64,000 nucleotides of DNA, from the IMG/VR virus record IMGVR_UViG_3300003937_000325; one strand, 5' to 3'. Of the stretch, positions 1-64,000 are shown in pieces; positions within the stretch are counted from its first letter, which is position 1, and each line of letters opens with the position of its first letter. This DNA is from a virus. Lineage: Duplodnaviria; Caudoviricetes. The position numbers were made by a program, and so were the translations under genes. Below the pieces are notes generated by a model. The model was not told the origin of the DNA and did no database searches. It saw nothing but the letters and a program-made list of their open reading frames with translations.

Positions 1-1254
1 GAAAAGGCAAGTAACGATATAGTAGTATTATGTCACGATGACCTTTACTTCGAAAAGAAGAATTGGGGAAATAAGGTACTTAAACATTTTAAAAGAAATC
101 CTGAATATGGTATTTTAGGGGTCGCAGGTACTAAATTTTTTCCTAAGTCGGCAAGATGGTGGGAAATTACCGAAGAGATGTTAGGTATAGTTAACCACCA
201 ACAAGGTGAAAAAAAATGGACTAACCAATATAGTGAATCAAAGGGTAGTAAATTAGATGAAACCGTCATTGTTGATGGTCTTTTCATCGCTTTAGATAAA
301 ACTAAAATAAAACATACTTTTGATGAATCTTTTAATGGATTTCATTTTTATGATTTAGGTTTTAGTTTTAAAAATCACATTAGTGGAGTTAAGATTGGAG
401 TATTTTATGATGTGAGAATAACCCACCTTTCAATAGGTCAGACAAATAATGAATGGGAAAATAATAGGTTAAAATTCTTAAGTATGTACGAGGATAAATT
501 ACCTATACTTTTACCTACTAAATTTAATAAAAAACCAATAAAGAAAGGTGAACCCTTAGTAACTTTAGCGATGCCAATTTATAATTATGCTAAAAGGTTA
601 AATCCTACTTTACAATCCGTTTATAACCAAGATTATACTAATTTCGAAATTACTTTAGTTAATGATGGTTCAGATGATGAGTACTGTTTAATGAAATTAG
701 ATTCATTAGAAGGTCAGGAAGGTATACGAATTATACATAAAGAGAATACTGGAGTTTCTGACACTCGAAACGTGGCGGTTAGAGAAGGTAAAGGTGAATA
801 CATTTTACCTTTAGATGCTGATGATATGATTTATCCTGGTTACCTTAAAACAGGTGTTAACATTATAAAGAAAAACCCTAAAATAAGTCCTGTTTATTGC
901 GATACTGTTCATGTTGGTGAAATGCAGGGGTTAGAAAAAAGACCTGAGTGGTCAAAAGAAAGACTTTTACAGGGTCCATTTATAGTTAATAGTTCTATGT
1001 ATTCCCGTGAAGCTTATAATTCAATAGAGGGTTACAGTACAGAAATGAAAGGATGGGTAGATTATGACTTATGGGTACAAATGATGGATGCCGGATTTAT
1101 TGGTAAAAGAATCCCTAAGGGACTATTTATTTATTTCCACCATGAAAGTGAAGGTAAGGGGTCAGTCTCTACATCTGCACGACAAAATATGGGGGAATTA
1201 CATAAAACAGTCTTGGAAAGACATAAAAAAAGAAAAAACAACAGTAATGAGTAG
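1..1254 (+). CDS. Two-domain glycosyltransferase (Glyco_tranf_2_5-like N-domain plus GT2 domain), 5'-truncated
   Basis: Frame 1 is open from base 1 (EKASNDIVVLCHDDL...) and continues into ORF 178..1254. Motifs VDGLFIA and GFHFYD, then GT2 motifs VNDGSDD and PLDADD. Confidence 0.85.
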   Translation, partial: EKASNDIVVLCHDDLYFEKKNWGNKVLKHFKRNPEYGILGVAGTKFFPKSARWWEITEEMLGIVNHQQGEKKWTNQYSESKGSKLDETVIVDGLFIALDKTKIKHTFDESFNGFHFYDLGFSFKNHISGVKIGVFYDVRITHLSIGQTNNEWENNRLKFLSMYEDKLPILLPTKFNKKPIKKGEPLVTLAMPIYNYAKRLNPTLQSVYNQDYTNFEITLVNDGSDDEYCLMKLDSLEGQEGIRIIHKENTGVSDTRNVAVREGKGEYILPLDADDMIYPGYLKTGVNIIKKNPKISPVYCDTVHVGEMQGLEKRPEWSKERLLQGPFIVNSSMYSREAYNSIEGYSTEMKGWVDYDLWVQMMDAGFIGKRIPKGLFIYFHHESEGKGSVSTSARQNMGELHKTVLERHKKRKNNSNE

Positions 1255-1393
1255 TATTGACCAACAAAATAACGGTAACCCTCACACACATGAAACTAGA
1301 AATTCGTTCAATCAAAAAGTGGCAAAATTATCTATGTTAGGTAGAAGTAAAAAGGTACAGTGGAGTGATAAACGAAGATATCGAAACATATAA
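1247..1393 (+). CDS. Small basic hypothetical protein (48 aa, MSSIDQQNNGNPHTHETRNSF...)
   Basis: ATG at 1247 overlaps the upstream stop, and its TAA abuts the next ATG (TAATG). It fills the gap exactly. The track ORF 1088..1393 is probably over-extended. Confidence 0.6.
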   Translation: MSSIDQQNNGNPHTHETRNSFNQKVAKLSMLGRSKKVQWSDKRRYRNI

Positions 1394-2223
1394 TGAAAAA
1401 TAATCCTAATATCGAAGCTTTTGATGAATTTGGTTTTATCTTATGGTACTACCTACCAGTCGCTTATCATCAATATTTAGAAGGTAATCTAAAATCGACT
1501 GCAAGTAAAATTGGTAGTGGACCCGTGTTTTATTTTTCTCCGAACCATACTGAGGTTAATAAACATTTTGACCCACCACTTTTACATCATTACTTAACTA
1601 CAGAACATAAAAATGTGTGCTACGGTTTAAATAGCCCTAAGTTTACTAATGATAAATGGACACCTCCACCACTCAAAGAGTTCTATAAAAATGATAAGTA
1701 TAAGTATGATAAACCAATTTTAACTATACATAATAAAAACACTAAAGAATGGGGTCGTCACCCTCATAATTACTTTAATAGTGAAATATTAGAAAAAATG
1801 TTTATCACTTTTGAAAATGATTATCAAATAATTTATATAAGACCGCCTGATAAATCTGATGACTACAAATTACAAATAGATACCGGACAAGGAACTTTAG
1901 ATATTGGTGATAAAGAAGTTTTAAAAAGACATCCTTCGGTTATTAATATTGAAACATTGTTACATGAAACAGATAAAACTTATAATGAAGTTCAATTTAT
2001 GGTATTAGCAAATTCAGAACATCACTTGACTCCGGCTGGTGACGCGGTTATTCCCTCATACTTTGGTGGTGATGTTTTTATTTATAATTGTCCTCGTTGT
2101 ATATCCGCTTCAAGAGGTGTTTGGAAAACTGGTTCATGGATGGAAAAATTATCGGGCTCTAAAATATATGGATTTAATAATTATAATCAGTTATTAATTA
2201 ACTCAAAAGATAAGTGGTTATAA
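1393..2223 (+). CDS. Hypothetical protein, possible glycosyltransferase
   Basis: 276-aa ORF translationally coupled within the glycan cluster. No decisive motif. Confidence 0.5.
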   Translation: MKNNPNIEAFDEFGFILWYYLPVAYHQYLEGNLKSTASKIGSGPVFYFSPNHTEVNKHFDPPLLHHYLTTEHKNVCYGLNSPKFTNDKWTPPPLKEFYKNDKYKYDKPILTIHNKNTKEWGRHPHNYFNSEILEKMFITFENDYQIIYIRPPDKSDDYKLQIDTGQGTLDIGDKEVLKRHPSVINIETLLHETDKTYNEVQFMVLANSEHHLTPAGDAVIPSYFGGDVFIYNCPRCISASRGVWKTGSWMEKLSGSKIYGFNNYNQLLINSKDKWL

Positions 2224-2224
2224 T

Positions 2225-2938
2225 TTATCTTTGATGTAGTAACATCCCATAATATTTAGGTTTACATTCCCCTAACCACCATTGCATTTCAGAAAAACTA
2301 CTCATATTGGTGCCGTAAATGTCCGTAGACAAACTACCTAAGTATTGGTCTATTAATATATCTTGCATACCTTCCACAGTGGTAAAATCCCCAAACTTGG
2401 TTCTTTTAGGTGTGGTGTAAACATCATATCTTTGTTTAATTAAATTTGTTGTCTCGGTGTCATCACAGGTTAATAAAATTTTACCTTCAACTTTATCCAT
2501 TATCTTAAAAAGATTATCTTTTTTAAAATGTCTACCCCATGAGTTATATTCGTGAGGAAAACTTCTAAAAGTTCTAACACTAACCGCACTATAATCGCCC
2601 AACCTATCTTTCTCTTCTTTAATTTTATTTGTAATGTAATCGATAGGTTCTAAAGTTTTAATCACTTCAATATATCTTTTCTTAAGGTCGGATGGTAAGT
2701 TATCTTTACCTCCTTCATTATGTGTGTTCATTTTATGGTGAATAAATTTACAGTCAGATACACTATTTATCGCACTACCATTAAAGATATTTTTATATAA
2801 ATCATTAAATTCACATCTAACTCCACCACCACTTTTAGGTACATTCCATAAAAGATTTATATCTCCATACTCCACTATGGATGATATGATACATTTCATT
2901 CTATTAGAAATACCACCATATGGATTACAGTTAATCAT
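2225..2938 (-). CDS. Fucosyltransferase-like protein (NodZ/GT23-like GT-B fold)
   Basis: YGGISNRM at the N-terminus, AVSVRT, LTCDD, IDQYLGS and SSFS resemble fucosyltransferase motifs I-III. Confidence 0.6.
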   Translation of the reverse strand: MINCNPYGGISNRMKCIISSIVEYGDINLLWNVPKSGGGVRCEFNDLYKNIFNGSAINSVSDCKFIHHKMNTHNEGGKDNLPSDLKKRYIEVIKTLEPIDYITNKIKEEKDRLGDYSAVSVRTFRSFPHEYNSWGRHFKKDNLFKIMDKVEGKILLTCDDTETTNLIKQRYDVYTTPKRTKFGDFTTVEGMQDILIDQYLGSLSTDIYGTNMSSFSEMQWWLGECKPKYYGMLLHQR

Positions 2939-3614
2939 AAAATTGTTTAATTGGTTTTATTAATAATGGAAGTTTATCATTCGTAAAAATAACATATTCC
3001 ACATCCTTCCATCTTTGAAATTCAGTATACCCTATATCAGTAATATCTGTAAACTTACTTTCCACAAAATTTAAAAAATTTCTCTGATAGTCGGTAAAAG
3101 ATTCACTCGATTTATTTGGGGTATTTAAATCAAAAAGTCTATTATGTTTTTCTAATGTAGGTAAAACTAAAGAATTTTTAAATAACCCGTTAGATACCGA
3201 CGCGTGATTATTATCCCAATATGATGCAACAAAACTATGATTTTTTATTTTTTGTAAAAAATAACTTACCGTATTTTTAAGATTAGGTATATAATCATCT
3301 TCAATCAAAAAAGAATAATCATATTCACCATATGTTTCCATAATCCCTTTTTCCCAAGCACCATAAGAACCACCTACATTTTCCCTAGTAAATAAATTTC
3401 CTTGTAAACTACTTTTTTCTATAAATTTATTTATCGTATCAATACAATATTGGTCATATTCAATATTAGTTTTGTTAATTACAAATGTAAAACCATCAAT
3501 ATCATCAGGATTACTAGATAAAAATTCAATATGTTTATTTAATAACATTTTAAAATCAGTGTGTATTCCCGCTCTTCTTCTACCACAATATATGCTTACT
3601 ATATAATTTACCAT
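2931..3614 (-). CDS. GT-A fold glycosyltransferase-like protein
   Basis: RENVGGSYGAW and FLIEDDY (DxD-like) motifs; cluster context. Confidence 0.55.
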   Translation of the reverse strand: MVNYIVSIYCGRRRAGIHTDFKMLLNKHIEFLSSNPDDIDGFTFVINKTNIEYDQYCIDTINKFIEKSSLQGNLFTRENVGGSYGAWEKGIMETYGEYDYSFLIEDDYIPNLKNTVSYFLQKIKNHSFVASYWDNNHASVSNGLFKNSLVLPTLEKHNRLFDLNTPNKSSESFTDYQRNFLNFVESKFTDITDIGYTEFQRWKDVEYVIFTNDKLPLLIKPIKQFYD

Positions 3615-3620
3615 AGTTTT

Positions 3621-4298
3621 TTATAATTTATTATTTTTATATTCTCGATGGTATGACCTACCTATATGACCAACAAAAGGGTCCCATATTGAACCAAAAT
3701 CAATCATAGTACACTTATCGCCAATCTCATCATAAAGTTCATCTACAATAACATTAGTCGCCATAGAAGATGATAAACCGAAGACTACGTCATCGTATCT
3801 TTCCGTCATTTTTATCATATCACTTTTAATTCTTTCTTTATCTAAAAAACAATTAACAGATGGTACACTAATAAAATCAGTATATTTAATATCTAATTTC
3901 TTTAATTTATCACTTGATACAATAACAAAGTTTCTACTTTCTAATGATTTAACTAATGGTTTTAATTGTCCACTTAGAGCCGAGTCTTCCCATATACCCG
4001 CATTAACCCAATCAATATTTATATTATTGTTTTTTATAAATGGTAGTAAAATATTAAGTATATTTTTTATCTGTCCGTGGTCTAAATTCCATATTGCTTT
4101 ATAATAACCCTTATCGTTATTTAATGCATTATTAAGAGATTCCCTCATTTCAGGAAAATATTTATGACCATCACAATTTTGACCGTTTTTACCAATAGTA
4201 CAAAACCATTCTCCGTCTCCCCATCGAGTAAATGAAAAATTATCCTTACTATTTATTTTTTCTATATAATACTCAATTGGGTTATTTTTTATATTCAT
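3621..4298 (-). CDS. GT-D fold (DUF1792-like) glycosyltransferase
   Basis: FSFTRWGDGE signature and IDFGSIWD near the C-terminus. Confidence 0.65.
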   Translation of the reverse strand: MNIKNNPIEYYIEKINSKDNFSFTRWGDGEWFCTIGKNGQNCDGHKYFPEMRESLNNALNNDKGYYKAIWNLDHGQIKNILNILLPFIKNNNINIDWVNAGIWEDSALSGQLKPLVKSLESRNFVIVSSDKLKKLDIKYTDFISVPSVNCFLDKERIKSDMIKMTERYDDVVFGLSSSMATNVIVDELYDEIGDKCTMIDFGSIWDPFVGHIGRSYHREYKNNKL

Positions 4299-4310
4299 AG
4301 TCCCTTATTT

Positions 4311-5342
4311 TTAATACCCTAACATTGATGTGTCATATTTATCATATAATTCAGTTTGTTGACCTATCGATTTAGAGGGTTTAATGTTAATTTTTGGTAA
4401 GTCTAAATTTAAATCACCGATAAAATCTCTTATAATTTTTAATTGATTTTCTAAATCAAAACAAAGGTCTTCATATTTTATAACCAAATCGGCCTCTTTA
4501 CAAGACTTAATCGATTCATTTATATAATACTTTATCTTACCGTCTAAATCGTTAATACCGATATTTCCATACTTATTATGGGGTATGTACTTTTTCTTCA
4601 CTGCCATATCAATTGGGTGTCTCATAATATATACAGTTTTACATTTAGGAAAATCTTTTCTAAGTACATCATTTATAAACATAAAATGCCCATGTTTAAT
4701 CGCAAATTTATCAGGATTTTTTAATCTTTTTTTTACAAAATTAATTACTCTTTTAAAATCTTTTTTTCTCCATGAAGCGTCAAATTCTTGCACAAAACTA
4801 CCTTTACCAAAATCTAATGAATCCGCACCAATTTCTCTACCTACGTAAAATCCGAAACCTTCAAATATTTCGGCAACTACTCTACTTCCAGTACCACCAA
4901 AACCACCTATAAAAATCTTACTAACAGGTTCTTTAATATATTTCATATGAAGGTACTTTTCACCTCTAACTATTTTAACCTCACCAGTTTCTACAAAACC
5001 TAATGACTCATATAATTTTTTGGCGAAATTGTTTTCAAAAACCCATAAAGTTGCGTAATTTTTATTTTCTAAATATAAATTATAGGCTTGTCTAGCATAT
5101 CCTTTTTTACGAAAATCAGGGTGTATATCACACCCAACCTCATCACCATTAGTTCTAATATAACCAACAGGTTCTTCATTAACCTCAATTATAAACCATA
5201 AAGGATTATAAGATTCAAACCATGATTTACATTCATCACTTGTAAATTCTGAATCATTTTCTAAAAATTTTCTAGTTGACTCATCATTCCTAACTTCAAT
5301 TAAAAAGTTTAAATCATCTACAGTTAGTTTTCTTAATATCAT
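4311..5342 (-). CDS. GNAT N-acetyltransferase (PseH-like) fused to a sulfotransferase domain
   Basis: N-half: IHPDFRKKGYA and NNFAKKLYESLGF. C-half: IGGFGGTGSR (PAPS-binding loop), YIMRHPID and IKYEDL. Confidence 0.75.
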   Translation of the reverse strand: MILRKLTVDDLNFLIEVRNDESTRKFLENDSEFTSDECKSWFESYNPLWFIIEVNEEPVGYIRTNGDEVGCDIHPDFRKKGYARQAYNLYLENKNYATLWVFENNFAKKLYESLGFVETGEVKIVRGEKYLHMKYIKEPVSKIFIGGFGGTGSRVVAEIFEGFGFYVGREIGADSLDFGKGSFVQEFDASWRKKDFKRVINFVKKRLKNPDKFAIKHGHFMFINDVLRKDFPKCKTVYIMRHPIDMAVKKKYIPHNKYGNIGINDLDGKIKYYINESIKSCKEADLVIKYEDLCFDLENQLKIIRDFIGDLNLDLPKINIKPSKSIGQQTELYDKYDTSMLGY

Positions 5343-6524
5343 TTACCACCCTTTTTTAATTGTATCTACGATATATTGTCGGTCTTCAGGGGTTACCCAC
5401 CAACCAACTGGTATAGATACCATCTTACCAATAGTTTTATCTAAATTAGGTAAACTACAAACAAATTCTCTAACACACGTATGCTTATCATTTCTTTCGT
5501 GTACCTGAGAAACCGATATTCCATGGTCACCCATATGTTTATAGAATCTATCCCTATCATTAACAAGTACAGAATAAATCCAAAAAGAGGAATCAAATCC
5601 ATCTTCTCTTTTTAATAATGTAAGTCCCTCGACATCTTTAAGATTTTCATCGTAAAATTTAGCGTTAGATTTATGTTTTTCAATTATCTCGTCAGCATGT
5701 TTTAAATTTTCAATACCTACAGTCGCACAGACATCATTCATATGGAATTTATAACCCCATTCCTCAATATCCGCTTCACATCTAAAATCTTTTCTATCAC
5801 CATCACGGTCAATACCGTACCACCTTATTAGTCTAGCTCTATCGTTTAACTTCTTATGTGGAGAAAGTAGTAACCCACCATCAATAGATGTTATATGTTT
5901 TATGGCCTGTAATGAAAACATGGTTAAATTACCATGTGTACCAATACTTTTTCCTTTATATGTTGAACCAAAAGAGTGTGCTCCATCCTCTATCACCGCA
6001 GGTTTAAAACCATACATACGATGTGCTCTTTCTTGTATTTCTTTTATTTTATCTAAATCGTTTGGATAACCTCCCCAATGAACTAACATAATAACTTTAG
6101 TTTTTGGTGTGATTTTTCTTGCTAAGTCATCTAAATCCATATTTAAAGTTTCAGGGTCAATATCCACCCATTTGATGTTTAAATTATTTGCCAATACAGG
6201 CCAATTAGATGCGGTACAAGTTAATGGGGTGGCTAAAACCTCGTCCCCTTCTTCTAAACCTGGCCATTTTGAATCGTAACCAATAACACCCTCATAAACT
6301 ACCTGATTTGTTGATGGTTTTTTTAATAAATGTAAAGCTAAATGAAGTGCTGATGTACCTGCATTTACCGTTGATACGTAGTCGTGATTAAAATGAGTTT
6401 TCATCATTTCTTCTAATTCATTTACTTTAGGTCCTTGACCAATATATCCGCTATTGATTACTTTAGTTACCTCTTCAGCCGCTGTTGGAGCCATGAATAC
6501 CTTGAATAAGTCTATTTTTTTCAT
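5343..6524 (-). CDS. DegT/DnrJ/EryC1/StrS-family PLP sugar aminotransferase
   Basis: NAGTSALHLAL, VIEDGAHSFG and SLQAIKHITSIDGG (PLP lysine). Confidence 0.93.
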   Translation of the reverse strand: MKKIDLFKVFMAPTAAEEVTKVINSGYIGQGPKVNELEEMMKTHFNHDYVSTVNAGTSALHLALHLLKKPSTNQVVYEGVIGYDSKWPGLEEGDEVLATPLTCTASNWPVLANNLNIKWVDIDPETLNMDLDDLARKITPKTKVIMLVHWGGYPNDLDKIKEIQERAHRMYGFKPAVIEDGAHSFGSTYKGKSIGTHGNLTMFSLQAIKHITSIDGGLLLSPHKKLNDRARLIRWYGIDRDGDRKDFRCEADIEEWGYKFHMNDVCATVGIENLKHADEIIEKHKSNAKFYDENLKDVEGLTLLKREDGFDSSFWIYSVLVNDRDRFYKHMGDHGISVSQVHERNDKHTCVREFVCSLPNLDKTIGKMVSIPVGWWVTPEDRQYIVDTIKKGW

Positions 6525-6627
6525 ATTATGTTGTTTTATATACTATAAGTTATTAATTTACTTATAAAAATAAACAAACAATTTAGATTTTTAAATAGTC
6601 TACTACATTTAGGATAAAATTATAATT

Positions 6628-7443
6628 ATGAGCATAGTAGGTATAGTTGGAAATGGGTTTGTGGGAGAATCACAAATTTTTGCATTTTCACCAACAAATG
6701 AAATAAGAGTGTATGATATCGACCCTCTAAAGTCGACACATACTAAAGAAGAAACCCATAAATCTGATTTTATATTTGTATGTGTACCAACACCTATGAG
6801 TGTTGACGGAAGACAAGATTTATCTTTTATAGAAAAAGTTTTTGAAGAATCCGTTGAGGGACCAATATACATTATTAAATCGACCGTGTTACCCGGAACC
6901 ACAGAAAAATTACAAGAAAAATATCCTCACTTAAGTATAATATTTTCACCTGAATTTTTAACTGAGAGAACTGCTAAATTAGATATGTTAACTCAAGCTA
7001 GAATAATTTTTGGTGGAGATAGAAAAATTACCAATAAGGTTGAGAAACTATTTTCAAACAGGTTTATGAATCGTCACTTTATACATACTGATTCAAAAAC
7101 CGCCGAATTTATAAAGTATATGAATAATACTTTTTTTGCAACTAAAGTGTCATTAATGAATGAGTACCATAGATTAGCTAATTTAGTTGGAGTTAATTGG
7201 GATGATGCAATGTACGGGTTTTCATCGGATGGTCGTATTGGTGACTCCCACTTACATGTACCAGGACCTGACGGTAAATTAGGTTTTGGTGGTACCTGTT
7301 TTCCTAAAGATATTAACGCATTAATCTCCATGGCTAATGATGTCGGTGTTAATATGAATGTGTTAGGTGCCGCCTGGAAAACTAATTTAGAAGTTAGACC
7401 TGAGCAAGATTGGAATAAACTAAAAGGTAGGGCAATAAGTTAA
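6628..7443 (+). CDS. ugd: UDP-glucose/GDP-mannose dehydrogenase family protein (short form, 271 aa)
   Basis: GNGFVG Rossmann motif, CVPTP, IKSTVLPGTT, FSPEFL and GFGGTCFPKD (catalytic Cys). The C-terminal UDP-binding domain is absent. Confidence 0.88.
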   Translation: MSIVGIVGNGFVGESQIFAFSPTNEIRVYDIDPLKSTHTKEETHKSDFIFVCVPTPMSVDGRQDLSFIEKVFEESVEGPIYIIKSTVLPGTTEKLQEKYPHLSIIFSPEFLTERTAKLDMLTQARIIFGGDRKITNKVEKLFSNRFMNRHFIHTDSKTAEFIKYMNNTFFATKVSLMNEYHRLANLVGVNWDDAMYGFSSDGRIGDSHLHVPGPDGKLGFGGTCFPKDINALISMANDVGVNMNVLGAAWKTNLEVRPEQDWNKLKGRAIS

Positions 7444-7444
7444 T

Positions 7445-8527
7445 ATGAAAAATGTAGTAGTTTTAGGTGGGGGAGGATTCATTGGTGGTCACCTCTCAAA
7501 AAGATTAAAAGATAATGGTAATAATGTAACCATATGTGACATAAAAAATCATGAGTTCTTTAATCATACGGAGATATGTGATAATTTTATCAAAGGAGAT
7601 TTAAGAGACCCTAAAATAGTGGAACAAGTTATTACGGATGGTATTGATGAGGTTTATCAATTAGCCGCAGATATGGGTGGTGCGGGTTATATTTTTACGG
7701 GTGATAATGATGCGAATGTAATGCATAATTCGGCATTAATTAATTTAAATGTGGTACATGAATGTACTAAAAAGAAAGTTGGTAAAGTATTTTATTCTTC
7801 TTCGGCGTGTATGTATCCTGAACATAATCAATTAGACCCTAAAAATCCAAACTGTGAAGAGTCTTCAGCTTATCCAGCTAATCCCGATTCTGAATATGGG
7901 TGGGAAAAGTTATTTTCAGAAAGACTATTTTTATCGTTTAATAGAAATTATGAATTAGATGTTAGAATTGCACGTTTTCATAATATTTTTGGACCTATGG
8001 GTACGTGGACAGGAGGTAAAGAAAAGGCTCCCGCAGCAATGTGTCGTAAAGTCGCAGAAACTGAAAATACATTAGAAGTGTGGGGAGACGGTAATCAAAC
8101 ACGTTCTTTTCTTTTTATAGATGAATGTATAACCGCAATATTTAAATTAATGGAGTCCGATTTTATTGGTCCCGTTAATATTGGTTCTGAAGAAATGGTA
8201 ACAATAAATCAGTTGGGCCAAATGGCTATTGATATCTCGGAAAAAGATGTTAAAATTAGTAATATATATGGTCAAGAATTTATTGATAAATATGGGTTCA
8301 AATGTCCTTTAGGTGTAAGAGGTAGAAACTCTGACAATAAACTTTATAGAAATAAAATAGGGTGGGAAGTTTCCCAACCTTTAATAAATGGAATGAAAAA
8401 AACATATCAGTGGATTAATGAGCAAGTAAACAATAAGACTTATATATACGAAAGTCCCGATAAAGGGAATACAATATATCGTAGAGAATTTGGTGAACCA
8501 CCAAACACTCGTGAAAAAACGAAATAA
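7445..8527 (+). CDS. NAD-dependent epimerase, GDP-mannose 3',5'-epimerase type
   Basis: GGGGFIG, QLAADMGGAGYI, YSSSACMYPE, YGWEK and EKAPAAMCRK are typical of the GME subfamily. Confidence 0.88.
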   Translation: MKNVVVLGGGGFIGGHLSKRLKDNGNNVTICDIKNHEFFNHTEICDNFIKGDLRDPKIVEQVITDGIDEVYQLAADMGGAGYIFTGDNDANVMHNSALINLNVVHECTKKKVGKVFYSSSACMYPEHNQLDPKNPNCEESSAYPANPDSEYGWEKLFSERLFLSFNRNYELDVRIARFHNIFGPMGTWTGGKEKAPAAMCRKVAETENTLEVWGDGNQTRSFLFIDECITAIFKLMESDFIGPVNIGSEEMVTINQLGQMAIDISEKDVKISNIYGQEFIDKYGFKCPLGVRGRNSDNKLYRNKIGWEVSQPLINGMKKTYQWINEQVNNKTYIYESPDKGNTIYRREFGEPPNTREKTK

Positions 8528-8545
8528 ATACACAATACTGAAATA

Positions 8546-9253
8546 ATGGCAAGAAAAGGAGAATCGGGTACACGAAAATTACCAAGAAAAGATTTAATAA
8601 ATAAAATAATTAATAAAAATCCTAAACAAAAATTTTTATCAGAAAGTCAAAAAGAATATCACGAAATATTAAAGGAGAGTGAAATAACAATATGTACAGG
8701 ACCTGCGGGGGTGGGTAAATCATATATCGCAATGAAAGCTGCGGTAGAACTTTTAATGGACCAAAATAACTCTTATGAAAAAATAATCATTGTTAGACCG
8801 GCAGTTGAAGCTGAGGAAAAATTAGGAGCATTACCTGGTAATTTAGAAGAAAAACTAGACCCATATATTTTTCCATCGTATTACTTATTAAATAAAATTA
8901 TAGGTAAAGAGGCTAGAGAAAAATTAAAAGAAAATGATATTATAGAGGTTTTCGCTTTAGCTTATATGAGAGGTATGAATATTGATAACTCAATATTAAT
9001 CTTTGAAGAGGCTCAGAATTCAACACCTTCTCAGATGAAATTACTATTAACTAGAATAGGTTTTAATAGTAAATTTTTCATATCAGGCGATATTGACCAA
9101 ACGGATAGATATAAAGATAAAACACAATCGGGGTTATACGATGCGACAATTAGATTTAAAAATTTAGACAAAGTTGGCACATATGATTTTAAAACAGACG
9201 ATATCATCAGAAATCCTTTGATTAGTAAATTATTAGATAGATACGACACATGA
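8546..9253 (+). CDS. phoH: PhoH-family ATPase
   Basis: GPAGVGKS Walker A, RPAVEAEEKLGALPG, YMRG, EEAQN and GDIDQTD. Confidence 0.95.
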   Translation: MARKGESGTRKLPRKDLINKIINKNPKQKFLSESQKEYHEILKESEITICTGPAGVGKSYIAMKAAVELLMDQNNSYEKIIIVRPAVEAEEKLGALPGNLEEKLDPYIFPSYYLLNKIIGKEAREKLKENDIIEVFALAYMRGMNIDNSILIFEEAQNSTPSQMKLLLTRIGFNSKFFISGDIDQTDRYKDKTQSGLYDATIRFKNLDKVGTYDFKTDDIIRNPLISKLLDRYDT

Positions 9254-9900
9254 GAGTAGCATTTGATTTAAATGGTGTAATTAGAGACACTTTCACAAAG
9301 GCAGAACAATTATATCAAAAACATTATATTGATGAATTTGAGGACGAAAATAATTCTGTTTATAATGAAGAGACTGAAGAATTTGATAAAGTATTATCTG
9401 TCGATGACTTTAAATACGAATTAGATTTACCTGTAAAAAATTTAGACGATTTAATCAATCATTTTAAATTTAAAGATAAAGAAGATTTATTTGAATTCTT
9501 TTATATCGATTTTGCTATGCAAATTTTTGGTCACTCACCATCTATAGATGGACCAACTTTTAATATTTTAAATGAAATATACGAAACTTTAAGAGACGAC
9601 CATGAAGTACTAATAGTATCTGATGAAATCGGTAAGTCAAAACCAGCTACACTATTTTTTTTATCCAAGTATGGTTGTTTGGTTGAGAAAATAAAATTTT
9701 ATTCTAACATTACAATAGATAGTATGTGGGATGAAGTTGATATACTAATTACTTCCAACCCAAATCATATTATAAACCAACCGAAAAATAAAACAGTTAT
9801 TAAATGTACAACATCGTATAATGAAGATATTAATTCAGAATACACCATCAACGATATTGGAGAATTTAAAGAACTATATAAACAATTAAAATTAAAATAA
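9250..9900 (+). CDS. HAD-superfamily protein, 5'(3')-deoxyribonucleotidase-like
   Basis: N-terminal FDLNGVIRD (DxD motif altered to DxN). ATGA overlap with phoH. Confidence 0.55.
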   Translation: MRVAFDLNGVIRDTFTKAEQLYQKHYIDEFEDENNSVYNEETEEFDKVLSVDDFKYELDLPVKNLDDLINHFKFKDKEDLFEFFYIDFAMQIFGHSPSIDGPTFNILNEIYETLRDDHEVLIVSDEIGKSKPATLFFLSKYGCLVEKIKFYSNITIDSMWDEVDILITSNPNHIINQPKNKTVIKCTTSYNEDINSEYTINDIGEFKELYKQLKLK

Positions 9901-10217
9901 TGTTACAATTTTTAGAAGAAAACTATTATGTTGACTTTATTGCTTTAGAAAAAGAGGTTAATATACCTAAAAATGAAGACGGTAAAGAATTAACCACTGA
10001 AAAAGAAACTGAAAAAATCTCTGAAGATAAATTTGCTCAACACATAAGTGTAGTGAAATTTGAAACAATAAAAATGATGTTAGAGGTCGTTTTAACTGAA
10101 AGAGAGGAAATAGACGATAACTTAGGTATACGTGCGGGAACTTCAAAGTCTTTAAGTATTCCCTTTAAAATTGCTTTTAATACATTATTAAGACACGGAA
10201 TAATAAAATATATATAA
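9900..10217 (+). CDS. Hypothetical protein
   Basis: 105-aa ORF, TAATG-coupled within the operon. Confidence 0.75.
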   Translation: MLQFLEENYYVDFIALEKEVNIPKNEDGKELTTEKETEKISEDKFAQHISVVKFETIKMMLEVVLTEREEIDDNLGIRAGTSKSLSIPFKIAFNTLLRHGIIKYI

Positions 10218-10220
10218 ATT

Positions 10221-11285
10221 ATGGATACAGAATTATTAAAAAAAGTTGAACTATCGGTTCAACGATTAACGGATAAATCAGTAAGGATTTATTTTTTAAC
10301 ACAAGACACTAAAGGGAACGCTAAGGCTTCCGTAAGACAAACTTATGAAATCGCCTTAACCCTAAAAAATAATGGATTTAATCCAATAATCATTCATGAA
10401 ACAAAAGAATATACGGGAGTTTCTGAATGGTTAGGTGAAGAGTATATGGAATTACCTCATGAAAGTATTGAAGGTGAAGATTTAAAGATTTCTCCTGAAG
10501 ATTTTATTGTTGTACCTGAAATATATGGTCACGTATTAGAACAACTTGCTAATCTACCTTGTGGTAAAATCATCTCATGTCAGGCTTATGACCATATGTT
10601 AGAGACTTTACAACCTGGTACAACTTGGTCACAATATGGTTTCCTAAAGGCGATAACTACTAGTGAAAAACAAACAGAACTTGTTAAGGGCGTTATGAAG
10701 AATATCACATTTGATATTATACCACCTTTTATTTCTGAAAAGTTCTCAGCGAAAGAAGTACCATCAAAACCAATCATTTCAATTCATACTCGTGACCAAA
10801 GGGACACTATGAAAATAATAAAAACTTTTTATTTAAAGTACCCACAATTTAGATGGGTTACATTTAGAGACATGAGAGGTCTTAATCAAGAACAGTTCGC
10901 AGAATACTTAAAAGATTCTTTTGTTTCTGTATGGGTAGATGATACATCATCAGTAGGGACATTCCCGATAGAATCAATGGCGAGTCGAACACCAGTAATC
11001 GGTAAAGTTCCAAATCTAAAACCTGATTGGATGGCAGAAAACAATGGTGTTTGGACATACGAATTAAATCAAATGACTGATATAATAGCTGAGTTCACTC
11101 AAAATTGGTTAGAGGATAATATTAATGATGATTTATATAAGGCGGGTATTGAAACCTCCGATAAATTTAAAAATAGAGAAGAATTCGAATCAAATGTAGT
11201 TGGAACATTTTCAGGTTACTTAGAGACTAGAAAAACTATATTCGAAACACAATTAGATAAACTAAAAGTAGAAGAAGAAAATTAA
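10221..11285 (+). CDS. GT-B fold glycosyltransferase (GT4-like)
   Basis: FIVVPEI and SSVGTFPIESMASRTPVIG (E-x7 donor-binding region). Confidence 0.75.
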   Translation: MDTELLKKVELSVQRLTDKSVRIYFLTQDTKGNAKASVRQTYEIALTLKNNGFNPIIIHETKEYTGVSEWLGEEYMELPHESIEGEDLKISPEDFIVVPEIYGHVLEQLANLPCGKIISCQAYDHMLETLQPGTTWSQYGFLKAITTSEKQTELVKGVMKNITFDIIPPFISEKFSAKEVPSKPIISIHTRDQRDTMKIIKTFYLKYPQFRWVTFRDMRGLNQEQFAEYLKDSFVSVWVDDTSSVGTFPIESMASRTPVIGKVPNLKPDWMAENNGVWTYELNQMTDIIAEFTQNWLEDNINDDLYKAGIETSDKFKNREEFESNVVGTFSGYLETRKTIFETQLDKLKVEEEN

Positions 11286-11290
11286 TAATT

Positions 11291-12097
11291 ATGGAAAATA
11301 AATTAAACGTATCAGTTATACTACCTATTAATTCTTCAAAAGTGAAAAACTTTGTTGAGTTCTTTAATAGTTGTATACTTTCAATAATAAAACAATCGAC
11401 ACCAATCGATGAGTTAGTTATTGTACATAGTGATGAAGAGTCACTAAAAGAAGTAGTTCAAAACTTTGACTATAGTGGTCTAACAGTAAACTTAGTTGAA
11501 AATACAGGTGATGTTGATTTCTCATCTCAAGTAAACTTAGGAGTTGAAAACGCTAAAAATGAATGGATTTCTTTATTAGAGTTTGATGATGAATATGCGT
11601 CAATATGGTTTAAAAATGTTAAACGATATATAGAAGCTTATCCAAAAGTATCAGGATTCTTACCATTAGTATTAGACGTAGATGAAAAAGGTGTTTTTGC
11701 TGGATTCACAAATGAGGCAACCTTTGCAGCTAATATGAATAGTGAGATTGGTTACTTAACTAATGAAGTTTTATTAAACTATCAAAATTTTCAAACAAGC
11801 GGAGTCGTACTTAAAAAATCAGTTTTTAAAGACTTTGGTGGATTTAAAAAATCCATGAAATTAACTTTTGTATATGAGTTCCTACTAAGGTTAAGTTATA
11901 ATTCAGTAGAAATAATGACAATACCTAGAATTGGTTACAAACACATGAACATGAGAGAGGGTTCAATTTTTTGGAATTACAAATTTGGTGAGCAAAAAAT
12001 ATCTGAAGACGAAGTTGCGTTTTGGATTGACTCGGCGAAAAAAGAACATTTTTTTATTGAAGATAGGGACATAAACTATCAAGCAATAGATGTTTAA
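11291..12097 (+). CDS. GT2-family glycosyltransferase
   Basis: VSVILPI, VNLGVENAKNEWISLLEFDD and YEFLLRL. Confidence 0.8.
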   Translation: MENKLNVSVILPINSSKVKNFVEFFNSCILSIIKQSTPIDELVIVHSDEESLKEVVQNFDYSGLTVNLVENTGDVDFSSQVNLGVENAKNEWISLLEFDDEYASIWFKNVKRYIEAYPKVSGFLPLVLDVDEKGVFAGFTNEATFAANMNSEIGYLTNEVLLNYQNFQTSGVVLKKSVFKDFGGFKKSMKLTFVYEFLLRLSYNSVEIMTIPRIGYKHMNMREGSIFWNYKFGEQKISEDEVAFWIDSAKKEHFFIEDRDINYQAIDV

Positions 12098-12900
12098 TGT
12101 TTTTAGAACCAAAAAGTGCTACTACAACTAATAACGATTCAAATAAAGTGGTTGTTTCAGGTAATACTGAAACTCCTGAAGTGATTGAAAAGAAAAAAAG
12201 AGGTAGAAAACCAACAACTAATAATTATTTCGCGGAAAGAGAAGAGAGGGCAGTTAGATTATTTTTAACTGCCTCTACTTTTACTGAAAAAAATAAAATC
12301 TATGATGAATATCTAAGAGCACCTTTAGATAAAATGATTGAATCAATCATTAGAAGATATAAACTTTATAGAAAGGGGATGGAATTTCGTGAAATTAATC
12401 ATGACACCCACTCTTTTTTAATTACAAAGGTTGAAAAATTTAAACCTGAAAAAGGTAAAAAAGCATACTCTTATTTTGGTACGATATGTAAAAACTACCT
12501 AATGGGTATGATTATAAAAGACCAAAAAGAACAAAATAGGAAAATATCATATGAAGATATAACTACTAAATTAGAAAGTAGGCCTGATATGATTTACTAT
12601 CTTGAAAATGAAAAGATAGAGGCAACGGATGTGATTAAAAGATTCATAAAAGAACTTAATGATTATATAGAAAATACCGATTTAAATAATAACGAATTAA
12701 AGTTAGGATACGCTTTGATGGAGTTATTTGAGAATTATAACAATATTTTTATAGGAACGGATAATAATAAATTTAATAAAAATATAATACTACTATCTCT
12801 ACGTGATATGACAAATATGTCTACTAAGGAAATAAGGACATCAATGAGAAAGTATAAGAAATTATATTATGAGTTGACAAATAAATTACATAATCTATAA
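12097..12900 (+). CDS. gp55: Phage RNA polymerase sigma factor, T4 gp55-like (late sigma)
   Basis: Sigma region-2-like segment KFKPEKGKKAYSYFGTICKNYL. It lies at the boundary of the late virion genes. Confidence 0.7.
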   Translation: MFLEPKSATTTNNDSNKVVVSGNTETPEVIEKKKRGRKPTTNNYFAEREERAVRLFLTASTFTEKNKIYDEYLRAPLDKMIESIIRRYKLYRKGMEFREINHDTHSFLITKVEKFKPEKGKKAYSYFGTICKNYLMGMIIKDQKEQNRKISYEDITTKLESRPDMIYYLENEKIEATDVIKRFIKELNDYIENTDLNNNELKLGYALMELFENYNNIFIGTDNNKFNKNIILLSLRDMTNMSTKEIRTSMRKYKKLYYELTNKLHNL

Positions 12901-12917
12901 AAAAATTATTCTATAAA

Positions 12918-12924
12918 TATTTAT
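12918..12924 (+). promoter_or_regulatory. Late motif TATTTAT
   Basis: 6 nt before ATG 12931. Confidence 0.6.
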
Positions 12925-12930
12925 AACATT

Positions 12931-13305
12931 ATGGCAAGACCTAAAAAAAAAGAAATAGTATTAAGTAAAGACTCAGTTCTTTCACTTATGCAAGAAATTT
13001 ACAACGAACTTGTAGAACAAAGAGCGACCGCTATAAGAATACAAAATAAAATGTTGGCGATGTTAAAGGACCCTGAGGATATGACCGTTATTGGACCTGT
13101 TATCAAAGAACAACAAAAAATCGTAAATGATACTATAGAAAAGAAACTATCACTTTCTAAGTTACAGTCAACAATATGGGAAAAAACTAATAATACCTCA
13201 AGCGAGGAATTTAGTTTATCTGAAATTGATGATGACACATTACAAACCTTAATACAACAAGATTTAAGCAGTGGTGACAAGAAGGACGGTTATAAACTTG
13301 ATTAA
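12931..13305 (+). CDS. Hypothetical helical protein
   Basis: 124-aa ORF directly preceded by the late TATTTAT motif. Confidence 0.75.
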   Translation: MARPKKKEIVLSKDSVLSLMQEIYNELVEQRATAIRIQNKMLAMLKDPEDMTVIGPVIKEQQKIVNDTIEKKLSLSKLQSTIWEKTNNTSSEEFSLSEIDDDTLQTLIQQDLSSGDKKDGYKLD

Positions 13306-13316
13306 AAATAACCATT

Positions 13317-15281
13317 ATGTCGATAAAAGATAAGTTTAAACAGGCTAGTTCTAAAGTAGATGCATACAAATCCACTATTAATACTGCGGTTAATCAAAAA
13401 AAACTACAAAAAATATCTGATGGTTTAGATAGTAACTTTCAAAACGCAAAAAGTGACGCCCTAAAGCAATTAAACGCTATGGGTGATATCAAACAAAGAG
13501 CTCAACAAGAAATTGAAAACGTATTTGATGAATTAACTAAGTTATTCAAAAAAACTATGCCTAGTGGTAAAAATACAGGTTCTTCCACTATCGACTTCCT
13601 AATAAAACAAGTTTTAATGGCTAGTGAAAATACTAAATCCAGAATGGGTGAGATTGTTGCTGAGGAGGTATTGAAAGTTGCGGGTTGTTCAGAAGAGCAG
13701 GAGTTTAATACTCAACCACTTTACATACCAGTTAACGATATCGATTTAAGGGAATTATTAAAAAACGACCCATCATCCAAGCCATGGACATTTAGATATG
13801 AAAAAGACTCCATAAATGTCGGTTCTCAACCATTTTCAATGGATAAAGAACTTTATAATAGACTTCAGAATGAGGGTGTACCATTTACGGCCGAATACGG
13901 TAGTAGTTACATTGGTGCATCAGGAGCCGGTATTTTTGATATAAAGTATGTTACACAATACCCCGACCCTAATACTGGAACACCTATTTTTGGTGATTTT
14001 TACGAGGTAACATTAGCCAATAGATTAAATGGAGATAATTTAGGTGATTTCTTAAGAGATTATTACGGTTCTATAGATATAGTTAATTTTAATATGATAT
14101 CGGTAGAAATCATGAATATGTTAACTAACATTATTGATATTTCGGGTGGGATTTCTGTTAATCAAAAAGAAGAACAGACTAAGTTTGAAAAAATATTACA
14201 AAGAATATTAGGTCTTTGTTTTGATAGTAATAGAGAAATTGATGTTCAGGGTACCGCTAAGTTAGGGCAGTTAGATAATATAGACCCATCGTTTTTTGAG
14301 ATGTCTCCACTTGATTTAAAAAATATTGAGATTGAAGTTAATAATATGATTCAAGGAGTTACCGAGTTCACTGACTGTAATAATGTCAAATTACCCGTCA
14401 ATACTGAGTCACTATTAGATTCAATGGCTCAACTCATTAATGACGATGTTGGTAATGCCGGTCAAAACGCAGATAACTTAATGGGTTTAGTCAACAATAT
14501 GGCTAAAGACCAAGATTGGAAACTCAATATACCATCGGGTATTGATTTAAATTTAAATGTCGCGATTAATAATGATTTTTTAAAGATTATCCCAAAAGCC
14601 GTGATGTTCGCTATCTTAAGACCAAAAATGTTATTAGGGTTACAAATTGTAATGAAGTCAGTTAATCCAAATTTTGCGAATATATTGGCACTAAGTAATT
14701 TAGAGTCATTTATTAAAACGTTTGGTAAATTTATGACAGAAATGTTAAGTAAAATTGCTGCGATATTTGTTGAAGAATTATTCATTTTATTAAAAAAGAA
14801 CTTAAGATTATTGGTAGAAACATTACTTGTTGAAATAGTTAAAGAAGCCAAAAATAAACAAGCTGCTATGATTGCCGGAGTTATATTTTTAATAATTCAA
14901 TTAGTTCAGGGTTTTATTGATTATCGAGAATGTAAAAGTTTAGTTGATGAAATATTAAAATTATTGAATTTAGCCGCCGCAGCCACAGGTATATCGTTAC
15001 CTTCTTTCGCTTTGGCGGCTAGTTCATTATTAGGTGGATTCTCTCCGACAAGAGCAATGACAGAAGTGACGGAAAGACTTCAATCAATAGGTATACCGAC
15101 AGGTGACCTTCCAAGTGGAGCAGTAAATATTGCCATGCCAGCAATGTTTCAACAAATAAAAGGTACTTACCAAGAGCAATTAGCTAATGGTAAAGTTGAA
15201 GTCTTTATACCACCATTAGCGGTGCCACCTGTGATAGCAGGAGCGACCGCACCATCAAAGGCTTCAGGAAAATCGTATTAA
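13317..15281 (+). CDS. Hypothetical protein, probable tail/baseplate component
   Basis: 654-aa ORF in a late operon upstream of the gp5-like gene; hydrophobic C-terminal helices. Confidence 0.6.
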   Translation: MSIKDKFKQASSKVDAYKSTINTAVNQKKLQKISDGLDSNFQNAKSDALKQLNAMGDIKQRAQQEIENVFDELTKLFKKTMPSGKNTGSSTIDFLIKQVLMASENTKSRMGEIVAEEVLKVAGCSEEQEFNTQPLYIPVNDIDLRELLKNDPSSKPWTFRYEKDSINVGSQPFSMDKELYNRLQNEGVPFTAEYGSSYIGASGAGIFDIKYVTQYPDPNTGTPIFGDFYEVTLANRLNGDNLGDFLRDYYGSIDIVNFNMISVEIMNMLTNIIDISGGISVNQKEEQTKFEKILQRILGLCFDSNREIDVQGTAKLGQLDNIDPSFFEMSPLDLKNIEIEVNNMIQGVTEFTDCNNVKLPVNTESLLDSMAQLINDDVGNAGQNADNLMGLVNNMAKDQDWKLNIPSGIDLNLNVAINNDFLKIIPKAVMFAILRPKMLLGLQIVMKSVNPNFANILALSNLESFIKTFGKFMTEMLSKIAAIFVEELFILLKKNLRLLVETLLVEIVKEAKNKQAAMIAGVIFLIIQLVQGFIDYRECKSLVDEILKLLNLAAAATGISLPSFALAASSLLGGFSPTRAMTEVTERLQSIGIPTGDLPSGAVNIAMPAMFQQIKGTYQEQLANGKVEVFIPPLAVPPVIAGATAPSKASGKSY

Positions 15282-15282
15282 T

Positions 15283-15480
15283 ATGGATGAAAATAAAATA
15301 ACAAAAATACTATTAGAGTATAAAAACAGTTCCAATAAAGATTTAATCGAAGCGATGGATTTTGTACAAAATGATTTTGAGGAAACTAAAACTAATATTA
15401 TTAAATTAACTCGTCATTTAGATAGTACTGAAATAATTTATAATAAAATTTTAAACGAGTATAAAAAAAGAACTAAGTAA
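15283..15480 (+). CDS. Hypothetical protein
   Basis: 65-aa ORF, TAATG-coupled to the next gene. Confidence 0.7.
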   Translation: MDENKITKILLEYKNSSNKDLIEAMDFVQNDFEETKTNIIKLTRHLDSTEIIYNKILNEYKKRTK

Positions 15481-17036
15481 TGGCTGATATACCATATAAT
15501 AATAGAATAATATATGTAGGTGAATGTATTGATAATATTGACCCTATGGGATTGGGTCGTATTCGTGCCGTACTAAAAACTGAAAACACTGCAGATAGGG
15601 AAAAAAGTGTTGCCGATACTGTAGGTGTAACAGAAAAATGGACATCTAGAGACCCATTTGTTATTAGACCTCTATTACCTGTCTTCATAAATACTGCACC
15701 TAAAAATGGTGAATTTGTTCATTTAATTTACTCTAACTCTGACGATAAGTCTAATAAAGATAAGTTTTATATTTCAGGTGTTTTTTCCTCTTTAACGAAC
15801 GTAAAACAAGAACCTTATAATTCGGCGGTTAGTAACAGTAATTTAGGTAGTAGAAATAAACAACAGAAACAACTACGTAACCCAAACACAGGAATCGTAT
15901 TTGAATCATCTAATAAGGGTGTCTATTCTGAGCCAGACGACATATCTATTGATGGTAGAGGAAGTGCCGATATTGTTGTTAAAGAAAATACCGTATTATT
16001 AAGGGCTGGTAAATATAATGGTCAACCTATCCCAAATGTTTACCCTGTTGGTAATGATAATAGGTCATTCTTACAACTTAGTAAATTTAATAAAAAGACG
16101 GTATACGGTGAAGCCGAAAAACTTTATAAGTTTAAGTATAGACATAAACCAATTAGAATTTTAGTAGAATATAACGTTGTAAATCCTGATAATAATTCAA
16201 ACGCCTATACAGGAGGAATTTATATTTATACTTTAACCCCTAACGAAAGAAATGGTAGTCAAAGTTTTGATTTAACTACAGATGTAGAGGGTACTAAGAA
16301 TCTATACCAAAAGTTTGATTTTTTAGCCCTATCCGTTAATGATTTGACACGTTTAATTAATAAAATAATTAATGGTGTTGCAGAAAAATTGGTACCTGAT
16401 TTATCGACTATAACAACATCAGTTACACCTTTAGGTCCTTTTAGATTAAGAGGTGGTGGTGATTCAACATACCCTATTTATTTTAGACCTCAGCCAAGTC
16501 TATATAATAAATTAAATTCTGACACATCACAAACAAATGAGAAATTATTTATAGCTAATTTAATGTCTGGCGTTAAAGTTAAACAATCGGACTTAGTAGG
16601 TGGTTATGGGTTAATATATGACCAATCAAAAAGAGGGGATGTCCCTTTTACTCCTGAAAAAAATGAGATAATACCTGAAAAGGAAATATTATTAAATAAT
16701 ACCGCATCTATAATGGGTGGGGACTTTGTTTATTTACTTTCACATAAATCATCAAAAAATGATACAGGTAAAATAAATTTATCTGACACTTTATACGGTA
16801 TTGAGGAATATACCCTTTCAGATGAGATTGAACCTAAAACATCTTCAGTTGTTAGAGGAGAAGAATTAATTGAGTTATTAAATTTAATGGTACAATTTCT
16901 TATTGGACATGTTCATCCGTATCATGGTATGGTTCCTGATGGCACATCAACTAACGGAGTTACCATGGAAAAGTTACAAAAAGAACTTAGAGACGCAAAT
17001 CAAAAGATACTAAATAAGTATATTCGTATAAACTAA
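15480..17036 (+). CDS. Baseplate hub/spike protein, T4 gp5/VgrG-like
   Basis: OB-fold signature DNIDPMGLGRIRAV...RPLLP...PKNGEFV and C-terminal GHVHPYH (HxH spike-tip motif). Confidence 0.7.
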   Translation: MADIPYNNRIIYVGECIDNIDPMGLGRIRAVLKTENTADREKSVADTVGVTEKWTSRDPFVIRPLLPVFINTAPKNGEFVHLIYSNSDDKSNKDKFYISGVFSSLTNVKQEPYNSAVSNSNLGSRNKQQKQLRNPNTGIVFESSNKGVYSEPDDISIDGRGSADIVVKENTVLLRAGKYNGQPIPNVYPVGNDNRSFLQLSKFNKKTVYGEAEKLYKFKYRHKPIRILVEYNVVNPDNNSNAYTGGIYIYTLTPNERNGSQSFDLTTDVEGTKNLYQKFDFLALSVNDLTRLINKIINGVAEKLVPDLSTITTSVTPLGPFRLRGGGDSTYPIYFRPQPSLYNKLNSDTSQTNEKLFIANLMSGVKVKQSDLVGGYGLIYDQSKRGDVPFTPEKNEIIPEKEILLNNTASIMGGDFVYLLSHKSSKNDTGKINLSDTLYGIEEYTLSDEIEPKTSSVVRGEELIELLNLMVQFLIGHVHPYHGMVPDGTSTNGVTMEKLQKELRDANQKILNKYIRIN

Positions 17037-17037
17037 G

Positions 17038-17044
17038 TATTTAT
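17038..17044 (+). promoter_or_regulatory. Late motif TATTTAT
   Basis: 14 nt before ATG 17059. Confidence 0.6.
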
Positions 17045-17058
17045 ATTAAAAAGAGTTT

Positions 17059-18522
17059 ATGTCTACTTATAAATCATATTTTAATAGAAACACAACTATT
17101 GTTTCAAATTCATACGCAAATACAGGTAGAAACCCTATATGCGAACTATTCTTTGGTGGGGTAGATAATGTAATTACTCCAAAAGGGTTTAGTCGTTTTT
17201 TATTCGATATTGAATTATCAGGAATAACTGAACAAATCAAACATGGTATTATCTCTACTGGTTGTTCAAAAAGTATGAAACATATTCTCAATATGACTAA
17301 TACTTCATCATTTGATTTGGAATTATTAAATGATACATGGTCTAATGGAAGAAGAAGAGCAACTTCTTTTGATTTAGTATTATTTAGAATACCTAAAGTT
17401 TCAGGAACCACAGGAGATATTCAATCGTGGGATGAAGGTGTTGGATACGATTATTACGATTTTACTGAATTACCTACAGACAAAGCCTACTCAAGTAGAC
17501 CAACTAATTGGTACGAATCTCAAACTATTTCAAATTGGTCAGTACCGGGGGTATACGATAATTTAAATACCAATTCAAGTACAGGGTTAAATTTCTCAGG
17601 TTTAACTATTATTGATACTCAACATTTTGAATTTGGTAATGAAGATATTAAATTTGATATGACTCAAGAGATAAATGATATATTAACGGGGGCGACTACT
17701 GGAGTTACAGGATGGGGAATCGCCTTTTATCCTCAAGTTGAAAATATTACAGGATTAACTGAAAACTACTCGGTAGGGTTTTTTACTACGAATACACAAA
17801 CATTTTATGAACCATACTTAGAAACTACATATGATGATTTAATAGAGGATGATAGAAATATTTTTTATGAAAATAAAGAAAATAAATTATATCTATACAG
17901 TTACCAATTCGGTAATCCTCAAAATTTTGATGAATTACCATCTGTAGATATTACAGATATGAATGGTTCAATATTATATTTAGATTTACCAACCTGTCAA
18001 ATAACTAATGGGGTATATGAAGTTATAGTACCACCATTAACATCATCAAGTATACCATGTATGATGTACGATACTTGGAAAAATTTAAAGATTAATGGAG
18101 TTAATATTTCTAATCAAACTAATGAATTTGTAGTTAATGACTTATCGGAGTTATATCAAATTGGTTCAACAACGAATGACCCTTCATTATATGGTTTTGA
18201 TTTTTTCGGAATTAAACAAGATGAAAAGATATTAGGACCAGATGTACGTAAAGTTAACGTCATAATTAAAAAAGCGTATACTACGAATGAAGTACTTAAT
18301 AAAGTTAACGCCTATTATAGGGTATATGTTAGAGAAGGTAAAACTGAAGTTCAAGTTCAAGATTGGACACAGTTAAATAGAACACCAGATAGTCACTATT
18401 TTATTTTTAATACTGAAGACAAAATACCTAACGAATATTTCATCGATATAAAAGTATTGACGGATAGAGAGATTAATACCTATAAAAGAGAATTAAAATT
18501 TCAAATAGTTAATAGAAAATGA
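17059..18522 (+). CDS. Virion structural protein (beta-rich)
   Basis: 487-aa ORF with a late motif upstream. WDEGVGYD and YEPYLETTYDD segments resemble huge-phage structural proteins. Confidence 0.55.
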   Translation: MSTYKSYFNRNTTIVSNSYANTGRNPICELFFGGVDNVITPKGFSRFLFDIELSGITEQIKHGIISTGCSKSMKHILNMTNTSSFDLELLNDTWSNGRRRATSFDLVLFRIPKVSGTTGDIQSWDEGVGYDYYDFTELPTDKAYSSRPTNWYESQTISNWSVPGVYDNLNTNSSTGLNFSGLTIIDTQHFEFGNEDIKFDMTQEINDILTGATTGVTGWGIAFYPQVENITGLTENYSVGFFTTNTQTFYEPYLETTYDDLIEDDRNIFYENKENKLYLYSYQFGNPQNFDELPSVDITDMNGSILYLDLPTCQITNGVYEVIVPPLTSSSIPCMMYDTWKNLKINGVNISNQTNEFVVNDLSELYQIGSTTNDPSLYGFDFFGIKQDEKILGPDVRKVNVIIKKAYTTNEVLNKVNAYYRVYVREGKTEVQVQDWTQLNRTPDSHYFIFNTEDKIPNEYFIDIKVLTDREINTYKRELKFQIVNRK

Positions 18523-18776
18523 AAAAGGTAACAATCACTGAAAACGAACTGATAGAAATAATCACTAGAGTAATTAGTGAAAAGAAAAAATCTAAAAAGA
18601 AAAAAAAGAAGAGCACTACTTTATGTGCAAGAGGTAAAAACGCGGCGAAAGCTAAATATGATGTTTACCCATCAGCTTACGCTAACGGTTACGCCGTCCA
18701 AGTGTGTAAAGGTAAGATGCCTGGTTTAGACGGTAAAAAAAGATGTTCAGGTAAATATTGTTCGGGTAAAAAATAA
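18519..18776 (+). CDS. Small basic Cys-containing protein (DUF5872-like) with leader
   Basis: AKAKYDVYPSAYANGYAVQVCKG core; N-terminal leader MKKVTITENEL...VISE. Confidence 0.65.
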   Translation: MKKVTITENELIEIITRVISEKKKSKKKKKKSTTLCARGKNAAKAKYDVYPSAYANGYAVQVCKGKMPGLDGKKRCSGKYCSGKK

Positions 18777-18780
18777 TTTG

Positions 18781-18788
18781 TATATTTG
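18781..18788 (+). promoter_or_regulatory. Bacteroidota sigma70 -7 element TAnnTTTG
   Basis: TATATTTG upstream of ORF 18808. Confidence 0.6.
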
Positions 18789-18807
18789 TTATATATAAAA
18801 AAAAATA

Positions 18808-19005
18808 ATGTATCGAAATACAACTTATCATTTTGTTAAAATTGTTAATGGGGAAGAAAAACTCATTATAGAAACCGAGTCTTCTTGTTTAGAAAGGGCT
18901 TTAGATTATTTCTACCTAATGGTACCTAAGGCCTATGGGGATAAGAGTTATACTATTAGAATTAAAAAAGATAATATTAGAAACGTTGCCAGTGAATGGG
19001 ACTAA
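18808..19005 (+). CDS. Hypothetical protein
   Basis: 65-aa ORF preceded by the TATATTTG promoter element. Confidence 0.65.
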   Translation: MYRNTTYHFVKIVNGEEKLIIETESSCLERALDYFYLMVPKAYGDKSYTIRIKKDNIRNVASEWD

Positions 19006-19547
19006 GTAGTTTTTGATATAACCCATTTATACCCTACATCTCCACCATTTAATAACCAATTAACATACTCCATATCTTTTTGTGGTTTTCCTTTAAACGT
19101 TTCATTTAAAGTGATTGTTTCTTTTTTACTGTCAAAAAATTGTTTTAATTCTAATAGTTGGTTTTTAGAAATTACGTTATTCTCAACTATCTTTTGAGTG
19201 ACTCTATTAATTCCTTTAGAGTATGATAAACCCTTTTTCATTTGGCTAATTACCGGCGAAGGGACTCTAATATAATCATTATTTTCTATAATAACGATTT
19301 TAAGGTCACCAGAACCTTTAATTACTCTGTGGTATGTCTCTTTATTAATAATATATTTTTGTCCAACCTTAAGGTCCTGGGGTAACTCCTCATCCATTTG
19401 AAGCTTCCAACCGTCACTTGATTCTACAAATATAATACGGTCGTACTCATCTTTGTGCCATTTTAACTCTTCAGAGTTAACGGATTCATTAAAAACTCTA
19501 CGTTTTTTATTATGTGATAGTTGTGTGTCTGAATATATCATTACCAA
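19002..19547 (-). CDS. Cupin-like domain fused to a small phage domain
   Basis: LKWHKD...YHRVIKG cupin-like His motifs; C-terminal YVNWLLNGGDVGYKW. Confidence 0.55.
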   Translation of the reverse strand: MVMIYSDTQLSHNKKRRVFNESVNSEELKWHKDEYDRIIFVESSDGWKLQMDEELPQDLKVGQKYIINKETYHRVIKGSGDLKIVIIENNDYIRVPSPVISQMKKGLSYSKGINRVTQKIVENNVISKNQLLELKQFFDSKKETITLNETFKGKPQKDMEYVNWLLNGGDVGYKWVISKTT

Positions 19548-21133
19548 AATCTACCTGAGACATTTTTACCAAAATCTTTATGTGCTCTACACGCCCAATA
19601 ACCCGCCTTAGTTTTGTCTTTTTTCTTAGCACACTGATGTCTAGCCGCAAATGATTTACGAGCACCTGGGTCGTTCCATTTAGCTGTCATAACAGGTGAC
19701 CCATAAGAAACTTTTATAACTTTACCCGTTTTGGGGTTTTTAACGTACACATACCACTTTTTAGGTCCACCTGACTTAGGTTTGTTTAAACTAACATCTT
19801 TACCTTTATATTCGGCCTCATCTATTTCATTGGCATATGTTCCATCCCAACTAAAGGATTGTTCGTTTACCATTGGAAAATCAAATGGTAATCTTTCACC
19901 CTTATAATTAAAAAATTTACCTCTATCTGATTCTAATAACTCGATTTCTTCTTCTGACCATTCATTATGACCATCATTATATAACTTACGACCCTCATTA
20001 ATCACATCAAAGTATTTGGGGCTACCATATCTAAAAACATTTTCAGTTAATGAAATACGATTATCAATATGATATTGTAATTCTTCAGATATTACGGTCT
20101 TTTCTTTAGTGTATGACTTTAAAACCGATTCAATTAATTTAGTATCATCGACTAAATCCTCATCCTCTTTTTCGGGTTCACTTAACGGTATGGATACATC
20201 GTCAAAAGAATCTAACGTTTTTGGTTGTAATGGTGGGTCTAATAAAAATCTTTGATTAATCCAACTTCTTAATTCATTTTCAACAAAAAATTCAGGAACA
20301 GGTTTATCATCTGGCTCGTTTGATGCTATTTCTGAAATATGATAAGCGAATTTTAGTTTGTTTTCATTATTCATTAAATTCATTAACCCATCACTTATAA
20401 AAAATATTTGACTAAACGGGTCCACAGGATTAATATCTCCTTCAGCAAAACTAAATACCTTCATAATTGCCTTCGCCCACCAAGATTTATAGGATGACGT
20501 TTCTTTTAATGTTGGACCTATTAGTTTATTAAGTGCTCTAACTGCAGATGTAAACATTCCCGCTACGGCAATTTGTGGTATAAACCAAGGCATTAAACGT
20601 ATAAATGCTTTAAATCCACCTTCACCTACATGTTTAGCTAATCTTTTATTTTTAGCTCCGTTAACGATACTTCTTAATTGTCCAAAAGTAATGGGTCCTT
20701 GAGCGTTACAGAATTTTTTAGCGTCACAAATACTTTTAACTACTTTACTTGAAACATTAACGTCGCCCCCTAATTCCTCTAATACTAAGTTAACTAACTT
20801 ATCTATTGATTCATTTTTCTTTTTATAATTCTTCACTTTAATTCTTGTTGGTTTTTGACCTTTCCCTGTTTGAGTATCTTTCTTTTCTTTTTCTCGTTTC
20901 CTACGACAAGCCGAGTCTTTATCTTTCTGAGACATTTTACCTGCAACACCAGCACCTCGACATACGGGATACGCTCCTTTGTCTGCGTCTCCACGACCAC
21001 ATGGCGGGTGACCACCACCTTTTTTCTTTTTACATATATTAACCCATGGACCCTTTGGTTGTGAGGAACCTTTCTTTTTTTTCTTCTTTCCAAACCAAAC
21101 GGCTAAATCTTCTGTTAAAATATATTCACTCAT
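19541..21133 (-). CDS. Multidomain late protein: N-terminal Cys/basic domain and C-terminal DUF6321-like domain
   Basis: HPPCGRGDADKGAYPVCR at the N-terminus; KVSYGSP...ARKSFAARHQC...AGYWACR at the C-terminus. Confidence 0.65.
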   Translation of the reverse strand: MSEYILTEDLAVWFGKKKKKKGSSQPKGPWVNICKKKKGGGHPPCGRGDADKGAYPVCRGAGVAGKMSQKDKDSACRRKREKEKKDTQTGKGQKPTRIKVKNYKKKNESIDKLVNLVLEELGGDVNVSSKVVKSICDAKKFCNAQGPITFGQLRSIVNGAKNKRLAKHVGEGGFKAFIRLMPWFIPQIAVAGMFTSAVRALNKLIGPTLKETSSYKSWWAKAIMKVFSFAEGDINPVDPFSQIFFISDGLMNLMNNENKLKFAYHISEIASNEPDDKPVPEFFVENELRSWINQRFLLDPPLQPKTLDSFDDVSIPLSEPEKEDEDLVDDTKLIESVLKSYTKEKTVISEELQYHIDNRISLTENVFRYGSPKYFDVINEGRKLYNDGHNEWSEEEIELLESDRGKFFNYKGERLPFDFPMVNEQSFSWDGTYANEIDEAEYKGKDVSLNKPKSGGPKKWYVYVKNPKTGKVIKVSYGSPVMTAKWNDPGARKSFAARHQCAKKKDKTKAGYWACRAHKDFGKNVSGRFW

Positions 21134-21213
21134 ACTTGATTATTACTATAATTTTATTATCTATTAAATAAATATAACGAGAAATAAACTTATTCATTAA
21201 ATAAAAAAACAAA

Positions 21214-21615
21214 ATGGCTAAAGCTAAAAAGACAACGTCTGACGAGACAAAAAAACCAACAGCTAGAAAAACTAGAACTAAAAAAACTGAAACTAAACCT
21301 GTAGAGGAAAAAGTGAGTGAAGTTTTAGAAGGTCAAGGTACCGAACAATCTGTTGATGAACAACCAAAACCTATTGGAACATTATTTGACACTATAAACT
21401 ATAGTAATCTTCAAGATTTAGATAAGTTTGTACAGAACTTAAATGGTGACCAATCATTGTACTGTGTGGTACACGCGGCTAAATCGGCACACAAACGAGG
21501 TGCATTTAGTATTGAAGAGTCTGAAGTGATTTCAAGAGCTATCAGAGTGTTAACTACACCTCCTGAGGATAAAGAAAAATCAGTTCCTGACCCTGAAGTA
21601 CACAAAGCAGATTAA
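21214..21615 (+). CDS. Hypothetical protein
   Basis: 133-aa ORF with a Lys/Thr-rich N-terminus, followed by a terminator. Confidence 0.75.
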   Translation: MAKAKKTTSDETKKPTARKTRTKKTETKPVEEKVSEVLEGQGTEQSVDEQPKPIGTLFDTINYSNLQDLDKFVQNLNGDQSLYCVVHAAKSAHKRGAFSIEESEVISRAIRVLTTPPEDKEKSVPDPEVHKAD

Positions 21616-21622
21616 TTAAATT

Positions 21623-21645
21623 AAAAAGGGACATTGTCCCTTTTT
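21623..21645. terminator. Rho-independent terminator (bidirectional)
   Basis: AAAAAGGGAC-ATT-GTCCCTTTTT perfect inverted repeat. Confidence 0.8.
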
Positions 21646-21665
21646 TTATGCAAAAAAAATACATT

Positions 21666-21866
21666 ATGACTAGAAGTGAAATAAGTACAAAAATTGTGAA
21701 AAATGAAATGATTATGATGAGGGCACGTAATAATGGTCATAAACCAAATGATGGTGATAAATTTCAACCATTAAGAATTGAAAATGAAATTTTAAGATGT
21801 ATGTATTTTGGGGAAGACTCCCCTCATTGTATTAGAAACTATACAAATAAAAAAGGGGACCAATAA
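21666..21866 (+). CDS. Hypothetical protein
   Basis: Track ORF 21648..21866; the more likely start is ATG 21666, after the terminator. Confidence 0.5.
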   Translation: MTRSEISTKIVKNEMIMMRARNNGHKPNDGDKFQPLRIENEILRCMYFGEDSPHCIRNYTNKKGDQ

Positions 21867-21876
21867 GGTCCCCTTT
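21852..21876. terminator. Rho-independent terminator downstream of the major capsid gene
   Basis: AAAGGGGACC-AATAA-GGTCCCCTTT. Confidence 0.8.
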
Positions 21877-21896
21877 AATATTCCTATTAAGATATA

Positions 21897-23639
21897 TTAT
21901 CTTAAAGAGTTCAAGTCAAATGTTCTAACACCATCAACTACGATTCTACCATAGAAACGGTTATTAACCATTTTCTTAGCGTATCTCGTCATAATACCCT
22001 TTATCGGAGTAAAGTTGAACGGGTTATACATTGTAGGTGTCAACTGTAATGGTACATACGGTGCGTAAACGTACCCTGTATCCAATAATGAAGAACCTTT
22101 ATGTCCCAATAAAACAGTGTTTGGTGGGAAGTAAGGGTCTCTGTACACTTGGTATCTACCTGATAATGTACCTACTCTTTCAATACCCATGTTGTATTGG
22201 TCTTGGTCTGGAGCCGCATTTGATACGTGGAAGTATTCCAAGTCATCAAAGATAGCTGAAATTTCCGAAGAAACAACAATCCAGTTAGCTCCACCTCTTA
22301 ATGTAGATTTGTGAATTTGAGCTGAGATTTGGTTAATCGCAGTAATCAATGTCTGATTCCAGTCTTTTTGGTTATAGTTAACTGAACCATTAGACACTCT
22401 CTTCCATCCGTTGTAATCCCAACGTAATGTCCAAGCCGCACCTTTTCTTAAGTCTCTTAAGATTTCACGGTCAATTTCAGCAGCCACTTGTTCTGATAAT
22501 AAAGCTGTTAATTCAGCCTCAGCATCAATGTTATGGAATGCAGAAACATCTTGTGCTAATTCTGGAGACCATTGTGCTCTTAGTTTTCTTTCTGTAACCG
22601 ATACAGTAACTGCATCAAGGTCAAAAGAAACTTCACCCATTTGGTCTTCGAATTCTAAGTCAGCATATACTCTGTAAGTCGCACCAACCGTAGGGTTAGC
22701 CGCGAATGTAGTACCTGTATAACCATCGATTGAACAGTTAGCACATCCAACAACAGGTGTTGAAGTATCAACTGATAAATAAATTACACCGTCAGCAGTA
22801 CAAATATCATCATACTTACCACCTGGTCCTGTATAGTTTCCTGGAGGGAAGTTAGTTTGAGATTCGTTACCGTATTGAACGATACCTTTACCGTACTTCT
22901 GTGTTACCACGTTAAAGTTAAAGTAATCACCACCTATTTGTACTTCTAATGATGCTAAGAAATCCTCAGTATCTTGTTCGTTACCTGTAGGTCCGATTAA
23001 TTTACCTTGACCTGCAGATGCAAATCCTGATAATGCAACTAAAAGTGTTCTTTGGTTACCTGCATAATCACCTGCAGCCGCAACTACTAATGATGAACCA
23101 TCCCATTTTACTAATGTGGTATTAGCAGCAATTCCTGAAAACGCTCCTTTAGAGTAATCGAATAACCCAGCTGGGTCTGAATTCGGTGCAGAACCTTCGT
23201 AAAATCTATCATAAAGGTTTTTACCTGAACCGTAGTTTACTGACGTACCAGAAGGACCATTAGGTGCTCCGAAAGGTGCAACATGTGTTCCATCAGCATT
23301 TCTGTTCTGAATTTTAGGTACAAAGTAGAATAATTTACCGATTGGTAAGTTCATCGCTTGTACTGATACGATATCATTAGCTAATAATTTAGAGAATACT
23401 CTTCTAATGATAGGGAAGACTACTGTTTCAAATGAACCTGAGTTATCTGAAGCAGATGCTTCGTTAATTAAGTGAGACGCTTGGTTTTCATATAATTGTG
23501 CCATGTTCTCTTTTACGTGACCTTTAAGACCCTCTAGGAATCCTAATTTGTCCCATTTGTTGATTGTGTCTTCTTTGATAACTTTAAGGTGTTTTAACCC
23601 AATATTACCAACAAGACCTGATTCTAATAATGCTCCCAT
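21897..23639 (-). CDS. gp23: Major capsid protein, T4 gp23-like
   Basis: VSVQAMNLPIGKLFY, RKLRAQWSPELAQD, AEIDREI, YAPYVPLQ and KGIMTRYA. Confidence 0.97.
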   Translation of the reverse strand: MGALLESGLVGNIGLKHLKVIKEDTINKWDKLGFLEGLKGHVKENMAQLYENQASHLINEASASDNSGSFETVVFPIIRRVFSKLLANDIVSVQAMNLPIGKLFYFVPKIQNRNADGTHVAPFGAPNGPSGTSVNYGSGKNLYDRFYEGSAPNSDPAGLFDYSKGAFSGIAANTTLVKWDGSSLVVAAAGDYAGNQRTLLVALSGFASAGQGKLIGPTGNEQDTEDFLASLEVQIGGDYFNFNVVTQKYGKGIVQYGNESQTNFPPGNYTGPGGKYDDICTADGVIYLSVDTSTPVVGCANCSIDGYTGTTFAANPTVGATYRVYADLEFEDQMGEVSFDLDAVTVSVTERKLRAQWSPELAQDVSAFHNIDAEAELTALLSEQVAAEIDREILRDLRKGAAWTLRWDYNGWKRVSNGSVNYNQKDWNQTLITAINQISAQIHKSTLRGGANWIVVSSEISAIFDDLEYFHVSNAAPDQDQYNMGIERVGTLSGRYQVYRDPYFPPNTVLLGHKGSSLLDTGYVYAPYVPLQLTPTMYNPFNFTPIKGIMTRYAKKMVNNRFYGRIVVDGVRTFDLNSLR

Positions 23640-23663
23640 TTTAGTATTTGTTTTTTTTAAATT

Positions 23664-25196
23664 TTATTTTTGAAGTTTACCCATTAAATCCTTCATTCTC
23701 ATGAACTGAGGATTTTCGTAAGTTTTACTTTCGATAAGATTTGTAGCAGAACCTTTAGATGGTGATTTCTGTACTTTAGATGCAACTGATTCAGTTACAA
23801 CTGCAGAACTTCCTTTCGAGTCTAAATCTTCTTTTACAGTCTTATAAAGACTTTTCGATTCCTTGATTGTTTCAGCAGAATCAAAACGTCTTAAAATGTT
23901 TATTTTTTCTTGTTTTGTTGTCGAATGCTCAGTAAACAGTCGAGTAGCGTATGCTAGATTTGAATTGAAAACAGCAACTTCATTAAGTTTTTCTTTAAAG
24001 ATGTTAAGTGCCTTACGGTACTCTTCATTTTTTTCTCTTAATTGTTTTACTTCTTTCTCAAGTGATTCATTGTACCTTGCTCTATTAGGAATAGAATGTG
24101 GTTTTGAAAGTCCTTTAGATTTATCAGAAGATGCTTTCTGTCCAGCAGCGTGACTTCTCACCATACCTTCTTTAGCCTCTTCGTAATCTTTGTGAGATTT
24201 TGAATCATCACCTTTTTTACCTCCGAACTCTTCATTAGATTCTTCATAATCCTTGTGAGATTTTGAGTCGTCTCCTTTTTTACCTCCATACTCTTCGTAA
24301 TGTTCCTCTTTGTGATGTTCTTCAGCATCGTGGTGTGCGTCTTTTTTCAACTTCTCAATTTGTGAGTAGTCGTCTTCAGCTGCGTCACCATAATAGTTTC
24401 CGTCATCCTCTCCGAGTTCAATTTCATAAACTACTTCGTCTCCTTCGTTAGATTCTTCATAATCCTTGTGAGATTTTGAATCGTCACCTTTCTTACCTCC
24501 GTATTCTTCATTTGATTCTTCATAATCTTTGTGAGATTTTGAATCATCGCCTTTCTTACCTCCGAATTCTTCGTTAGATTCTTCGTAGTCCTTATGAGAT
24601 TTAGAGTCGTCACCTTTCTTACCTCCGAATTCCTCCATTTGAATTTGATATTCAACATCAGCCTCATCATCTTTAAGTGTGATTTCGTCACCGTCTTGTG
24701 TAACAACGATTCCGTCTTCTTCACCCATAGCTTTAAAGACCTTAAGGATTTCTTCGTCAGATGCGCCTGTAAGGTCAAGTGGTAAAAGAATTTCTTCTTC
24801 GTCATCCACTTCTAACTCATCACCTGGTAAATCCATCATAAGCATATCATCAGTATCAATTTCCATATCATCCTCATCCTCATCGGATTCGTCTTCAATG
24901 TCCATGTCAACATCTAGTTCCATGTCGTCTTCAATGTCAAGTTCGTCTTGTTCTTTTGTTTCGTGCTTTACAGATTTCTCCATATCGTCACCTTCTTCCA
25001 TTTTTTCACCTTCCATTGCTTCAACAGACACTTCGTCTTCAATCTCTTCTTCATTTAGAGATTCTTTTACTAATTCACTGATTTCTTCCTTCATAGTAGA
25101 AGCAAGTATTCCTTTTGCATTCTCCGTAACGGCTTCCTTCAAATTTTCCATTTGTAGTAGCGCTTCTTCAACTAAGTTTTGTTTTTTTTGTGCCAT
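23664..25196 (-). CDS. Prohead core/scaffold protein (gp22-like) with internal 21-aa repeats
   Basis: Acidic coiled-coil protein between protease and capsid genes; C-terminal LNEVAVFNSNLAY and RMKDLMG. Confidence 0.8.
   Translation of the reverse strand: MAQKKQNLVEEALLQMENLKEAVTENAKGILASTMKEEISELVKESLNEEEIEDEVSVEAMEGEKMEEGDDMEKSVKHETKEQDELDIEDDMELDVDMDIEDESDEDEDDMEIDTDDMLMMDLPGDELEVDDEEEILLPLDLTGASDEEILKVFKAMGEEDGIVVTQDGDEITLKDDEADVEYQIQMEEFGGKKGDDSKSHKDYEESNEEFGGKKGDDSKSHKDYEESNEEYGGKKGDDSKSHKDYEESNEGDEVVYEIELGEDDGNYYGDAAEDDYSQIEKLKKDAHHDAEEHHKEEHYEEYGGKKGDDSKSHKDYEESNEEFGGKKGDDSKSHKDYEEAKEGMVRSHAAGQKASSDKSKGLSKPHSIPNRARYNESLEKEVKQLREKNEEYRKALNIFKEKLNEVAVFNSNLAYATRLFTEHSTTKQEKINILRRFDSAETIKESKSLYKTVKEDLDSKGSSAVVTESVASKVQKSPSKGSATNLIESKTYENPQFMRMKDLMGKLQK
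24171..24635 (-). repeat. Five 63-bp coding repeats (EE[FY]GGKKGDDSKSHKDYEESN) in blocks of three and two
   Basis: Three units at 24447-24635 and two at 24171-24296, separated by 50 codons; variation is mostly synonymous. Confidence 0.92.
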
Positions 25197-25238
25197 TTTA
25201 GTTATTTTTTTGCAAAATGTTTATTTATAGTTTTTATA

Positions 25239-25245
25239 ATAAATA
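25239..25245 (-). promoter_or_regulatory. Late motif TATTTAT (scaffold and capsid genes)
   Basis: 42 nt before ATG 25196. Confidence 0.55.
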
Positions 25246-25290
25246 TACACGAATTAAAAAAAAATCACTTTATAAAACAATAGGCAAAAA

Positions 25291-25313
25291 AAAATCGGGG
25301 TTTACCCGATTTT
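25291..25313. terminator. Rho-independent terminator
   Basis: AAAATCGGG-GTTTA-CCCGATTTT. Confidence 0.75.
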
Positions 25314-25338
25314 AATTTTATAATATGTATGTGAAGTA

Positions 25339-25548
25339 TTACTCGATTACTTCATCAATTTTACTTTCGACACATGCAGATATTCTCCAATCGTGAGTAA
25401 AACCTTCAAAGGCTTTAGTAACTTTAGCCTCAACATCTGTTACGTTAAAACCTTTAACTAATTTTTCTTCTCTGATTTTTTTAATCTTACCTGAATGCTC
25501 GTCTGGCATATCATACTGAATTTTTGCTACAAAATACTTTTCTTCCAT
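25339..25548 (-). CDS. DUF4494-like small protein
   Basis: YFVAKIQY...KKIREEKLVKGFNVTDVEAKV...ESKIDEV resembles the Bacteroidota DUF4494 family. Confidence 0.55.
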   Translation of the reverse strand: MEEKYFVAKIQYDMPDEHSGKIKKIREEKLVKGFNVTDVEAKVTKAFEGFTHDWRISACVESKIDEVIE

Positions 25549-25572
25549 TTTATTTTTTTTTCTTAGTTTTAA

Positions 25573-26295
25573 TTAATATCCTAAATAATCGGTTAATTTT
25601 TTCATTAAGTCAAGTGATTTGTCTAAACCTTTTTCAGGTTCACCATTTACACTTCTTTGTTTTGTCTCTTCTTCAATGTTCTCATCGTACTTCATTCTAT
25701 CATCTTGATTAAGGAATAAGTAAGCTCCTGGTGTTGATGGTGAAGATACTAAATCAAAACAAATTAATTCAAAATCGTCCTGCACTTCATTCCTTTCACC
25801 TTTTTTAACTAAAGAACCTACACCACGAGATGATACCCCCATAGTGACTCCCTGTCTCATAAGATTTGCCGCTTGGTCTCCTGGACATGATACAACACCT
25901 GTTTTATGAAAACCTGGTGATGTCAATAATTTTATTTTACCCATTAGAACATTACCTTCCCACCACATATCAGTTATCAAGTGTGATACACGGTCTAAGT
26001 CGATAAGTGACGATTCAGGGTGATTAAGTTCTGATATCGATAATCCTTTCTTTATTGCCTCTTGGTATTTTTCACCTTCTCTCCTTAATATTGATTCGGG
26101 ATATATTCTACCGTTTCTATTTGGTGTGTCGTATTTTTGTAATACTGCGTAAAACTCAAAAGGTTTAGAATGGTCTAATTGACCGTATGATTCTTTTATA
26201 ATATCGGCGTTACGTTTATCGTTTGGGTTTATAAAACCGGCATCCCACTCAATTAAAATCCCTTTACCCGTATCATTTGGTCCTAATATTTTCAT
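25573..26295 (-). CDS. gp21: Prohead core protease, T4 gp21-like
   Basis: NRNGRIYP, SELNHP (catalytic His), GVSSRGVGS (catalytic Ser) and FDLVSSPS. Confidence 0.95.
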   Translation of the reverse strand: MKILGPNDTGKGILIEWDAGFINPNDKRNADIIKESYGQLDHSKPFEFYAVLQKYDTPNRNGRIYPESILRREGEKYQEAIKKGLSISELNHPESSLIDLDRVSHLITDMWWEGNVLMGKIKLLTSPGFHKTGVVSCPGDQAANLMRQGVTMGVSSRGVGSLVKKGERNEVQDDFELICFDLVSSPSTPGAYLFLNQDDRMKYDENIEEETKQRSVNGEPEKGLDKSLDLMKKLTDYLGY

Positions 26296-26307
26296 ATCTT
26301 TTATTTT

Positions 26308-26314
26308 ATAAATA
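26308..26314 (-). promoter_or_regulatory. Late motif TATTTAT (prohead protease)
   Basis: 12 nt before ATG 26295. Confidence 0.6.
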
Positions 26315-26322
26315 TGCTACGT

Positions 26323-26709
26323 TTAGTATTCCATCGAGATAAAAACGTCCCATTCACTTATTCTAATTGGAGTTACTCTTAATAATTGGTTTATTTTGTC
26401 ACTAACGAATATCTTATATTCTGTTGTTAAAACAGAATCGTCACCTTCTCCTGAGAAAAAAACGTAGTTATTCGCGAAGTCTGTAACTTCCTGTCCTTTA
26501 TAAATTACTTTACCAATTTCAACCCGAACACTTATATCTTCGTCTTGAATATCACCTTCTATCATAACACTACTTGGTAAAATAAAAGTATCCCCATAAC
26601 CAAATTCATATATAAATTTTTTAGGGTCTATAAGATTATTAAGATTATCTACAAGCGTATTTGCTTCAAATAATCTTAATAATTGACTTTCATTAATTAC
26701 GACTTTCAT
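26323..26709 (-). CDS. Hypothetical late protein with leader MKVVINESQL...LFE
   Basis: 128-aa ORF with the late motif upstream. Confidence 0.7.
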   Translation of the reverse strand: MKVVINESQLLRLFEANTLVDNLNNLIDPKKFIYEFGYGDTFILPSSVMIEGDIQDEDISVRVEIGKVIYKGQEVTDFANNYVFFSGEGDDSVLTTEYKIFVSDKINQLLRVTPIRISEWDVFISMEY

Positions 26710-26733
26710 TTAGTTGTTTTAACTATAAATAGA

Positions 26734-27171
26734 TTAAACAGACTGTTTTTTAGTTTTATGTAGTATAAAATATTTTGATTTCATTAACGGATACCCATAT
26801 AATGTATTAACTATTTGTTTTATCCTGTCTCTAAGTATCAACGATTTAAAGTCTATTTGTTCTTTTACAAATAATGTTACCTCTAAATTCATAAAACTTC
26901 TTTTACCTAATTGTATACCACTACTTCTTAAATCTAAATCGACTATGTTATGTTTTTCAAATAATAACGGGTCCACCGATTCTAATAAGTGATGTTTAAT
27001 GTCCCTCTCTAACATACCTGTCGTTCTAACCCAATTATGAGCCGTCATTGTTGGTTCCACCCAACTTTGTATGAGAATATAAACTGATTTTAATTTTTTT
27101 GCATCTACTGTTCCATAACTACATTTCGCGTTTTCGTATCCCGTTAATTGGGACGTTTTTCCTTTTTTCAT
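26734..27171 (-). CDS. Hypothetical protein
   Basis: 145-aa ORF, divergent from rpsU. Confidence 0.75.
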   Translation of the reverse strand: MKKGKTSQLTGYENAKCSYGTVDAKKLKSVYILIQSWVEPTMTAHNWVRTTGMLERDIKHHLLESVDPLLFEKHNIVDLDLRSSGIQLGKRSFMNLEVTLFVKEQIDFKSLILRDRIKQIVNTLYGYPLMKSKYFILHKTKKQSV

Positions 27172-27257
27172 ATAAATTCATAATATCTAATGTTTATTTG
27201 TTCGTTAAAAATATAACTATAAAAAGTACGATTGTCAAAATATTGATAAGTTGAATA

Positions 27258-27264
27258 TATTTAT
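27258..27264 (+). promoter_or_regulatory. Late motif TATTTAT (rpsU)
   Basis: 15 nt before ATG 27280. Confidence 0.6.
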
Positions 27265-27279
27265 TATAATAAGTCATAT

Positions 27280-27471
27280 ATGTTAATAATAGAAATAGGA
27301 AAAAAAGAAAATATCGAAAGAGCCTTAAAAAGGTATAAGAATAAAGTTTATAAGACTAAACAGTTGAATAGGCTTCGAGAGGAAAAAGAGTTTACTAAGA
27401 AGTCTACTAAGAGACGTAAACAAAAACAAAAAGCCATTTATATCCAAAAAATAAAGGATTCAGAAATCTGA
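27280..27471 (+). CDS. rpsU: 30S ribosomal protein bS21 (phage-encoded)
   Basis: MLII...ENIERALKRYKNK...LRE..EFTKKS.KRR, a Bacteroidota-type S21 of 63 aa. Confidence 0.92.
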   Translation: MLIIEIGKKENIERALKRYKNKVYKTKQLNRLREEKEFTKKSTKRRKQKQKAIYIQKIKDSEI

Positions 27472-27480
27472 ACCCTTTTT
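27453..27480. terminator. Terminator overlapping the rpsU stop
   Basis: AAAGGATTCAG-AAAT-CTGAACCCTTT followed by a T run. Confidence 0.6.
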
Positions 27481-27504
27481 TTATTTTATATATGTAATTT
27501 AAAG

Positions 27505-28239
27505 TTATAAACCGTGTTCTAATTGTTTTAACTTATAAAGTGAAGTTAATGAAATTTCGGACTCATTAATATGACTTATAGTCTGATTTACTTTTTCATG
27601 TAAATCTTCATCATTCGATTCATTAATTTTTTCAGTTAATTTTTCTAATACAATACTTTTAGAATTTACAATCTCTTCAGCTAATTCAGTTTTAGAGAGT
27701 GATAAAAGAGCCTTTAATTCTTTTTTATCTTCCTCACTGATATCACCATATTCCTTATTAAATGTGTTTGTTGCTATTTTTAACATAGAACTTAAAGGAA
27801 TGTTAACTGATTCGTTAATTTTCACATCATCTTTATTTTCACCTAATAACTTTTTTATATTATTTTTACACTCTAAAACTTCTTCTAAGTTTCTAACCGA
27901 GTTATTATAAACTACAGTATCAATATCGGTATAGTTGTTATCTGAATTATTTTTTAATCCTTCAGAAACCCACATATTAATTTCTTTAATTTTTTTATCC
28001 TCAGTAGTTAATATATCTTTTATTGTTTCAATACATTCATTTACGTAGTCATCAACAATTTCTTTGGATAAACCTTTTTTATTGGAAAGTTCATCATAAA
28101 GAAAATATGCTTCAGCAAGTTTCTCGTTCTCAATTACATGATTTTTAAATGACTTCATATTGGTTTTAAAAGAATTTTTACCATATGACTTAGTCATTAA
28201 AGATTCTATATTTGATTTTATTTGTCCGAATTTATTCAT
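27505..28239 (-). CDS. Hypothetical head-module protein
   Basis: 244-aa helical ORF between portal and rpsU, with the late motif. Confidence 0.75.
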   Translation of the reverse strand: MNKFGQIKSNIESLMTKSYGKNSFKTNMKSFKNHVIENEKLAEAYFLYDELSNKKGLSKEIVDDYVNECIETIKDILTTEDKKIKEINMWVSEGLKNNSDNNYTDIDTVVYNNSVRNLEEVLECKNNIKKLLGENKDDVKINESVNIPLSSMLKIATNTFNKEYGDISEEDKKELKALLSLSKTELAEEIVNSKSIVLEKLTEKINESNDEDLHEKVNQTISHINESEISLTSLYKLKQLEHGL

Positions 28240-28259
28240 AACGTTTTTTATTATAAATA

Positions 28260-30116
28260 TTAGTCATCTAGTAATGTTCTTAGTTCATCTTCAATTTTAC
28301 CTAAAGAATCTCTCCCTTTCGATAAGTCAATTTCGGATATACCATTAATCATATCATTTTCTAATATCATATTTAAATCTTTTTCTGAAGTACTTTCAGG
28401 TGTAACCTCAGCCGTAGTGTCACCACCCGTATCTGTACCACTATCACCTAAATCACTACCTAAATCACCACCTAAATCACCACCTAAGTCGCCTCCAAAA
28501 TCACTTCCACCACCACCAAATCCGGTGTCAGAAGGTTCTGTAACCTCACCTTCAGGTGCGCCACCTTCTCCAGGTTTATCACCATATAATTTATCGATGT
28601 TTGCAAATATTCCTGTTTTAGTAATTGTTTCAGGTGTTTTTTCAAGTTCCGCTCCAACAGCCTTTTCGATTCTTTGTTGTTGTAAATCTAATTTAATTTC
28701 TTCATCTGAGAAACCAAGAATATGTTTTTTAGCCCAAGAAGATGAAACAGGTTGTATACCATTACCTGGGTCAGAAACCGCATCACGGTAAAGAGCAACT
28801 TTTTGTTGCCATTGTTCAACTTTAAGTAAGTCCGCTTGTGTTGATGGGTTAGTAAGACCTAATGTAAAATTATTTAATTCGTCTTCAAAACCTAATAGAT
28901 ACAAATGTATTATAGCAATTTTATTTAACTCTTGAATCATAGATTTTTGAATTCTATTGATTGTACGAGCGAATCTTATATCTTGTAACGCTAAGTTTTT
29001 ACCATCACCAACAACCTCTTCAAACCCTAAAAATGCTTTAGGTACTCTAAGTGCAGTTAATAATTTCTTTTGTATATATTCAATATCAGCAATTTCTGAT
29101 AAGTTTTGTGCTCCTGGTAATGTGTCGATAGGGTTAGGTGCGTTAGCGTCTCTAACGGGTATGAAGTAATCTTGGTCAACCGCCATTTGATTATATCTTA
29201 AATCGACATTACCGTTATTAGAGTCCACAATTTGGTCTCTTTTAAATTTGTTAGCAACTCTCTGTACGTAAGGTTCGACATCTTTGTCATCCATGTTACC
29301 TACAAAAACTTTGAATACTCGTCTTTCAGGTGCTCTTGATGTTCTATAAACTAACATAGCATCTTCAGATAAAATAAGTTGTTTCCATATTCTTCTTGCC
29401 TTTTCTAACATAGAAGTACCATAAGGTAATTTACGGTCATCACCTAATAATCTAAAGTGAGCCACTTCCCACGTATTTAATACCATATCTTTATTTTGCC
29501 ATAAGAATTTTAAAGCATCGTTATCGGTATCTGTACTATTTTTTTCAGGTTTAATTTTCATTCCTCGTTCTTGACGAGTAATTTCAATATTAGGTAGTTG
29601 TTGTACCCCCATAACCCCTTTCTCAGGGTCTAATTTTAGATAAACGAAGTTATCCCCATACTTACAAGTATTTCTTGTCCACATAGGTAGATTAGTACTA
29701 ATATCGAGTCTATTGTTAAATAAATCCCCAAGTACTGATTTAATTCGTTTACTTTCTGAGTAAATTTGTAATATATATCCATCTTCATTCGCAGTTGTTG
29801 ATTCTTCCCCATATATATCTAACGCCGCAGATATTTCGGGCGTATATTCCATACTTTCATAATCATAAAATGAAGCTAGTCTAGTCGGTTCATAATATAC
29901 CGCTTGAGTATATAAGTTGTTCTCTACCTTCTGCCATTGTTGACCAAGATAGAGTGTTTGTTGGGCTTGAAGTTTTTCTCTCTCATACTCCTTTTTATCG
30001 GGAGTCTTTAAAAGTTCTTTCTTATCAAACTTAAATACGGGAGCTTGTTGGTCTAACGTTGAGTCAGGACCAAATACCTTAGTAAGTCGTTGCCATATAG
30101 TATAATTTTCTGCCAT
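28260..30116 (-). CDS. gp20: Portal protein, T4 gp20-like
   Basis: YESMEYTPEISAALDI, YRTSRAPERRVFKVFVGNM, DYFIPVR and IDTLPGAQNL. Confidence 0.96.
   Translation of the reverse strand: MAENYTIWQRLTKVFGPDSTLDQQAPVFKFDKKELLKTPDKKEYEREKLQAQQTLYLGQQWQKVENNLYTQAVYYEPTRLASFYDYESMEYTPEISAALDIYGEESTTANEDGYILQIYSESKRIKSVLGDLFNNRLDISTNLPMWTRNTCKYGDNFVYLKLDPEKGVMGVQQLPNIEITRQERGMKIKPEKNSTDTDNDALKFLWQNKDMVLNTWEVAHFRLLGDDRKLPYGTSMLEKARRIWKQLILSEDAMLVYRTSRAPERRVFKVFVGNMDDKDVEPYVQRVANKFKRDQIVDSNNGNVDLRYNQMAVDQDYFIPVRDANAPNPIDTLPGAQNLSEIADIEYIQKKLLTALRVPKAFLGFEEVVGDGKNLALQDIRFARTINRIQKSMIQELNKIAIIHLYLLGFEDELNNFTLGLTNPSTQADLLKVEQWQQKVALYRDAVSDPGNGIQPVSSSWAKKHILGFSDEEIKLDLQQQRIEKAVGAELEKTPETITKTGIFANIDKLYGDKPGEGGAPEGEVTEPSDTGFGGGGSDFGGDLGGDLGGDLGSDLGDSGTDTGGDTTAEVTPESTSEKDLNMILENDMINGISEIDLSKGRDSLGKIEDELRTLLDD
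28441..28512 (-). repeat. 12-bp coding repeats (DLGG) in the portal C-terminal tail
   Basis: CTAAATCACCAC-like units encoding SDFGGDLGGDLGGDLGSDLGD. Confidence 0.7.
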
Positions 30117-30129
30117 ACTTCTTTTTTAG

Positions 30130-30136
30130 ATAAATA
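30130..30136 (-). promoter_or_regulatory. Late motif TATTTAT (portal)
   Basis: 13 nt before ATG 30116. Confidence 0.6.
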
Positions 30137-30164
30137 GTAACATTATTTGAATTAAACTAAACAT

Positions 30165-31937
30165 TTAAAATTTTCCAAATAACCAAGAATTATCTTGATA
30201 GTCTTGCCTAGTCGCTTGTCCTCTGTGTCTATTGTGGTTTATTCCCCCTGGTAATGCAGATAAACTTGGATGAAAATCGTTAGAGGTATTTTTGACGGGA
30301 GTTTCATTAACTAACCAACTTTCCATCATGGCTTTAGTTTGTTCTGTCACCTTTTCTAATTGAGTAAATGAATTTTCCCCAACATAAATCGCCATAGCTA
30401 TAGCCATAATTAAATCATCATGTTGTCCTTTTTGGTGGTCGGGTCTACCGTTAATGTAAACAAAAGTGTTTAATTCATTTAATAACCTTGTTGACCTTAT
30501 TTCAAAATTATGTCTTAAGGCCTCTTCAAATGATGCCACAATCTGTACTCTTTTATTATTGAAATTTAATCCAGGAATCTTATCTAAAGTTTTAGGGTTA
30601 TATTTCCATTTATCAGCGGCATTAACACCTTCAACATATAAGTTTTTATATCCTAATTCTTGTAACTTTCTTGATGTAGATACACCCATACCACCCGTAA
30701 TATCAATTACAATAAATGCTGAATACATTGTCGCCCATTTAAATGCTATTTCTGCGACGACATCTGGTGGTACCTTACCTAAATACTCAAGAACTTGTTC
30801 TCTTGTTTCAAAATCTATTATAGTAAATGTTGTATAATCCTCACTATCACCACGAGAAACATCAATACCCATAATATATTTATGTCCTTGTATTGGCTCT
30901 TTCCATTGCCATAAAGAACCACCTATAAACTTATTTATTGGTTCTTGTATATAGTTTTGTTTAATAATTTCAATCGTACTATTTGGGATGACGTTATCCC
31001 CTGAACCCAAGAAGTTACACTCCAATTCCTGTGAGATTTTTCTTCTATCGAATTTAAGTTTTTTAGCCATACCTTCGAACCATGAAGAATAAACTTTGTA
31101 TCCATTTGCTAATTTTTCTTTAATTTCTACATAATCCCTTTCACGAGGTTTTATGTCGGTATAGTTTATTATAATTTTACTATCATCATAATCTTCTCTA
31201 TTTAACATGTAATGGATAATATCATTACATTTTATAAGTTGTAGGTCTCTAGCGTAACGAGGGTCACGATACCAATACATCTCAGTTATTTTAAAATCAT
31301 TCATACCCCTTAGTGCTTGGTCATAAATGGTATAATATATCGGGTCAAACCCGTTAGGCGTAGAAATTACGATAACTTTACCACCTGTAGAAAGTGACGC
31401 CATACATGCAGACCAAAAGTCATCATCAGCATCAATAAACGCAGCCTCGTCAAAAATAAGTATTGTTGGTGTATACCCACGAAGTGCATCTTTTGAGGTT
31501 GCAACTGCTTTAACTTCACAACCATTTGATAATTTAAAATGTCTTTGAGAATTTTTTTCGTTAGAATAAGATATCCCAAACCATGTAGGCCATTGGTCAA
31601 TAAAACTTCTAACCTTATTAGCGAATTCTTGTGATGTATCTAATTTGTTTGCAATTATTAGTACCTTTTCAGGTTTTTTCTTAGACGCAGTAACCACTTT
31701 TTTTGATGCCCAAGCTGCGGTAACTGTAGATACACCGGCCTGTCTATACTTTAAGGCAATATTTTCCTCATAAGTATCATAATCATTAATTAATGTTTTT
31801 TGGTCTGAAAATAATTCTAAAGGTACGTACTGTGATTGTGTATTATCGTAGGTTTGTAGATAAGTTTTTAACGCGTAAGGGGTATCTTTTACACACCTAG
31901 CATATTCCAATAAAACTTGCTCTCTTGATAGTCCCAT
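30165..31937 (-). CDS. gp17: Terminase large subunit, T4 gp17-like
   Basis: KYRQAGVST Walker A-like, FDEAAFI Walker B, ISTPNG, and nuclease motifs GIDVSRG and HDDLIMA. Confidence 0.95.
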   Translation of the reverse strand: MGLSREQVLLEYARCVKDTPYALKTYLQTYDNTQSQYVPLELFSDQKTLINDYDTYEENIALKYRQAGVSTVTAAWASKKVVTASKKKPEKVLIIANKLDTSQEFANKVRSFIDQWPTWFGISYSNEKNSQRHFKLSNGCEVKAVATSKDALRGYTPTILIFDEAAFIDADDDFWSACMASLSTGGKVIVISTPNGFDPIYYTIYDQALRGMNDFKITEMYWYRDPRYARDLQLIKCNDIIHYMLNREDYDDSKIIINYTDIKPRERDYVEIKEKLANGYKVYSSWFEGMAKKLKFDRRKISQELECNFLGSGDNVIPNSTIEIIKQNYIQEPINKFIGGSLWQWKEPIQGHKYIMGIDVSRGDSEDYTTFTIIDFETREQVLEYLGKVPPDVVAEIAFKWATMYSAFIVIDITGGMGVSTSRKLQELGYKNLYVEGVNAADKWKYNPKTLDKIPGLNFNNKRVQIVASFEEALRHNFEIRSTRLLNELNTFVYINGRPDHQKGQHDDLIMAIAMAIYVGENSFTQLEKVTEQTKAMMESWLVNETPVKNTSNDFHPSLSALPGGINHNRHRGQATRQDYQDNSWLFGKF

Positions 31938-31957
31938 CTATACATAATAAGTTTTTT

Positions 31958-33229
31958 TTATGATAAAGAAATACCCAACCCGTCTAAAAGACCTGAAAGG
32001 TCATCATCATCGTCATCATCGTCATCGTCATACTGTGATATTGCATCTTCATAATCTTGAGACTTTAATTCTTCTATAATCTCATCCACCATTTTAGCTA
32101 CAATTTTTTTACCATCATCAGAACCAGACATAATCATTTTAGCAACATCGAAAAATTCATCAGTAGTTAATGAAGAAAATCGTGAAAATAAATAATTTTG
32201 TATTTCTCTTAAATCGTCATCGTATAATTTTTCAGGATACGAAGCCATAAATTTTTCCCAAATTACTGGTCCTAATCGTAAATCCCATATTTCGTAAGGT
32301 AATGTATCTTGAGATGCCATAACCATATCCGCAGCTTTAGGGTCGTCAGGTAATCCTTGGGTACCTAAGACTTCGTAAACACCTTTTAGAAGTTCATGTA
32401 TCAATATAGGAAAAAACAATCCTTTAGCCTTTATAGTTGGTGGGTCAGTAGTATCATCAACTTCTTCCTTACCTTCCATTCCTTGACCACTTTCAGCAGC
32501 TTTCATAACCATTTCATCTGGCATAATCCAGTATAATAAATCATTAACGGACATTAATACACCATATAAATTTAATAGTTTTGGGTCAAGTTTTTCTAAC
32601 TCATCTTTAACTAAATGATACATGTAATGACCTTTTTTAGATGCTCCTTGAATTAAAGTGTTAATAAAACGTCTTTTAGCCTTTTCTAAGTCAAACTTTT
32701 CAAAAGCGGCCATAAAATTCTCTAAATCATCTTCCGCTTCATTTTCTTCAACACCAAACTGGTCTAAAACATCTTCGTCTTCAGGTTCTTCAGAATCCTT
32801 TCTCATTTTTGACATATCAATCTGACCTGGCATAGACGTTAATTCAACATCATATTGAAATGCATCATCAGGTAATGATAATTCTTTTTTAACGACATCA
32901 ACAGCCAATTGCTCCAAATAACCTTCATTATTTGACTCAATCTGTTTTACTTGTTTAACGGCTTGCATCAACATACCCTGTAAATTCATTAACTGATTCT
33001 GAGTTACTTCATTTACACCTGTATATCTCTTAACTTTTTCAACTACATCACGAAATCTTTTTGATGCGACTAACTGTTCAAATGAATTATCTAATTCATC
33101 ATTGTCTTTCCTCGGTAACCCCGGATTATCAGACATAGGTGTCTCACCTTTTTCTAATTTTGATTGAATTCCTTGGTCCATTCTTTCAGGACCATCATAT
33201 TCGATTTGTTCTTTAATTTTTTTCTTCAT
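31958..33229 (-). CDS. Hypothetical protein
   Basis: 423-aa ORF with an acidic C-terminal tail, upstream of terL. Confidence 0.75.
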   Translation of the reverse strand: MKKKIKEQIEYDGPERMDQGIQSKLEKGETPMSDNPGLPRKDNDELDNSFEQLVASKRFRDVVEKVKRYTGVNEVTQNQLMNLQGMLMQAVKQVKQIESNNEGYLEQLAVDVVKKELSLPDDAFQYDVELTSMPGQIDMSKMRKDSEEPEDEDVLDQFGVEENEAEDDLENFMAAFEKFDLEKAKRRFINTLIQGASKKGHYMYHLVKDELEKLDPKLLNLYGVLMSVNDLLYWIMPDEMVMKAAESGQGMEGKEEVDDTTDPPTIKAKGLFFPILIHELLKGVYEVLGTQGLPDDPKAADMVMASQDTLPYEIWDLRLGPVIWEKFMASYPEKLYDDDLREIQNYLFSRFSSLTTDEFFDVAKMIMSGSDDGKKIVAKMVDEIIEELKSQDYEDAISQYDDDDDDDDDDLSGLLDGLGISLS

Positions 33230-34364
33230 CTTTAAATGATATATTTAGATTGTCAAATTTAAGAAAATTTGGTAAGTCTTTATCCTCCACCTTAGCTTTA
33301 GGTGCTGGTTTGTGTTTCGGTTGGTAAGGATTTTTTCTCTTTGGTTTTGTACGAGTAGGTGTCTTCACAGGAGCTTCTTTAGTCCCAGGTCCTTGTTCAA
33401 TAATATCCATTAAATCTTTTTTAGTCATAGAAGGTTTATTTACATCTTTTATCAAAGATACAATACTTTCTTCAATTTTTCTAATATTTTCTTTACGTTC
33501 CTTAATTTGTTTACCAACAGAACTAACACATGCATCAAATTTCTTCTCAGCGTTTTTCTTCCAAGTTTTTTTAGGTCCATACTTACCTTGTATACTATCC
33601 ATACAAATGGCATACTCACTATCCTCTTCAAACATACCTAAAGTAGTCATAACAGGGCGTATAATAGTATCATCTACCTTTTTGCTCTTCTTCTTTTTCT
33701 TTTTACCCTTCTCTTCCGCAATACCCATACCGTCACCACCAGCTTTAGGATTAACTCCATAATTAGCGGGTCCGTCATCATTACCAACACTATTACCATC
33801 ATAAGGGTTATAACCTGATTCTTTTTCTAATGAATTATCAGCATCTTTATCTTCTAATAGTTCATTATCATCATCATGTAACTCATCGGCAGGTTCAAAC
33901 ATTTTAACTAACATGTTAAAGTTATCAGTAAAGTAACTTCTTAAATAAGCTCTTTTACCATGTACTATTAATCCGTCTCTATCTGTTTCATACTCTTCCC
34001 AATCGTCCCAATAGAAATCAACTGCGTCTTCGACAGCGTCTTCTAATTCACGACTAAAAGGACTTGGCATTTTTTCGGGTTCACCTAATTGTTTGTGAAT
34101 TGATTGATTGAAGAAATGTTGGTCAGAACTACCCCACTCATTTAATTCTTCTTCACCTAATTCATTGGATAGTTGTTGTGCCGACTGGTTGGCCATTGCA
34201 AGGTCATTTTTTATTTTTTCTGTCTTATCGCTAGTCGTGTCTTGTTCGTTAACTAGTTTCTTATGTAAAACACTGATTTGTTTACCGTCTAATTTCTTAA
34301 GGGTATTTAATTTAAATCCCTCCCTTAATAAGTCCATTATTTTAAATTTACTTTTCATCTTCAA
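33213..34364 (-). CDS. Hypothetical protein with multiple [LI]-x-E sites
   Basis: 383-aa ORF overlapping its neighbours in the operon. Confidence 0.75.
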   Translation of the reverse strand: MKMKSKFKIMDLLREGFKLNTLKKLDGKQISVLHKKLVNEQDTTSDKTEKIKNDLAMANQSAQQLSNELGEEELNEWGSSDQHFFNQSIHKQLGEPEKMPSPFSRELEDAVEDAVDFYWDDWEEYETDRDGLIVHGKRAYLRSYFTDNFNMLVKMFEPADELHDDDNELLEDKDADNSLEKESGYNPYDGNSVGNDDGPANYGVNPKAGGDGMGIAEEKGKKKKKKSKKVDDTIIRPVMTTLGMFEEDSEYAICMDSIQGKYGPKKTWKKNAEKKFDACVSSVGKQIKERKENIRKIEESIVSLIKDVNKPSMTKKDLMDIIEQGPGTKEAPVKTPTRTKPKRKNPYQPKHKPAPKAKVEDKDLPNFLKFDNLNISFKDEEKN

Positions 34365-34758
34365 TAAAACTTTTTTCGTAACTTAATACGATATCTCTTT
34401 CATATAGTTTATCTTCTACAGATTTAACACTATCTCCGTAACCGAAAACTAATCTTTTAAATTTATCATTTATAATCGAGTCACTATCTTCATTTTCCCA
34501 CGCTAAAGATATAACTCCATCAATCGAATCATATACACCAAAAAAGTCAGAATCTTGTATTAAATGTAAATCAATGTTTACGTTTCTTAAAACACCAACT
34601 TTCTTTATATATTGAATATGGGGTGGTGAAGGGTTACCATTAGCTGGTTGTGCGTCCCATTCATCACCCCATACATCGTCTACATCTGAAAAGATGAATT
34701 CGTATATATTATCCCCTTTATAATTGGGACCTAATTCATTTATATAAACTAATTTCAT
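34348..34758 (-). CDS. Hypothetical protein
   Basis: 136-aa ORF in the operon. Confidence 0.75.
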   Translation of the reverse strand: MKLVYINELGPNYKGDNIYEFIFSDVDDVWGDEWDAQPANGNPSPPHIQYIKKVGVLRNVNIDLHLIQDSDFFGVYDSIDGVISLAWENEDSDSIINDKFKRLVFGYGDSVKSVEDKLYERDIVLSYEKSFIEDEK

Positions 34759-35969
34759 AGTAACTCACCTTTAGAAGTTACTTTAAATTGTTTTTTACCA
34801 GATTCAAAAATTAAATTTCCTTTATTAGTTTTACCTAAAAATTTAATATTAGTATTTTCTTTAAGTATGAACTCAGAAGTTAATTCCTGTTCAATACTCT
34901 CTGATAATCTTTTTATTTCTTTTTTAACCGATATAGTGTTAACTTTCTCAGCTAAGAATTTTTTAATTTTTTTAGATTCTGTAATCTTTTTTTCACCATC
35001 GGTAACTACAAAGTACTTTTCTAATACCTTATCAACTTTTGACTCACCAAATATTTCATCAACCATAGATTTCATAGAATCACCTTCAGCCATTTCACCT
35101 TCAGGTTCTTCCATATCCATATCCATATCTAAGTCTAAATCTAAATCTAATTCATCATCACCAGATTCAACATCAATATCAACTTCACCTTCCATATCAT
35201 AATCAGTTTCATCTTCTTCAAAATTAGCTAAAATATCTTCTTTATCTTCTTCAGAAAGTTTGTCTAATTCAACTGCAGATATAATTGAATTTAAAACGTA
35301 CTTAATGTCTTCAGAGGATAATCCTTGATTTTTATCGTAAGTTCTTAGTTTCTGTCCTATTTTACCTGTTAATTTTTGAATTACCTTGAATGAGCTCTCT
35401 TCATCTTCAACCTCAACCTCAACTTCTTCTTCTTCAGTATCATCTAAATCTAAATCCATATCTAAATCATCAACACTTTCTTCAGAATCCATATCCATAT
35501 CAACATCCATATCAACATCCATATCTAAATCCGCTTCAGGTTCCATTGATGGTTCATCAACATCGATATCAACGTCAACTTTAGGTTCTGGTGTTTTTAA
35601 AACAAATTTCTTTTGTTCACCTATAATGTTAACTCCTTCAGTATTTTCATGTATTCTATTAAGTTCACCAGCAATAAGATTCACTTTTTTCATTGCTTGA
35701 GAAAATGATTTGTAATGTTTACGGTTCTGCATTGGTTCGTTATAATCAAGTTCTGATTCACTTATACCAACTTTTACTACGTATCCTGTTTTTTCTTTTA
35801 CAATTCCGTAGTACTTTCCATCGGCCATCTGAATTGAATAGTCGGCTTTGGAGTTTTTGTTTTCACTTAAAGTAGTGGGTTTTGAACCATAATTAGAAAT
35901 CTCAAGAATTCTACTAATTTGTTCTTGACCTTCTAATTTCTCACTACCTAGAGGTTTTAAATCTGCCAT
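34755..35969 (-). CDS. Acidic low-complexity protein (DxD-rich), probable prohead-associated
   Basis: 404 aa with DLDMDVDMD tracts. Confidence 0.7.
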   Translation of the reverse strand: MADLKPLGSEKLEGQEQISRILEISNYGSKPTTLSENKNSKADYSIQMADGKYYGIVKEKTGYVVKVGISESELDYNEPMQNRKHYKSFSQAMKKVNLIAGELNRIHENTEGVNIIGEQKKFVLKTPEPKVDVDIDVDEPSMEPEADLDMDVDMDVDMDMDSEESVDDLDMDLDLDDTEEEEVEVEVEDEESSFKVIQKLTGKIGQKLRTYDKNQGLSSEDIKYVLNSIISAVELDKLSEEDKEDILANFEEDETDYDMEGEVDIDVESGDDELDLDLDLDMDMDMEEPEGEMAEGDSMKSMVDEIFGESKVDKVLEKYFVVTDGEKKITESKKIKKFLAEKVNTISVKKEIKRLSESIEQELTSEFILKENTNIKFLGKTNKGNLIFESGKKQFKVTSKGELL

Positions 35970-35998
35970 ATCTCTATATTTTTAATATTTTTTAATTT

Positions 35999-36157
35999 TT
36001 AATTATATAAACCATTAACTCCACCCAATCTAACAGTGTCGCACTGAGTAATTGATTGATTTTTATCGTTCACATATGTAGCATGCATTGGTGTAAATGA
36101 GGTTGTCCCACTCACAGGTATTGTGTATTCTGTCGATGTACATCCAGTTTGTGCCAT
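35999..36157 (-). CDS. Small hypothetical protein (52 aa, MAQTGCTSTEYTIPVSGTT...), absent from the ORF track
   Basis: Open ATG-to-TAA frame filling an otherwise empty gap; TATTTAT motif 14 nt upstream. Confidence 0.7.
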   Translation of the reverse strand: MAQTGCTSTEYTIPVSGTTSFTPMHATYVNDKNQSITQCDTVRLGGVNGLYN

Positions 36158-36230
36158 AATAGTTTTTTATAATAAATATACCGTAAGTTAAGAATTTCCA
36201 TTTTTTCTTAGCCTACGTTATAATTATAGT

Positions 36231-36974
36231 TTATTTTTGCTCAGATAAAGAAAGACGATTATCAATAACATCATTCTGAAAATCGAATAGTTTCTGTATA
36301 TATCCATTCCTTCTTAGATATTTAAAAACTAAATTCTCATAAGAGTATTCACCCTCTTTTTCTAAACCACAACCTCTATATTTTTTTAACTTATCTTTTA
36401 CTTTTTGTATTTTCTCTAAAGAAGTCTCTAAATCATCATCCGATTCTTCAACATCATCAATCACTAAATCTATTATGTCTTCCCACTGCTCAACCTTATC
36501 AGTAATAATTTTTTTATTGATATTAACCTCCTCTTTAGTAGGTTCAACTAACCATTCATTAAATAATACTGAATACACCCCTGTTGATATGTGTGGTTCA
36601 TTTATATCTTGAACATATAGTTCAACTTCATAACCTTTAACGGTTATATCGTGTGTGGAGTTAAATAATGTTTTTTTTAGTTTAAATAAGTCCTTATAAA
36701 GTTCCTTTTCATTTCCTGACTCATTAAAGTCATACATAATGTGTAAATCTATATCTGAAAATTCGGACCAATTGTAATTAGATAGTGACCCGGTCATTGT
36801 TATATCTTGTATAAAAATGTCGTAATCTAAAAACTCAATGAATTTATTAGCGATTTCGATTAACTGTAAACGAATTTCTTCTTTCATCACGGCATTTGTA
36901 GGGTCATCAGGATTATCCCAAATAGTGGGATTTAACTCATCTTTTACATCAAAACTAGAAATTATATTATCCAT
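36231..36974 (-). CDS. Pol-beta superfamily nucleotidyltransferase
   Basis: TMTGSLSNYNWSEFSDIDLH (GS-x10-DxD) and VELYVQD. Confidence 0.8.
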   Translation of the reverse strand: MDNIISSFDVKDELNPTIWDNPDDPTNAVMKEEIRLQLIEIANKFIEFLDYDIFIQDITMTGSLSNYNWSEFSDIDLHIMYDFNESGNEKELYKDLFKLKKTLFNSTHDITVKGYEVELYVQDINEPHISTGVYSVLFNEWLVEPTKEEVNINKKIITDKVEQWEDIIDLVIDDVEESDDDLETSLEKIQKVKDKLKKYRGCGLEKEGEYSYENLVFKYLRRNGYIQKLFDFQNDVIDNRLSLSEQK

Positions 36975-36978
36975 GTTT

Positions 36979-36985
36979 ATAAATA
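36979..36985 (-). promoter_or_regulatory. Late motif TATTTAT (nucleotidyltransferase)
   Basis: 4 nt before ATG 36974. Confidence 0.55.
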
Positions 36986-36995
36986 GTGAGTTTTA

Positions 36996-37244
36996 TTACT
37001 TTGTTAATTTTTTATATTTGTATTTCCTTCCTATCTCTTTATTAAAGAATCCTCCTTGAGATTCTGCCATTCTAAATTTAGTATACATTGAGTGTGGTAC
37101 TTTTTCGTATTCGTACTCCATACCATTTTTAAATGTTACCACTAACTTCTCATTAGAGGTATTATAAACTGTCTTTTTTAAGTTAGATGAGTCAATTTCA
37201 TTTATGATTAATTTCCCTTCTATTTTTTCATTTTTAATTGCCAT
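36996..37244 (-). CDS. KTSC-domain protein
   Basis: DSSNL...YN....L.V.FKNG.EYEY..VP...Y..F..AESQG.FFN..I. Confidence 0.88.
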   Translation of the reverse strand: MAIKNEKIEGKLIINEIDSSNLKKTVYNTSNEKLVVTFKNGMEYEYEKVPHSMYTKFRMAESQGGFFNKEIGRKYKYKKLTK

Positions 37245-37287
37245 AATATATTTTTTTAATAAGTATAGGAATAATATATAAATAAAA

Positions 37288-37307
37288 AACCCTCCGTATG
37301 GAGGGTT
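37288..37307. terminator. Rho-independent terminator
   Basis: AACCCTCC-GTAT-GGAGGGTT. Confidence 0.75.
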
Positions 37308-37312
37308 CTTTA

Positions 37313-37666
37313 TTACTTTCTTAAGTTTTTAATTTTATCCCTAAGTTTAATCGATTCTTCAAAATTCTCTTCAGTAATAGAAATACCTAATTTTTCTTTT
37401 AAGTCTTTTATTTCTTTTCCATTTTTTTCCAAGTTTTTAATTTTGTCTCTAAGTTCAACCGCTAATTCAAAATTTTCTTCTGATATAGCATTATCTAATT
37501 CTTTTTTTAATTGATTCGTATTATTATCGGTAGTACTCGTAGTCGATTTACTATCGTAATAAAAAATGTATCCATTAGGTCCTACTTTATAGTAAGTTGG
37601 TTTTATTTCATTAAAGAATGAGTCAAACTCATCGAATAGTTCATTAAATTTTCTTTTTCCAAACAT
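37313..37666 (-). CDS. Small protein with two UvrB/UvrC (UVR) coiled-coil motifs
   Basis: LDNAISEENFELAVELRDKI and LGISITEENFEESIKLRDKI. The likely start is ATG 37666 rather than TTG 37711. Confidence 0.8.
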   Translation of the reverse strand: MFGKRKFNELFDEFDSFFNEIKPTYYKVGPNGYIFYYDSKSTTSTTDNNTNQLKKELDNAISEENFELAVELRDKIKNLEKNGKEIKDLKEKLGISITEENFEESIKLRDKIKNLRK

Positions 37667-37714
37667 ATTATTAGTTTTTTTTATTTTATTGTTTATCTTT
37701 GTACTTAACAAATG

Positions 37715-37729
37715 GCAAAAAACGTACCA
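37715..37729 (-). promoter_or_regulatory. Sigma54 (RpoN) -24/-12 promoter for the UVR-domain gene
   Basis: Minus strand TGGTACG-TTTT-TTGC versus consensus TGGCACG-N4-TTGC: exact spacing, one mismatch. Confidence 0.7.
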
Positions 37730-37773
37730 TAAGTTATATAATGTCCATATGACTCATCATTATAGAGGAATAG

Positions 37774-37817
37774 TGACATAATGACAGTTAACCTAAATTT
37801 AATATGACAAAATGTCA
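37774..37817. promoter_or_regulatory. Two TGACA-N3-TG(A/T)CA boxes, candidate activator binding sites
   Basis: TGACATAATGACA at 37774-37786 and perfect inverted repeat TGACAAAATGTCA at 37805-37817, 31 bp apart. Confidence 0.6.
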
Positions 37818-37822
37818 AGTAG

Positions 37823-37852
37823 TTGATAAACGAACAATTTTTGTTATATTAG
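37823..37852 (+). promoter_or_regulatory. Bacteroidota sigma70-like promoter for clpC (variant)
   Basis: TTG-N19-TATATTAG, ending 24 nt before the ATG. Confidence 0.45.
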
Positions 37853-37876
37853 TAATGATAAATTAATTAATATAAT

Positions 37877-39895
37877 ATGATAGAAGAAGTAGACCCAAAC
37901 GAAAAGGGTGGTCGTAACCCTAAAGAAGTGAGTAACTCTAAAACACCTGTGTTAGATAATTTTTCTCGTGACCTAATTAAACATGCTGAACAAGGTAAAC
38001 TTGACCCTGTTGTTGGTCGTGAGAGAGAAATTAATCGTATCGCACAAATCCTTTCCCGTAGAAAGAAAAACAACCCAATTATCATTGGTGAACCAGGAGC
38101 GGGTAAAACTGCCATAGTAGAAGGTTTAGCTATGAAAATTTTTGAAGGTGATTGTCCTCAAAACTTATGTGATAAAAGAATAGTATCATTAGATATGACA
38201 TCTATTGTCGCTGGAACTAAATATCGTGGACAATTTGAAGAAAGATTAAAAGTTATCTTAGATGAGTTATATGAAAACCCTGAAATAATTGTCTTCATTG
38301 ATGAGATACACACTATTATTGGTGCAGGTAACTCTTCAGGTTCGTTAGATGCGTCTAATATATTTAAACCGGCATTAGCAAGGGGTGAACTCCAATGTAT
38401 TGGGGCAACAACTCTTGATGAGTATCGAGAGAATATTGAAAAGGATGGTGCACTTGAGCGTCGTTTTCAGAAAGTAGTAGTTGACGGTGCAACACCTAAA
38501 GAGACATTAATAATTTTACAGAATTTAAAATCAAGGTATGAATTTCATCATAAAGTAAGTTATAGTGATGAATCATTAGAGGCTTGTGTGACCTTAGCAG
38601 ATAGATATATTACTGATAGAGAATTTCCTGATAAGGCAATTGATATTATGGATGAGGTAGGTGCCAGTGCGCAAATCAATGTTAAATTACCTGAAGTTAT
38701 TGAAAAGTTGAAGGAACAAGCATCATCTATAAAAGATGAGAAAATACAAGTCGTGAAATCTCAACAATATGAGAAAGCAGCAGAACTTAGGGATAAGGAG
38801 AAAAAGATTCTAAAGAAATTAGATTCGGAAAAGGTTAAGTTTGAAAAACAAAAGGATGTTACACGTAAACCAATAACTGAAGATATGGTTTATAATGTAG
38901 TTGCAACTATGACTAAAATTCCAGTTAGTCGTTTAAACAATGATGAAAAAGAATCTTTACTAAATCTTGAAGATAATCTCAATACCACAGTAATTGGTCA
39001 AGAATTGGCGGTTCAAAAGATTTCAAAGGCGATACGTAGAAATCGTGTAGGAATTAAAGACCCAAATAGACCAATAGGTTCTTTTATCTTCTTAGGTTCT
39101 ACCGGTATAGGTAAAACTCATTTAGCTAAACAATTAGCTAAAGAAATTTTTGGAGATGAGGATGCGTTAATAAGAATGGATATGTCTGAATATCAAGAAA
39201 AATATACGATGTCTAGACTTATTGGTTCACCTCCCGGATATGTCGGTCATGACCAAGGAGGACAATTAACTGAAGCAGTTAAGAATAAACCATATTCCGT
39301 AGTTTTGTTTGATGAAATTGAAAAGGCTAATAAAGATATATTCTCACTACTCTTACAAATGATGGATGATGGTCACCTTACAGATAGTTTCGGTCGTAAA
39401 ATAAATTTCAAAAATTGTTTGATAATTATGACTTCTAACTTAGGAGTTAAAAAACTTCAAGATTTCGGTACAGGTGTTGGTTTTGAAACAACAAACAGAA
39501 TGTCGAATAATGAAGAAATGAAAAAAGCTCTCCTTCAAAAAGAGTTAAAAAATCATTTTACTCCTGAATTTTTAAATCGTGTTGACGAAGTGGTGGTATT
39601 TAACCCACTAAAAGAAAAAGAAGTTTCACAAATAGTTGAGATTGAATTACTAAAATTAACAACACGTTTAGAAGATATGAACTACAATATCACTATTAGT
39701 GATACGGTTAAAGAATTTATTTCAAATGTTGGATTTGATGAAAAATATGGGGCACGTCCGATTAAAAGAGCAATTCAAGAAAAGATTGAAGACTTAATAT
39801 CTGAAGAAGTTTTACGTGGTACAATCACTGAAGACAAACCATTTGTTCTTGATATGAAAGATGAAGAAGAACTTATTGTAAAGAAAGGGAATTAA
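37877..39895 (+). CDS. clpC: ClpC-type AAA+ unfoldase lacking the N-terminal Clp repeat domain
   Basis: Two ATPase domains ([14 protein letters not shown]; [14 protein letters not shown]), a short UVR-type M-domain (YEKAAELRD) and a GVGF ClpP-docking loop. Confidence 0.9.
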
Positions 39896-39905
39896 TTTTC
39901 CCTTT
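39884..39905. terminator. Terminator at the clpC stop
   Basis: AAAGGGAA-TTAATT-TTCCCTTT. Confidence 0.65.
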
Positions 39906-39930
39906 TCTTTTTTATTTGAAGAATAAATTG

Positions 39931-39938
39931 TATATTTG
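39931..39938 (+). promoter_or_regulatory. Bacteroidota sigma70 -7 element
   Basis: TATATTTG upstream of the peptidase. Confidence 0.6.
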
Positions 39939-39957
39939 TACTCTAAATAATAAACAA

Positions 39958-41070
39958 ATGGATAATACACGACTCAATAGACTAAAAGACGTACTATCAG
40001 TACCAACAAAAACGTATCAGGAAGAAAATATGGTACAATACCTACGCGACGTATTGGATGCAATGCCCGATGTTGAGTATTATACTGACGACATGAATAA
40101 TGTCTACGCCACTAAAGGTACTTTAAATGAGGGTGAGTATTATCCAATGTTTATTGCCCACACAGACACAGTACATAGTTTGGTCGATGAAATAGTTGTT
40201 CAAGAAGAATCACTTATCAAACCCAACACCTTTGGACATACTTACGGTGATGAAGAATTTCTATCCCTAAAGGGTTATACACCAAACGGTAGTCCAACAG
40301 GTATTGGTGGAGATGATAAGTGTGGTGTTTTTATCGCATTAGAGCTTTTAAGAGCCCTACCCAAAGTTAAAGTTGGACTATTTGTGTCCGAAGAAACGGG
40401 GTGTCACGGTTCGAGTAAATGTGATATTAACTTCTTGAACGATGTGGGTTATGCGGTTCAATTTGATGCACCTGGAAATAACTTAATTACTGAGGTATGT
40501 TCAGGAACAAGATTGTACGAAAAGGATGGGGATTTTATTAATAAAGCTTTACCACTTTTTAATGAAATTATGGGGGTTAATGCCGACCCACAATCTCACC
40601 CATATACTGATGTCTCTCAGATTAAACGTAAAGGGGATTTTAGTTGTATTAATTTCTCATGTGGTTATTACAATATGCACACAGAGAATGAATTTGTAGT
40701 TGTAGATGATGTTAACAGAGCGGTAGAATTTTCTATTAAATTAGTTAATAGACTTGAAAATAAGAAATATATCTATGAGTACGAAAAACCTAATTATAAC
40801 GACTACGGGACTCTATTTGATGTTAATGATGACGTTTTAGGTGAGTGGGACGACTATGAAGAAGAGACCTATGAATTAGAAAATATCACAGTAACCGATT
40901 ACAAAGAAGGGTTATCAATTGAATCTAAGTTTACTGGTGACGTTATCTATATGGATGAAAGTGAAGTGGGGGAACTCTATGAAATTTTAAGAGAAAAATT
41001 ACTGTCAATGAATTATCAAGACGAACTTGATGAGGCTTCGGCAGAAGGTTCTACAAGATTTTTTAATTAA
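39958..41070 (+). CDS. M28/M42-like zinc peptidase
   Basis: IAHTDTV, GGDDKCG, SEETG, QFD and NMHTENE metal ligands. The likely start is ATG 39958. Confidence 0.85.
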   Translation: MDNTRLNRLKDVLSVPTKTYQEENMVQYLRDVLDAMPDVEYYTDDMNNVYATKGTLNEGEYYPMFIAHTDTVHSLVDEIVVQEESLIKPNTFGHTYGDEEFLSLKGYTPNGSPTGIGGDDKCGVFIALELLRALPKVKVGLFVSEETGCHGSSKCDINFLNDVGYAVQFDAPGNNLITEVCSGTRLYEKDGDFINKALPLFNEIMGVNADPQSHPYTDVSQIKRKGDFSCINFSCGYYNMHTENEFVVVDDVNRAVEFSIKLVNRLENKKYIYEYEKPNYNDYGTLFDVNDDVLGEWDDYEEETYELENITVTDYKEGLSIESKFTGDVIYMDESEVGELYEILREKLLSMNYQDELDEASAEGSTRFFN

Positions 41071-42983
41071 TCCTCAAATGGGTCAAATAATTGATAATTA
41101 GAAATTAACTTCTCTATTGTCGATAATTTGGCCCTTCCTTTTTTAATTTTCCATTGTGGGTTATTTCTACGTAGTTCAAAATCTATTTTATTATCTTCAG
41201 GTTTTATCCCTTTTATTTCTATCGTAACATCACCATTAGGACCATTTAAAGTTTCAACTTCTATTTTTTCGTTAAAACCAAACTTTTTTTCTACCACATT
41301 AAAAATTCTTTTATATTCCTCAATATCTACATAGTCATCAGACTCCTCAATTTTTTCAAGTAACTTATCTAAAGCAGAGTCCATAGGGCTATCAAAATAA
41401 TACTTAAAGGTTTCGTCATCTACGTGTTCATACGCCATATTGTGAGGTTCTTCAACATTCATACTGATATTTTCATCCATATACCACTCTAACATTTCTT
41501 TTAAACTCAAAGATTTACTGTACTCGATATTACTGTCATACATTTTTATTAAATCATCGATTGATACTGAGTATTTATAGAAACATGTATCTTCTAGTTT
41601 AAACCCTTCAGGTTCATATAAGTTACACAACTCATCTGTAAGTGCCTTTTGGACACCTATTTTCATAGATTCGTCTTGAGCGTTACCATACGCATCATCA
41701 AAACTTTCGTAGAAATCGTTATCAAAATTCATTAAAAAATCACCCATTTTGGATAAAGGGAAATTATCATTATCAACTAATGATAAATCGTATAACTCAT
41801 AATAATCCTTTAAATCTTTACCTAACTCTTTGAATTTTTTTAACTTTTCTCTTGATACGTTTGGAGAAGTTTTGAATGAACCTTTAAATTTATCACCAAG
41901 TAATTCAAGTATTTTTTTTAATGTTTTTAGGTGTGATGAATTAAGTGAGTACAAAGGGTACCCTTCTTTGATGTCTTCTTCAAAATTATAACGGTCATAA
42001 TAATAATTATCCATACCGTAAGGTAGTTCAATAGCGTTTGAGTAACTACTAAGTTCATAGTCTTCTAACTGTTCGTTCATTATAGAAAGAAACTCTTCAG
42101 CACCTTCAAATCTAAGGTATACTTGTTCAGTATCCATATAATTAAAATATCGTGCGGTAAGTGTTTGTTTTGAGGCCTTTAATTTACCCTCTTTAACTTT
42201 AATTAATTTTTCGTAATCAGTATTACCTTTAAGTATTTTTTTAAGTACTTCAGAAATCGGCTCAAACCTATCAAGTAAAAAATCTTCACTCCTTTGATTA
42301 TCTTTTTGGTCGTAAATCCAAATATTACCATTTTCATTAATATTAATGGCCATTTTACCTAAAGTTTCGTCACTAGACTGTTTATCAATTACGTAAACTA
42401 ATACTCCAGAATCACCATATCGATTAAAATAACTTCGATTATCTTTAGACGCCGTACACCATTTAGTATTTGCACCATAGTAACATGACGCATCATGACT
42501 ATAAGGTCTTACCACTAAAAATCTACTATCCTCATAAAGTTTATCGGTATCTTTTATGGCCTCTCTTTCTAATTCTCTATCTTTTTTCTTTTTGTCCATT
42601 GCAGATAAGACCGTTTGTAACTCCCAATATGACTTATATCTGTGTATATCTTTAGGAGCACCTTTTATATATGTGTCATTAATACCTGAATGTAATTTTT
42701 TAGCTAAATCAATATCTTTATCAGTAATTGTTAATGATAGGTCGTGGAAAGTATTAATTAAATCTGTAATTTGAGTGATAACATCGGGAAGTGACGCACC
42801 ATCATTAATTTTCATGAATTCAATTACTTGTTTAATAGTCCACTCAGAATACTTCTTAGTGCTCGATGGGTCACTATCAATAATCTTAGATATAAAATTA
42901 TTATCTTTGTATATTGGCTCATCACCATACTTAGAAATAAGATTCTCTTTTTTACCTTCGTTTAATAATGTACTGAATTTCAT
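41067..42983 (-). CDS. Large late protein with a PcfJ-like segment and leader MKFSTLLNE
   Basis: KDIHRYKS...LVVRPYSHDASCYYGANTKWCT. Confidence 0.6.
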   Translation of the reverse strand: MKFSTLLNEGKKENLISKYGDEPIYKDNNFISKIIDSDPSSTKKYSEWTIKQVIEFMKINDGASLPDVITQITDLINTFHDLSLTITDKDIDLAKKLHSGINDTYIKGAPKDIHRYKSYWELQTVLSAMDKKKKDRELEREAIKDTDKLYEDSRFLVVRPYSHDASCYYGANTKWCTASKDNRSYFNRYGDSGVLVYVIDKQSSDETLGKMAININENGNIWIYDQKDNQRSEDFLLDRFEPISEVLKKILKGNTDYEKLIKVKEGKLKASKQTLTARYFNYMDTEQVYLRFEGAEEFLSIMNEQLEDYELSSYSNAIELPYGMDNYYYDRYNFEEDIKEGYPLYSLNSSHLKTLKKILELLGDKFKGSFKTSPNVSREKLKKFKELGKDLKDYYELYDLSLVDNDNFPLSKMGDFLMNFDNDFYESFDDAYGNAQDESMKIGVQKALTDELCNLYEPEGFKLEDTCFYKYSVSIDDLIKMYDSNIEYSKSLSLKEMLEWYMDENISMNVEEPHNMAYEHVDDETFKYYFDSPMDSALDKLLEKIEESDDYVDIEEYKRIFNVVEKKFGFNEKIEVETLNGPNGDVTIEIKGIKPEDNKIDFELRRNNPQWKIKKGRAKLSTIEKLISNYQLFDPFED

Positions 42984-43036
42984 TTAAAACTTTTATAATA
43001 AATAGTATATTAATAGGATAATTGGTTTTAAAGGCT

Positions 43037-43044
43037 TATATTTG
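43037..43044 (+). promoter_or_regulatory. Bacteroidota sigma70 -7 element
   Basis: TATATTTG upstream of the CAP gene. Confidence 0.6.
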
Positions 43045-43048
43045 TTAT

Positions 43049-43564
43049 ATGAAAAAGATACTACTAATATTACTAACACTTATTTCTATCGTAAGTTACT
43101 CACAGGACTTAGGTGAAATACAAAGACATTTACTGAATTTAGTAAATGAAGAAAGAAGTAATAGAGGTTTAAGTACTTTTGTAACCGACACACTAATAAA
43201 TAATGGGGCTAAAATACATACCGATTACTTAAGTACGATAAGAAGTTACAAACAAGTGTCCCACACTAATCCTAACTTAAAATATAAATACCCATCTGAT
43301 AGAATTAAAATTGCAAGTAATTCAAAATATACTAATTCATCAGAAAATGTAACCGCGTTTACCTACGACTCATCTAAAACAGATTTAGAAATCGCTACAC
43401 AAGCTCATAATAATTTTATGAATTCAAAATACCATAAAATGAATGTTTTAACTGAATATGGGGATTATCTTAATGAAGGTTATATATTACCAAGTCACTA
43501 TGGTCACCACGTTGTTTACAATAAAAAATTGAATGCAATTATTGTAGTTCAAATGTTTCCGTAA
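43049..43564 (+). CDS. Secreted CAP (SCP) domain protein
   Basis: Signal peptide MKKILLILLTLISIVSYS/Q; LVNEERSNRGL, AKIHTDYL, SH, SSENV and MNSKYHKMNVL. Confidence 0.8.
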   Translation: MKKILLILLTLISIVSYSQDLGEIQRHLLNLVNEERSNRGLSTFVTDTLINNGAKIHTDYLSTIRSYKQVSHTNPNLKYKYPSDRIKIASNSKYTNSSENVTAFTYDSSKTDLEIATQAHNNFMNSKYHKMNVLTEYGDYLNEGYILPSHYGHHVVYNKKLNAIIVVQMFP

Positions 43565-43576
43565 AATAAATTATAA

Positions 43577-44827
43577 TTAACCCCTTCTTTGATTAGAGAA
43601 CGTAAAGATTATATCTTTTAAATAAGCTACTTTAATCTTCTCACCATCCACCACTGCAGTTCTAACGGCAGATTTAGTAGTAATTTTTGGGGAATAGTAA
43701 CTTATTGGACCATCAGTTGCCGGATTTGGATTTGTAGTCCCTATCATCGGTGGTCGAGTACCTAACATACCAACTAACTTTCCGTCAACTATGAAACCAC
43801 TATCGGTAAGTTTAGCATCTAAGACTCCGTCAAACTCCCAATCAATACCTAACTCATCTGCACGTTCAACACTAAGTGCCAAGTGCCAAGTACCATTACC
43901 GTAACTGTCCCAAACTCTATAACCTTCTCTATATTTACCTACTCCGTCAGCATAAACAGGAACCATCCACTTTGTTGACTCATTCTTAATCTTTTTACCA
44001 GGTGTTTTTTCTCCATCAATTTTTAATTCATTTTTTACTTCATATTGTTCAGCATTTGGTTCTAAAGTAATTTTTCTGAATTCCTCACCTCTTTTATCGT
44101 CGCCTTGTCCGTAGAAGTTATCTCCCTTTTTTACTTTGATTTTTAAATCGAATCCTGTTTCTTCTTTAATTGCGTTAATTAAAGCTTGTGCGTATTGATT
44201 AGCCCTCATATCAGCTAAATACTGATTCATTTCTTTAGGGTCAGTTTTACCGTTATATGGTTTTGCACTTGGGTGGTCTAATTTAGAATAACCACTTGGT
44301 ACCTTTAACGTAGGTGTACCTGAATCGGCACTACCCTTAATTGTTACATTAGTTAATTTATCCCCTCCACCAGCATTTATATATTTAATAAAATCGTTTA
44401 CAATCTTCTTAAACTGTACATTAGCCTCAGGATACTTATCAAAGTAAGGCATAACCATATTATCCGCATATGGAAGACTACTTCCCTGTACGTTATATAT
44501 TGGAATGGTAACTATAACGTTAGGTGGTGTTTCTTTACCTGGTATTTCCTTACCACCACCAACTAACTTAGTTATGTATCTAATGTCATATCTACCTTCA
44601 CCTACATTTACCGCTAATGGATTTGTTGGGTTAACATCAAAGTTAAGTGAACCAGAAACTTCCTGATTCCAATTTTCAGACCTACCCTTCTGTTCATATT
44701 TTTTTCTGTCTCGTCTAGAAAACTTTGTTTTAACACCAGTTAAATCACCTCTTCTCTGTTCTTCAATTACTTGTTTTACGATATTTTCAATATCACCTTC
44801 CGTTAACTTTATATGTCTTTTAACCAT
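43577..44827 (-). CDS. Late protein with an OmpA/MotB C-terminal-like domain and leader
   Basis: VTIKGSAD...MNQYLADMRANQYAQAL...FRKI; leader MVKRHIKLTEGDI...VIEE. Confidence 0.6.
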   Translation of the reverse strand: MVKRHIKLTEGDIENIVKQVIEEQRRGDLTGVKTKFSRRDRKKYEQKGRSENWNQEVSGSLNFDVNPTNPLAVNVGEGRYDIRYITKLVGGGKEIPGKETPPNVIVTIPIYNVQGSSLPYADNMVMPYFDKYPEANVQFKKIVNDFIKYINAGGGDKLTNVTIKGSADSGTPTLKVPSGYSKLDHPSAKPYNGKTDPKEMNQYLADMRANQYAQALINAIKEETGFDLKIKVKKGDNFYGQGDDKRGEEFRKITLEPNAEQYEVKNELKIDGEKTPGKKIKNESTKWMVPVYADGVGKYREGYRVWDSYGNGTWHLALSVERADELGIDWEFDGVLDAKLTDSGFIVDGKLVGMLGTRPPMIGTTNPNPATDGPISYYSPKITTKSAVRTAVVDGEKIKVAYLKDIIFTFSNQRRG

Positions 44828-44872
44828 TTTTAATGTATTTTTATTATAAATAGTTTCTTATTAGAAAAAAAG

Positions 44873-44884
44873 TATTTATATTTG
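44873..44884 (+). promoter_or_regulatory. Overlapping late (TATTTAT) and host-type (TATATTTG) elements upstream of the tmRNA
   Basis: TATTTATATTTG, ending 30 nt before the mature 5' end. Confidence 0.55.
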
Positions 44885-44914
44885 TACCAAGAAACAAATG
44901 TTCTTTGAAAATAT

Positions 44915-45304
44915 GGGGGCGAATGGAATTGATTGGCAGGGTCAGTTATACGGGGCACGTAGTCAAACTTCATCTATGACTTAAATCTATGATGGAAATT
45001 TTTTAGACGGCAACGTACTAAACAAAATGTCAGCTCTAGGTTTACTTAGAACTGAACAAGTAGCTGTAGCGTAAGACGTTAACAGTGAAGAGGGGTCGGT
45101 CAGGACATATACCTTTCAACAGAAGTCCGTTGTGTGGTGGAAAAACGATTAAACCCTAAATTGAATCGTACATCTATTGTTAGTGGAGGATGTAAAAATT
45201 GAACTAAATATTACGGAACATTGTGAACTAATGTTGTCCTAAACGTGTAGTCCTTTATAGGTGGACTGAACAAGACGCGGGTTCGAATCCCGCCGCCTCC
45301 ACCA
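44915..45304 (+). ncRNA. ssrA: tmRNA (SsrA), 390 nt
   Basis: 5' GGGGGCG pairs with 3' CGCCTCC-ACCA with a G3.U alanine identity pair. T-arm GCGGG-TTCGAAT-CCCGC at 45277-45293. Internal tag frame ends EQVAVA-TAA at 45074. Confidence 0.95.
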
Positions 45305-45308
45305 ATAG

Positions 45309-45345
45309 ATGCCAATTAAATTAATTTTAGTTGGCATTTTTTTTT
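45309..45345 (+). terminator. Terminator after the tmRNA
   Basis: ATGCCAA...TTGGCAT followed by a T run. Confidence 0.8.
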
Positions 45346-45372
45346 GATATATGGTAAAAAGGCTTATCTTTG
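45343..45372 (+). promoter_or_regulatory. Bacteroidota sigma70 promoter
   Basis: TTTG-N18-TATCTTTG. Confidence 0.65.
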
Positions 45373-45412
45373 TAGGGTAATCATCAGTAATCACCATAAA
45401 AAAAATATCATC

Positions 45413-46162
45413 ATGACAGTAACAGGAATCAACATCGAAGAAAAAGTAAGAAACTACCAAGGAGCAAACACATTCATTCAAAAATTACAACCATCACTTT
45501 TAAAGTGGGGTCGTCTAACACCAAAACAATACGCAGTGGCAGAAAAACTAATCATGAAAGAAGTACGTTTAGGGGAAGTTAAAATTGAAGAACTACCTAT
45601 GGAGTTAAAGGCTATCGTACAATACACAGGAGAATCTAACTTCGTTAATGACCTAAAAGTTAAATACAAAAAATACCGTCAGTTGACTGAAAAACAAGTT
45701 TCTGCTGGTTACAAAGCGATTGACCGTGAGATTCAAAAAGACTCTCAAAAAGAGTTGAACATAAAATTGGTTGGTAACACAATCAAACTCGGTCGCAAAA
45801 TCGCTCTAAGTATCAAAGAGAACTACGATATGGATTTTCACCCAATCTTAGTTGATGTTACAGAAGTGATGACTATTTCTAACAAAGCCTTCAAATTGAA
45901 AGCTAAACTCACAAAGGACAACGCAGGTATCTGCAGATGTTGTGGACGAACTCTTACTGATGAGATGTCCCAAGTTACAGGTATCGGTCCGGTATGTGCA
46001 GGGTACGTAGGTGTTAAACACCCAAAGAACTCTAACGATGTTGCCAAGTTCAAAGAGGACATGTCCAACAAAATCGATGAAATCGGAGAATTCGAGTTTT
46101 GGATTCCAAAACGAGCAATCATCGAATGGAAAGGGACGGCAGGAGTAATGTTGAGATGGTAG
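45413..46162 (+). CDS. DUF6011-like zinc-finger protein with two internal repeats
   Basis: CRCCGRTLTD..S...GIGPVCA; repeats YQGANTF...LTPKQ and YTGESNF...LTEKQ. The likely start is ATG 45413. Confidence 0.7.
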   Translation: MTVTGINIEEKVRNYQGANTFIQKLQPSLLKWGRLTPKQYAVAEKLIMKEVRLGEVKIEELPMELKAIVQYTGESNFVNDLKVKYKKYRQLTEKQVSAGYKAIDREIQKDSQKELNIKLVGNTIKLGRKIALSIKENYDMDFHPILVDVTEVMTISNKAFKLKAKLTKDNAGICRCCGRTLTDEMSQVTGIGPVCAGYVGVKHPKNSNDVAKFKEDMSNKIDEIGEFEFWIPKRAIIEWKGTAGVMLRW

Positions 46163-46168
46163 AAAGAG

Positions 46169-46199
46169 TGGGGGGAGTGATGACCCCCCATTTTATTTT
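46169..46199 (+). terminator. Rho-independent terminator
   Basis: TGGGGGG-AGTGATGA-CCCCCCA-TTTT. Confidence 0.75.
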
Positions 46200-46942
46200 A
46201 AATCTTCTTCAGTGGGTTCTGTTAATGAATTACCCGCACTCATGTAACGAGTCTGATAAGTATAATCTTCTTTAGTTGCAATAGCATTCAAATTAGACGT
46301 GTAGAGCTCTCTTAAATCTTTTCGGGGGTGAGTAGTCGTAACGGCAGATAAAAACTCGTCAGACACTATTATATTCTTTTTTAAGGTATCTAAATGGTCC
46401 TCCACTAACTTCCTTAACCCCTCTTTATTTAATATGTAAGTATGTGTGTTATAAAAATAGGAAGGTCTTATAAAATGTTCTTTACCTATTTCGTAAGAAC
46501 TATGTATGTTTGGGAAATTTACATGTAATGGATTATGTGACATTAAACATAAGTCCCATTGATAATCGATAAGTTCTTCGAATATAGACCATTGTAATGT
46601 GCCGTCAGTGTCAAAATCATCCTCAAGTATCATTATATTTTCATACCCATTTAAATAAGCGTCTTCCCAACACATAGTATGTGAAATCATACCACCAGCT
46701 TCACCATACGTAGTGGGTCTCTCCCACCAATGCCAATTAGGGTTTAAATCTGAAATATTCCAATTATGGTATAACTCATAACCTAAATCAGTTTCAGTTT
46801 TTAAACGAGTACCTAAAAATGCATCAATAATGAATACTGGAGTGTCGTAAGGTAAAGGTATTTTACTCAACCTGTTGTATAGGTCTTGTATATATTCTTC
46901 ACTATGGTCTAAAGAAATAACATATACTTGGTCTAATTTCAT
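46193..46942 (-). CDS. GT25-family glycosyltransferase
   Basis: VYVISL, SHTMCW, MILEDD and NTHTYIL. Confidence 0.82.
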   Translation of the reverse strand: MKLDQVYVISLDHSEEYIQDLYNRLSKIPLPYDTPVFIIDAFLGTRLKTETDLGYELYHNWNISDLNPNWHWWERPTTYGEAGGMISHTMCWEDAYLNGYENIMILEDDFDTDGTLQWSIFEELIDYQWDLCLMSHNPLHVNFPNIHSSYEIGKEHFIRPSYFYNTHTYILNKEGLRKLVEDHLDTLKKNIIVSDEFLSAVTTTHPRKDLRELYTSNLNAIATKEDYTYQTRYMSAGNSLTEPTEEDLK

Positions 46943-47070
46943 GGAAGTACTTTTTATTATAAAATATATTACTTACGAATAAATTAAAGGATTACCCATA
47001 TAAAATTTAAAGCACCATCACAAAAATACATATAAAGTTTTTAACCACAAAATTATAACACCATTAAAAT

Positions 47071-47099
47071 AAAAAAAGGTACCGTTTCCGATACCTTTT
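47071..47099. terminator. Terminator ending the 52763-47135 operon
   Basis: AAAAGGTA...TACCTTTT hairpin. Confidence 0.65.
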
Positions 47100-47134
47100 A
47101 ATAGATTGAATTACCCCCTTTTTCTTAAAAAAGT

Positions 47135-47737
47135 TTATGAAAGCATATTATCTCTAATGTCTTTCAACTTTAATTCCATTTTGGAATTAACGTCCCCTAT
47201 AACAGGCTTCAACTTATCGACAAATGTGTCTTCAAGTTTTTTGACCATATCTGAGTTGTCTGTACTCACCATTGAATATTTACTACCCATATCTTCGGAG
47301 TATGCTTGAGATATTTTCTGAGCCAAAAATCTTGGGTCATTAAATAATTCCGATACTTCGTCCATTTCAGTGTTACCTATAGCACTAACTAATATTTCTT
47401 GTTCAATATCAGTAAGTTGTAACTTACTTTTTAAGTATTCAGCCAATTTTTCTTTAACTATGTCAAGAAAACGAGGACCTTCCTCATCAAACATTTGACT
47501 TAATACTTGAACCATATTTTCATTAATTACTTTCTGGTTAATACCATGAGACTTTAATGTTCTCACTTCATTAAACAGTACATTAAACGTTTTATTATTT
47601 TGTATTGTGGAGTGTTTATTTATATTTTTAGGTACCATAGAGAATCTACCTTTAACTATTTTTTCTTCAGTTAATGATACCTTTTTTTCTTCTTGTAAAA
47701 TTTGAATGTTTCTTCTTATTGAATCTTGTATACCCAT
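47135..47737 (-). CDS. Hypothetical helical protein
   Basis: Last gene of a four-gene late operon; the likely start is ATG 47737. Confidence 0.7.
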   Translation of the reverse strand: MGIQDSIRRNIQILQEEKKVSLTEEKIVKGRFSMVPKNINKHSTIQNNKTFNVLFNEVRTLKSHGINQKVINENMVQVLSQMFDEEGPRFLDIVKEKLAEYLKSKLQLTDIEQEILVSAIGNTEMDEVSELFNDPRFLAQKISQAYSEDMGSKYSMVSTDNSDMVKKLEDTFVDKLKPVIGDVNSKMELKLKDIRDNMLS

Positions 47738-47741
47738 TTTA

Positions 47742-49154
47742 TTAATCTTGTTTTTTCCAAACATGAAACGATTCTGTAAATTCAGAGCTTTTCACTTTTG
47801 TCTTTTTATAGTTTGAGTCTTCAACAGGTCTCTTAAATAAATATCCCTGACCTTTAAGTTTTTCTAATATCTCTTTTTGTTTTTTTGTAAAATCATTACC
47901 AACCTCATCAGAACTAACCAAAGATGCTAAACCTTTAAGTTCTTTTTGTTTCATAACCTCCTCATAAGGTTCTTCTTTAACTGGTTGATTAACCACTAAT
48001 TTAGGTTCTTTGACCTCAACCTCTTTTTTAAATTCAATATCTTTATTGATATCTCCTTTAACTATTTCAAAATCCCTATCATCAGGTCCATCGTTATTTT
48101 TAATTGAGAAGTACTGTGTCCCTACAAGACCACCTAATCCTTTTTCCTCACCAAACCCTAAATTAACATTAGAATCTTTTGGGTATGAACCCAATTTAAT
48201 TAGTTGACCATCTTCTTTATCAGAACCCTTAGCTCTTACTACGGCCATAACAAAACCTCTATCACCAACAATATTTTGACTATGTAAGTCTTTTAAATGT
48301 TGTTCGATATCTCTTTTATCTTGTAAATCAAATATTACTCTTTCTTTACCTTTTTCTGAAACAGTATAAAAATATATGTCTCTTAATTTTTCTTCTATTT
48401 TGTCTGATATTGATTTCATTTCTTTTTGTTCAAATATTTTATTTTCATGTAAAGATGTTGTGAAGTATTCTGTTAGTTTAATCCATCCCGGTTGACCACC
48501 CGCTTTTTCGTCATCATAAAAAAACCATTCACCATTTTCTTTCTTTAATTTAAATGGTTTATATTTACCATTTTCAACTCTACTTTCACCCTGAAAAAAT
48601 AATTCACCATTATTATCAAATAACGAGTCTTTAATTATTTTAGGTTGAGTATCACCTGATATATTTTTCCATATTGGAAAATCATCTATAATGGCACTTT
48701 TTTTAAATCCAGTACATATACCACCACCTTCTATTACGGGTTTACACAATTTTAATGTCGCTTTGGTTGACGTTAAACTACCTTCACTGTCGGTACATCT
48801 AATACAAAAATTAGATTTCCAATTAGTAGTTGGGGAATTATCGTTACCACCATTATCATCATTATCATCATTGTCATCATTATCGTTATTTGATTGTTCA
48901 CCTACATTCTCAATTCCCGTACATGTAAAAGTCCTAACCTCTCCAGAGGTATTACTAGCAATGGTCATGTTCGGATAAATAGTATAATCCTTATCACTTG
49001 CTGTTGTTACCTTAATTACATCTTCGGTCCCATCTTTTGTGATTTCAAACTTTTTAGCATTACCCTTTCTAAATATCTGTGGTAGACATTCTTTATCACG
49101 AATGTACTCTAATCTTTGAATGTTAATACTTTTTTCTTCGTTTAGTTGTTTCAT
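47742..49154 (-). CDS. Hypothetical protein (470 aa)
   Basis: MKQLNE start; paired Cys residues; NDD low-complexity linker. Confidence 0.7.
   Translation of the reverse strand: MKQLNEEKSINIQRLEYIRDKECLPQIFRKGNAKKFEITKDGTEDVIKVTTASDKDYTIYPNMTIASNTSGEVRTFTCTGIENVGEQSNNDNDDNDDNDDNGGNDNSPTTNWKSNFCIRCTDSEGSLTSTKATLKLCKPVIEGGGICTGFKKSAIIDDFPIWKNISGDTQPKIIKDSLFDNNGELFFQGESRVENGKYKPFKLKKENGEWFFYDDEKAGGQPGWIKLTEYFTTSLHENKIFEQKEMKSISDKIEEKLRDIYFYTVSEKGKERVIFDLQDKRDIEQHLKDLHSQNIVGDRGFVMAVVRAKGSDKEDGQLIKLGSYPKDSNVNLGFGEEKGLGGLVGTQYFSIKNNDGPDDRDFEIVKGDINKDIEFKKEVEVKEPKLVVNQPVKEEPYEEVMKQKELKGLASLVSSDEVGNDFTKKQKEILEKLKGQGYLFKRPVEDSNYKKTKVKSSEFTESFHVWKKQD
48841..48890. repeat. 9-bp coding microrepeat (N-D-D)
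   Basis: ATTATCATC/ATTGTCATC units encoding NDNDDNDDNDDNGGND. Confidence 0.65.
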
Positions 49155-49165
49155 AATATTATTTT

Positions 49166-51040
49166 TTAAAAGTCTTCATTCTCTAATGGTTTAACTATAT
49201 TACCACCTTCTAACTCGTTTTCGATTTTTTCCATTTCTGCTTTCATTTCATCAAGTTCCCCCTCCAAACCACCAATAAAACTATCTTGTTTTGTTGGTGA
49301 ACTTAAAACTTGTTCAGATTCAACAAGTAAATTAACTACATTCATTACAAAACCAGGGTCCAATGTTGCCAACTCCAAAAGAAACATACCCCCTTCGTCA
49401 TCAGTATCTATTTTATTACCGGCAAAAGGTATAGCTTGTTTTATTATTTCTTCAAAAAGATTTTTATCATCGTCAAGTTCTTCAATACCTCTATGCCACA
49501 ATGCCCAATTAATTGCCCATTTGTTTATTCCAGTCGCATCCGTTAAAAATCTACACGCCTCAATTTTTTTAGCTATTTGATTTTTTCTACTTTCCATTTT
49601 TTGTCTTGTGGTATCCCCCTTAACCTCAAGATTTTTCGTACACGCTTTAAAGTCATCCCTTTTGAGCCAACTCATTGCTGCTCCGCCAAGGACAGGTACT
49701 ATACTCAAGACTAAGTTAATTTTAAAAGAGTTTAATATCACATCTCTAACATACGCGACCTTTGCAGATTTAGGCCCATAGTTGTCTATTAATTTTTTGT
49801 AATTTTTTTTACTTTTTCCCCATGGGAAACCTCTTTTAGAACCTGAAAGAAACAAATTCGAAATATTAGCTCTAATTTTCTGTCTGAGGACTTTATCAGA
49901 TTCAGCTACTCCCTTTATGGCCTTAATAGGGTTAACACTTTCGTCGCCCCAAAACTTAAATACTGAAAAAAAGTCATCTGTAATACCTTTCCAAAATTGT
50001 TCCCAAGCGGGTACATGTTTTGCGGTCTTACCCCATAGTTTATAAAAATCCCAACCACCGTCTGTTTCTTTAGTTAATGACTTCCAAACTCTTTTGAATT
50101 CTGGGTCTTTTGATGCTACATCATCCAAATAGTTTTTAATCGACACAAATTCATTATTACTTTTCTTATAAAGTGTCTCCATCTCTTTTTTTAATTGAGT
50201 ATCTAATTTACCATAAAGATTTGTATTGGTTGTCTTTGTTCTTGCCGCGGCTATCTTTTTAATTTTATTAGCTCTCTCGTCAACAATACCGGCCAATTCT
50301 TTTAATCTTTTACTTATTTCAAGGTTAAAAGTCCTTTTAGGGTTAGCTAAAATTAATATTTCTTCGTCTGACAGAGATTCTTTGACTTTTTTCCATTTTG
50401 AACTATCAAATATATCGGATACCTTAGTTCCATCTTTCAAAGTCATTGAATTTTTTTCAGGTATTTTACTACTAGCCACTTTAAGTGTCTCATCTGCGGT
50501 TTTTACTAAATCGGCAACTTCCTTAGATATCTTAGACATTAACGAGTCAGGTACTATATTACTATTTTTAATCGTTACCATTACATCTTTCATGACCGTA
50601 TCATAAGCGTCCTGAAGACTAAGACCCTTTTCTTTTATTAAGTTTTTTATTGCGGTATCGGCATCCGTAACTAATTTACCAAGACTCTCATATAATTTTT
50701 CAGAGTTAAATATTGAATCAACAAGTTTTTCATAGACCTTAGGGTCTGTTTTTTTAGAAAGTTCTAATACATTATCAACACTCTGTTTTAATGTTGTTGT
50801 GTTATCAGTTAAATCTTTCATTTCTTTTTTAAGTAAAGTGGATAACTCATCTGAAACTTTAACTCCTCCAATAACTATTTCATCAGCAGCTGATTTTACT
50901 ATTAAAGAAGGGTCTACATTCTTACCTGCCTTTACACCCATCATCAATAAATCATCCCAAAACGATTCATTTATAATGAATTTTAAACCCATTATATCTT
51001 GTATTCTACTAACTTCAGTTATTATTTTTTTATTCTTCAT
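49166..51040 (-). CDS. Hypothetical protein (624 aa) with leader and one hydrophobic helix
   Basis: MKNKKIITEVSRIQDIMG...IINE; INLVLSIVPVLGGAAMSWL. Confidence 0.7.
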   Translation of the reverse strand: MKNKKIITEVSRIQDIMGLKFIINESFWDDLLMMGVKAGKNVDPSLIVKSAADEIVIGGVKVSDELSTLLKKEMKDLTDNTTTLKQSVDNVLELSKKTDPKVYEKLVDSIFNSEKLYESLGKLVTDADTAIKNLIKEKGLSLQDAYDTVMKDVMVTIKNSNIVPDSLMSKISKEVADLVKTADETLKVASSKIPEKNSMTLKDGTKVSDIFDSSKWKKVKESLSDEEILILANPKRTFNLEISKRLKELAGIVDERANKIKKIAAARTKTTNTNLYGKLDTQLKKEMETLYKKSNNEFVSIKNYLDDVASKDPEFKRVWKSLTKETDGGWDFYKLWGKTAKHVPAWEQFWKGITDDFFSVFKFWGDESVNPIKAIKGVAESDKVLRQKIRANISNLFLSGSKRGFPWGKSKKNYKKLIDNYGPKSAKVAYVRDVILNSFKINLVLSIVPVLGGAAMSWLKRDDFKACTKNLEVKGDTTRQKMESRKNQIAKKIEACRFLTDATGINKWAINWALWHRGIEELDDDKNLFEEIIKQAIPFAGNKIDTDDEGGMFLLELATLDPGFVMNVVNLLVESEQVLSSPTKQDSFIGGLEGELDEMKAEMEKIENELEGGNIVKPLENEDF

Positions 51041-52763
51041 TTTCTTGTTTTTTTAATATTTCTTCCATTTTTGCTATGGTATCTTCACCAACCACACCAT
51101 CAAATCCTTCACCACCAAGATAATCTAGTTGGAATTCATAAACGGCACTTGACGTATCTGGCCCAAAATCCGCGTCTGGTTTATCACTTAAATAAACTTT
51201 ATTTTCGTTATCTTTAGTTTTTATTTTATTTAATAATGTTTGAACGTATTTCGTGGAGACCCCCTTGTCCCCTTCTTGGATGGTACCCGTTCCATTTCTC
51301 AACATTTTAACGGTTATGTTATGACCACTTCTAAATGAAATGGTATCCTTTAAACTACTTCCAAGTTTATCTAAATCTATTTTTTCTGCGTCGGTTGGAC
51401 CCTTAGTATATGAAGCTATAAGCCCCCCACCTTCTTCAGTATTAGGAATTTCTTTTATTGATTTTTCAATCGCACCTTTAATTTTATCGATACCGTTTGT
51501 ATTTTCAGTTCCGTCCTCATTCCAAACTAAACTCCAAAGACCTTTACCCATTAATTTAAGGACCTCACCTATACCTTCATCATATGCCATATCCATTATT
51601 GCTCCATAATCTGAACCTATTTGTTTTGAAGTTCCGTCAGGTAGTTCTGCAATAAAATTTCTCATTCTTCTTCTCTTTTCCTCGCCAAGAGATTTACCGA
51701 CACTGTAGGCCAACCAAATTTGGTCAAATGTATATGTAAGACCCACAGCTAAACCTAATCCTTTAGATAACTTCGCTAACGCATATAATTGTTTACCAAG
51801 AGGTAACTTAAGTAACATTGACTTTGCTTTTAGTACCGAGTATTTAAGTGTTTCTTTAGACAATAATGAAGCATTTTTTATACTCGCCTTTCTAAAAATT
51901 AGATATTTTTCTAAATCGGCTTTAGGTAAATTTTCTAAACCTTTTTCACTCACATTCTTTATTATTTTTACCATATCGTCAGGTGCACCTGCAACTTCTT
52001 GTAAAACCTTTAATTCGTACTTACCTAAACCTTTAAACATTTTAATTACCTTAAAAAATTCATCACCTGGTATTACAGCTAAAGCTCCTGCCATTCCAGC
52101 TGAATAATAATCTCTTTCCTCTATGTAAAGATACGCGTCTGCAAGGGCTACACCACCTGCGGCTACTAATGAAACAGTACTTACAGTACCTAAAGCTACT
52201 GCTACAGAACCTCCAGCGGTAAAAGGTGCCGCGGCAATCGCAGCAACAAAACCTAACCCAATAAGTCCCATTTCTAAATAACCTAACGTCTCATGAGTAC
52301 CTCTATTTTCGGCTTTAGGTCCATAAAAAGAACTCCAATCATTCCAATCCATATCATAAATTTCATCTAAGTACTTATCACTACTACAATAAACTGTTGT
52401 ATTTGATGTACAATCACAAGATTTTACTTTACCACATAATTTTACAACGGCTCTTTCAGACTTGTATGGTAAGTAGTATTTACCATTTTTACCACTTTTA
52501 CGAGGTTCTTGAGGTTCTTCATTGGTAATATATAGTGACATTTCATCGTCAAGTTGTTCAGCTTCAGTTTTCTCTTTCGGTTTGGATTTTTTAGTCTTAT
52601 TAGGGCCGGGAATCTTTGTTCCTGTTATCGATGTAGTACCTGGTTTACCAATATTACGTGTCCAAGCTGGGTCTTGTTCCATTAAAGTCTTAGACCTATC
52701 GTAGTTCATTAAAACAACAATTTGTTTTAATTCTTCCGTTATTATTTTATTATTGTTATCCAT
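51030..52763 (-). CDS. Membrane-inserting-type protein with a C-terminal peptidoglycan-binding domain
   Basis: Gly/Ala-rich hydrophobic hairpin GLIGLGFVAAIAAAPFTAGGSVAVALG; PG_binding_1-like QEGDKG..TKYVQTLL...DADFGPDT..AV.EFQ...DGVVGEDT. Confidence 0.7.
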   Translation of the reverse strand: MDNNNKIITEELKQIVVLMNYDRSKTLMEQDPAWTRNIGKPGTTSITGTKIPGPNKTKKSKPKEKTEAEQLDDEMSLYITNEEPQEPRKSGKNGKYYLPYKSERAVVKLCGKVKSCDCTSNTTVYCSSDKYLDEIYDMDWNDWSSFYGPKAENRGTHETLGYLEMGLIGLGFVAAIAAAPFTAGGSVAVALGTVSTVSLVAAGGVALADAYLYIEERDYYSAGMAGALAVIPGDEFFKVIKMFKGLGKYELKVLQEVAGAPDDMVKIIKNVSEKGLENLPKADLEKYLIFRKASIKNASLLSKETLKYSVLKAKSMLLKLPLGKQLYALAKLSKGLGLAVGLTYTFDQIWLAYSVGKSLGEEKRRRMRNFIAELPDGTSKQIGSDYGAIMDMAYDEGIGEVLKLMGKGLWSLVWNEDGTENTNGIDKIKGAIEKSIKEIPNTEEGGGLIASYTKGPTDAEKIDLDKLGSSLKDTISFRSGHNITVKMLRNGTGTIQEGDKGVSTKYVQTLLNKIKTKDNENKVYLSDKPDADFGPDTSSAVYEFQLDYLGGEGFDGVVGEDTIAKMEEILKKQENEE

Positions 52764-52769
52764 TACTTT

Positions 52770-52776
52770 ATAAATA
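52770..52776 (-). promoter_or_regulatory. Late motif TATTTAT (four-gene operon 52763-47135)
   Basis: 6 nt before ATG 52763. Confidence 0.6.
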
Positions 52777-52778
52777 TG

Positions 52779-53450
52779 TTAATTAAGGGGATTTGACTTA
52801 CCTCTACTTATTCCTGTTTCCCACGTACCTGTGGAATCAATATGATTACCCTTACCTCTATTAACACCACTGTTCCATACTGCTACAGTTAATGTGTTAG
52901 CGGGACCTCTACTTATTCCCGTTTCCCATGTTGTAACATTGGCATTTGTTGATGAGGAATCAGCCTCTCCACCACCGTCTTCTTGTTCTCCCATCTCTTC
53001 TTTGTCACCATAGATTTCAGGGTCTTTTAATCCGTATTTTTTAATCATCTCACCAGCAACTGAATTTGCCTCATCTTCAATAGGTCCACCAACGTTGGAT
53101 ACCTTACCTTCAAGGTCCCCTTTTTCATTTTGCATGTGATGTACTAACTCATGAGCGATAGAACGTAAAACGTCTACCAATGCCCTTCCTAAGGTAAAGA
53201 CTCTTATTTCAGAATCCTCAAATTTCTCATCTTCACCGTCTTTGTACTTATAAACTGCGGTTGTCTTAATTCCGTCTTTATCATTTTGAAGTTTAACTTC
53301 AACGTCATTATTGATGTTAAGTTCTTTTTTTACGAAATCGACAAAATCATCAATGGTCTTTTTCTCTGAGGAATCAAATTGTGATTCGCCTTCAGATATG
53401 ATACCCATGATTCCTTTTATTCGTGATATTTCATTTATTAAGTGACCCAT
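52779..53450 (-). CDS. HExxH zincin-like protein with leader and C-terminal W-x-[TS]-G-x2-RG repeats
   Basis: SIAHELVHHMQ...EDEANSVAG; leader MGHLINEISRIKGIMGIISE. Confidence 0.7.
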   Translation of the reverse strand: MGHLINEISRIKGIMGIISEGESQFDSSEKKTIDDFVDFVKKELNINNDVEVKLQNDKDGIKTTAVYKYKDGEDEKFEDSEIRVFTLGRALVDVLRSIAHELVHHMQNEKGDLEGKVSNVGGPIEDEANSVAGEMIKKYGLKDPEIYGDKEEMGEQEDGGGEADSSSTNANVTTWETGISRGPANTLTVAVWNSGVNRGKGNHIDSTGTWETGISRGKSNPLN

Positions 53451-53486
53451 AATTCAATAAATATTATAAAAAAGCATTATCTTCCA

Positions 53487-53515
53487 TTGCAGTTAAATAA
53501 AAAGGCTTATCTTTG
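53487..53515 (+). promoter_or_regulatory. Bacteroidota sigma70 promoter (lipoprotein)
   Basis: TTGC-N17-TATCTTTG. Confidence 0.6.
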
Positions 53516-53539
53516 TATTAAATAAAATACATAAACATT

Positions 53540-54019
53540 ATGAAAAATATACTATTCCTTTTATCTTTACTCATCACATTAGTTGGATGTGAGAAATACG
53601 AACTAGAAACTTACCCTACATTAGATGGTACATACCTTGTTAGTTTTATTAGACACGATGGTGTCAATACCTATGAAGGGTACGATGAAAATAACACAAC
53701 ATATGATGGTATGGTATCTACAACTATTGGTGATTTAAATGTTGGTACTGAAAAGGTTTCATTTAGTGGTAGAACTTTCTACAAAGGTTATCAAGTAACT
53801 CAAGGAAGTGATGATTGGACCGAATCATATTACTGTGAAGTGATTCAAGGAATCGATGGTTATTGGGATGATTTATTGATTGATTATGACGGACTCCCAA
53901 GGAACTTTATAATTGAAGAAGATGGTTTAGAACATTTGGTACTAAAATTTCCTAATCAACACTTGAATAATGGTGAAAATGTTAATATGTGGATTAGACT
54001 CTCAAGAGTAGGTCCTTAA
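53540..54019 (+). CDS. Lipoprotein
   Basis: Lipobox LVGC followed by acidic residues EKYELE; host-type promoter upstream. Confidence 0.75.
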   Translation: MKNILFLLSLLITLVGCEKYELETYPTLDGTYLVSFIRHDGVNTYEGYDENNTTYDGMVSTTIGDLNVGTEKVSFSGRTFYKGYQVTQGSDDWTESYYCEVIQGIDGYWDDLLIDYDGLPRNFIIEEDGLEHLVLKFPNQHLNNGENVNMWIRLSRVGP

Positions 54020-54024
54020 ATAGA

Positions 54025-54048
54025 AAAAGTGGTCAATCGACCACTTTT
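54025..54048. terminator. Bidirectional terminator
   Basis: AAAAGTGGTC-AATC-GACCACTTTT. Confidence 0.8.
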
Positions 54049-54547
54049 ACTTTTTTAATATGTTTTGAACGTGTCTTATATTTCTAATAAACTTTTCAGG
54101 GTTTTCTTTTGCCCATTCCTTAATAGATTCGGGTAGTTTGGATTTTTTTAATTCTTCCATCACGACAACACTTAGATTCCTTTCTTTACCTCCATTAGAC
54201 TCAACCATAACGTCACCTAACGACATTAATAAGTCTCTCTTAAGTTTAGGTGTCTCAGCGGAGAAAGTTATTGAGAACTCATTATTTTCGGCCCACGACC
54301 TTAAATCTTTTAAGTTTAAAAACTTTTTCTCTTCAAAAGGGAATTTTTTTAATAACCTGTCAGGTGAAGTGTAAATACCATATATTTTCATACTAGGACT
54401 AACTAATAAAGTTATTTTGTGTTCATCCATCCCAAAGAAAACGGGTTTCTTTAAGAAGATTTTACCTAATAATCTATTAATAAGTTCAACCATAGAAGAA
54501 CCCTGAGATTTTTCATTATCGTTATGTGGTGTAAAATTTCCTGACAT
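54047..54547 (-). CDS. Hypothetical protein
   Basis: 166-aa ORF with the late motif 4 nt before its ATG. Confidence 0.7.
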   Translation of the reverse strand: MSGNFTPHNDNEKSQGSSMVELINRLLGKIFLKKPVFFGMDEHKITLLVSPSMKIYGIYTSPDRLLKKFPFEEKKFLNLKDLRSWAENNEFSITFSAETPKLKRDLLMSLGDVMVESNGGKERNLSVVVMEELKKSKLPESIKEWAKENPEKFIRNIRHVQNILKK

Positions 54548-54561
54548 AACTATAAATAGTC

Positions 54562-54879
54562 TTAATTATATTCTTCTTCAGGTTTTCTATCAGGAAAAAC
54601 AATATAATATTCATTTAAAAATGATAACAACTCATCTTCATCAATAAATTGTTCATCAACCTCTTCTACCTCATCATTCCATGTTTCCATACCATCAAAA
54701 TCCATGTCATAGTCATCAAAAATATCTGTAGTCATATCAATATTATATCCAAACTCTTCAACATAATGATATTCAATAGTATCGGATACAATATTATCAT
54801 TGTTTAACACTTGAAACTCGACTTTTAGTATATTATTACTTTTATTTATATATGAACTTATAATTTCTATAATTTCCAT
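54562..54879 (-). CDS. Highly acidic small protein A
   Basis: 105 aa, about 31 D/E versus 4 K/R. Confidence 0.75.
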   Translation of the reverse strand: MEIIEIISSYINKSNNILKVEFQVLNNDNIVSDTIEYHYVEEFGYNIDMTTDIFDDYDMDFDGMETWNDEVEEVDEQFIDEDELLSFLNEYYIVFPDRKPEEEYN

Positions 54880-54926
54880 TTCCTTAATTAAATAAATCGT
54901 TTATTTTATATACAAATATCTAAAAA

Positions 54927-55244
54927 ATGACAAAACACCTAATAGAACTACTTGATTATGATTTTATTGACGGAACATTAAACATAATGTTTTCACTAAA
55001 TAATGAAGAAGGATACAGAGAAATAGAAATTTGTGAAGGAGACTTCTCAGATTATATTGAATCAATAGGAAATTTAGAAGTATTTAGTGACGAATGGGAT
55101 TACGCGACAGAAAGTCATTACACCAAAGATTGGGTCATATCATATGATGAGTATATTGAGGATTATTTAGAGAAGAATGATTTACTAGAATTTATTATTG
55201 ACTACTTTTCAGATAAGGATTATCCTGAACTAATAATAGAATAA
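54927..55244 (+). CDS. Highly acidic small protein B (apparent distant paralog of A)
   Basis: 105 aa, about 30 D/E versus 5 K/R. Confidence 0.75.
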   Translation: MTKHLIELLDYDFIDGTLNIMFSLNNEEGYREIEICEGDFSDYIESIGNLEVFSDEWDYATESHYTKDWVISYDEYIEDYLEKNDLLEFIIDYFSDKDYPELIIE

Positions 55245-55247
55245 TAC

Positions 55248-55826
55248 ATGAGAGTTAATACATTAATAATTGATGATTTCTATATCAATCCTGATGAGGT
55301 AAGAGAATACGCCTTAACTCAAGATTTTGATGTAGATGGTAATTACCCTGGTCATCGTACAGTCTCACATTTAGATGACGACTTAAAAGATAGTTTACAG
55401 AATTTAGTAGAACCATTTGCAGGTAAAATCACATATTGGGGAGGAGACTATTCAGGTAGTTTTCAATACACAACATCAGAAGACCGTTCTTGGATACATT
55501 CAGATAGTACCACAGGATGGGCAGCAGTATTATACTTAACTCCAGACGCACCTGTAAGTTCAGGTACTGGATTATATAAACATAAAGAAACAGGTCTTTG
55601 CGGTTGGGATAATAGTAAATATACTGAGGAAGAGACTTCGTTAGCCCCTCATATGTCAGAAGCCAGAGATTATACTAAATGGGACTTAGTCGATAGATTA
55701 GGTAATAAATTTAATCGTTTAGTAATGTATCGTTCAGATAACTATCACGTATCAATGGATTACTTTGGTAAAGATAAGTATGATGGTAGATTGTTTCAGG
55801 TATTCTTTTTTACAACTGAATACTAA
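55248..55826 (+). CDS. 2OG-Fe(II) oxygenase, DUF6445-like
   Basis: IIDDFY.NPD.VR, WIHSD, VLYLTPD and NRLVMYRSDNYH. Confidence 0.8.
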   Translation: MRVNTLIIDDFYINPDEVREYALTQDFDVDGNYPGHRTVSHLDDDLKDSLQNLVEPFAGKITYWGGDYSGSFQYTTSEDRSWIHSDSTTGWAAVLYLTPDAPVSSGTGLYKHKETGLCGWDNSKYTEEETSLAPHMSEARDYTKWDLVDRLGNKFNRLVMYRSDNYHVSMDYFGKDKYDGRLFQVFFFTTEY

Positions 55827-55840
55827 TTATAAATTAAAAT

Positions 55841-56557
55841 ATGAAAGATTTAATTAACCCTAATTTAGACTTAAAAAAAATACATAAATCCTTTAAAGAG
55901 AAGGGTTATGTTGTTATAGATAACTACTTAAAAGATGAAGTCGCTGAAAATTTAAATAATTTCTTTAGTTATGAAATGCCCACCGATTGGTGGTCAATAG
56001 CTACGTTTCCGTCTAAAAATATTAATGGAGTTAGTTATTTTAGAAATACACCTGAAGAATACAATAACATACAGAAAGCAAGACAATACTCCACAGACTC
56101 TTTTGGTAGAAACGAATTTTCATATTCTTTTCATCGAACTTTAGATAATCATTTTGATGATTGTGATTGTACCGAATGTCAGATTAGAAAGTTTTTGGAT
56201 GGTAATGAATCTCACGACTTAGTCTCAAAAGTAACTGATTTAACAATTACGGGCTCTAATGAGGTTTTCGCTGCTTGTTATGTTCCTGGTGATTTTTTAT
56301 CACCACATCAAGATAGTCCTAATGGCATTATCGGATTCGTTTTACAGTTAACTAAAGATTGGAAACCTGAATATGGTGGATTACTACATTTTTTAAATGA
56401 TGATGGGGATGTTGTTGAAAATGTTGAAACACCTAAATTTAATAGTTTAACACTATTCTTACTACCTGAAGATAAAGGTAAACTACATTATGTTTCCCAC
56501 GTAAACCCAGGAACACCTGAGATACGATTATCCCTCACTGGTTGGTATAGGAATTAA
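55841..56557 (+). CDS. 2OG-Fe(II) oxygenase (prolyl-hydroxylase-like)
   Basis: LSPHQD, YGGLLHF, PKFNSL, HYVSHV and RLSLTGW. Confidence 0.85.
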   Translation: MKDLINPNLDLKKIHKSFKEKGYVVIDNYLKDEVAENLNNFFSYEMPTDWWSIATFPSKNINGVSYFRNTPEEYNNIQKARQYSTDSFGRNEFSYSFHRTLDNHFDDCDCTECQIRKFLDGNESHDLVSKVTDLTITGSNEVFAACYVPGDFLSPHQDSPNGIIGFVLQLTKDWKPEYGGLLHFLNDDGDVVENVETPKFNSLTLFLLPEDKGKLHYVSHVNPGTPEIRLSLTGWYRN

Positions 56558-56935
56558 TTCGGGGTGTAAGTCAAAAACCATTTTTATTAATGTTTCTAAA
56601 CAGTAACATTCCTTACCTGATTGGTCGTAAATTAATTGACCATCCACCACACTAATTATTCTAGGGTTAAATTGGTGATGTTTGTAATCCCATATTATAC
56701 TATCGTTCAACCCAAAATATTCCATAATTTTTGGATTTTCATTTATAGTGGTTTGGAAAAATACTACTTCAGGAAATTCGTCATTTAAATTTTTATTTAC
56801 ACTTTCTATTTTATCATTAAAAGGTTTAATACTTAAAGTGGAGTCTTCTTGACCTTCCTTAAATAAAAACCATATAATCTTATGGTGTTTAGTTATGTGT
56901 TCAAATAGATTATTATCGTTTACGTTATATACCAT
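56528..56935 (-). CDS. Thioredoxin-like fold protein without CxxC
   Basis: Alternating beta/alpha pattern with ENPKIMEYFG and PRIISVVDGQL; no WCxxC. Confidence 0.45.
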   Translation of the reverse strand: MVYNVNDNNLFEHITKHHKIIWFLFKEGQEDSTLSIKPFNDKIESVNKNLNDEFPEVVFFQTTINENPKIMEYFGLNDSIIWDYKHHQFNPRIISVVDGQLIYDQSGKECYCLETLIKMVFDLHPELIPIPTSEG

Positions 56936-57534
56936 TATCTAAAAGTTTTTCCCGTTACATTTAAAGTTATTGTACGTTTTACGCCTGAAAGTATAGGTGT
57001 GGTTCTTTGTAGTAAGTAAGATGGGAATATGACCACATCGCCGACACTAAACTTAGGTCGTAATATTTCATAACCACAATTAAACTCAGTATCCCCACCA
57101 TTATATTCTTCTTTAAGAGATAAATGTAGAGTTACTGATAATTTATTAGTATTTGAATTTACTATATCAGAATACCATAAGTAATGACCACTATTATCTG
57201 TATAGGTGTTATACTCCATAAATTGATTAATACCATCCACATTAAAATTCCAACCCATTTCCTGATTAGCACTAACAGATAAATCATAAATTTTATCATA
57301 AATCCATGAAGTCTCATCATTTATTGGTAAGTAACTAACGCTATTTCTTCTTTTCGTATCGACAGAAATATCGGAATAATCCAATTCGTTAATTTCTGAA
57401 TCTAATTTTTCACATATTAATATTATATCATTAATTTCTTTATCATTAAATATTTCTTTATAATAGTAGTAATTTAACATATCGGGGATAGTATCAATAG
57501 TTTCGGTTTTGGCGGTAAAATTTGTTTTAGACAT
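56935..57534 (-). CDS. PKHD-type 2OG-Fe(II) oxygenase homologue with degenerate iron ligands
   Basis: HYLWYSD (normally WHxD), YNGGD, FPSYLLQRTTP (normally HRVTP). Confidence 0.7.
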   Translation of the reverse strand: MSKTNFTAKTETIDTIPDMLNYYYYKEIFNDKEINDIILICEKLDSEINELDYSDISVDTKRRNSVSYLPINDETSWIYDKIYDLSVSANQEMGWNFNVDGINQFMEYNTYTDNSGHYLWYSDIVNSNTNKLSVTLHLSLKEEYNGGDTEFNCGYEILRPKFSVGDVVIFPSYLLQRTTPILSGVKRTITLNVTGKTFR

Positions 57535-57584
57535 AGATTTCTATTATATTATTATTATCTTTATAAAATAAAAGTAAGTGACCT

Positions 57585-57779
57585 ATGACAGATATCAATA
57601 TAAGTAATTATTATTTTAAAGCCGAAAATGTTTTATTTTCATGTACTAACCTATCTCAAGTAAAAAATTCATTAAACTATATTAAACTTTATTATAAGTT
57701 AACGGGAGATTATTGTGGGTACACAATTTTAGTTAGAAAGTATCATAAACTACTAAATGAGTTAACTACGAATGATTAA
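57585..57779 (+). CDS. Hypothetical protein
   Basis: 64-aa ORF overlapping the start of the next gene. Confidence 0.55.
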   Translation: MTDINISNYYFKAENVLFSCTNLSQVKNSLNYIKLYYKLTGDYCGYTILVRKYHKLLNELTTND

Positions 57780-59457
57780 TCAAAAAATAATTGATAGTTT
57801 TTTATTTTATAATGAATTAGATTTACTAGAATTAAGACTTGAAGAGTTGTATGACCATGTTGACTTATTTTTAATTGTAGAGTCAACTAAAACTTTTACG
57901 GGAAAGGATAAACCATTATATTTTAAAGAGAATATTAATCGTTTTTCAAAGTGGAAAGATAAGATAAAACATTATATTGTTAAAGATACTCCAACAATAG
58001 TTAGTGAAAATATAATACAATCCCACACCACTATTGATTCTCAAAAAACTATAGAGTTCTATCGAGAGTCACACCAAAGAAACTCTATAGGTTTAGCACT
58101 AAAAGAATTAAAACTTAATTTTGAAGACATTATCATAGTTTCCGATGTTGATGAATTTCCTAATCATAAAATTTTTAACAAATTATCTGATGATTTACCA
58201 TATGGTCCTGTAATTTTTAAACAAAAATGGTTAGTATGGAATACTAAATTAGAAAAAATGCATTACTGGTTAGGTTCTACCGCTTTTTATTACTCTCATT
58301 ATATATCAAATAATAAAATATTTCAAAAAATTAGAGATGATAGATGGTCAGAGTATGAAGACACCCGTTTCACAATTAAAGAGAATGGGGGGTTCCATTT
58401 CTCTTGGTTTGGGGATTTTAATTTTATAAGACAGAAATTAAATGCTTTCTCACACACCGAACTATTGACTGAATTTTGGGACGATGATAATAACATCACT
58501 AACTTAATTAAAGACATGTACGCGTCGAATGGTATAGATAAAGATGGTACTACCGGTAAACTAAAACCTTTTACTCAAGATAATTATGATTTACCTAAAA
58601 TATGGGATAAGATTAAAAACACAGAAATTAACATTAAACAACCAAAAATTTACGATTGTTTTTTATTTGACCATGAATTAGATATGTTAAATTTGAGGTT
58701 ACATGAGATGAATAACTATGTTGACCATTTCATATTAATCGAATCTAGAAATAGTCATACAGGTAAAGATAAAGAGTTATTTTTTCAAAAACATAAAGGT
58801 TTATTTTCTAAATTTTTACACAAAATTGAACATGTAGTGATTGATTTACCAAATGAAATTTTATATGAACCTCACCCATTAGGTGTAAATGACGAGGATA
58901 ATCTCAATAAATTTAGAGAAAACTATAATAGAAACGCAATAAAAGATACTTTAGAAAGAATAATACCTAACGATGATGATGTAATATTAATCTCAGATGT
59001 GGATGAAATATGGGACAATGACATACTGAGTAGACTTAAAAATAATCAAGTAACTTTTGACACTTTTAAAACTATACTTCAAAGATGGCACTATTGGAAT
59101 TTTAAATGGGATTTTGAAAATATGTTTTGGCCAGGACCCGCCTTTTGTAGATGGTCTTATTTAAAGAGTACAACACCACAAAAAATAAGAAATGTTAGGT
59201 ATGAACAAGAAACACATCTTAATGATATTAATGGGTGGCATTTATCATGGTTTGGTAATGTTGAATGTAATATGCATAAATTAAGAAATACCCATCACCA
59301 AGAATTAAATATACATGATAAAGAATCAGTACGTAATATGATTAATAATGGTTATCTATTTGATGGTGAAAAAATGGTTAGTTTAGAATGGGACTACTAC
59401 CCAAAATATAGACATTTGATTGAAGATGGTAAGTTATATAAAAATATTCATGAATAA
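57772..59457 (+). CDS. Tandem duplicated GT17 (MGAT3-like beta-1,4-GlcNAc transferase) domains
   Basis: Two repeats of D.FLF.NELD.L.LRL.E...VD.F..ES...SDVDE...GWH[FL]SWFG. Confidence 0.82.
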   Translation: MINQKIIDSFLFYNELDLLELRLEELYDHVDLFLIVESTKTFTGKDKPLYFKENINRFSKWKDKIKHYIVKDTPTIVSENIIQSHTTIDSQKTIEFYRESHQRNSIGLALKELKLNFEDIIIVSDVDEFPNHKIFNKLSDDLPYGPVIFKQKWLVWNTKLEKMHYWLGSTAFYYSHYISNNKIFQKIRDDRWSEYEDTRFTIKENGGFHFSWFGDFNFIRQKLNAFSHTELLTEFWDDDNNITNLIKDMYASNGIDKDGTTGKLKPFTQDNYDLPKIWDKIKNTEINIKQPKIYDCFLFDHELDMLNLRLHEMNNYVDHFILIESRNSHTGKDKELFFQKHKGLFSKFLHKIEHVVIDLPNEILYEPHPLGVNDEDNLNKFRENYNRNAIKDTLERIIPNDDDVILISDVDEIWDNDILSRLKNNQVTFDTFKTILQRWHYWNFKWDFENMFWPGPAFCRWSYLKSTTPQKIRNVRYEQETHLNDINGWHLSWFGNVECNMHKLRNTHHQELNIHDKESVRNMINNGYLFDGEKMVSLEWDYYPKYRHLIEDGKLYKNIHE

Positions 59458-59459
59458 AA

Positions 59460-59483
59460 AAAGGACGGTTAAAACCGTCCTTT
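59460..59483. terminator. Bidirectional terminator
   Basis: AAAGGACGGT-TAAA-ACCGTCCTTT. Confidence 0.8.
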
Positions 59484-59515
59484 AATAATTTTCGAATAGA
59501 ACCGAAAGTTATTTA

Positions 59516-60352
59516 TTAATTAAATTTATTAAATCTATTAAACATTTCTCTTATTGTTTTTCTATCCTTATCAAACGACTCATGTAAGTCCTCATCAACT
59601 TCTTCGTACATAGAACCACATTCCACACATTCACCTTCATCAAGTTCAGAACCACACTGTTCACAAGTATCACACTCTTCACCCATCTCTTTTGATAATG
59701 AAAAAATCTTACCAATAGGTTTATCCATTTTAGCTACGGTTACTAAACTTTCGTCAGTCTCACCACAACCCTCACACATTTCTTCATCTATTGTCTTTGA
59801 GTCTGTTTCAACAAAACCTATTGACATGTTGGTAACTTGTTCACCATATACATCAGCATCACCACCCTGTGAATCAAACTCATACGCGGAATCTTCATCA
59901 TTAAATTTTTCTTTTCCGTCCATGTGAGTATCCATCATACTCTCCTCATCATGATATTCTGCGGGTGACATATCACCACCAAACATTTTCATTATGGAAT
60001 CAATATCTAAACCATATGAATCATCAGAATAAGAACCATCAAATTGTTCAGGTCCACCTGAATCATAATCGTAAGCTGAATCCACATTAGATAAATCCAT
60101 GTCGTCAGCCTCCATTTCGTTAGTTTCTTTTTTTGATTTTACCTTCGATTCATTCACATTATGATTACGATAAGTTTTTACGTTACCTTGATTATCAACA
60201 GTGATACCCCCATCGTCTTTAATACTATTATCAACCGTTAATGGTTGTAAATTACTTGGTACGTTACCTGTGGCATAACCATTATAAAATGATGAATGAT
60301 TTTGAAGAATAGAATTTCTTTCTTCGTCTGATATTGTCATATAATTTCTCAT
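59516..60352 (-). CDS. Acidic late protein with CxxC motifs
   Basis: MCEGCG, CDTCEQCG and ECVECG; late motif upstream. Confidence 0.7.
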   Translation of the reverse strand: MRNYMTISDEERNSILQNHSSFYNGYATGNVPSNLQPLTVDNSIKDDGGITVDNQGNVKTYRNHNVNESKVKSKKETNEMEADDMDLSNVDSAYDYDSGGPEQFDGSYSDDSYGLDIDSIMKMFGGDMSPAEYHDEESMMDTHMDGKEKFNDEDSAYEFDSQGGDADVYGEQVTNMSIGFVETDSKTIDEEMCEGCGETDESLVTVAKMDKPIGKIFSLSKEMGEECDTCEQCGSELDEGECVECGSMYEEVDEDLHESFDKDRKTIREMFNRFNKFN

Positions 60353-60439
60353 AATCTTTGTTTTTACTATAAATATGTTGATATATTCATTTCTCGTTTG
60401 ACATAGTAAACGGATTAAGTTATATTTTAAATAAAAACT

Positions 60440-60697
60440 ATGAATAGAGAAGAAATAGATGAAATTGCTGAAGGAGCAATTGTTATGGATGGATTTGATG
60501 ATTGTATCGTTGGAGTTAGCGAAGAATTTGGTCGTGGAACAAGAATTGTGTATTCAAAACAACGTATAATTCAAAAAATGGTAAAAACTGACCTTATGAC
60601 TGAGGAAGAGGCCGATGAATATTTTTATTTTAATATGGTAGGTGGTCATTTCGGTGAAAGAAACCCAATTTTCTTAACTACTTCTATGGCAGTTTAA
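60440..60697 (+). CDS. Hypothetical phage protein
   Basis: GFDDCIVG...EEADEYFYFN..GG.FGERNPIF; TTTG-N19-TATATTTT upstream. Confidence 0.75.
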   Translation: MNREEIDEIAEGAIVMDGFDDCIVGVSEEFGRGTRIVYSKQRIIQKMVKTDLMTEEEADEYFYFNMVGGHFGERNPIFLTTSMAV

Positions 60698-60708
60698 TAT
60701 TTTATCCG

Positions 60709-60716
60709 TATATTTG
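60709..60716 (+). promoter_or_regulatory. Bacteroidota sigma70 -7 element
   Basis: TATATTTG upstream of ORF 60738. Confidence 0.6.
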
Positions 60717-60737
60717 TTTTAACGAAAAAAACACAAT

Positions 60738-61130
60738 ATGTCAGATTTTATAGAACAATTTAAAGCAGATAAAGGGGTGAGGGACTTAATTAAGAGAAAA
60801 GTCTTAACCTCACAAGATTTAAGAGCATCTTGGAGATATGACTCCCACGACTTGAATTTCAGAATTACTCACATTAAGAGACACAGTGAATGGAGTACCT
60901 CATTATTTGTTAATGTTGCGGTTTCTGGTGGATTGAAAGGTTGGGGTTGGAGAACTGATGAAAATGGTCTATGTAATATTAATAATACTCGTGACTTTCG
61001 TAGTGCCATCTCAAGAAATCGTGAGATTAGACGTTTTGTTGAAAAGTCGGTAGCACATGAACTTAAACTTTTTGGGATTAAATCGTGGGAGGTTAATATT
61101 GGTAAATTAAATATTAAAGAATCTATTTAA
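60738..61130 (+). CDS. Hypothetical protein
   Basis: 130-aa ORF after TATATTTG. Confidence 0.7.
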   Translation: MSDFIEQFKADKGVRDLIKRKVLTSQDLRASWRYDSHDLNFRITHIKRHSEWSTSLFVNVAVSGGLKGWGWRTDENGLCNINNTRDFRSAISRNREIRRFVEKSVAHELKLFGIKSWEVNIGKLNIKESI

Positions 61131-61766
61131 TTATCTACCGAACATCATCATATAGTATTTAAGAGCCTTACTAGTTAGGGTTCTTATTTTTTTCTCTAAA
61201 TTTCTATTCGAATAGTCATCGGTCCCTTCGTCTTCAACCATTTTCATAGCCATTCTAATAAATTCATCTCTTGTTTGTTGAGACATCTTCATTAACTCCT
61301 CAACCATGTCTTCATCATATTCTCTACCTGACTTCATTTCTTCAAATTCAATAAATTTTTGAAGATATTTTGGTCCAGAGACTAAAAATTGACCTGATTC
61401 GAACATATTAACTAAACCTGACTCCCTAATCTTACTTAAAAAGTCAAAGAATATTTTTTCATTAGAATACTTAAAAATTTCTTTAAGACTTATTAGGTTA
61501 TCTAAATTTGGGTTATTATGAGCTTCTTTGATATTTGTTTTTAAATCTCTCTCCATCATCCATATGTCCTCTGAAGACACTAAAGATAATGATGAACCAT
61601 TTTCCCATTTAACTGAAATTATCTCCTCACCCTCATCAAACGGGTCTTTAGTGACGTTATTTACCACACCTTTAGTACCACCAGGAACTGGTGAATATGG
61701 GTCTTTCATATAAATTAAAATTATATTATCACCTTCCTTTACACTTGGGTTTACATCTTTAGCCAT
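61131..61766 (-). CDS. DUF4314-like domain fused to a DUF5049-like domain
   Basis: VKEGD.I.LIYMKDPY.PV..GTKG...VKWENGSSLSLV; then IRESGLVNMFE. Confidence 0.6.
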   Translation of the reverse strand: MAKDVNPSVKEGDNIILIYMKDPYSPVPGGTKGVVNNVTKDPFDEGEEIISVKWENGSSLSLVSSEDIWMMERDLKTNIKEAHNNPNLDNLISLKEIFKYSNEKIFFDFLSKIRESGLVNMFESGQFLVSGPKYLQKFIEFEEMKSGREYDEDMVEELMKMSQQTRDEFIRMAMKMVEDEGTDDYSNRNLEKKIRTLTSKALKYYMMMFGR

Positions 61767-61839
61767 TTAAAGTCTTTTAAAATAAATATAACGTATAACA
61801 GTTTAGTATTAGTGACATATTTATAATAAAACATTACAA

Positions 61840-62469
61840 GTGAAAGTTTTAGTTACAGAAGAACAATATCAAGTATTATTAAACGAGAGAATCGGAGAAC
61901 AAGTAACGTCTACCTTAAAAAGGTTAGATAAATTACTTAAAAAAATAATTACAGACGTAAAACAACAATTTGGTATTAGTACTAAATTCGCCCTGACTTA
62001 CGGAGCAGGTATCGGTGCACTTATGGAGCCTGTTGAAAAATACCTTAATGGTCAGTTTACAGGTTTAGAATCTTGGCAGGTATCCTCATTGGTTATTGCC
62101 GCAATATCTATCGTTTATTTTGAAGGTAAAGAGTACGATAAACTCAGAAAAGATATTGAACAACAAGGTTTAGATGATGAATTAAAGTCTGCGGTTAGTA
62201 AAACTCAACAACTTAAAGATAAATTTAGTGCAATGTTAAGCGTTCTTGGTATTAGTGTGTATAGAGGTGGAGATATATTAGCATACACTTTTTTATTACC
62301 TATTTTAGGTATGATTATTAATGTCGCAAATACCTTTGGTTTTGATTCTGTAGAAATGGCAACATTAACAACATCATTAGTTCATTCAGGTCTTATAACT
62401 GTTTCGTCAGTAGTCTTTAGAGACGTAATGCAGAAAATTGCTAGTAAGTTATCTAGTCGACATCGATAA
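61840..62469 (+). CDS. Membrane-helix protein with leader MKVLVTEEQY...LLNE
   Basis: GTG start; several hydrophobic segments; late motif upstream. Confidence 0.7.
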   Translation: MKVLVTEEQYQVLLNERIGEQVTSTLKRLDKLLKKIITDVKQQFGISTKFALTYGAGIGALMEPVEKYLNGQFTGLESWQVSSLVIAAISIVYFEGKEYDKLRKDIEQQGLDDELKSAVSKTQQLKDKFSAMLSVLGISVYRGGDILAYTFLLPILGMIINVANTFGFDSVEMATLTTSLVHSGLITVSSVVFRDVMQKIASKLSSRHR

Positions 62470-62785
62470 AATTAAAATCTTTATCGACCTCATAGTAGTG
62501 TACACTCATTGAGTAGTATAGGTCTTTAACTTTATTTTTTTCTCTTAGTTTACCAATCTGTTTTCTTTTGTCAGATTCACCCATCATTATACCGATAACT
62601 TTTTTACCTTTTGGTGGTTTATATTCAGTCGGTAAACTAACAGTGACTGGTACTGGTTTAATAAAATCTAAAATACTATTAATTAATTTTGTTTTTGTAC
62701 CTGTACGGTGAAGAGAGTACTCTTTACAGATTAGTTTAATTTCAACTAATGATAACTTCTTTAAATTTTCTCGCGTGTGTTCCAT
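62453..62785 (-). CDS. SAP/HeH-like DNA-binding domain protein
   Basis: LKKLSLVEIKLICKEYSLHRTGTKTKLINSI. Confidence 0.6.
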   Translation of the reverse strand: MEHTRENLKKLSLVEIKLICKEYSLHRTGTKTKLINSILDFIKPVPVTVSLPTEYKPPKGKKVIGIMMGESDKRKQIGKLREKNKVKDLYYSMSVHYYEVDKDFNFIDVD

Positions 62786-62789
62786 ATAA

Positions 62790-62797
62790 CAAAGATA
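62790..62797 (-). promoter_or_regulatory. Bacteroidota sigma70 -7 element
   Basis: TATCTTTG (minus strand) upstream of ORF 62785. Confidence 0.55.
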
Positions 62798-62832
62798 CGG
62801 ATTTTATCTTAATAAAAAAAATGCAATATAAT

Positions 62833-63300
62833 TTAATCGGGAATATGTACTATATTTTTTACACTAAACCAATTATATTCGAAACCATATTTTGCTTTAG
62901 CATTATATTCATCATTGTGATTAGTCCAATCAAAACTACATGAACTTAAAAAACCAACCATATCATCACCCTCATCATCGGAGGTTTTAGTTACAAATTC
63001 CATATTTTCATTTAAGTGATAATCACCAAATGTATTTATCACTGCGGATAAAATTTTATCTAATTCTTTACATAATGGTCCGTGGTCTGGGTCATCTACC
63101 ATGAAAGGAATTTCAACTTCAAAATAAACTGTACCGTTTTGATTAGCACCATATATTTTAGTTATTAAATTTGTCGCTTTTAATTTCCTAAGTAGTGGGG
63201 ATTTACTTTCAACTACGTACAATAGTATTTGTACGGCTCTTCTAGCTACACCTCTAAATTCTTCTTCACTTTTAAATTCCATATCTTTTTTCGTATTCAT
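62833..63300 (-). CDS. Hypothetical protein
   Basis: 155-aa ORF. Confidence 0.7.
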   Translation of the reverse strand: MNTKKDMEFKSEEEFRGVARRAVQILLYVVESKSPLLRKLKATNLITKIYGANQNGTVYFEVEIPFMVDDPDHGPLCKELDKILSAVINTFGDYHLNENMEFVTKTSDDEGDDMVGFLSSCSFDWTNHNDEYNAKAKYGFEYNWFSVKNIVHIPD

Positions 63301-64000
63301 CAGATAAGAAAGAGATTAACTCTAACGAATCTTTATCATTTAGTTGATGTGCGTACTGACTTCTTTTAAACCAATCACCTATAACTTGTTTAATTGGTTG
63401 ATTACGAAGTTTAGCGACTCTTATAATACCTTTAAGTTCTGCAGGTATTTCGTGACTTTGTTTATAATACTCTTTACCTGTTGGGTCTTCATCCCCCTCT
63501 TCTTTAAAATGTATTTCATTATCAGGTCTCATATAATTTTCTTGAAATATATGTTCTATTTCGTGAGCAACTACGTCATTTATATCTGCAATTAAATCGT
63601 ACATAAGTGAAGGGTAATGTTCAGGATTAATAATTATTAGTACTGAAATTGTATCTCCGTCAGACATTAATGCCCCATTAATCATGTAGGGTTCTTTTAT
63701 ACTATAATCGGCATTGTAAGTTAATTCTATGGAGAATGACGGTATATTGTACGACCTACTTATGTTTAACTTTTTAAAGTCATTATCAAAGTCATATTCA
63801 ATTTCATTCGTTTCAGTGATGTCTTCAGGTAAAAAGTATTCACCATAATTTTCACTTTTAACAATATTTGTTATGTCTCTAACTATACGTCTAATTGGTT
63901 CATTAATACCCTTAGCCTCATTTATGATGTTAGACTCATTGATAGATTCTTTAACAGTTAATAGTAACTCATTTGTAATAGTTTCGGGATTTTCGTCTTC
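63272..64000 (-). CDS. HExxH zincin-like protein, 5'-truncated at the window end
   Basis: Frame is open from 64000 (EDENPETITNELLLTVKESINESNIINEAKG...) into track ORF 63272..63685; VVAHEIEHIFQ...SHEIPAE. Confidence 0.75.
   Translation of the reverse strand, partial: EDENPETITNELLLTVKESINESNIINEAKGINEPIRRIVRDITNIVKSENYGEYFLPEDITETNEIEYDFDNDFKKLNISRSYNIPSFSIELTYNADYSIKEPYMINGALMSDGDTISVLIIINPEHYPSLMYDLIADINDVVAHEIEHIFQENYMRPDNEIHFKEEGDEDPTGKEYYKQSHEIPAELKGIIRVAKLRNQPIKQVIGDWFKRSQYAHQLNDKDSLELISFLSDEYEKRYGI

Follow-up and report, generated by a model that had tools for sequence, protein, structure and literature searches.

Short N-terminal leaders on unrelated proteins of a marine giant phage as candidate capsid-targeting propeptides

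Head-loading signals in other phages and the leaders of this genome

A capsid targeting sequence (CTS) of phage T4 was reportedly described by Mullaney and Black in 1996 for IPI, IPII, IPIII and Alt. The T4 internal proteins share only this sequence of 10–19 residues, which is removed by gp21 (PMC9026906, PMC3012670). In the giant phages phiKZ, 201phi2-1 and SPN3US, gp21-like proteases cut the propeptides of both head and ejection proteins (PMC5694885, PMC10052503); one processed ejection protein, SPN3US gp47, has a transmembrane domain at the start of its mature form (PMC5694885). In the Dar system of phage P1, DarB has an N-terminal packaging signal and head loading is ordered (PMC9024508, PMC12810830).

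The DNA examined here, 64,000 nt in length and called the window below, belongs to a 198.8-kb phage genome that is about 66% complete. The source is an uncultured marine giant phage; no cultured relative was found, and at least 599 related IMG/VR contigs were found for its protease gene. The original prediction was that many unrelated proteins of this phage begin with shared leaders ending in prohead-protease sites, and that these leaders load exchangeable effectors into the head. The observation was partly confirmed and the interpretation is partly supported. Genome-wide there are at least 17 leader genes (eight of type A, five of type B and four of type C), nine of them beyond the window, and the leaders are 15–30 residues long across types.

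These leaders resemble the T4 CTS in that a short N-terminal peptide is the sole common part of otherwise unrelated proteins, in the hydrophobic-x-Glu end, in a gp21-type protease encoded by the genome, in a matching candidate propeptide site of the capsid protein, and in some Lys-rich basic cargo. They differ in being longer than the 10–19 residues of T4, with two conserved Glu motifs, in comprising at least three interchangeable types, in heading at least 17 genes of a 66%-complete genome rather than a handful, in being scattered or arrayed across the genome, and in cargo that includes peptidoglycan-binding, lysozyme and membrane-hairpin proteins. Sequence homology between the leaders and T4 MKTYQEFIAE was not detectable. 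As in phiKZ, 201phi2-1 and SPN3US, many head-internal proteins would be cut after Glu by a protease of the S77 type, cleavage here being predicted, with several sites per propeptide, and SPN3US gp47 with its transmembrane segment is a precedent for the membrane-type cargo. However, the propeptides of those phages are mostly longer than 100 residues, have no single shared sequence and follow S/A/G-x-E, whereas the leaders here are short, carry I/L/V at P3 and are strongly conserved. As in P1, an N-terminal segment is proposed to send proteins acting against the host into the capsid, from which they would be injected, but P1 loading relies on a partner hierarchy (Hdf, DarA) and lacks a short leader common to many cargos. 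A constant N-terminal module with exchangeable C-terminal effector domains is also the plan of tailspike and tail-fibre anchors and of polymorphic-toxin trafficking domains. The leaders share this plan, but those modules are folded domains of at least 100 residues that no head protease removes.

Leader families and their cargo

The peptides quoted in the original prediction are all present where it had placed them, and the recurrence of types A and B holds up, their profiles and HMMs recovering leaders both here and in relatives. The long form of type A was found at window positions 18519 (+ strand, E = 6e-7) and 44827 (− strand, E = 6e-10) with a profile made independently from 130 metagenomic leaders, none of them from this genome. 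The short form occurs at 26709 and 61840. The latter has a GTG start and was matched by an independent short-form profile at E = 4e-5; the leader at 26709 alone was not significant against the independent profiles (E = 2.1) and is supported as short-form type A by its orthologs, which read MKVIITENQLLRLFE and (GTG)KIKITESQL... Overall, the independent profiles recovered leaders with E values down to 8.5e-15. Type B leaders stand at 51040, 52763 and 53450, and a profile of these three and their homologs found four to six more copies on two related contigs (lowest E, 2.5e-6). Type C, I[SN]E[SE]E.NRIL.LHES, occurs at 60352 with three further copies beyond the window, and its profile matches copies in relatives (E = 5e-7). 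This type was absent from the leaders listed originally. When related genomes were scanned with HMMs, as had been suggested, the profiles of all three types matched further copies; each near-complete relative (274–322 kb) has 12–20 type A leaders.

Against 1.84 billion proteins the type A profile matched 2334 protein clusters. In 138 of the 145 best matches in this global library the leader starts within the first six residues. About a third of the best database matches have a second, internal copy, and this genome itself has one internal and one C-terminal A-like copy. Cellular genomes nearly lack the leader (11 matches among 185,579 species genomes). L-T-E and the final E are nearly invariant, so that the type A leader contains two matches to (L/I)-x-E. 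All 22 residues are conserved, far exceeding the need of a cleavage site. Gln follows the final Glu in 106 of 135 leaders; Ala is found there in T4 sites and in the phage's own capsid site.

The original claim that the downstream domains are unrelated is borne out for type A: after removal of the first 35 residues, no BLAST similarity was found among these proteins. Codons vary between leader copies, with 60–83% nucleotide identity among near-identical peptides, and conservation is therefore at the peptide level. Orthologous cargo was found with differing leader types or none, as expected of portable leaders. OmpA-like orthologs in different phages carry A, B or C leaders, and GH24 lysozyme orthologs have a C, a short A, a MKLIEIVNEILTE-type or a MIKLKDILSE-type leader, or none, the MIKLKDILSE type occurring where the lysozyme is orthologous to the type C cargo of this phage. 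Every leader type ends in hydrophobic-hydrophobic-x-Glu. In the lysozyme family these endings align in one block directly before a conserved junction, and the motif is present in 53 of 55 extensions against 13 expected by shuffling. Judged from these comparisons, the leaders are portable between cargos and their shared ending is that of the T4 gp21 (L/I)-x-E rule.

The cargo itself is diverse. The 85-aa long-form type A protein at 18519..18776 (+) consists of the leader MKKVTITENELIEIITRVISE, a poly-Lys tract and a Cys-rich mini-domain, the remainder after the leader having a pI of 10.1; PHROG 27331 matches residues 34–74 and orthologs in relatives retain the leader. Lys/Cys-rich mini-domains of the kind predicted are thus present. 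The short-form protein of 128 aa at 26323..26709 (−), supported by the seed HMM and orthologs, begins MKVVINESQLLRLFE/A (here and below, a slash marks the candidate cleavage site), and its leader is retained in orthologs, some with GTG starts. It sits between a conserved 145-aa head-operon gene and the protease gene. Of 80 related head operons only about 15 contain it, and it is regarded as an accessory insertion next to the protease; its assignment as a gp68 equivalent was rejected. In the 416-aa long-form protein at 43577..44827 (−), a disordered linker connects the leader helix to two beta domains, the second of them C-terminal, with an OmpA-like peptidoglycan-binding domain between them. 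The AF2 model places the helix at residues 10–25 with pLDDT below 50 at residues 24–36, so the leader is modelled as a helix of its own, set off from the rest by the disordered linker. The best Foldseek matches are OmpA/MotB/Pal-type domains throughout, and model and matches together support the OmpA-like fold proposed originally. It has 119 homologs, the distant ones bearing B or C leaders. The short-form protein of 209 aa at 61840..62469 (+, GTG start) begins (M)KVLVTEEQYQVLLNE, and its remainder has hydrophobic segments, one at residues 144–164.

Three type B proteins lie together. The 624-aa protein at 49166..51040 (−), assigned by alignment and HMM, begins MKNKKIITEVSRIQDIMGLKFIINE/S, is mainly helical and had no match in Pfam, PHROG or Atlas. 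The 577-aa protein at 51030..52763 (−), with a long type B leader, begins ..KIITEELKQIVVLMNYDRSKTLME/Q and ends in a PG_binding_1 domain (Pfam E = 7.7e-6, residues 524–566), the C-terminus being matched by endolysin-type PHROGs; a Gly/Ala-rich hydrophobic hairpin is present, with hydrophobic segments at residues 159–208, and the predicted combination of PG-binding domain and membrane hairpin was thus found. The 223-aa protein at 52779..53450 (−, HMM E = 2.9e-9) begins MGHLINEISRIKGIMGIISE/G and contains HELVH, an HExxH motif at residue 100. The type C protein of 278 aa at 59516..60352 (−, alignment and HMM E = 1.6e-10) begins MRNYMTISDEERNSILQNH; it is acidic and has zinc-ribbon-like motifs rich in Cys. 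Among the cargo of the whole genome are a lysozyme, two PG_binding_1 proteins, the OmpA-like protein and hydrophobic hairpins, alongside a poly-Lys basic protein, an acidic zinc-ribbon protein and an L5 gp82-like protein that are not envelope-directed. Among the few annotated cargos, in this genome and in the database matches, envelope-directed PG_binding_1, Phage_lysozyme and OmpA are over-represented.

The prediction of HExxH proteases stood as far as the motifs, which occur at 52779..53450 and in the 285-aa HEIEH-motif protein at 63272..64000 (−); protease identity has as its lead a weak Atlas match (score about 0.9) of the former to Peptidase_M78/IrrE- or SprT-like clusters. The HEIEH protein starts at window position 64129, past the window end, according to the whole-genome ORF call, so that VKESINESNIINEA, taken originally as an N-terminal leader, is internal at about residues 58–72 and was rejected. 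The short forms MKFSTLLNE, MSEYILTE, MKQLNE and MGALLE did not stand up either. Bare [ILV]-x-E is near chance: 49% of all proteins have it within their first 30 residues, compared with 38–43% for internal control windows, and late and other genes did not differ in it (57% vs 46%, p = 0.15). MKFSTLLNE, on the 638-aa protein at 41067..42983 (−), was rejected as a leader family; BLAST among trimmed proteins placed it in a four-member whole-protein paralog family with genome genes 159149, 160579 and 187034. The Lys/Cys-rich 530-aa protein beginning MSEYILTE at 19541..21133 (−), with a PHROG 7595 match at its C-terminus, is a candidate only, its N-terminal motif being without statistical support.

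Head genes, the TATTTAT motif and a proposed route

The gene at 25573..26295 (−), named originally as the prohead protease, does encode a T4 gp21-type serine protease (Pfam Peptidase_S77, E = 1.6e-23), the presumed processing enzyme. It aligns with the T4 gp21 structure (PDB 5JBL, E = 1.6e-15) and keeps the catalytic His (NHP) and Ser (GVSSRG) at the T4 positions. S77 is encoded in eight of nine near-complete genomes (274–322 kb) selected solely by the leader, an association confounded by the common ancestry of these genomes. The gp23-type major capsid protein at 21897..23639 (−), identified by tblastn and PDB matches to T4 gp23, has a candidate maturation site LINE/A at residues 57–61 (window 23457–23471). 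In 21 distinct relatives LINE is invariant, with a variable stretch directly after it, an arrangement near residue 60 that resembles the E65/A66 site of T4 gp23. Between these genes lies that of a putative scaffold (23664..25196, −; 510 aa, acidic), assigned to the gp22 position from its place and composition. It had no Pfam or PHROG match and no enrichment in hydrophobic-hydrophobic-x-Glu; it is a possible docking partner of the leaders. The portal protein (gp20-like) is encoded at 28260..30116 (−; PHROG 213, E = 2.6e-66).

The claim that nearly all leader genes are under a TATTTAT motif was upheld, with 17 of 17 in TATTTAT units. The motif is directly upstream of 11 (at −22 for 26323..26709 and 61840..62469, −13 for 51030..52763 and 52779..53450, and −23 for 59516..60352, for example), and the other six directly follow a TATTTAT-bearing gene; 49166..51040 is directly downstream of 51030..52763, and the start of 18519..18776 overlaps the stop of a TATTTAT-driven gene. 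Genome-wide the motif precedes 68 of 256 genes (Fisher p = 7e-4 for the association with leader genes), and its units also hold the portal (motif at −20), protease, scaffold, tail and baseplate genes. From the genes downstream of it, the motif would be a late promoter.

A route of the following kind is proposed. The late promoter would express the cargo genes alongside the head genes, and the N-terminal amphipathic helix (A, B or C) would dock each cargo at the scaffolding core as the prohead assembles. The gp21-type protease would then cut the leader after Glu in its conserved [ILV]-[TN]-E and hydrophobic-hydrophobic-x-E motifs and free the mature protein inside the head, from which it would exit with the DNA at infection. 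The ejected set would comprise the poly-Lys basic protein and lysozyme, PG-binding, OmpA-like, hydrophobic-hairpin and HExxH proteins. Docking, cleavage, packaging and ejection are all steps that we infer. It is plausible, with a probability of roughly 0.5, that the leaders act as T4-like capsid-targeting propeptides, used more widely than in T4. Counting against this are the Gln after the final Glu, the conservation of all 22 residues, the lack of motif enrichment in the putative scaffold, and the internal and C-terminal leader copies.

Other readings of the leaders

Chance or ordinary paralogy, through gene duplication or the compositional bias of an AT-rich genome, is a very improbable account. 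It is refuted for types A, B and C by leader-trimmed bodies without similarity, by the E values of the independent profiles and by the 2334 clusters of the global library, and it holds for the short forms only, where [ILV]-x-E is near chance and MKFSTLLNE belongs to its paralog family. The leader may instead target the virion outside the head, or stay uncleaved, as a docking helix for the tail lumen, baseplate, neck or capsid surface, which would parallel the conserved tailspike N-terminal anchors with variable C-terminal domains. The promoter motif common to leader, tail, baseplate and head genes fits this, as do conservation of the entire helix beyond the Glu sites and the action of much cargo (lysozyme, PG_binding_1, OmpA-like, hairpins) on the cell envelope; T4 puts such an activity in its baseplate. 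However, very different leader types have only the hydrophobic-hydrophobic-x-Glu ending in common, which argues for a protease motif rather than a single docking surface, the poly-Lys, acidic zinc-ribbon and L5 gp82-like cargos are not envelope-directed, and a helix of 15–25 residues is small for anchoring an external component. Docking outside the head is thus considered unlikely.

Recognition by a non-virion partner, such as a chaperone, a modifying enzyme or the ClpB/ClpC-like unfoldase that the phage itself encodes (window 37877–39895), or service as an interaction helix of mobile-element proteins, with the Glu motifs coincidental, is possible though doubtful. Internal and tandem leader copies occur, and the genome carries a two-ring Clp-type ATPase and a tmRNA. 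A gut-metagenome protein family is headed by a motif 13/15 identical to the leader, MKKVIRLTESDLH.IVK.., and adjoins IS1595 transposases on Prevotellaceae-like contigs, in Bacteroidales MAGs without S77 protease. This counts against the capsid-targeting reading and in favour of a non-virion partner. On the other side, the gut family conserves about 100 N-terminal residues and thus may be a different entity sharing only the first helix. No radical-SAM enzyme was found in the 66%-complete genome, no candidate partner gene was identified, and the interchange of unrelated leader types on the same cargo fits one specific partner poorly. The over-representation of envelope cargo might also suggest a regulatory, or a non-classical export or latency, signal for lysis and envelope proteins late in infection. 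This is improbable, given that the leaders are charged amphipathic helices without a hydrophobic core, unlike Sec, lipoprotein or SAR signals, that true signal peptides are present on other genes of the genome, that a leaderless Amidase_2 can serve as endolysin, and that many cargos are non-envelope proteins.

On the capsid-targeting reading, the leader system of this phage would resemble a much larger version of the T4 capsid-loading tag, one that may serve at least 17 otherwise unrelated proteins.

Leader families and the proteins they head

The window spans positions 30135-94134 of one phage contig of 198,834 bp. Genes were called over the whole genome (contig GC about 31%, CheckV completeness 66%; complete relatives of the phage are about 290-320 kb), HMMs were built from the leaders and all six frames were searched. 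Seventeen leader genes were found, eight of type A, five of type B and four of type C. The type A consensus is M-K-K-[IV]-[IV]-[RK]-L-T-E-S-D-L-x-R-I-V-K-R-V-I-x-E-Q, with a short subtype M-K-[IV]-[IV]-[IV]-T-E-x-Q-[LY]-x-x-L-x-x-E; type B reads [LI]-I-x-E-x-x-R-I-x-x-[LI]-M-G... and ends in [IL]-x-E-[QG], and type C reads I-[SN]-E-[SE]-E-x-N-R-I-L-x-L-H-E-S..., in some copies extended to ...L-x-E-Q. Named by gene start, the type A leaders in the window are 18519, 26709, 44827 and 61840, the type B leaders 51040, 52763 and 53450, and the type C leader 60352, which was absent from the list in the original prediction. Outside the window, in genome coordinates, type A leaders start at 121209, 123108, 130210 and 148237, type B at 113752 and 9608, and type C at 127812, 128342 and 155514. 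A-like copies also occur inside the gene at genome 193307-194383 and at the C-terminus of a 47-aa ORF of the same genome.

The peptides quoted in the original prediction were all found where it had placed them, and its types A and B are borne out as families by the HMMs. BLAST detected no similarity among the type A proteins once their first 35 residues were removed. The long type A genes were recovered by a profile of 130 metagenomic leaders only (E = 8.5e-15 to 4.5e-3). This profile did not recover 26709 and 61840; the latter gave E = 4e-5 with an independent short-form profile, and support for 26709 comes solely through its orthologs. Codons vary freely among the leader copies, nucleotide identity being only 60-83% where the peptides are near-identical. 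Given that the codons vary and the trimmed bodies are unrelated, the shared element is the peptide and not the product of a recent duplication. The differing codons and low nucleotide identity exclude a nucleotide-level element such as a translation or mRNA signal, and the BLAST result excludes whole-gene paralogy. The leaders are real, abundant and modular.

Cargo in the window comprises an 85-aa poly-Lys/Cys-rich protein (18519), an OmpA-like protein (44827), a 577-aa protein that combines a Gly/Ala-rich hydrophobic hairpin with PG_binding_1 at its C-terminus, a 223-aa protein bearing an HELVH motif and a weak lead to M78/SprT-like proteins, a 209-aa protein containing hydrophobic segments, a zinc-ribbon-like protein of acidic composition and two proteins without any lead. 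Cargo encoded elsewhere in the genome has PG_binding_1, Phage_lysozyme and Phage_L5_gp82 domains. The AF2 model of the OmpA-like protein (mean pLDDT 76) has a leader helix at residues 10-25 and a disordered linker at 24-36, and OmpA/MotB/Pal-type domains make up all of its top Foldseek hits (E about 3e-3, TM to target about 0.55-0.61). An Amidase_2 protein without a leader is a candidate that can serve as endolysin.

The leaders are charged amphipathic helices. No hydrophobic segment was found in the first 25 residues of 16 of the 17 leader proteins; the exception, a type B protein at genome 113752-114522, has one at residues 18-37 which begins at the leader end. A Sec, lipoprotein or SAR signal, with its hydrophobic core of at least 10 residues, is excluded since a hydrophobic stretch lies near the leader in only this one protein. 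True signal peptides are carried by other genes, for instance by two CAP/SCP-domain proteins at w43049-43564 (+) and genome 121288-121791 (L004:9288-9791, +). Each of these adjoins a type A leader gene (w43577-44827 and genome 121795-123108, respectively), and the pairing repeats though the bodies of the paired leader proteins are unrelated.

Several neighbouring features were recorded. A full-length tmRNA at w44915-45304 (+), matching Rfam RF00023 (84.7 bits, E = 4.7e-33) and not reported by ARAGORN, adjoins the type A OmpA-like gene in a gap otherwise filled by spurious small ORFs. A two-ring ClpB/ClpC-type AAA+ ATPase is encoded at w37877-39895 (+), with AAA_2, AAA_lid_9, ClpB_D2-small and a UVR motif. 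The two suggest a protein quality-control or unfolding system run by the phage; any link to the leaders would be pure speculation. A family 25 glycosyltransferase (LPS-type) at w46193-46942 (-) lies amid leader genes and enlarges the extensive glycan gene set found at the window start. Outside the window, an Fe/Mn superoxide dismutase at genome 11969-13531 (L001:11969-13531, +) is extended by 46 aa at the N-terminus and by about 280 residues at the C-terminus, with a weak type-A-like stretch, KKLTETKIVKSIISE (E = 0.09), after the dismutase domain; it is possibly a protease-punctuated fusion.

Leader exchange and the glutamate ending

Among homologs of the OmpA-like cargo (w43577-44827), those at about 40% identity or above retain type A, and more distant ones carry a type C or type B leader on the same body. 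The GH24 lysozyme at genome 154945-155514 is led by type C, and its homologs have type C leaders, short type A leaders or one of two further short types, MKLIEIVNEILTE.. and MIKLKDILSE..; leaderless homologs are canonical 142-aa endolysins. All leaders on the lysozyme orthologs end in hydrophobic-hydrophobic-x-Glu, in one aligned block 3-12 residues before the conserved junction. This near-invariant ending is the sole feature common to all of these leader types. It was present in 53 of 55 lysozyme N-terminal extensions against 13 expected by shuffling (shuffle maximum 25, n = 500), a count which is not to be read as a probability because the sequences are mutually related. The convergence of all the lysozyme leader types on this ending is, in our analysis, the strongest argument for the Glu motif as the functional common denominator of the leaders. 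The hydrophobic-x-Glu motif is also the rule of the T4 gp21 protease, (L/I)-x-Glu. In the T4 capsid targeting sequence (CTS), which gp21 removes, positions 4, 7 and 8 are hydrophobic and position 10 is Glu (PMC9026906), a register which the MIKLKDILSE type fits.

Bare [ILV]-x-E is a much less informative signal. Some 49% of the genome's proteins have it within their first 30 residues, against 38-43% in internal windows, and this near-equality, seen also between late-type and other genes, leaves the short forms MKFSTLLNE, MSEYILTE, MKQLNE and MGALLE, which had been counted among the leaders, without statistical weight. MKFSTLLNE is the start of a whole-protein paralog family, and the supposed N-terminal motif at 64000 is actually internal to a 285-aa protein. 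The stricter hydrophobic-hydrophobic-x-Glu was found at 21% of N-termini against 8-12% elsewhere. The original prediction had itself raised the possibility that the motif is equally frequent in other genes; on this point bare [ILV]-x-E does not discriminate late-type from other genes (57% against 46%, p = 0.15), but the stricter motif is enriched behind the late-type motif (35% against 16%, p = 0.002).

Head module, late-type genes and distribution

The head module, all on the minus strand, runs from the large terminase (w30165-31937) and portal (w28260-30116) through two conserved genes with no function assigned (w27505-28239 and w26734-27171) to the protease (w25573-26295), a 69-aa gene (w25339-25548), a 510-aa acidic protein that is the putative scaffold by position (w23664-25196), and a gp23-type capsid protein (w21897-23639). 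The protease is of the T4 gp21 type: it matches Pfam Peptidase_S77 (PF03420, E = 1.6e-23), and alignment to the T4 gp21 structure 5JBL puts His (NHP) and Ser (GVSSRG) at the T4 catalytic positions. It is carried by at least 599 IMG/VR contigs, and the clade is very common in metagenomes. The capsid protein is only 42-45% identical to its nearest named relatives, in Flavobacterium phage immuto, Microcystis phage Mel-JY01 and an uncultured 484-kb phage; the host of the present phage is probably one of the marine Bacteroidota. Residues 57-61 of the capsid protein read LINE|A, with LINE invariant across 21 relatives and a variable stretch after it, which resembles the E65|A66 site of T4 gp23.

Of 256 genes, 68 have the late-type motif TATTTAT no more than 70 nt upstream, among them those for the portal, protease and scaffold and large genes of tail or fibre proteins. 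The motif stands immediately before 11 of the 17 leader genes (p = 7e-4) and the remaining six each directly follow a gene that bears it, so that all 17 stand in TATTTAT units and may be expressed together with the head genes. Among nine near-complete genomes picked by the leader alone, eight encode S77. The ninth, G014, is uninformative because its gp23-type capsid gene was also undetected. The nine are probably one clade, and thus the association of S77 with the leaders is not independent of ancestry.

The type A profile marked 2334 clusters at E <= 1e-3 in a set of 1.84 billion representative proteins. The match starts within residues 1-6 in 138 of the 145 top hits, which are about 36-370 aa long, about a third with a second copy; the near-invariant positions are L, T, E and the final E. 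Few of these cargo proteins have a Pfam family, PG_binding_1, Phage_lysozyme, OmpA and GNAT being among those seen. Related contigs carry about ten type A, 4-6 type B and three type C leaders, and complete genomes 12-20 type A leaders apiece. An unrelated 165-kb JGI contig has a 10-kb array of at least eight small genes (L091:9683-14000), all headed by canonical type A leaders; two adjacent genes share an identical upstream junction of about 38 nt, which suggests cassette-like exchange. A 64-kb contig of the Prochlorococcus single-cell assembly AG-409-L21 holds a type-A-like leader gene together with an S77 protease. The contig probably belongs to a T4-like cyanophage captured within that cell, in which case the leader family extends to cyanophages.

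A scan of 185,579 cellular species genomes with a tight leader alignment gave 11 hits, so the leader is nearly missing from them. Leaders of types A, B and C were not found in phages immuto and Mel-JY01. In GenBank phages, tblastn with the leader, the OmpA-like cargo or the gut variant described below gave no match, and the lysozyme cargo query returned leaderless endolysins only. No published description of the leader motif was found in the literature.

Proposed head loading and its alternatives

Among the readings considered, loading, cleavage and delivery, proposed by analogy with T4, best fits all the indirect evidence, and we put its probability at about one half. The leader would load its cargo into the prohead, the protease would cut after the Glu and the cargo would be delivered along with the DNA. 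The T4 CTS system combines an N-terminal peptide common to unrelated proteins, an (L/I)-x-Glu ending and a gp21-type protease, and all three are found here, as read from sequence. The T4 CTS itself, MKTYQEFIAE, is alike in pattern alone (M-K, hydrophobic positions, terminal Glu), the peptides being too short for a homology test. The propeptides of phiKZ and SPN3US differ, being mostly longer than 100 residues with S/A/G-x-E sites, whereas the leaders here have 15-30 residues and I/L/V at P3.

The rest of the probability is shared by three alternatives, namely docking to the virion without head loading or cleavage, a recognition tag used outside the virion, and a role at the envelope or in lysis. 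Several observations tell against the T4-style reading. The type A gene adjoining the protease (26709) is an accessory insertion, found in about 15 of 80 relatives; it was rejected as an equivalent of T4 gp68 since a conserved 145-aa gene usually abuts the protease in relatives. No enrichment of the hydrophobic-hydrophobic-x-Glu motif was seen in the putative scaffold. Gln usually follows the final Glu (106 of 135 leaders), unlike the Ala of T4 sites and of the phage's own capsid site. Internal leader copies are common.

A further observation against loading and cleavage comes from a gut-metagenome protein family headed by MKKVIRLTESDLH.IVKESV.., which is identical to the leader at 13 of 15 positions. 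Its members (L100:7995-8594 and L103:581-1489, on gut Prevotellaceae-type contigs) have about 100 conserved N-terminal residues, variable C-termini and no Pfam match. In two independent contexts the family lies tail-to-tail with an IS1595 (ISXO2-like) transposase, one of them beside large genes taken as SusC/SusD-like from length and signal peptides alone. No S77 protease was found in the MAGs with this family, which argues that the first helix is not exclusive to S77 phages; it is either borrowed or has a more general binding role. As to recognition tags, one for a radical-SAM/SPASM maturase was rejected, PF04055 not being found in the 66%-complete genome while the controls were positive in 14 of 14. 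Should the rival reading be right, the data would describe an unannotated N-terminal motif that ranks with the most widespread in phage and mobile-element proteins.

The principle of T4-style loading is already known from T4 (PMC3012670, PMC9026906) and from giant phages (PMC5694885, PMC10052503); distinctive here are the scale, the presence of at least three leader types that can replace one another, a leader with two sites and cargo directed at the envelope. A broader proposal, which we hold only tentatively and think rather unlikely, is that in marine T4-related giant phages interchangeable, lineage-specific leaders form a general loading code for an injected proteome of 20-40 proteins per virion, including proteins that act in the periplasm, among them a lysozyme, membrane hairpins and OmpA-like and PG-binding proteins. 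In that case a contractile-tailed phage would send capsid-stored proteins to both the cell envelope and the cytoplasm. Leader HMMs would then read the 'injectome' of thousands of uncultured phages from sequence, and the conserved Gln behind the cut might form pyroglutamate by cyclisation and so protect the mature cargo. On the main reading, with the leaders as capsid-loading tags, simple profiles would already single out the proteins delivered by the virion in thousands of genomes of uncultured marine phages; most of the clusters marked by the type A profile alone are without known function, and the marked proteins would be candidate early-acting anti-defence or envelope-breaching factors. The T4 trick of a CTS on three proteins would then have grown into a modular code that takes in dozens of genes and several leader types of equal function, and the leaders would offer short natural tags for putting foreign proteins into the capsids of non-model phages.

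Follow-up and report, generated by a model that had tools for sequence, protein, structure and literature searches.

A probable phage-borne copy of the sigma-54 protein-stress promoter of Bacteroidota, with helically phased upstream sites

What would an enhancer-type sigma-54 promoter do in a phage genome, and which protein would read it? The question is raised by a 210-bp gap between two divergent genes, i.e. a minus-strand gene for a double-UVR protein and a plus-strand clpC, in a window of 64,000 nt (the whole stretch of DNA analysed here). The window is part of a 199-kb virus record that is around 66 % complete and harbours portal- and terminase-like genes, and its sequence turns up in marine metatranscriptomes. 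In our reading, the interval 37666–37877 is probably (roughly 75 %) a phage-borne copy of the sigma-54 promoter with which Bacteroidota respond to protein stress, opened by a host AAA+ activator.

The putative output of this promoter is the double-UVR gene (37313–37666, minus strand), which encodes 117 aa with two stretches matching Pfam PF02151 (E 1e-14). Its Met1 is unchanged across 63 homologues, and an alternative upstream TTG start (37711) was discarded, since the predicted mRNA does not include it and the ATG never varies. In the protein model, an aromatic helix at the N-terminus is followed by a beta hairpin and by two UVR helical hairpins; a Foldseek search with it gave no match at E≤0.001, the weak matches being to ClpC middle domains only, and a relationship of the N-terminus to an Hsp20 arm was not supported (hhalign probability 3.6 %). 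The neighbouring clpC (37877–39895, plus strand) matches Pfam AAA, AAA_2, UVR and D2-small without a Clp_N match, i.e. it has a UVR-type middle domain and no N-domain. Because the UVR protein is set among chaperones and beside a ClpC without adaptor-binding domain, it might be an adaptor or regulator acting on ClpC, a suggestion from context and general knowledge of ClpC middle domains to which we give somewhat less than even odds. A complex predicted for the UVR protein and the middle domain of ClpC scored 0.06 (mark, 0.32), which counts neither for nor against it. The incomplete 199-kb record yielded no Hsp20 or DnaK gene. An intrinsic-terminator-like hairpin (37281–37314, both strands; two sites versus 0.1 in shuffles) would end the UVR transcript, and beyond it lie a KTSC-domain gene (36996–37244) and a nucleotidyltransferase-like gene (36231–36974).

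The phage looks adapted to Bacteroidota, having Bacteroidota-type promoters and almost no Shine-Dalgarno sites. Using the housekeeping promoter consensus of this phylum (PMC7366714), TTG-N17-21-TAnnTTTG was found before six genes of the 199-kb record versus 0.96 expected, and Shine-Dalgarno sites occur at only 3/215 phage genes. Among GenBank phages there is no UVR homologue and no close ClpC, so that no cultured relative points to the host.

The first-pass annotation had placed a sigma-54 core on the minus strand about 50 nt upstream of the UVR gene, and this holds: TGGTACG-N4-TTGC lies at 37729–37715 (minus strand), with GG at -25/-24 in TGGYAYR, TTGC at -12 and exact spacing, and ends 48 nt ahead of the UVR ATG at 37666. 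It is the sole match within the window, against 0.02 expected from shuffles, and two other intergenic TGGTAC sites in the genome proved to be reverse reads of housekeeping -7 elements. From sigma-54 spacing, UVR transcription is predicted to start at 37703 (minus strand). The UVR gene is found alone on its own RNA contig in three metatranscriptome studies; the promoter-side ends of these contigs (37689, 37689 and 37696), which give neither strand nor start, fall 7–14 nt inside the predicted start, a weak hint, and the other end is near the terminator hairpin.

The two boxes reported 31 bp apart, centred 77 and 108 nt upstream of the start, were likewise recovered, i.e. a palindromic distal box TGACA-N3-TGTCA at 37805–37817 (centre -108, gap of 75 nt to the TGG) and a middle box TGWCA-N3-TGWCA at 37774–37786 (centre -77, gap 44). 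They are joined by a proximal, degenerate box with two mismatches at 37742–37754, centred at around -45 and 12 nt from the TGG, so that the three boxes are spaced 32 and 31 bp. The box pattern gives three strand matches in the window versus 0.26 expected, and strict boxes occur at two places only in the 199-kb record. At the gap-12 offset, the six loci nearest to the window have boxes with one to four mismatches, whereas most of the other relatives, and most hosts, have their main box there; the middle box is kept at gap 43–44 in the closest relatives. The proximal box is a decayed one in the lineage of the window.

Conservation in related phages had been set beforehand as a check on the motifs, and it speaks clearly for them. 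Among 148 clpC upstream regions, reduced to 86 at <90 % identity, those with a UVR neighbour carry a strict box in 54/54 cases and TGGYAY in 50/54, and box plus TGGYAY are present in the one region with a dnaK neighbour and in four of the five with hsp20, the fifth (L079) having degenerate versions. By contrast, all 25 regions with another neighbour gene (a class that leaves out L347, a UVR locus, and L079 with its degenerate sites) lack a box within one mismatch and TGGYAY, yet have a housekeeping-type clpC promoter. On the ClpC tree, which is midpoint-rooted, boxes and partner gene were lost jointly six times or more in different parts, in some cases inside UVR clades with good support, and UVR, Hsp20 and DnaK swapped several times with the element retained. 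Related phages share ancestry, so that counts overstate independence. From these losses and swaps it follows that the element belongs to the divergent heat-shock gene, and, as far as the tree tells, the divergent slot acts as an exchangeable heat-shock cassette. Loci with hsp20 or dnaK in the place of UVR behind the same promoter (L036, L055, L061, L079 and L094) lie on several branches.

The element is retained across UVR proteins down to around 35–40 % identity, with spacers that diverge and indels of whole helical turns. In the -12 region of the relatives, TT at -16/-15 is conserved, G at -13 is found in 33/46 and C at -12 in 7/46; host promoters show a similar looseness at -12.

Sigma-54 enhancers are usually pictured as distant sites, 80–150 bp upstream, which act by looping. 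The boxes found here show another geometry. Box-to-TGG gaps cluster at 12, 23, 33, 43–44, 53–54, 64 and 74–75 nt, and the phase concentration peaks at a period of 10.3–10.5 (n=112), with R=0.88 (0.85 without the 12-nt class), which is not a P value, as kin share spacing, though different rungs recur in separate clades. The proposed sigma-54-type promoter with helically phased dyad sites is thus conserved across relatives, with a ladder period of around 10.4. The nearest box lies at gap 11–13 or 23 in 36/45 UVR loci, and at 11–13 or 21–24 in 52/53 host chaperone matches from a scan limited to gaps 9–26. Therefore, the earlier placement of activator sites 80–150 bp upstream is right for the -77 and -108 sites of the window and wrong for the family, in which that picture is the exception and the nearest box is mostly centred at around -45, beside the -24 element. 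With its first rung at -45, the ladder speaks for a way of activating sigma-54 that differs in geometry from the distant loop of the textbooks.

On the opposite side of the gap, clpC has a Bacteroidota housekeeping promoter (37823–37852, plus strand) with TTG at 37823–37825, a 19-nt spacer and a -7 element TAnnTTAG at 37845–37852; the relatives mostly have TAnnTTTG and retain this promoter when the boxes are absent. As annotated earlier, the distal box adjoins the -33 element, its end lying 5 nt before the TTG. In the relatives this distance is mostly 3–5 nt, or 14–16 nt in one large clade, and is independent of the spacing on the UVR side, which suggests that selection acts on the geometry of distal box and clpC -33 while the sign of any effect is not given by it. 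The claim that the element is shared with clpC survives only in part: the boxes are gone with the heat-shock partner (25/25) while clpC and its housekeeping promoter stay, but the near-fixed distal spacing would fit some effect, and we rate an influence of a distally bound dimer on the divergent clpC promoter as just under an even chance.

A possible second housekeeping-type -7 element, TAnnTTTG at 37694–37701 (plus strand), faces the sigma-54 promoter and adjoins its predicted start. It is kept in around 20 loci, chiefly in the subclade of the window and in a few other branches. With predicted starts a few bases apart, polymerases at this element and at the sigma-54 promoter could exclude each other; alternatively, a 5' UTR may have been conserved here. 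Of the RNA contigs, one that covers clpC starts at 37719, which would fit a plus-strand promoter at 37694–37701, a weak hint as the contig gives neither strand nor start.

The element is not confined to clpC loci. A gene-blind scan of viral contigs for box plus core returned 121 sites, with gap peaks at 12–13 and 22–23, and the genes downstream included Hsp20 (22), DnaK (15), UVR (10) and GroEL (2). Box plus core were also present in all five larger relatives, before UVR or dnaK among other genes, and the reversed control gave no match. At viral groEL genes (L241:7236–8873 and L312), the box lies at gap 13 and is closely preceded, on its own strand, by a housekeeping -7 element.

Boxes also occur in a second conserved non-coding element outside the window (L001:9555–9695, i.e. 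G000:C1:133555–133695), where two of them lie 55 bp apart with no sigma-54 core and are interleaved with DnaA-box-like 9-mers (GTTRATAAC), including a perfect TTATCCACA in L568. This element is found in 14 viral contigs and in the complete relatives G008 and G009. The phages with it encode no DnaA C-domain, the box-plus-DnaA-like pattern is absent from the 61 host genomes scanned, and the element is possibly an origin using host DnaA.

Where does the promoter come from? Sigma-54 (SM4) promoters have been start-mapped at groES, dnaK, grpE, htpG, lon and clpB in Flavobacterium psychrophilum (Guerin et al. 2021, PMC9723704), with the activator left open among three candidates, and a computational survey predicts a class-wide sigma-54 chaperone regulon of Bacteroidota (PMC12316311). 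A scan of bacterial genomes for the box with the -24/-12 core, asked for beforehand, bore out the expected position ahead of chaperone genes: 50 of the 70 Bacteroidota matches lie before dnaK (33), groES (9), htpG (6) or hsp20 (2), versus 2/51 matches outside Bacteroidota. The exact box-plus-core pattern was found in 16/151 genomes of the phylum (control, 1); exact matches are few because host sites are degenerate, and a host box within two mismatches sits on the ladder in 9/16 dnaK and 5/11 groES sigma-54 promoters. The phage boxes are nearer the consensus and more often in arrays than those of the hosts. At groES, the sigma-54-type site (13 genomes without HrcA) and CIRCE (17 genomes with HrcA) are mutually exclusive in these 30 genomes of the GTDB phylum Bacteroidota (host groES promoters L506–L535). 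Judged by its motifs, the phage cis-element is the same as the host chaperone promoter element.

If the promoter is the host's, so is probably the activator. The statement that the window encodes none extends to the 199-kb record, in which we found neither rpoN nor an enhancer-binding protein, the sole PF00158 match being ClpC itself. Neither a PF04552 match nor an activator homologue was found in five relatives, of which three are ≥99 % complete, and viral contigs hold generic activators only, at ≤48 % identity. Together with the presence of the same element before Bacteroidota chaperone genes, this upholds the proposed tie of the phage genes to a host sigma-54 proteostasis circuit.

A candidate for the host activator is a protein with an AAA+ domain and a Fis-type HTH but no sensor domain. 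It is the sole HTH-bearing activator in two small flavobacterial genomes with the box, is matched in 19/19 genomes without HrcA and 7/22 with HrcA (some matches covering the AAA part only), and is found in 36/41 Bacteroidia genomes; in four genomes it is located 2–2.5 kb upstream of groES. Across 27 genomes the recognition helix hardly varies, and between the AAA+ domain and the HTH lie an additional conserved helix and a linker that is long and variable; the AlphaFold model is poor (mean pLDDT 59). Based on co-occurrence, we think it somewhat more probable than otherwise that this protein, conserved across the class Bacteroidia, is the activator. Flavobacterial genomes (L414–L418) harbour a REC-AAA activator of around 387 aa without a DNA-binding domain.

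We propose that host sigma-54 polymerase would bind 37729–37715 and stay there as a closed complex until the host protein-stress activator is released and its dimers load on the two strong sites and the weak one, which lie on one helix face (-108, -77 and -45). Assembled on these sites, the activator would open the promoter, giving a short monocistronic mRNA for the double-UVR protein. Its contact with sigma-54 would run along the face of the DNA or need a short bend, and not a long loop of the IHF type; short-range contact is favoured because the sites are phased and usually begin right beside the -24 element, and the variable linker may let a dimer at -45 reach sigma-54 without a long loop. 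In related phages with hsp20, dnaK or groEL behind the same element, viral chaperone output would rise on host protein damage, and the distal dimer might also tune the divergent clpC promoter. Of the parts of this mechanism, dependence of the UVR promoter on RpoN is very likely, activation by the boxes, as opposed to repression, is likely, and stress as the trigger fairly so. A wider version, in which this widespread phage lineage runs a chaperone/protease mini-regulon off a host heat-shock activator, one phased array serving both the sigma-54 and the clpC promoters without a classical loop and ClpC and UVR being timed to folding stress in the host, seems doubtful.

Several observations sit uneasily with this mechanism: 12 nt is an uncommonly short distance between an activator site and the -24 element, C at -12 is poorly conserved, the host box is often missing, and boxes are found in the second element too, where there is no sigma-54 core. 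The main rival takes the boxes as operators at which a repressor of the host, or an architectural protein resembling Fis, blocks or bends DNA beside the promoter while the activator is in solution or bound elsewhere. That the commonest site adjoins the -24 element (gap 12), that boxes without core lie among DnaA-box-like repeats, and that the HTH-less REC-AAA activator of flavobacteria could act from solution would all suit such a protein. Against it, sites up to 75 nt away keep one helical face, which fits contact better than blocking, the strongest sites of the window are the distant ones, and the dyad type matches the conserved activator with a Fis-type HTH, so we hold this rival to be unlikely.

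The closeness of the phage boxes to the consensus and their arrays would also be expected if they mainly formed a sink that draws the activator off host chaperone genes, and the anchoring of the distal box 3–5 or 14–16 nt from the clpC -33 if they mainly controlled clpC, UVR transcription being secondary in both cases. This is quite improbable, as the boxes disappear with the heat-shock partner while clpC stays, precede phage hsp20 and dnaK in their own right, and are strict at just the two places in the 199-kb record. A phage-encoded factor could be hidden in the missing third of the record or among the many phage genes without assigned function; given that the element is the host's own, that the five relatives lack PF04552 matches and activator homologues and that the viral activators are generic, we think this very improbable. 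The decay of the proximal box in the lineage of the window might even suggest that the element arose by chance or is a remnant that came in with a captured host gene, an idea of almost negligible probability that is contradicted by retention of the element to around 35–40 % UVR identity, by the whole-turn indels and by the joint loss with the partner gene. An activated host-type promoter is thus the reading we retain.

Sigma-54 control of Bacteroidota chaperones and a sigma-54-like promoter in the Pseudomonas phage YuA are already published. The F. psychrophilum SM4 promoters (PMC9723704) and the predicted regulon (PMC12316311) share the -24/-12 core and the gene class with our element, which differs in lying in a phage and in having two or three near-consensus upstream boxes; the available parts of both papers, text and supplements, name neither a binding site nor the activator. 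The YuA promoter P015 (10.1101/2023.10.13.562163) is likewise a host-type promoter used by a phage, but the YuA text gives no activator sites or stress regulon, while our element is met again in many phages ahead of several families of chaperones. HrcA/CIRCE also controls groES, in other members of the same GTDB phylum, but is a repressor with a different motif. A parallel in layout is E. coli norV/NorR (PMC2831303), where a sigma-54 promoter is preceded by three dyad sites, each of them required for activation by NorR, and one orientation of the phage box fits the NorR core GT-N7-AC, the commonest phage form being TGACA-N3-TGTCA. NorR has a GAF sensor and IHF looping, whereas here the sites start beside -24 and the candidate activator has no N-terminal sensor. 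Membership of a NorR regulon was rejected, the targets being chaperones, not NO-detoxification genes, and the candidate lacking a GAF domain. With the group 4 activators PspF and HrpRS, which have no regulatory domain and are controlled in trans (PMC7175178), the candidate shares the sensor-less AAA+ and HTH architecture; unlike them, it has the extra conserved helix and the long variable linker before the HTH.

The literature covered, largely outside subscription journals, holds no account of the box, of the helical ladder or of phage use for several chaperone families. Large aquatic Bacteroidota phages place protein-repair genes behind a copy of the host sigma-54 stress promoter and its 13-base sites, and a stress regulator of the host probably switches these genes on. 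Our data suggest that whole chaperone sets (Hsp20, DnaK, GroEL and UVR) are plugged into an activator-dependent stress circuit of the host, for which one sigma-54-like promoter was the sole precedent found. In the class Bacteroidia, whose members abound in oceans, lakes and guts, chaperones are under sigma-54 control, and neither the activator nor its site is named in any paper that we found; the phage promoters provide near-perfect, evolution-tested copies of the site together with spacing rules, i.e. baits and reporters for finding the regulator.

As regards the record itself, the window and the genome record differ at five positions near 34869–34962. TATTTAT is found ≤100 nt upstream of 66/215 genes versus 17 expected, which is consistent with a phage late promoter.
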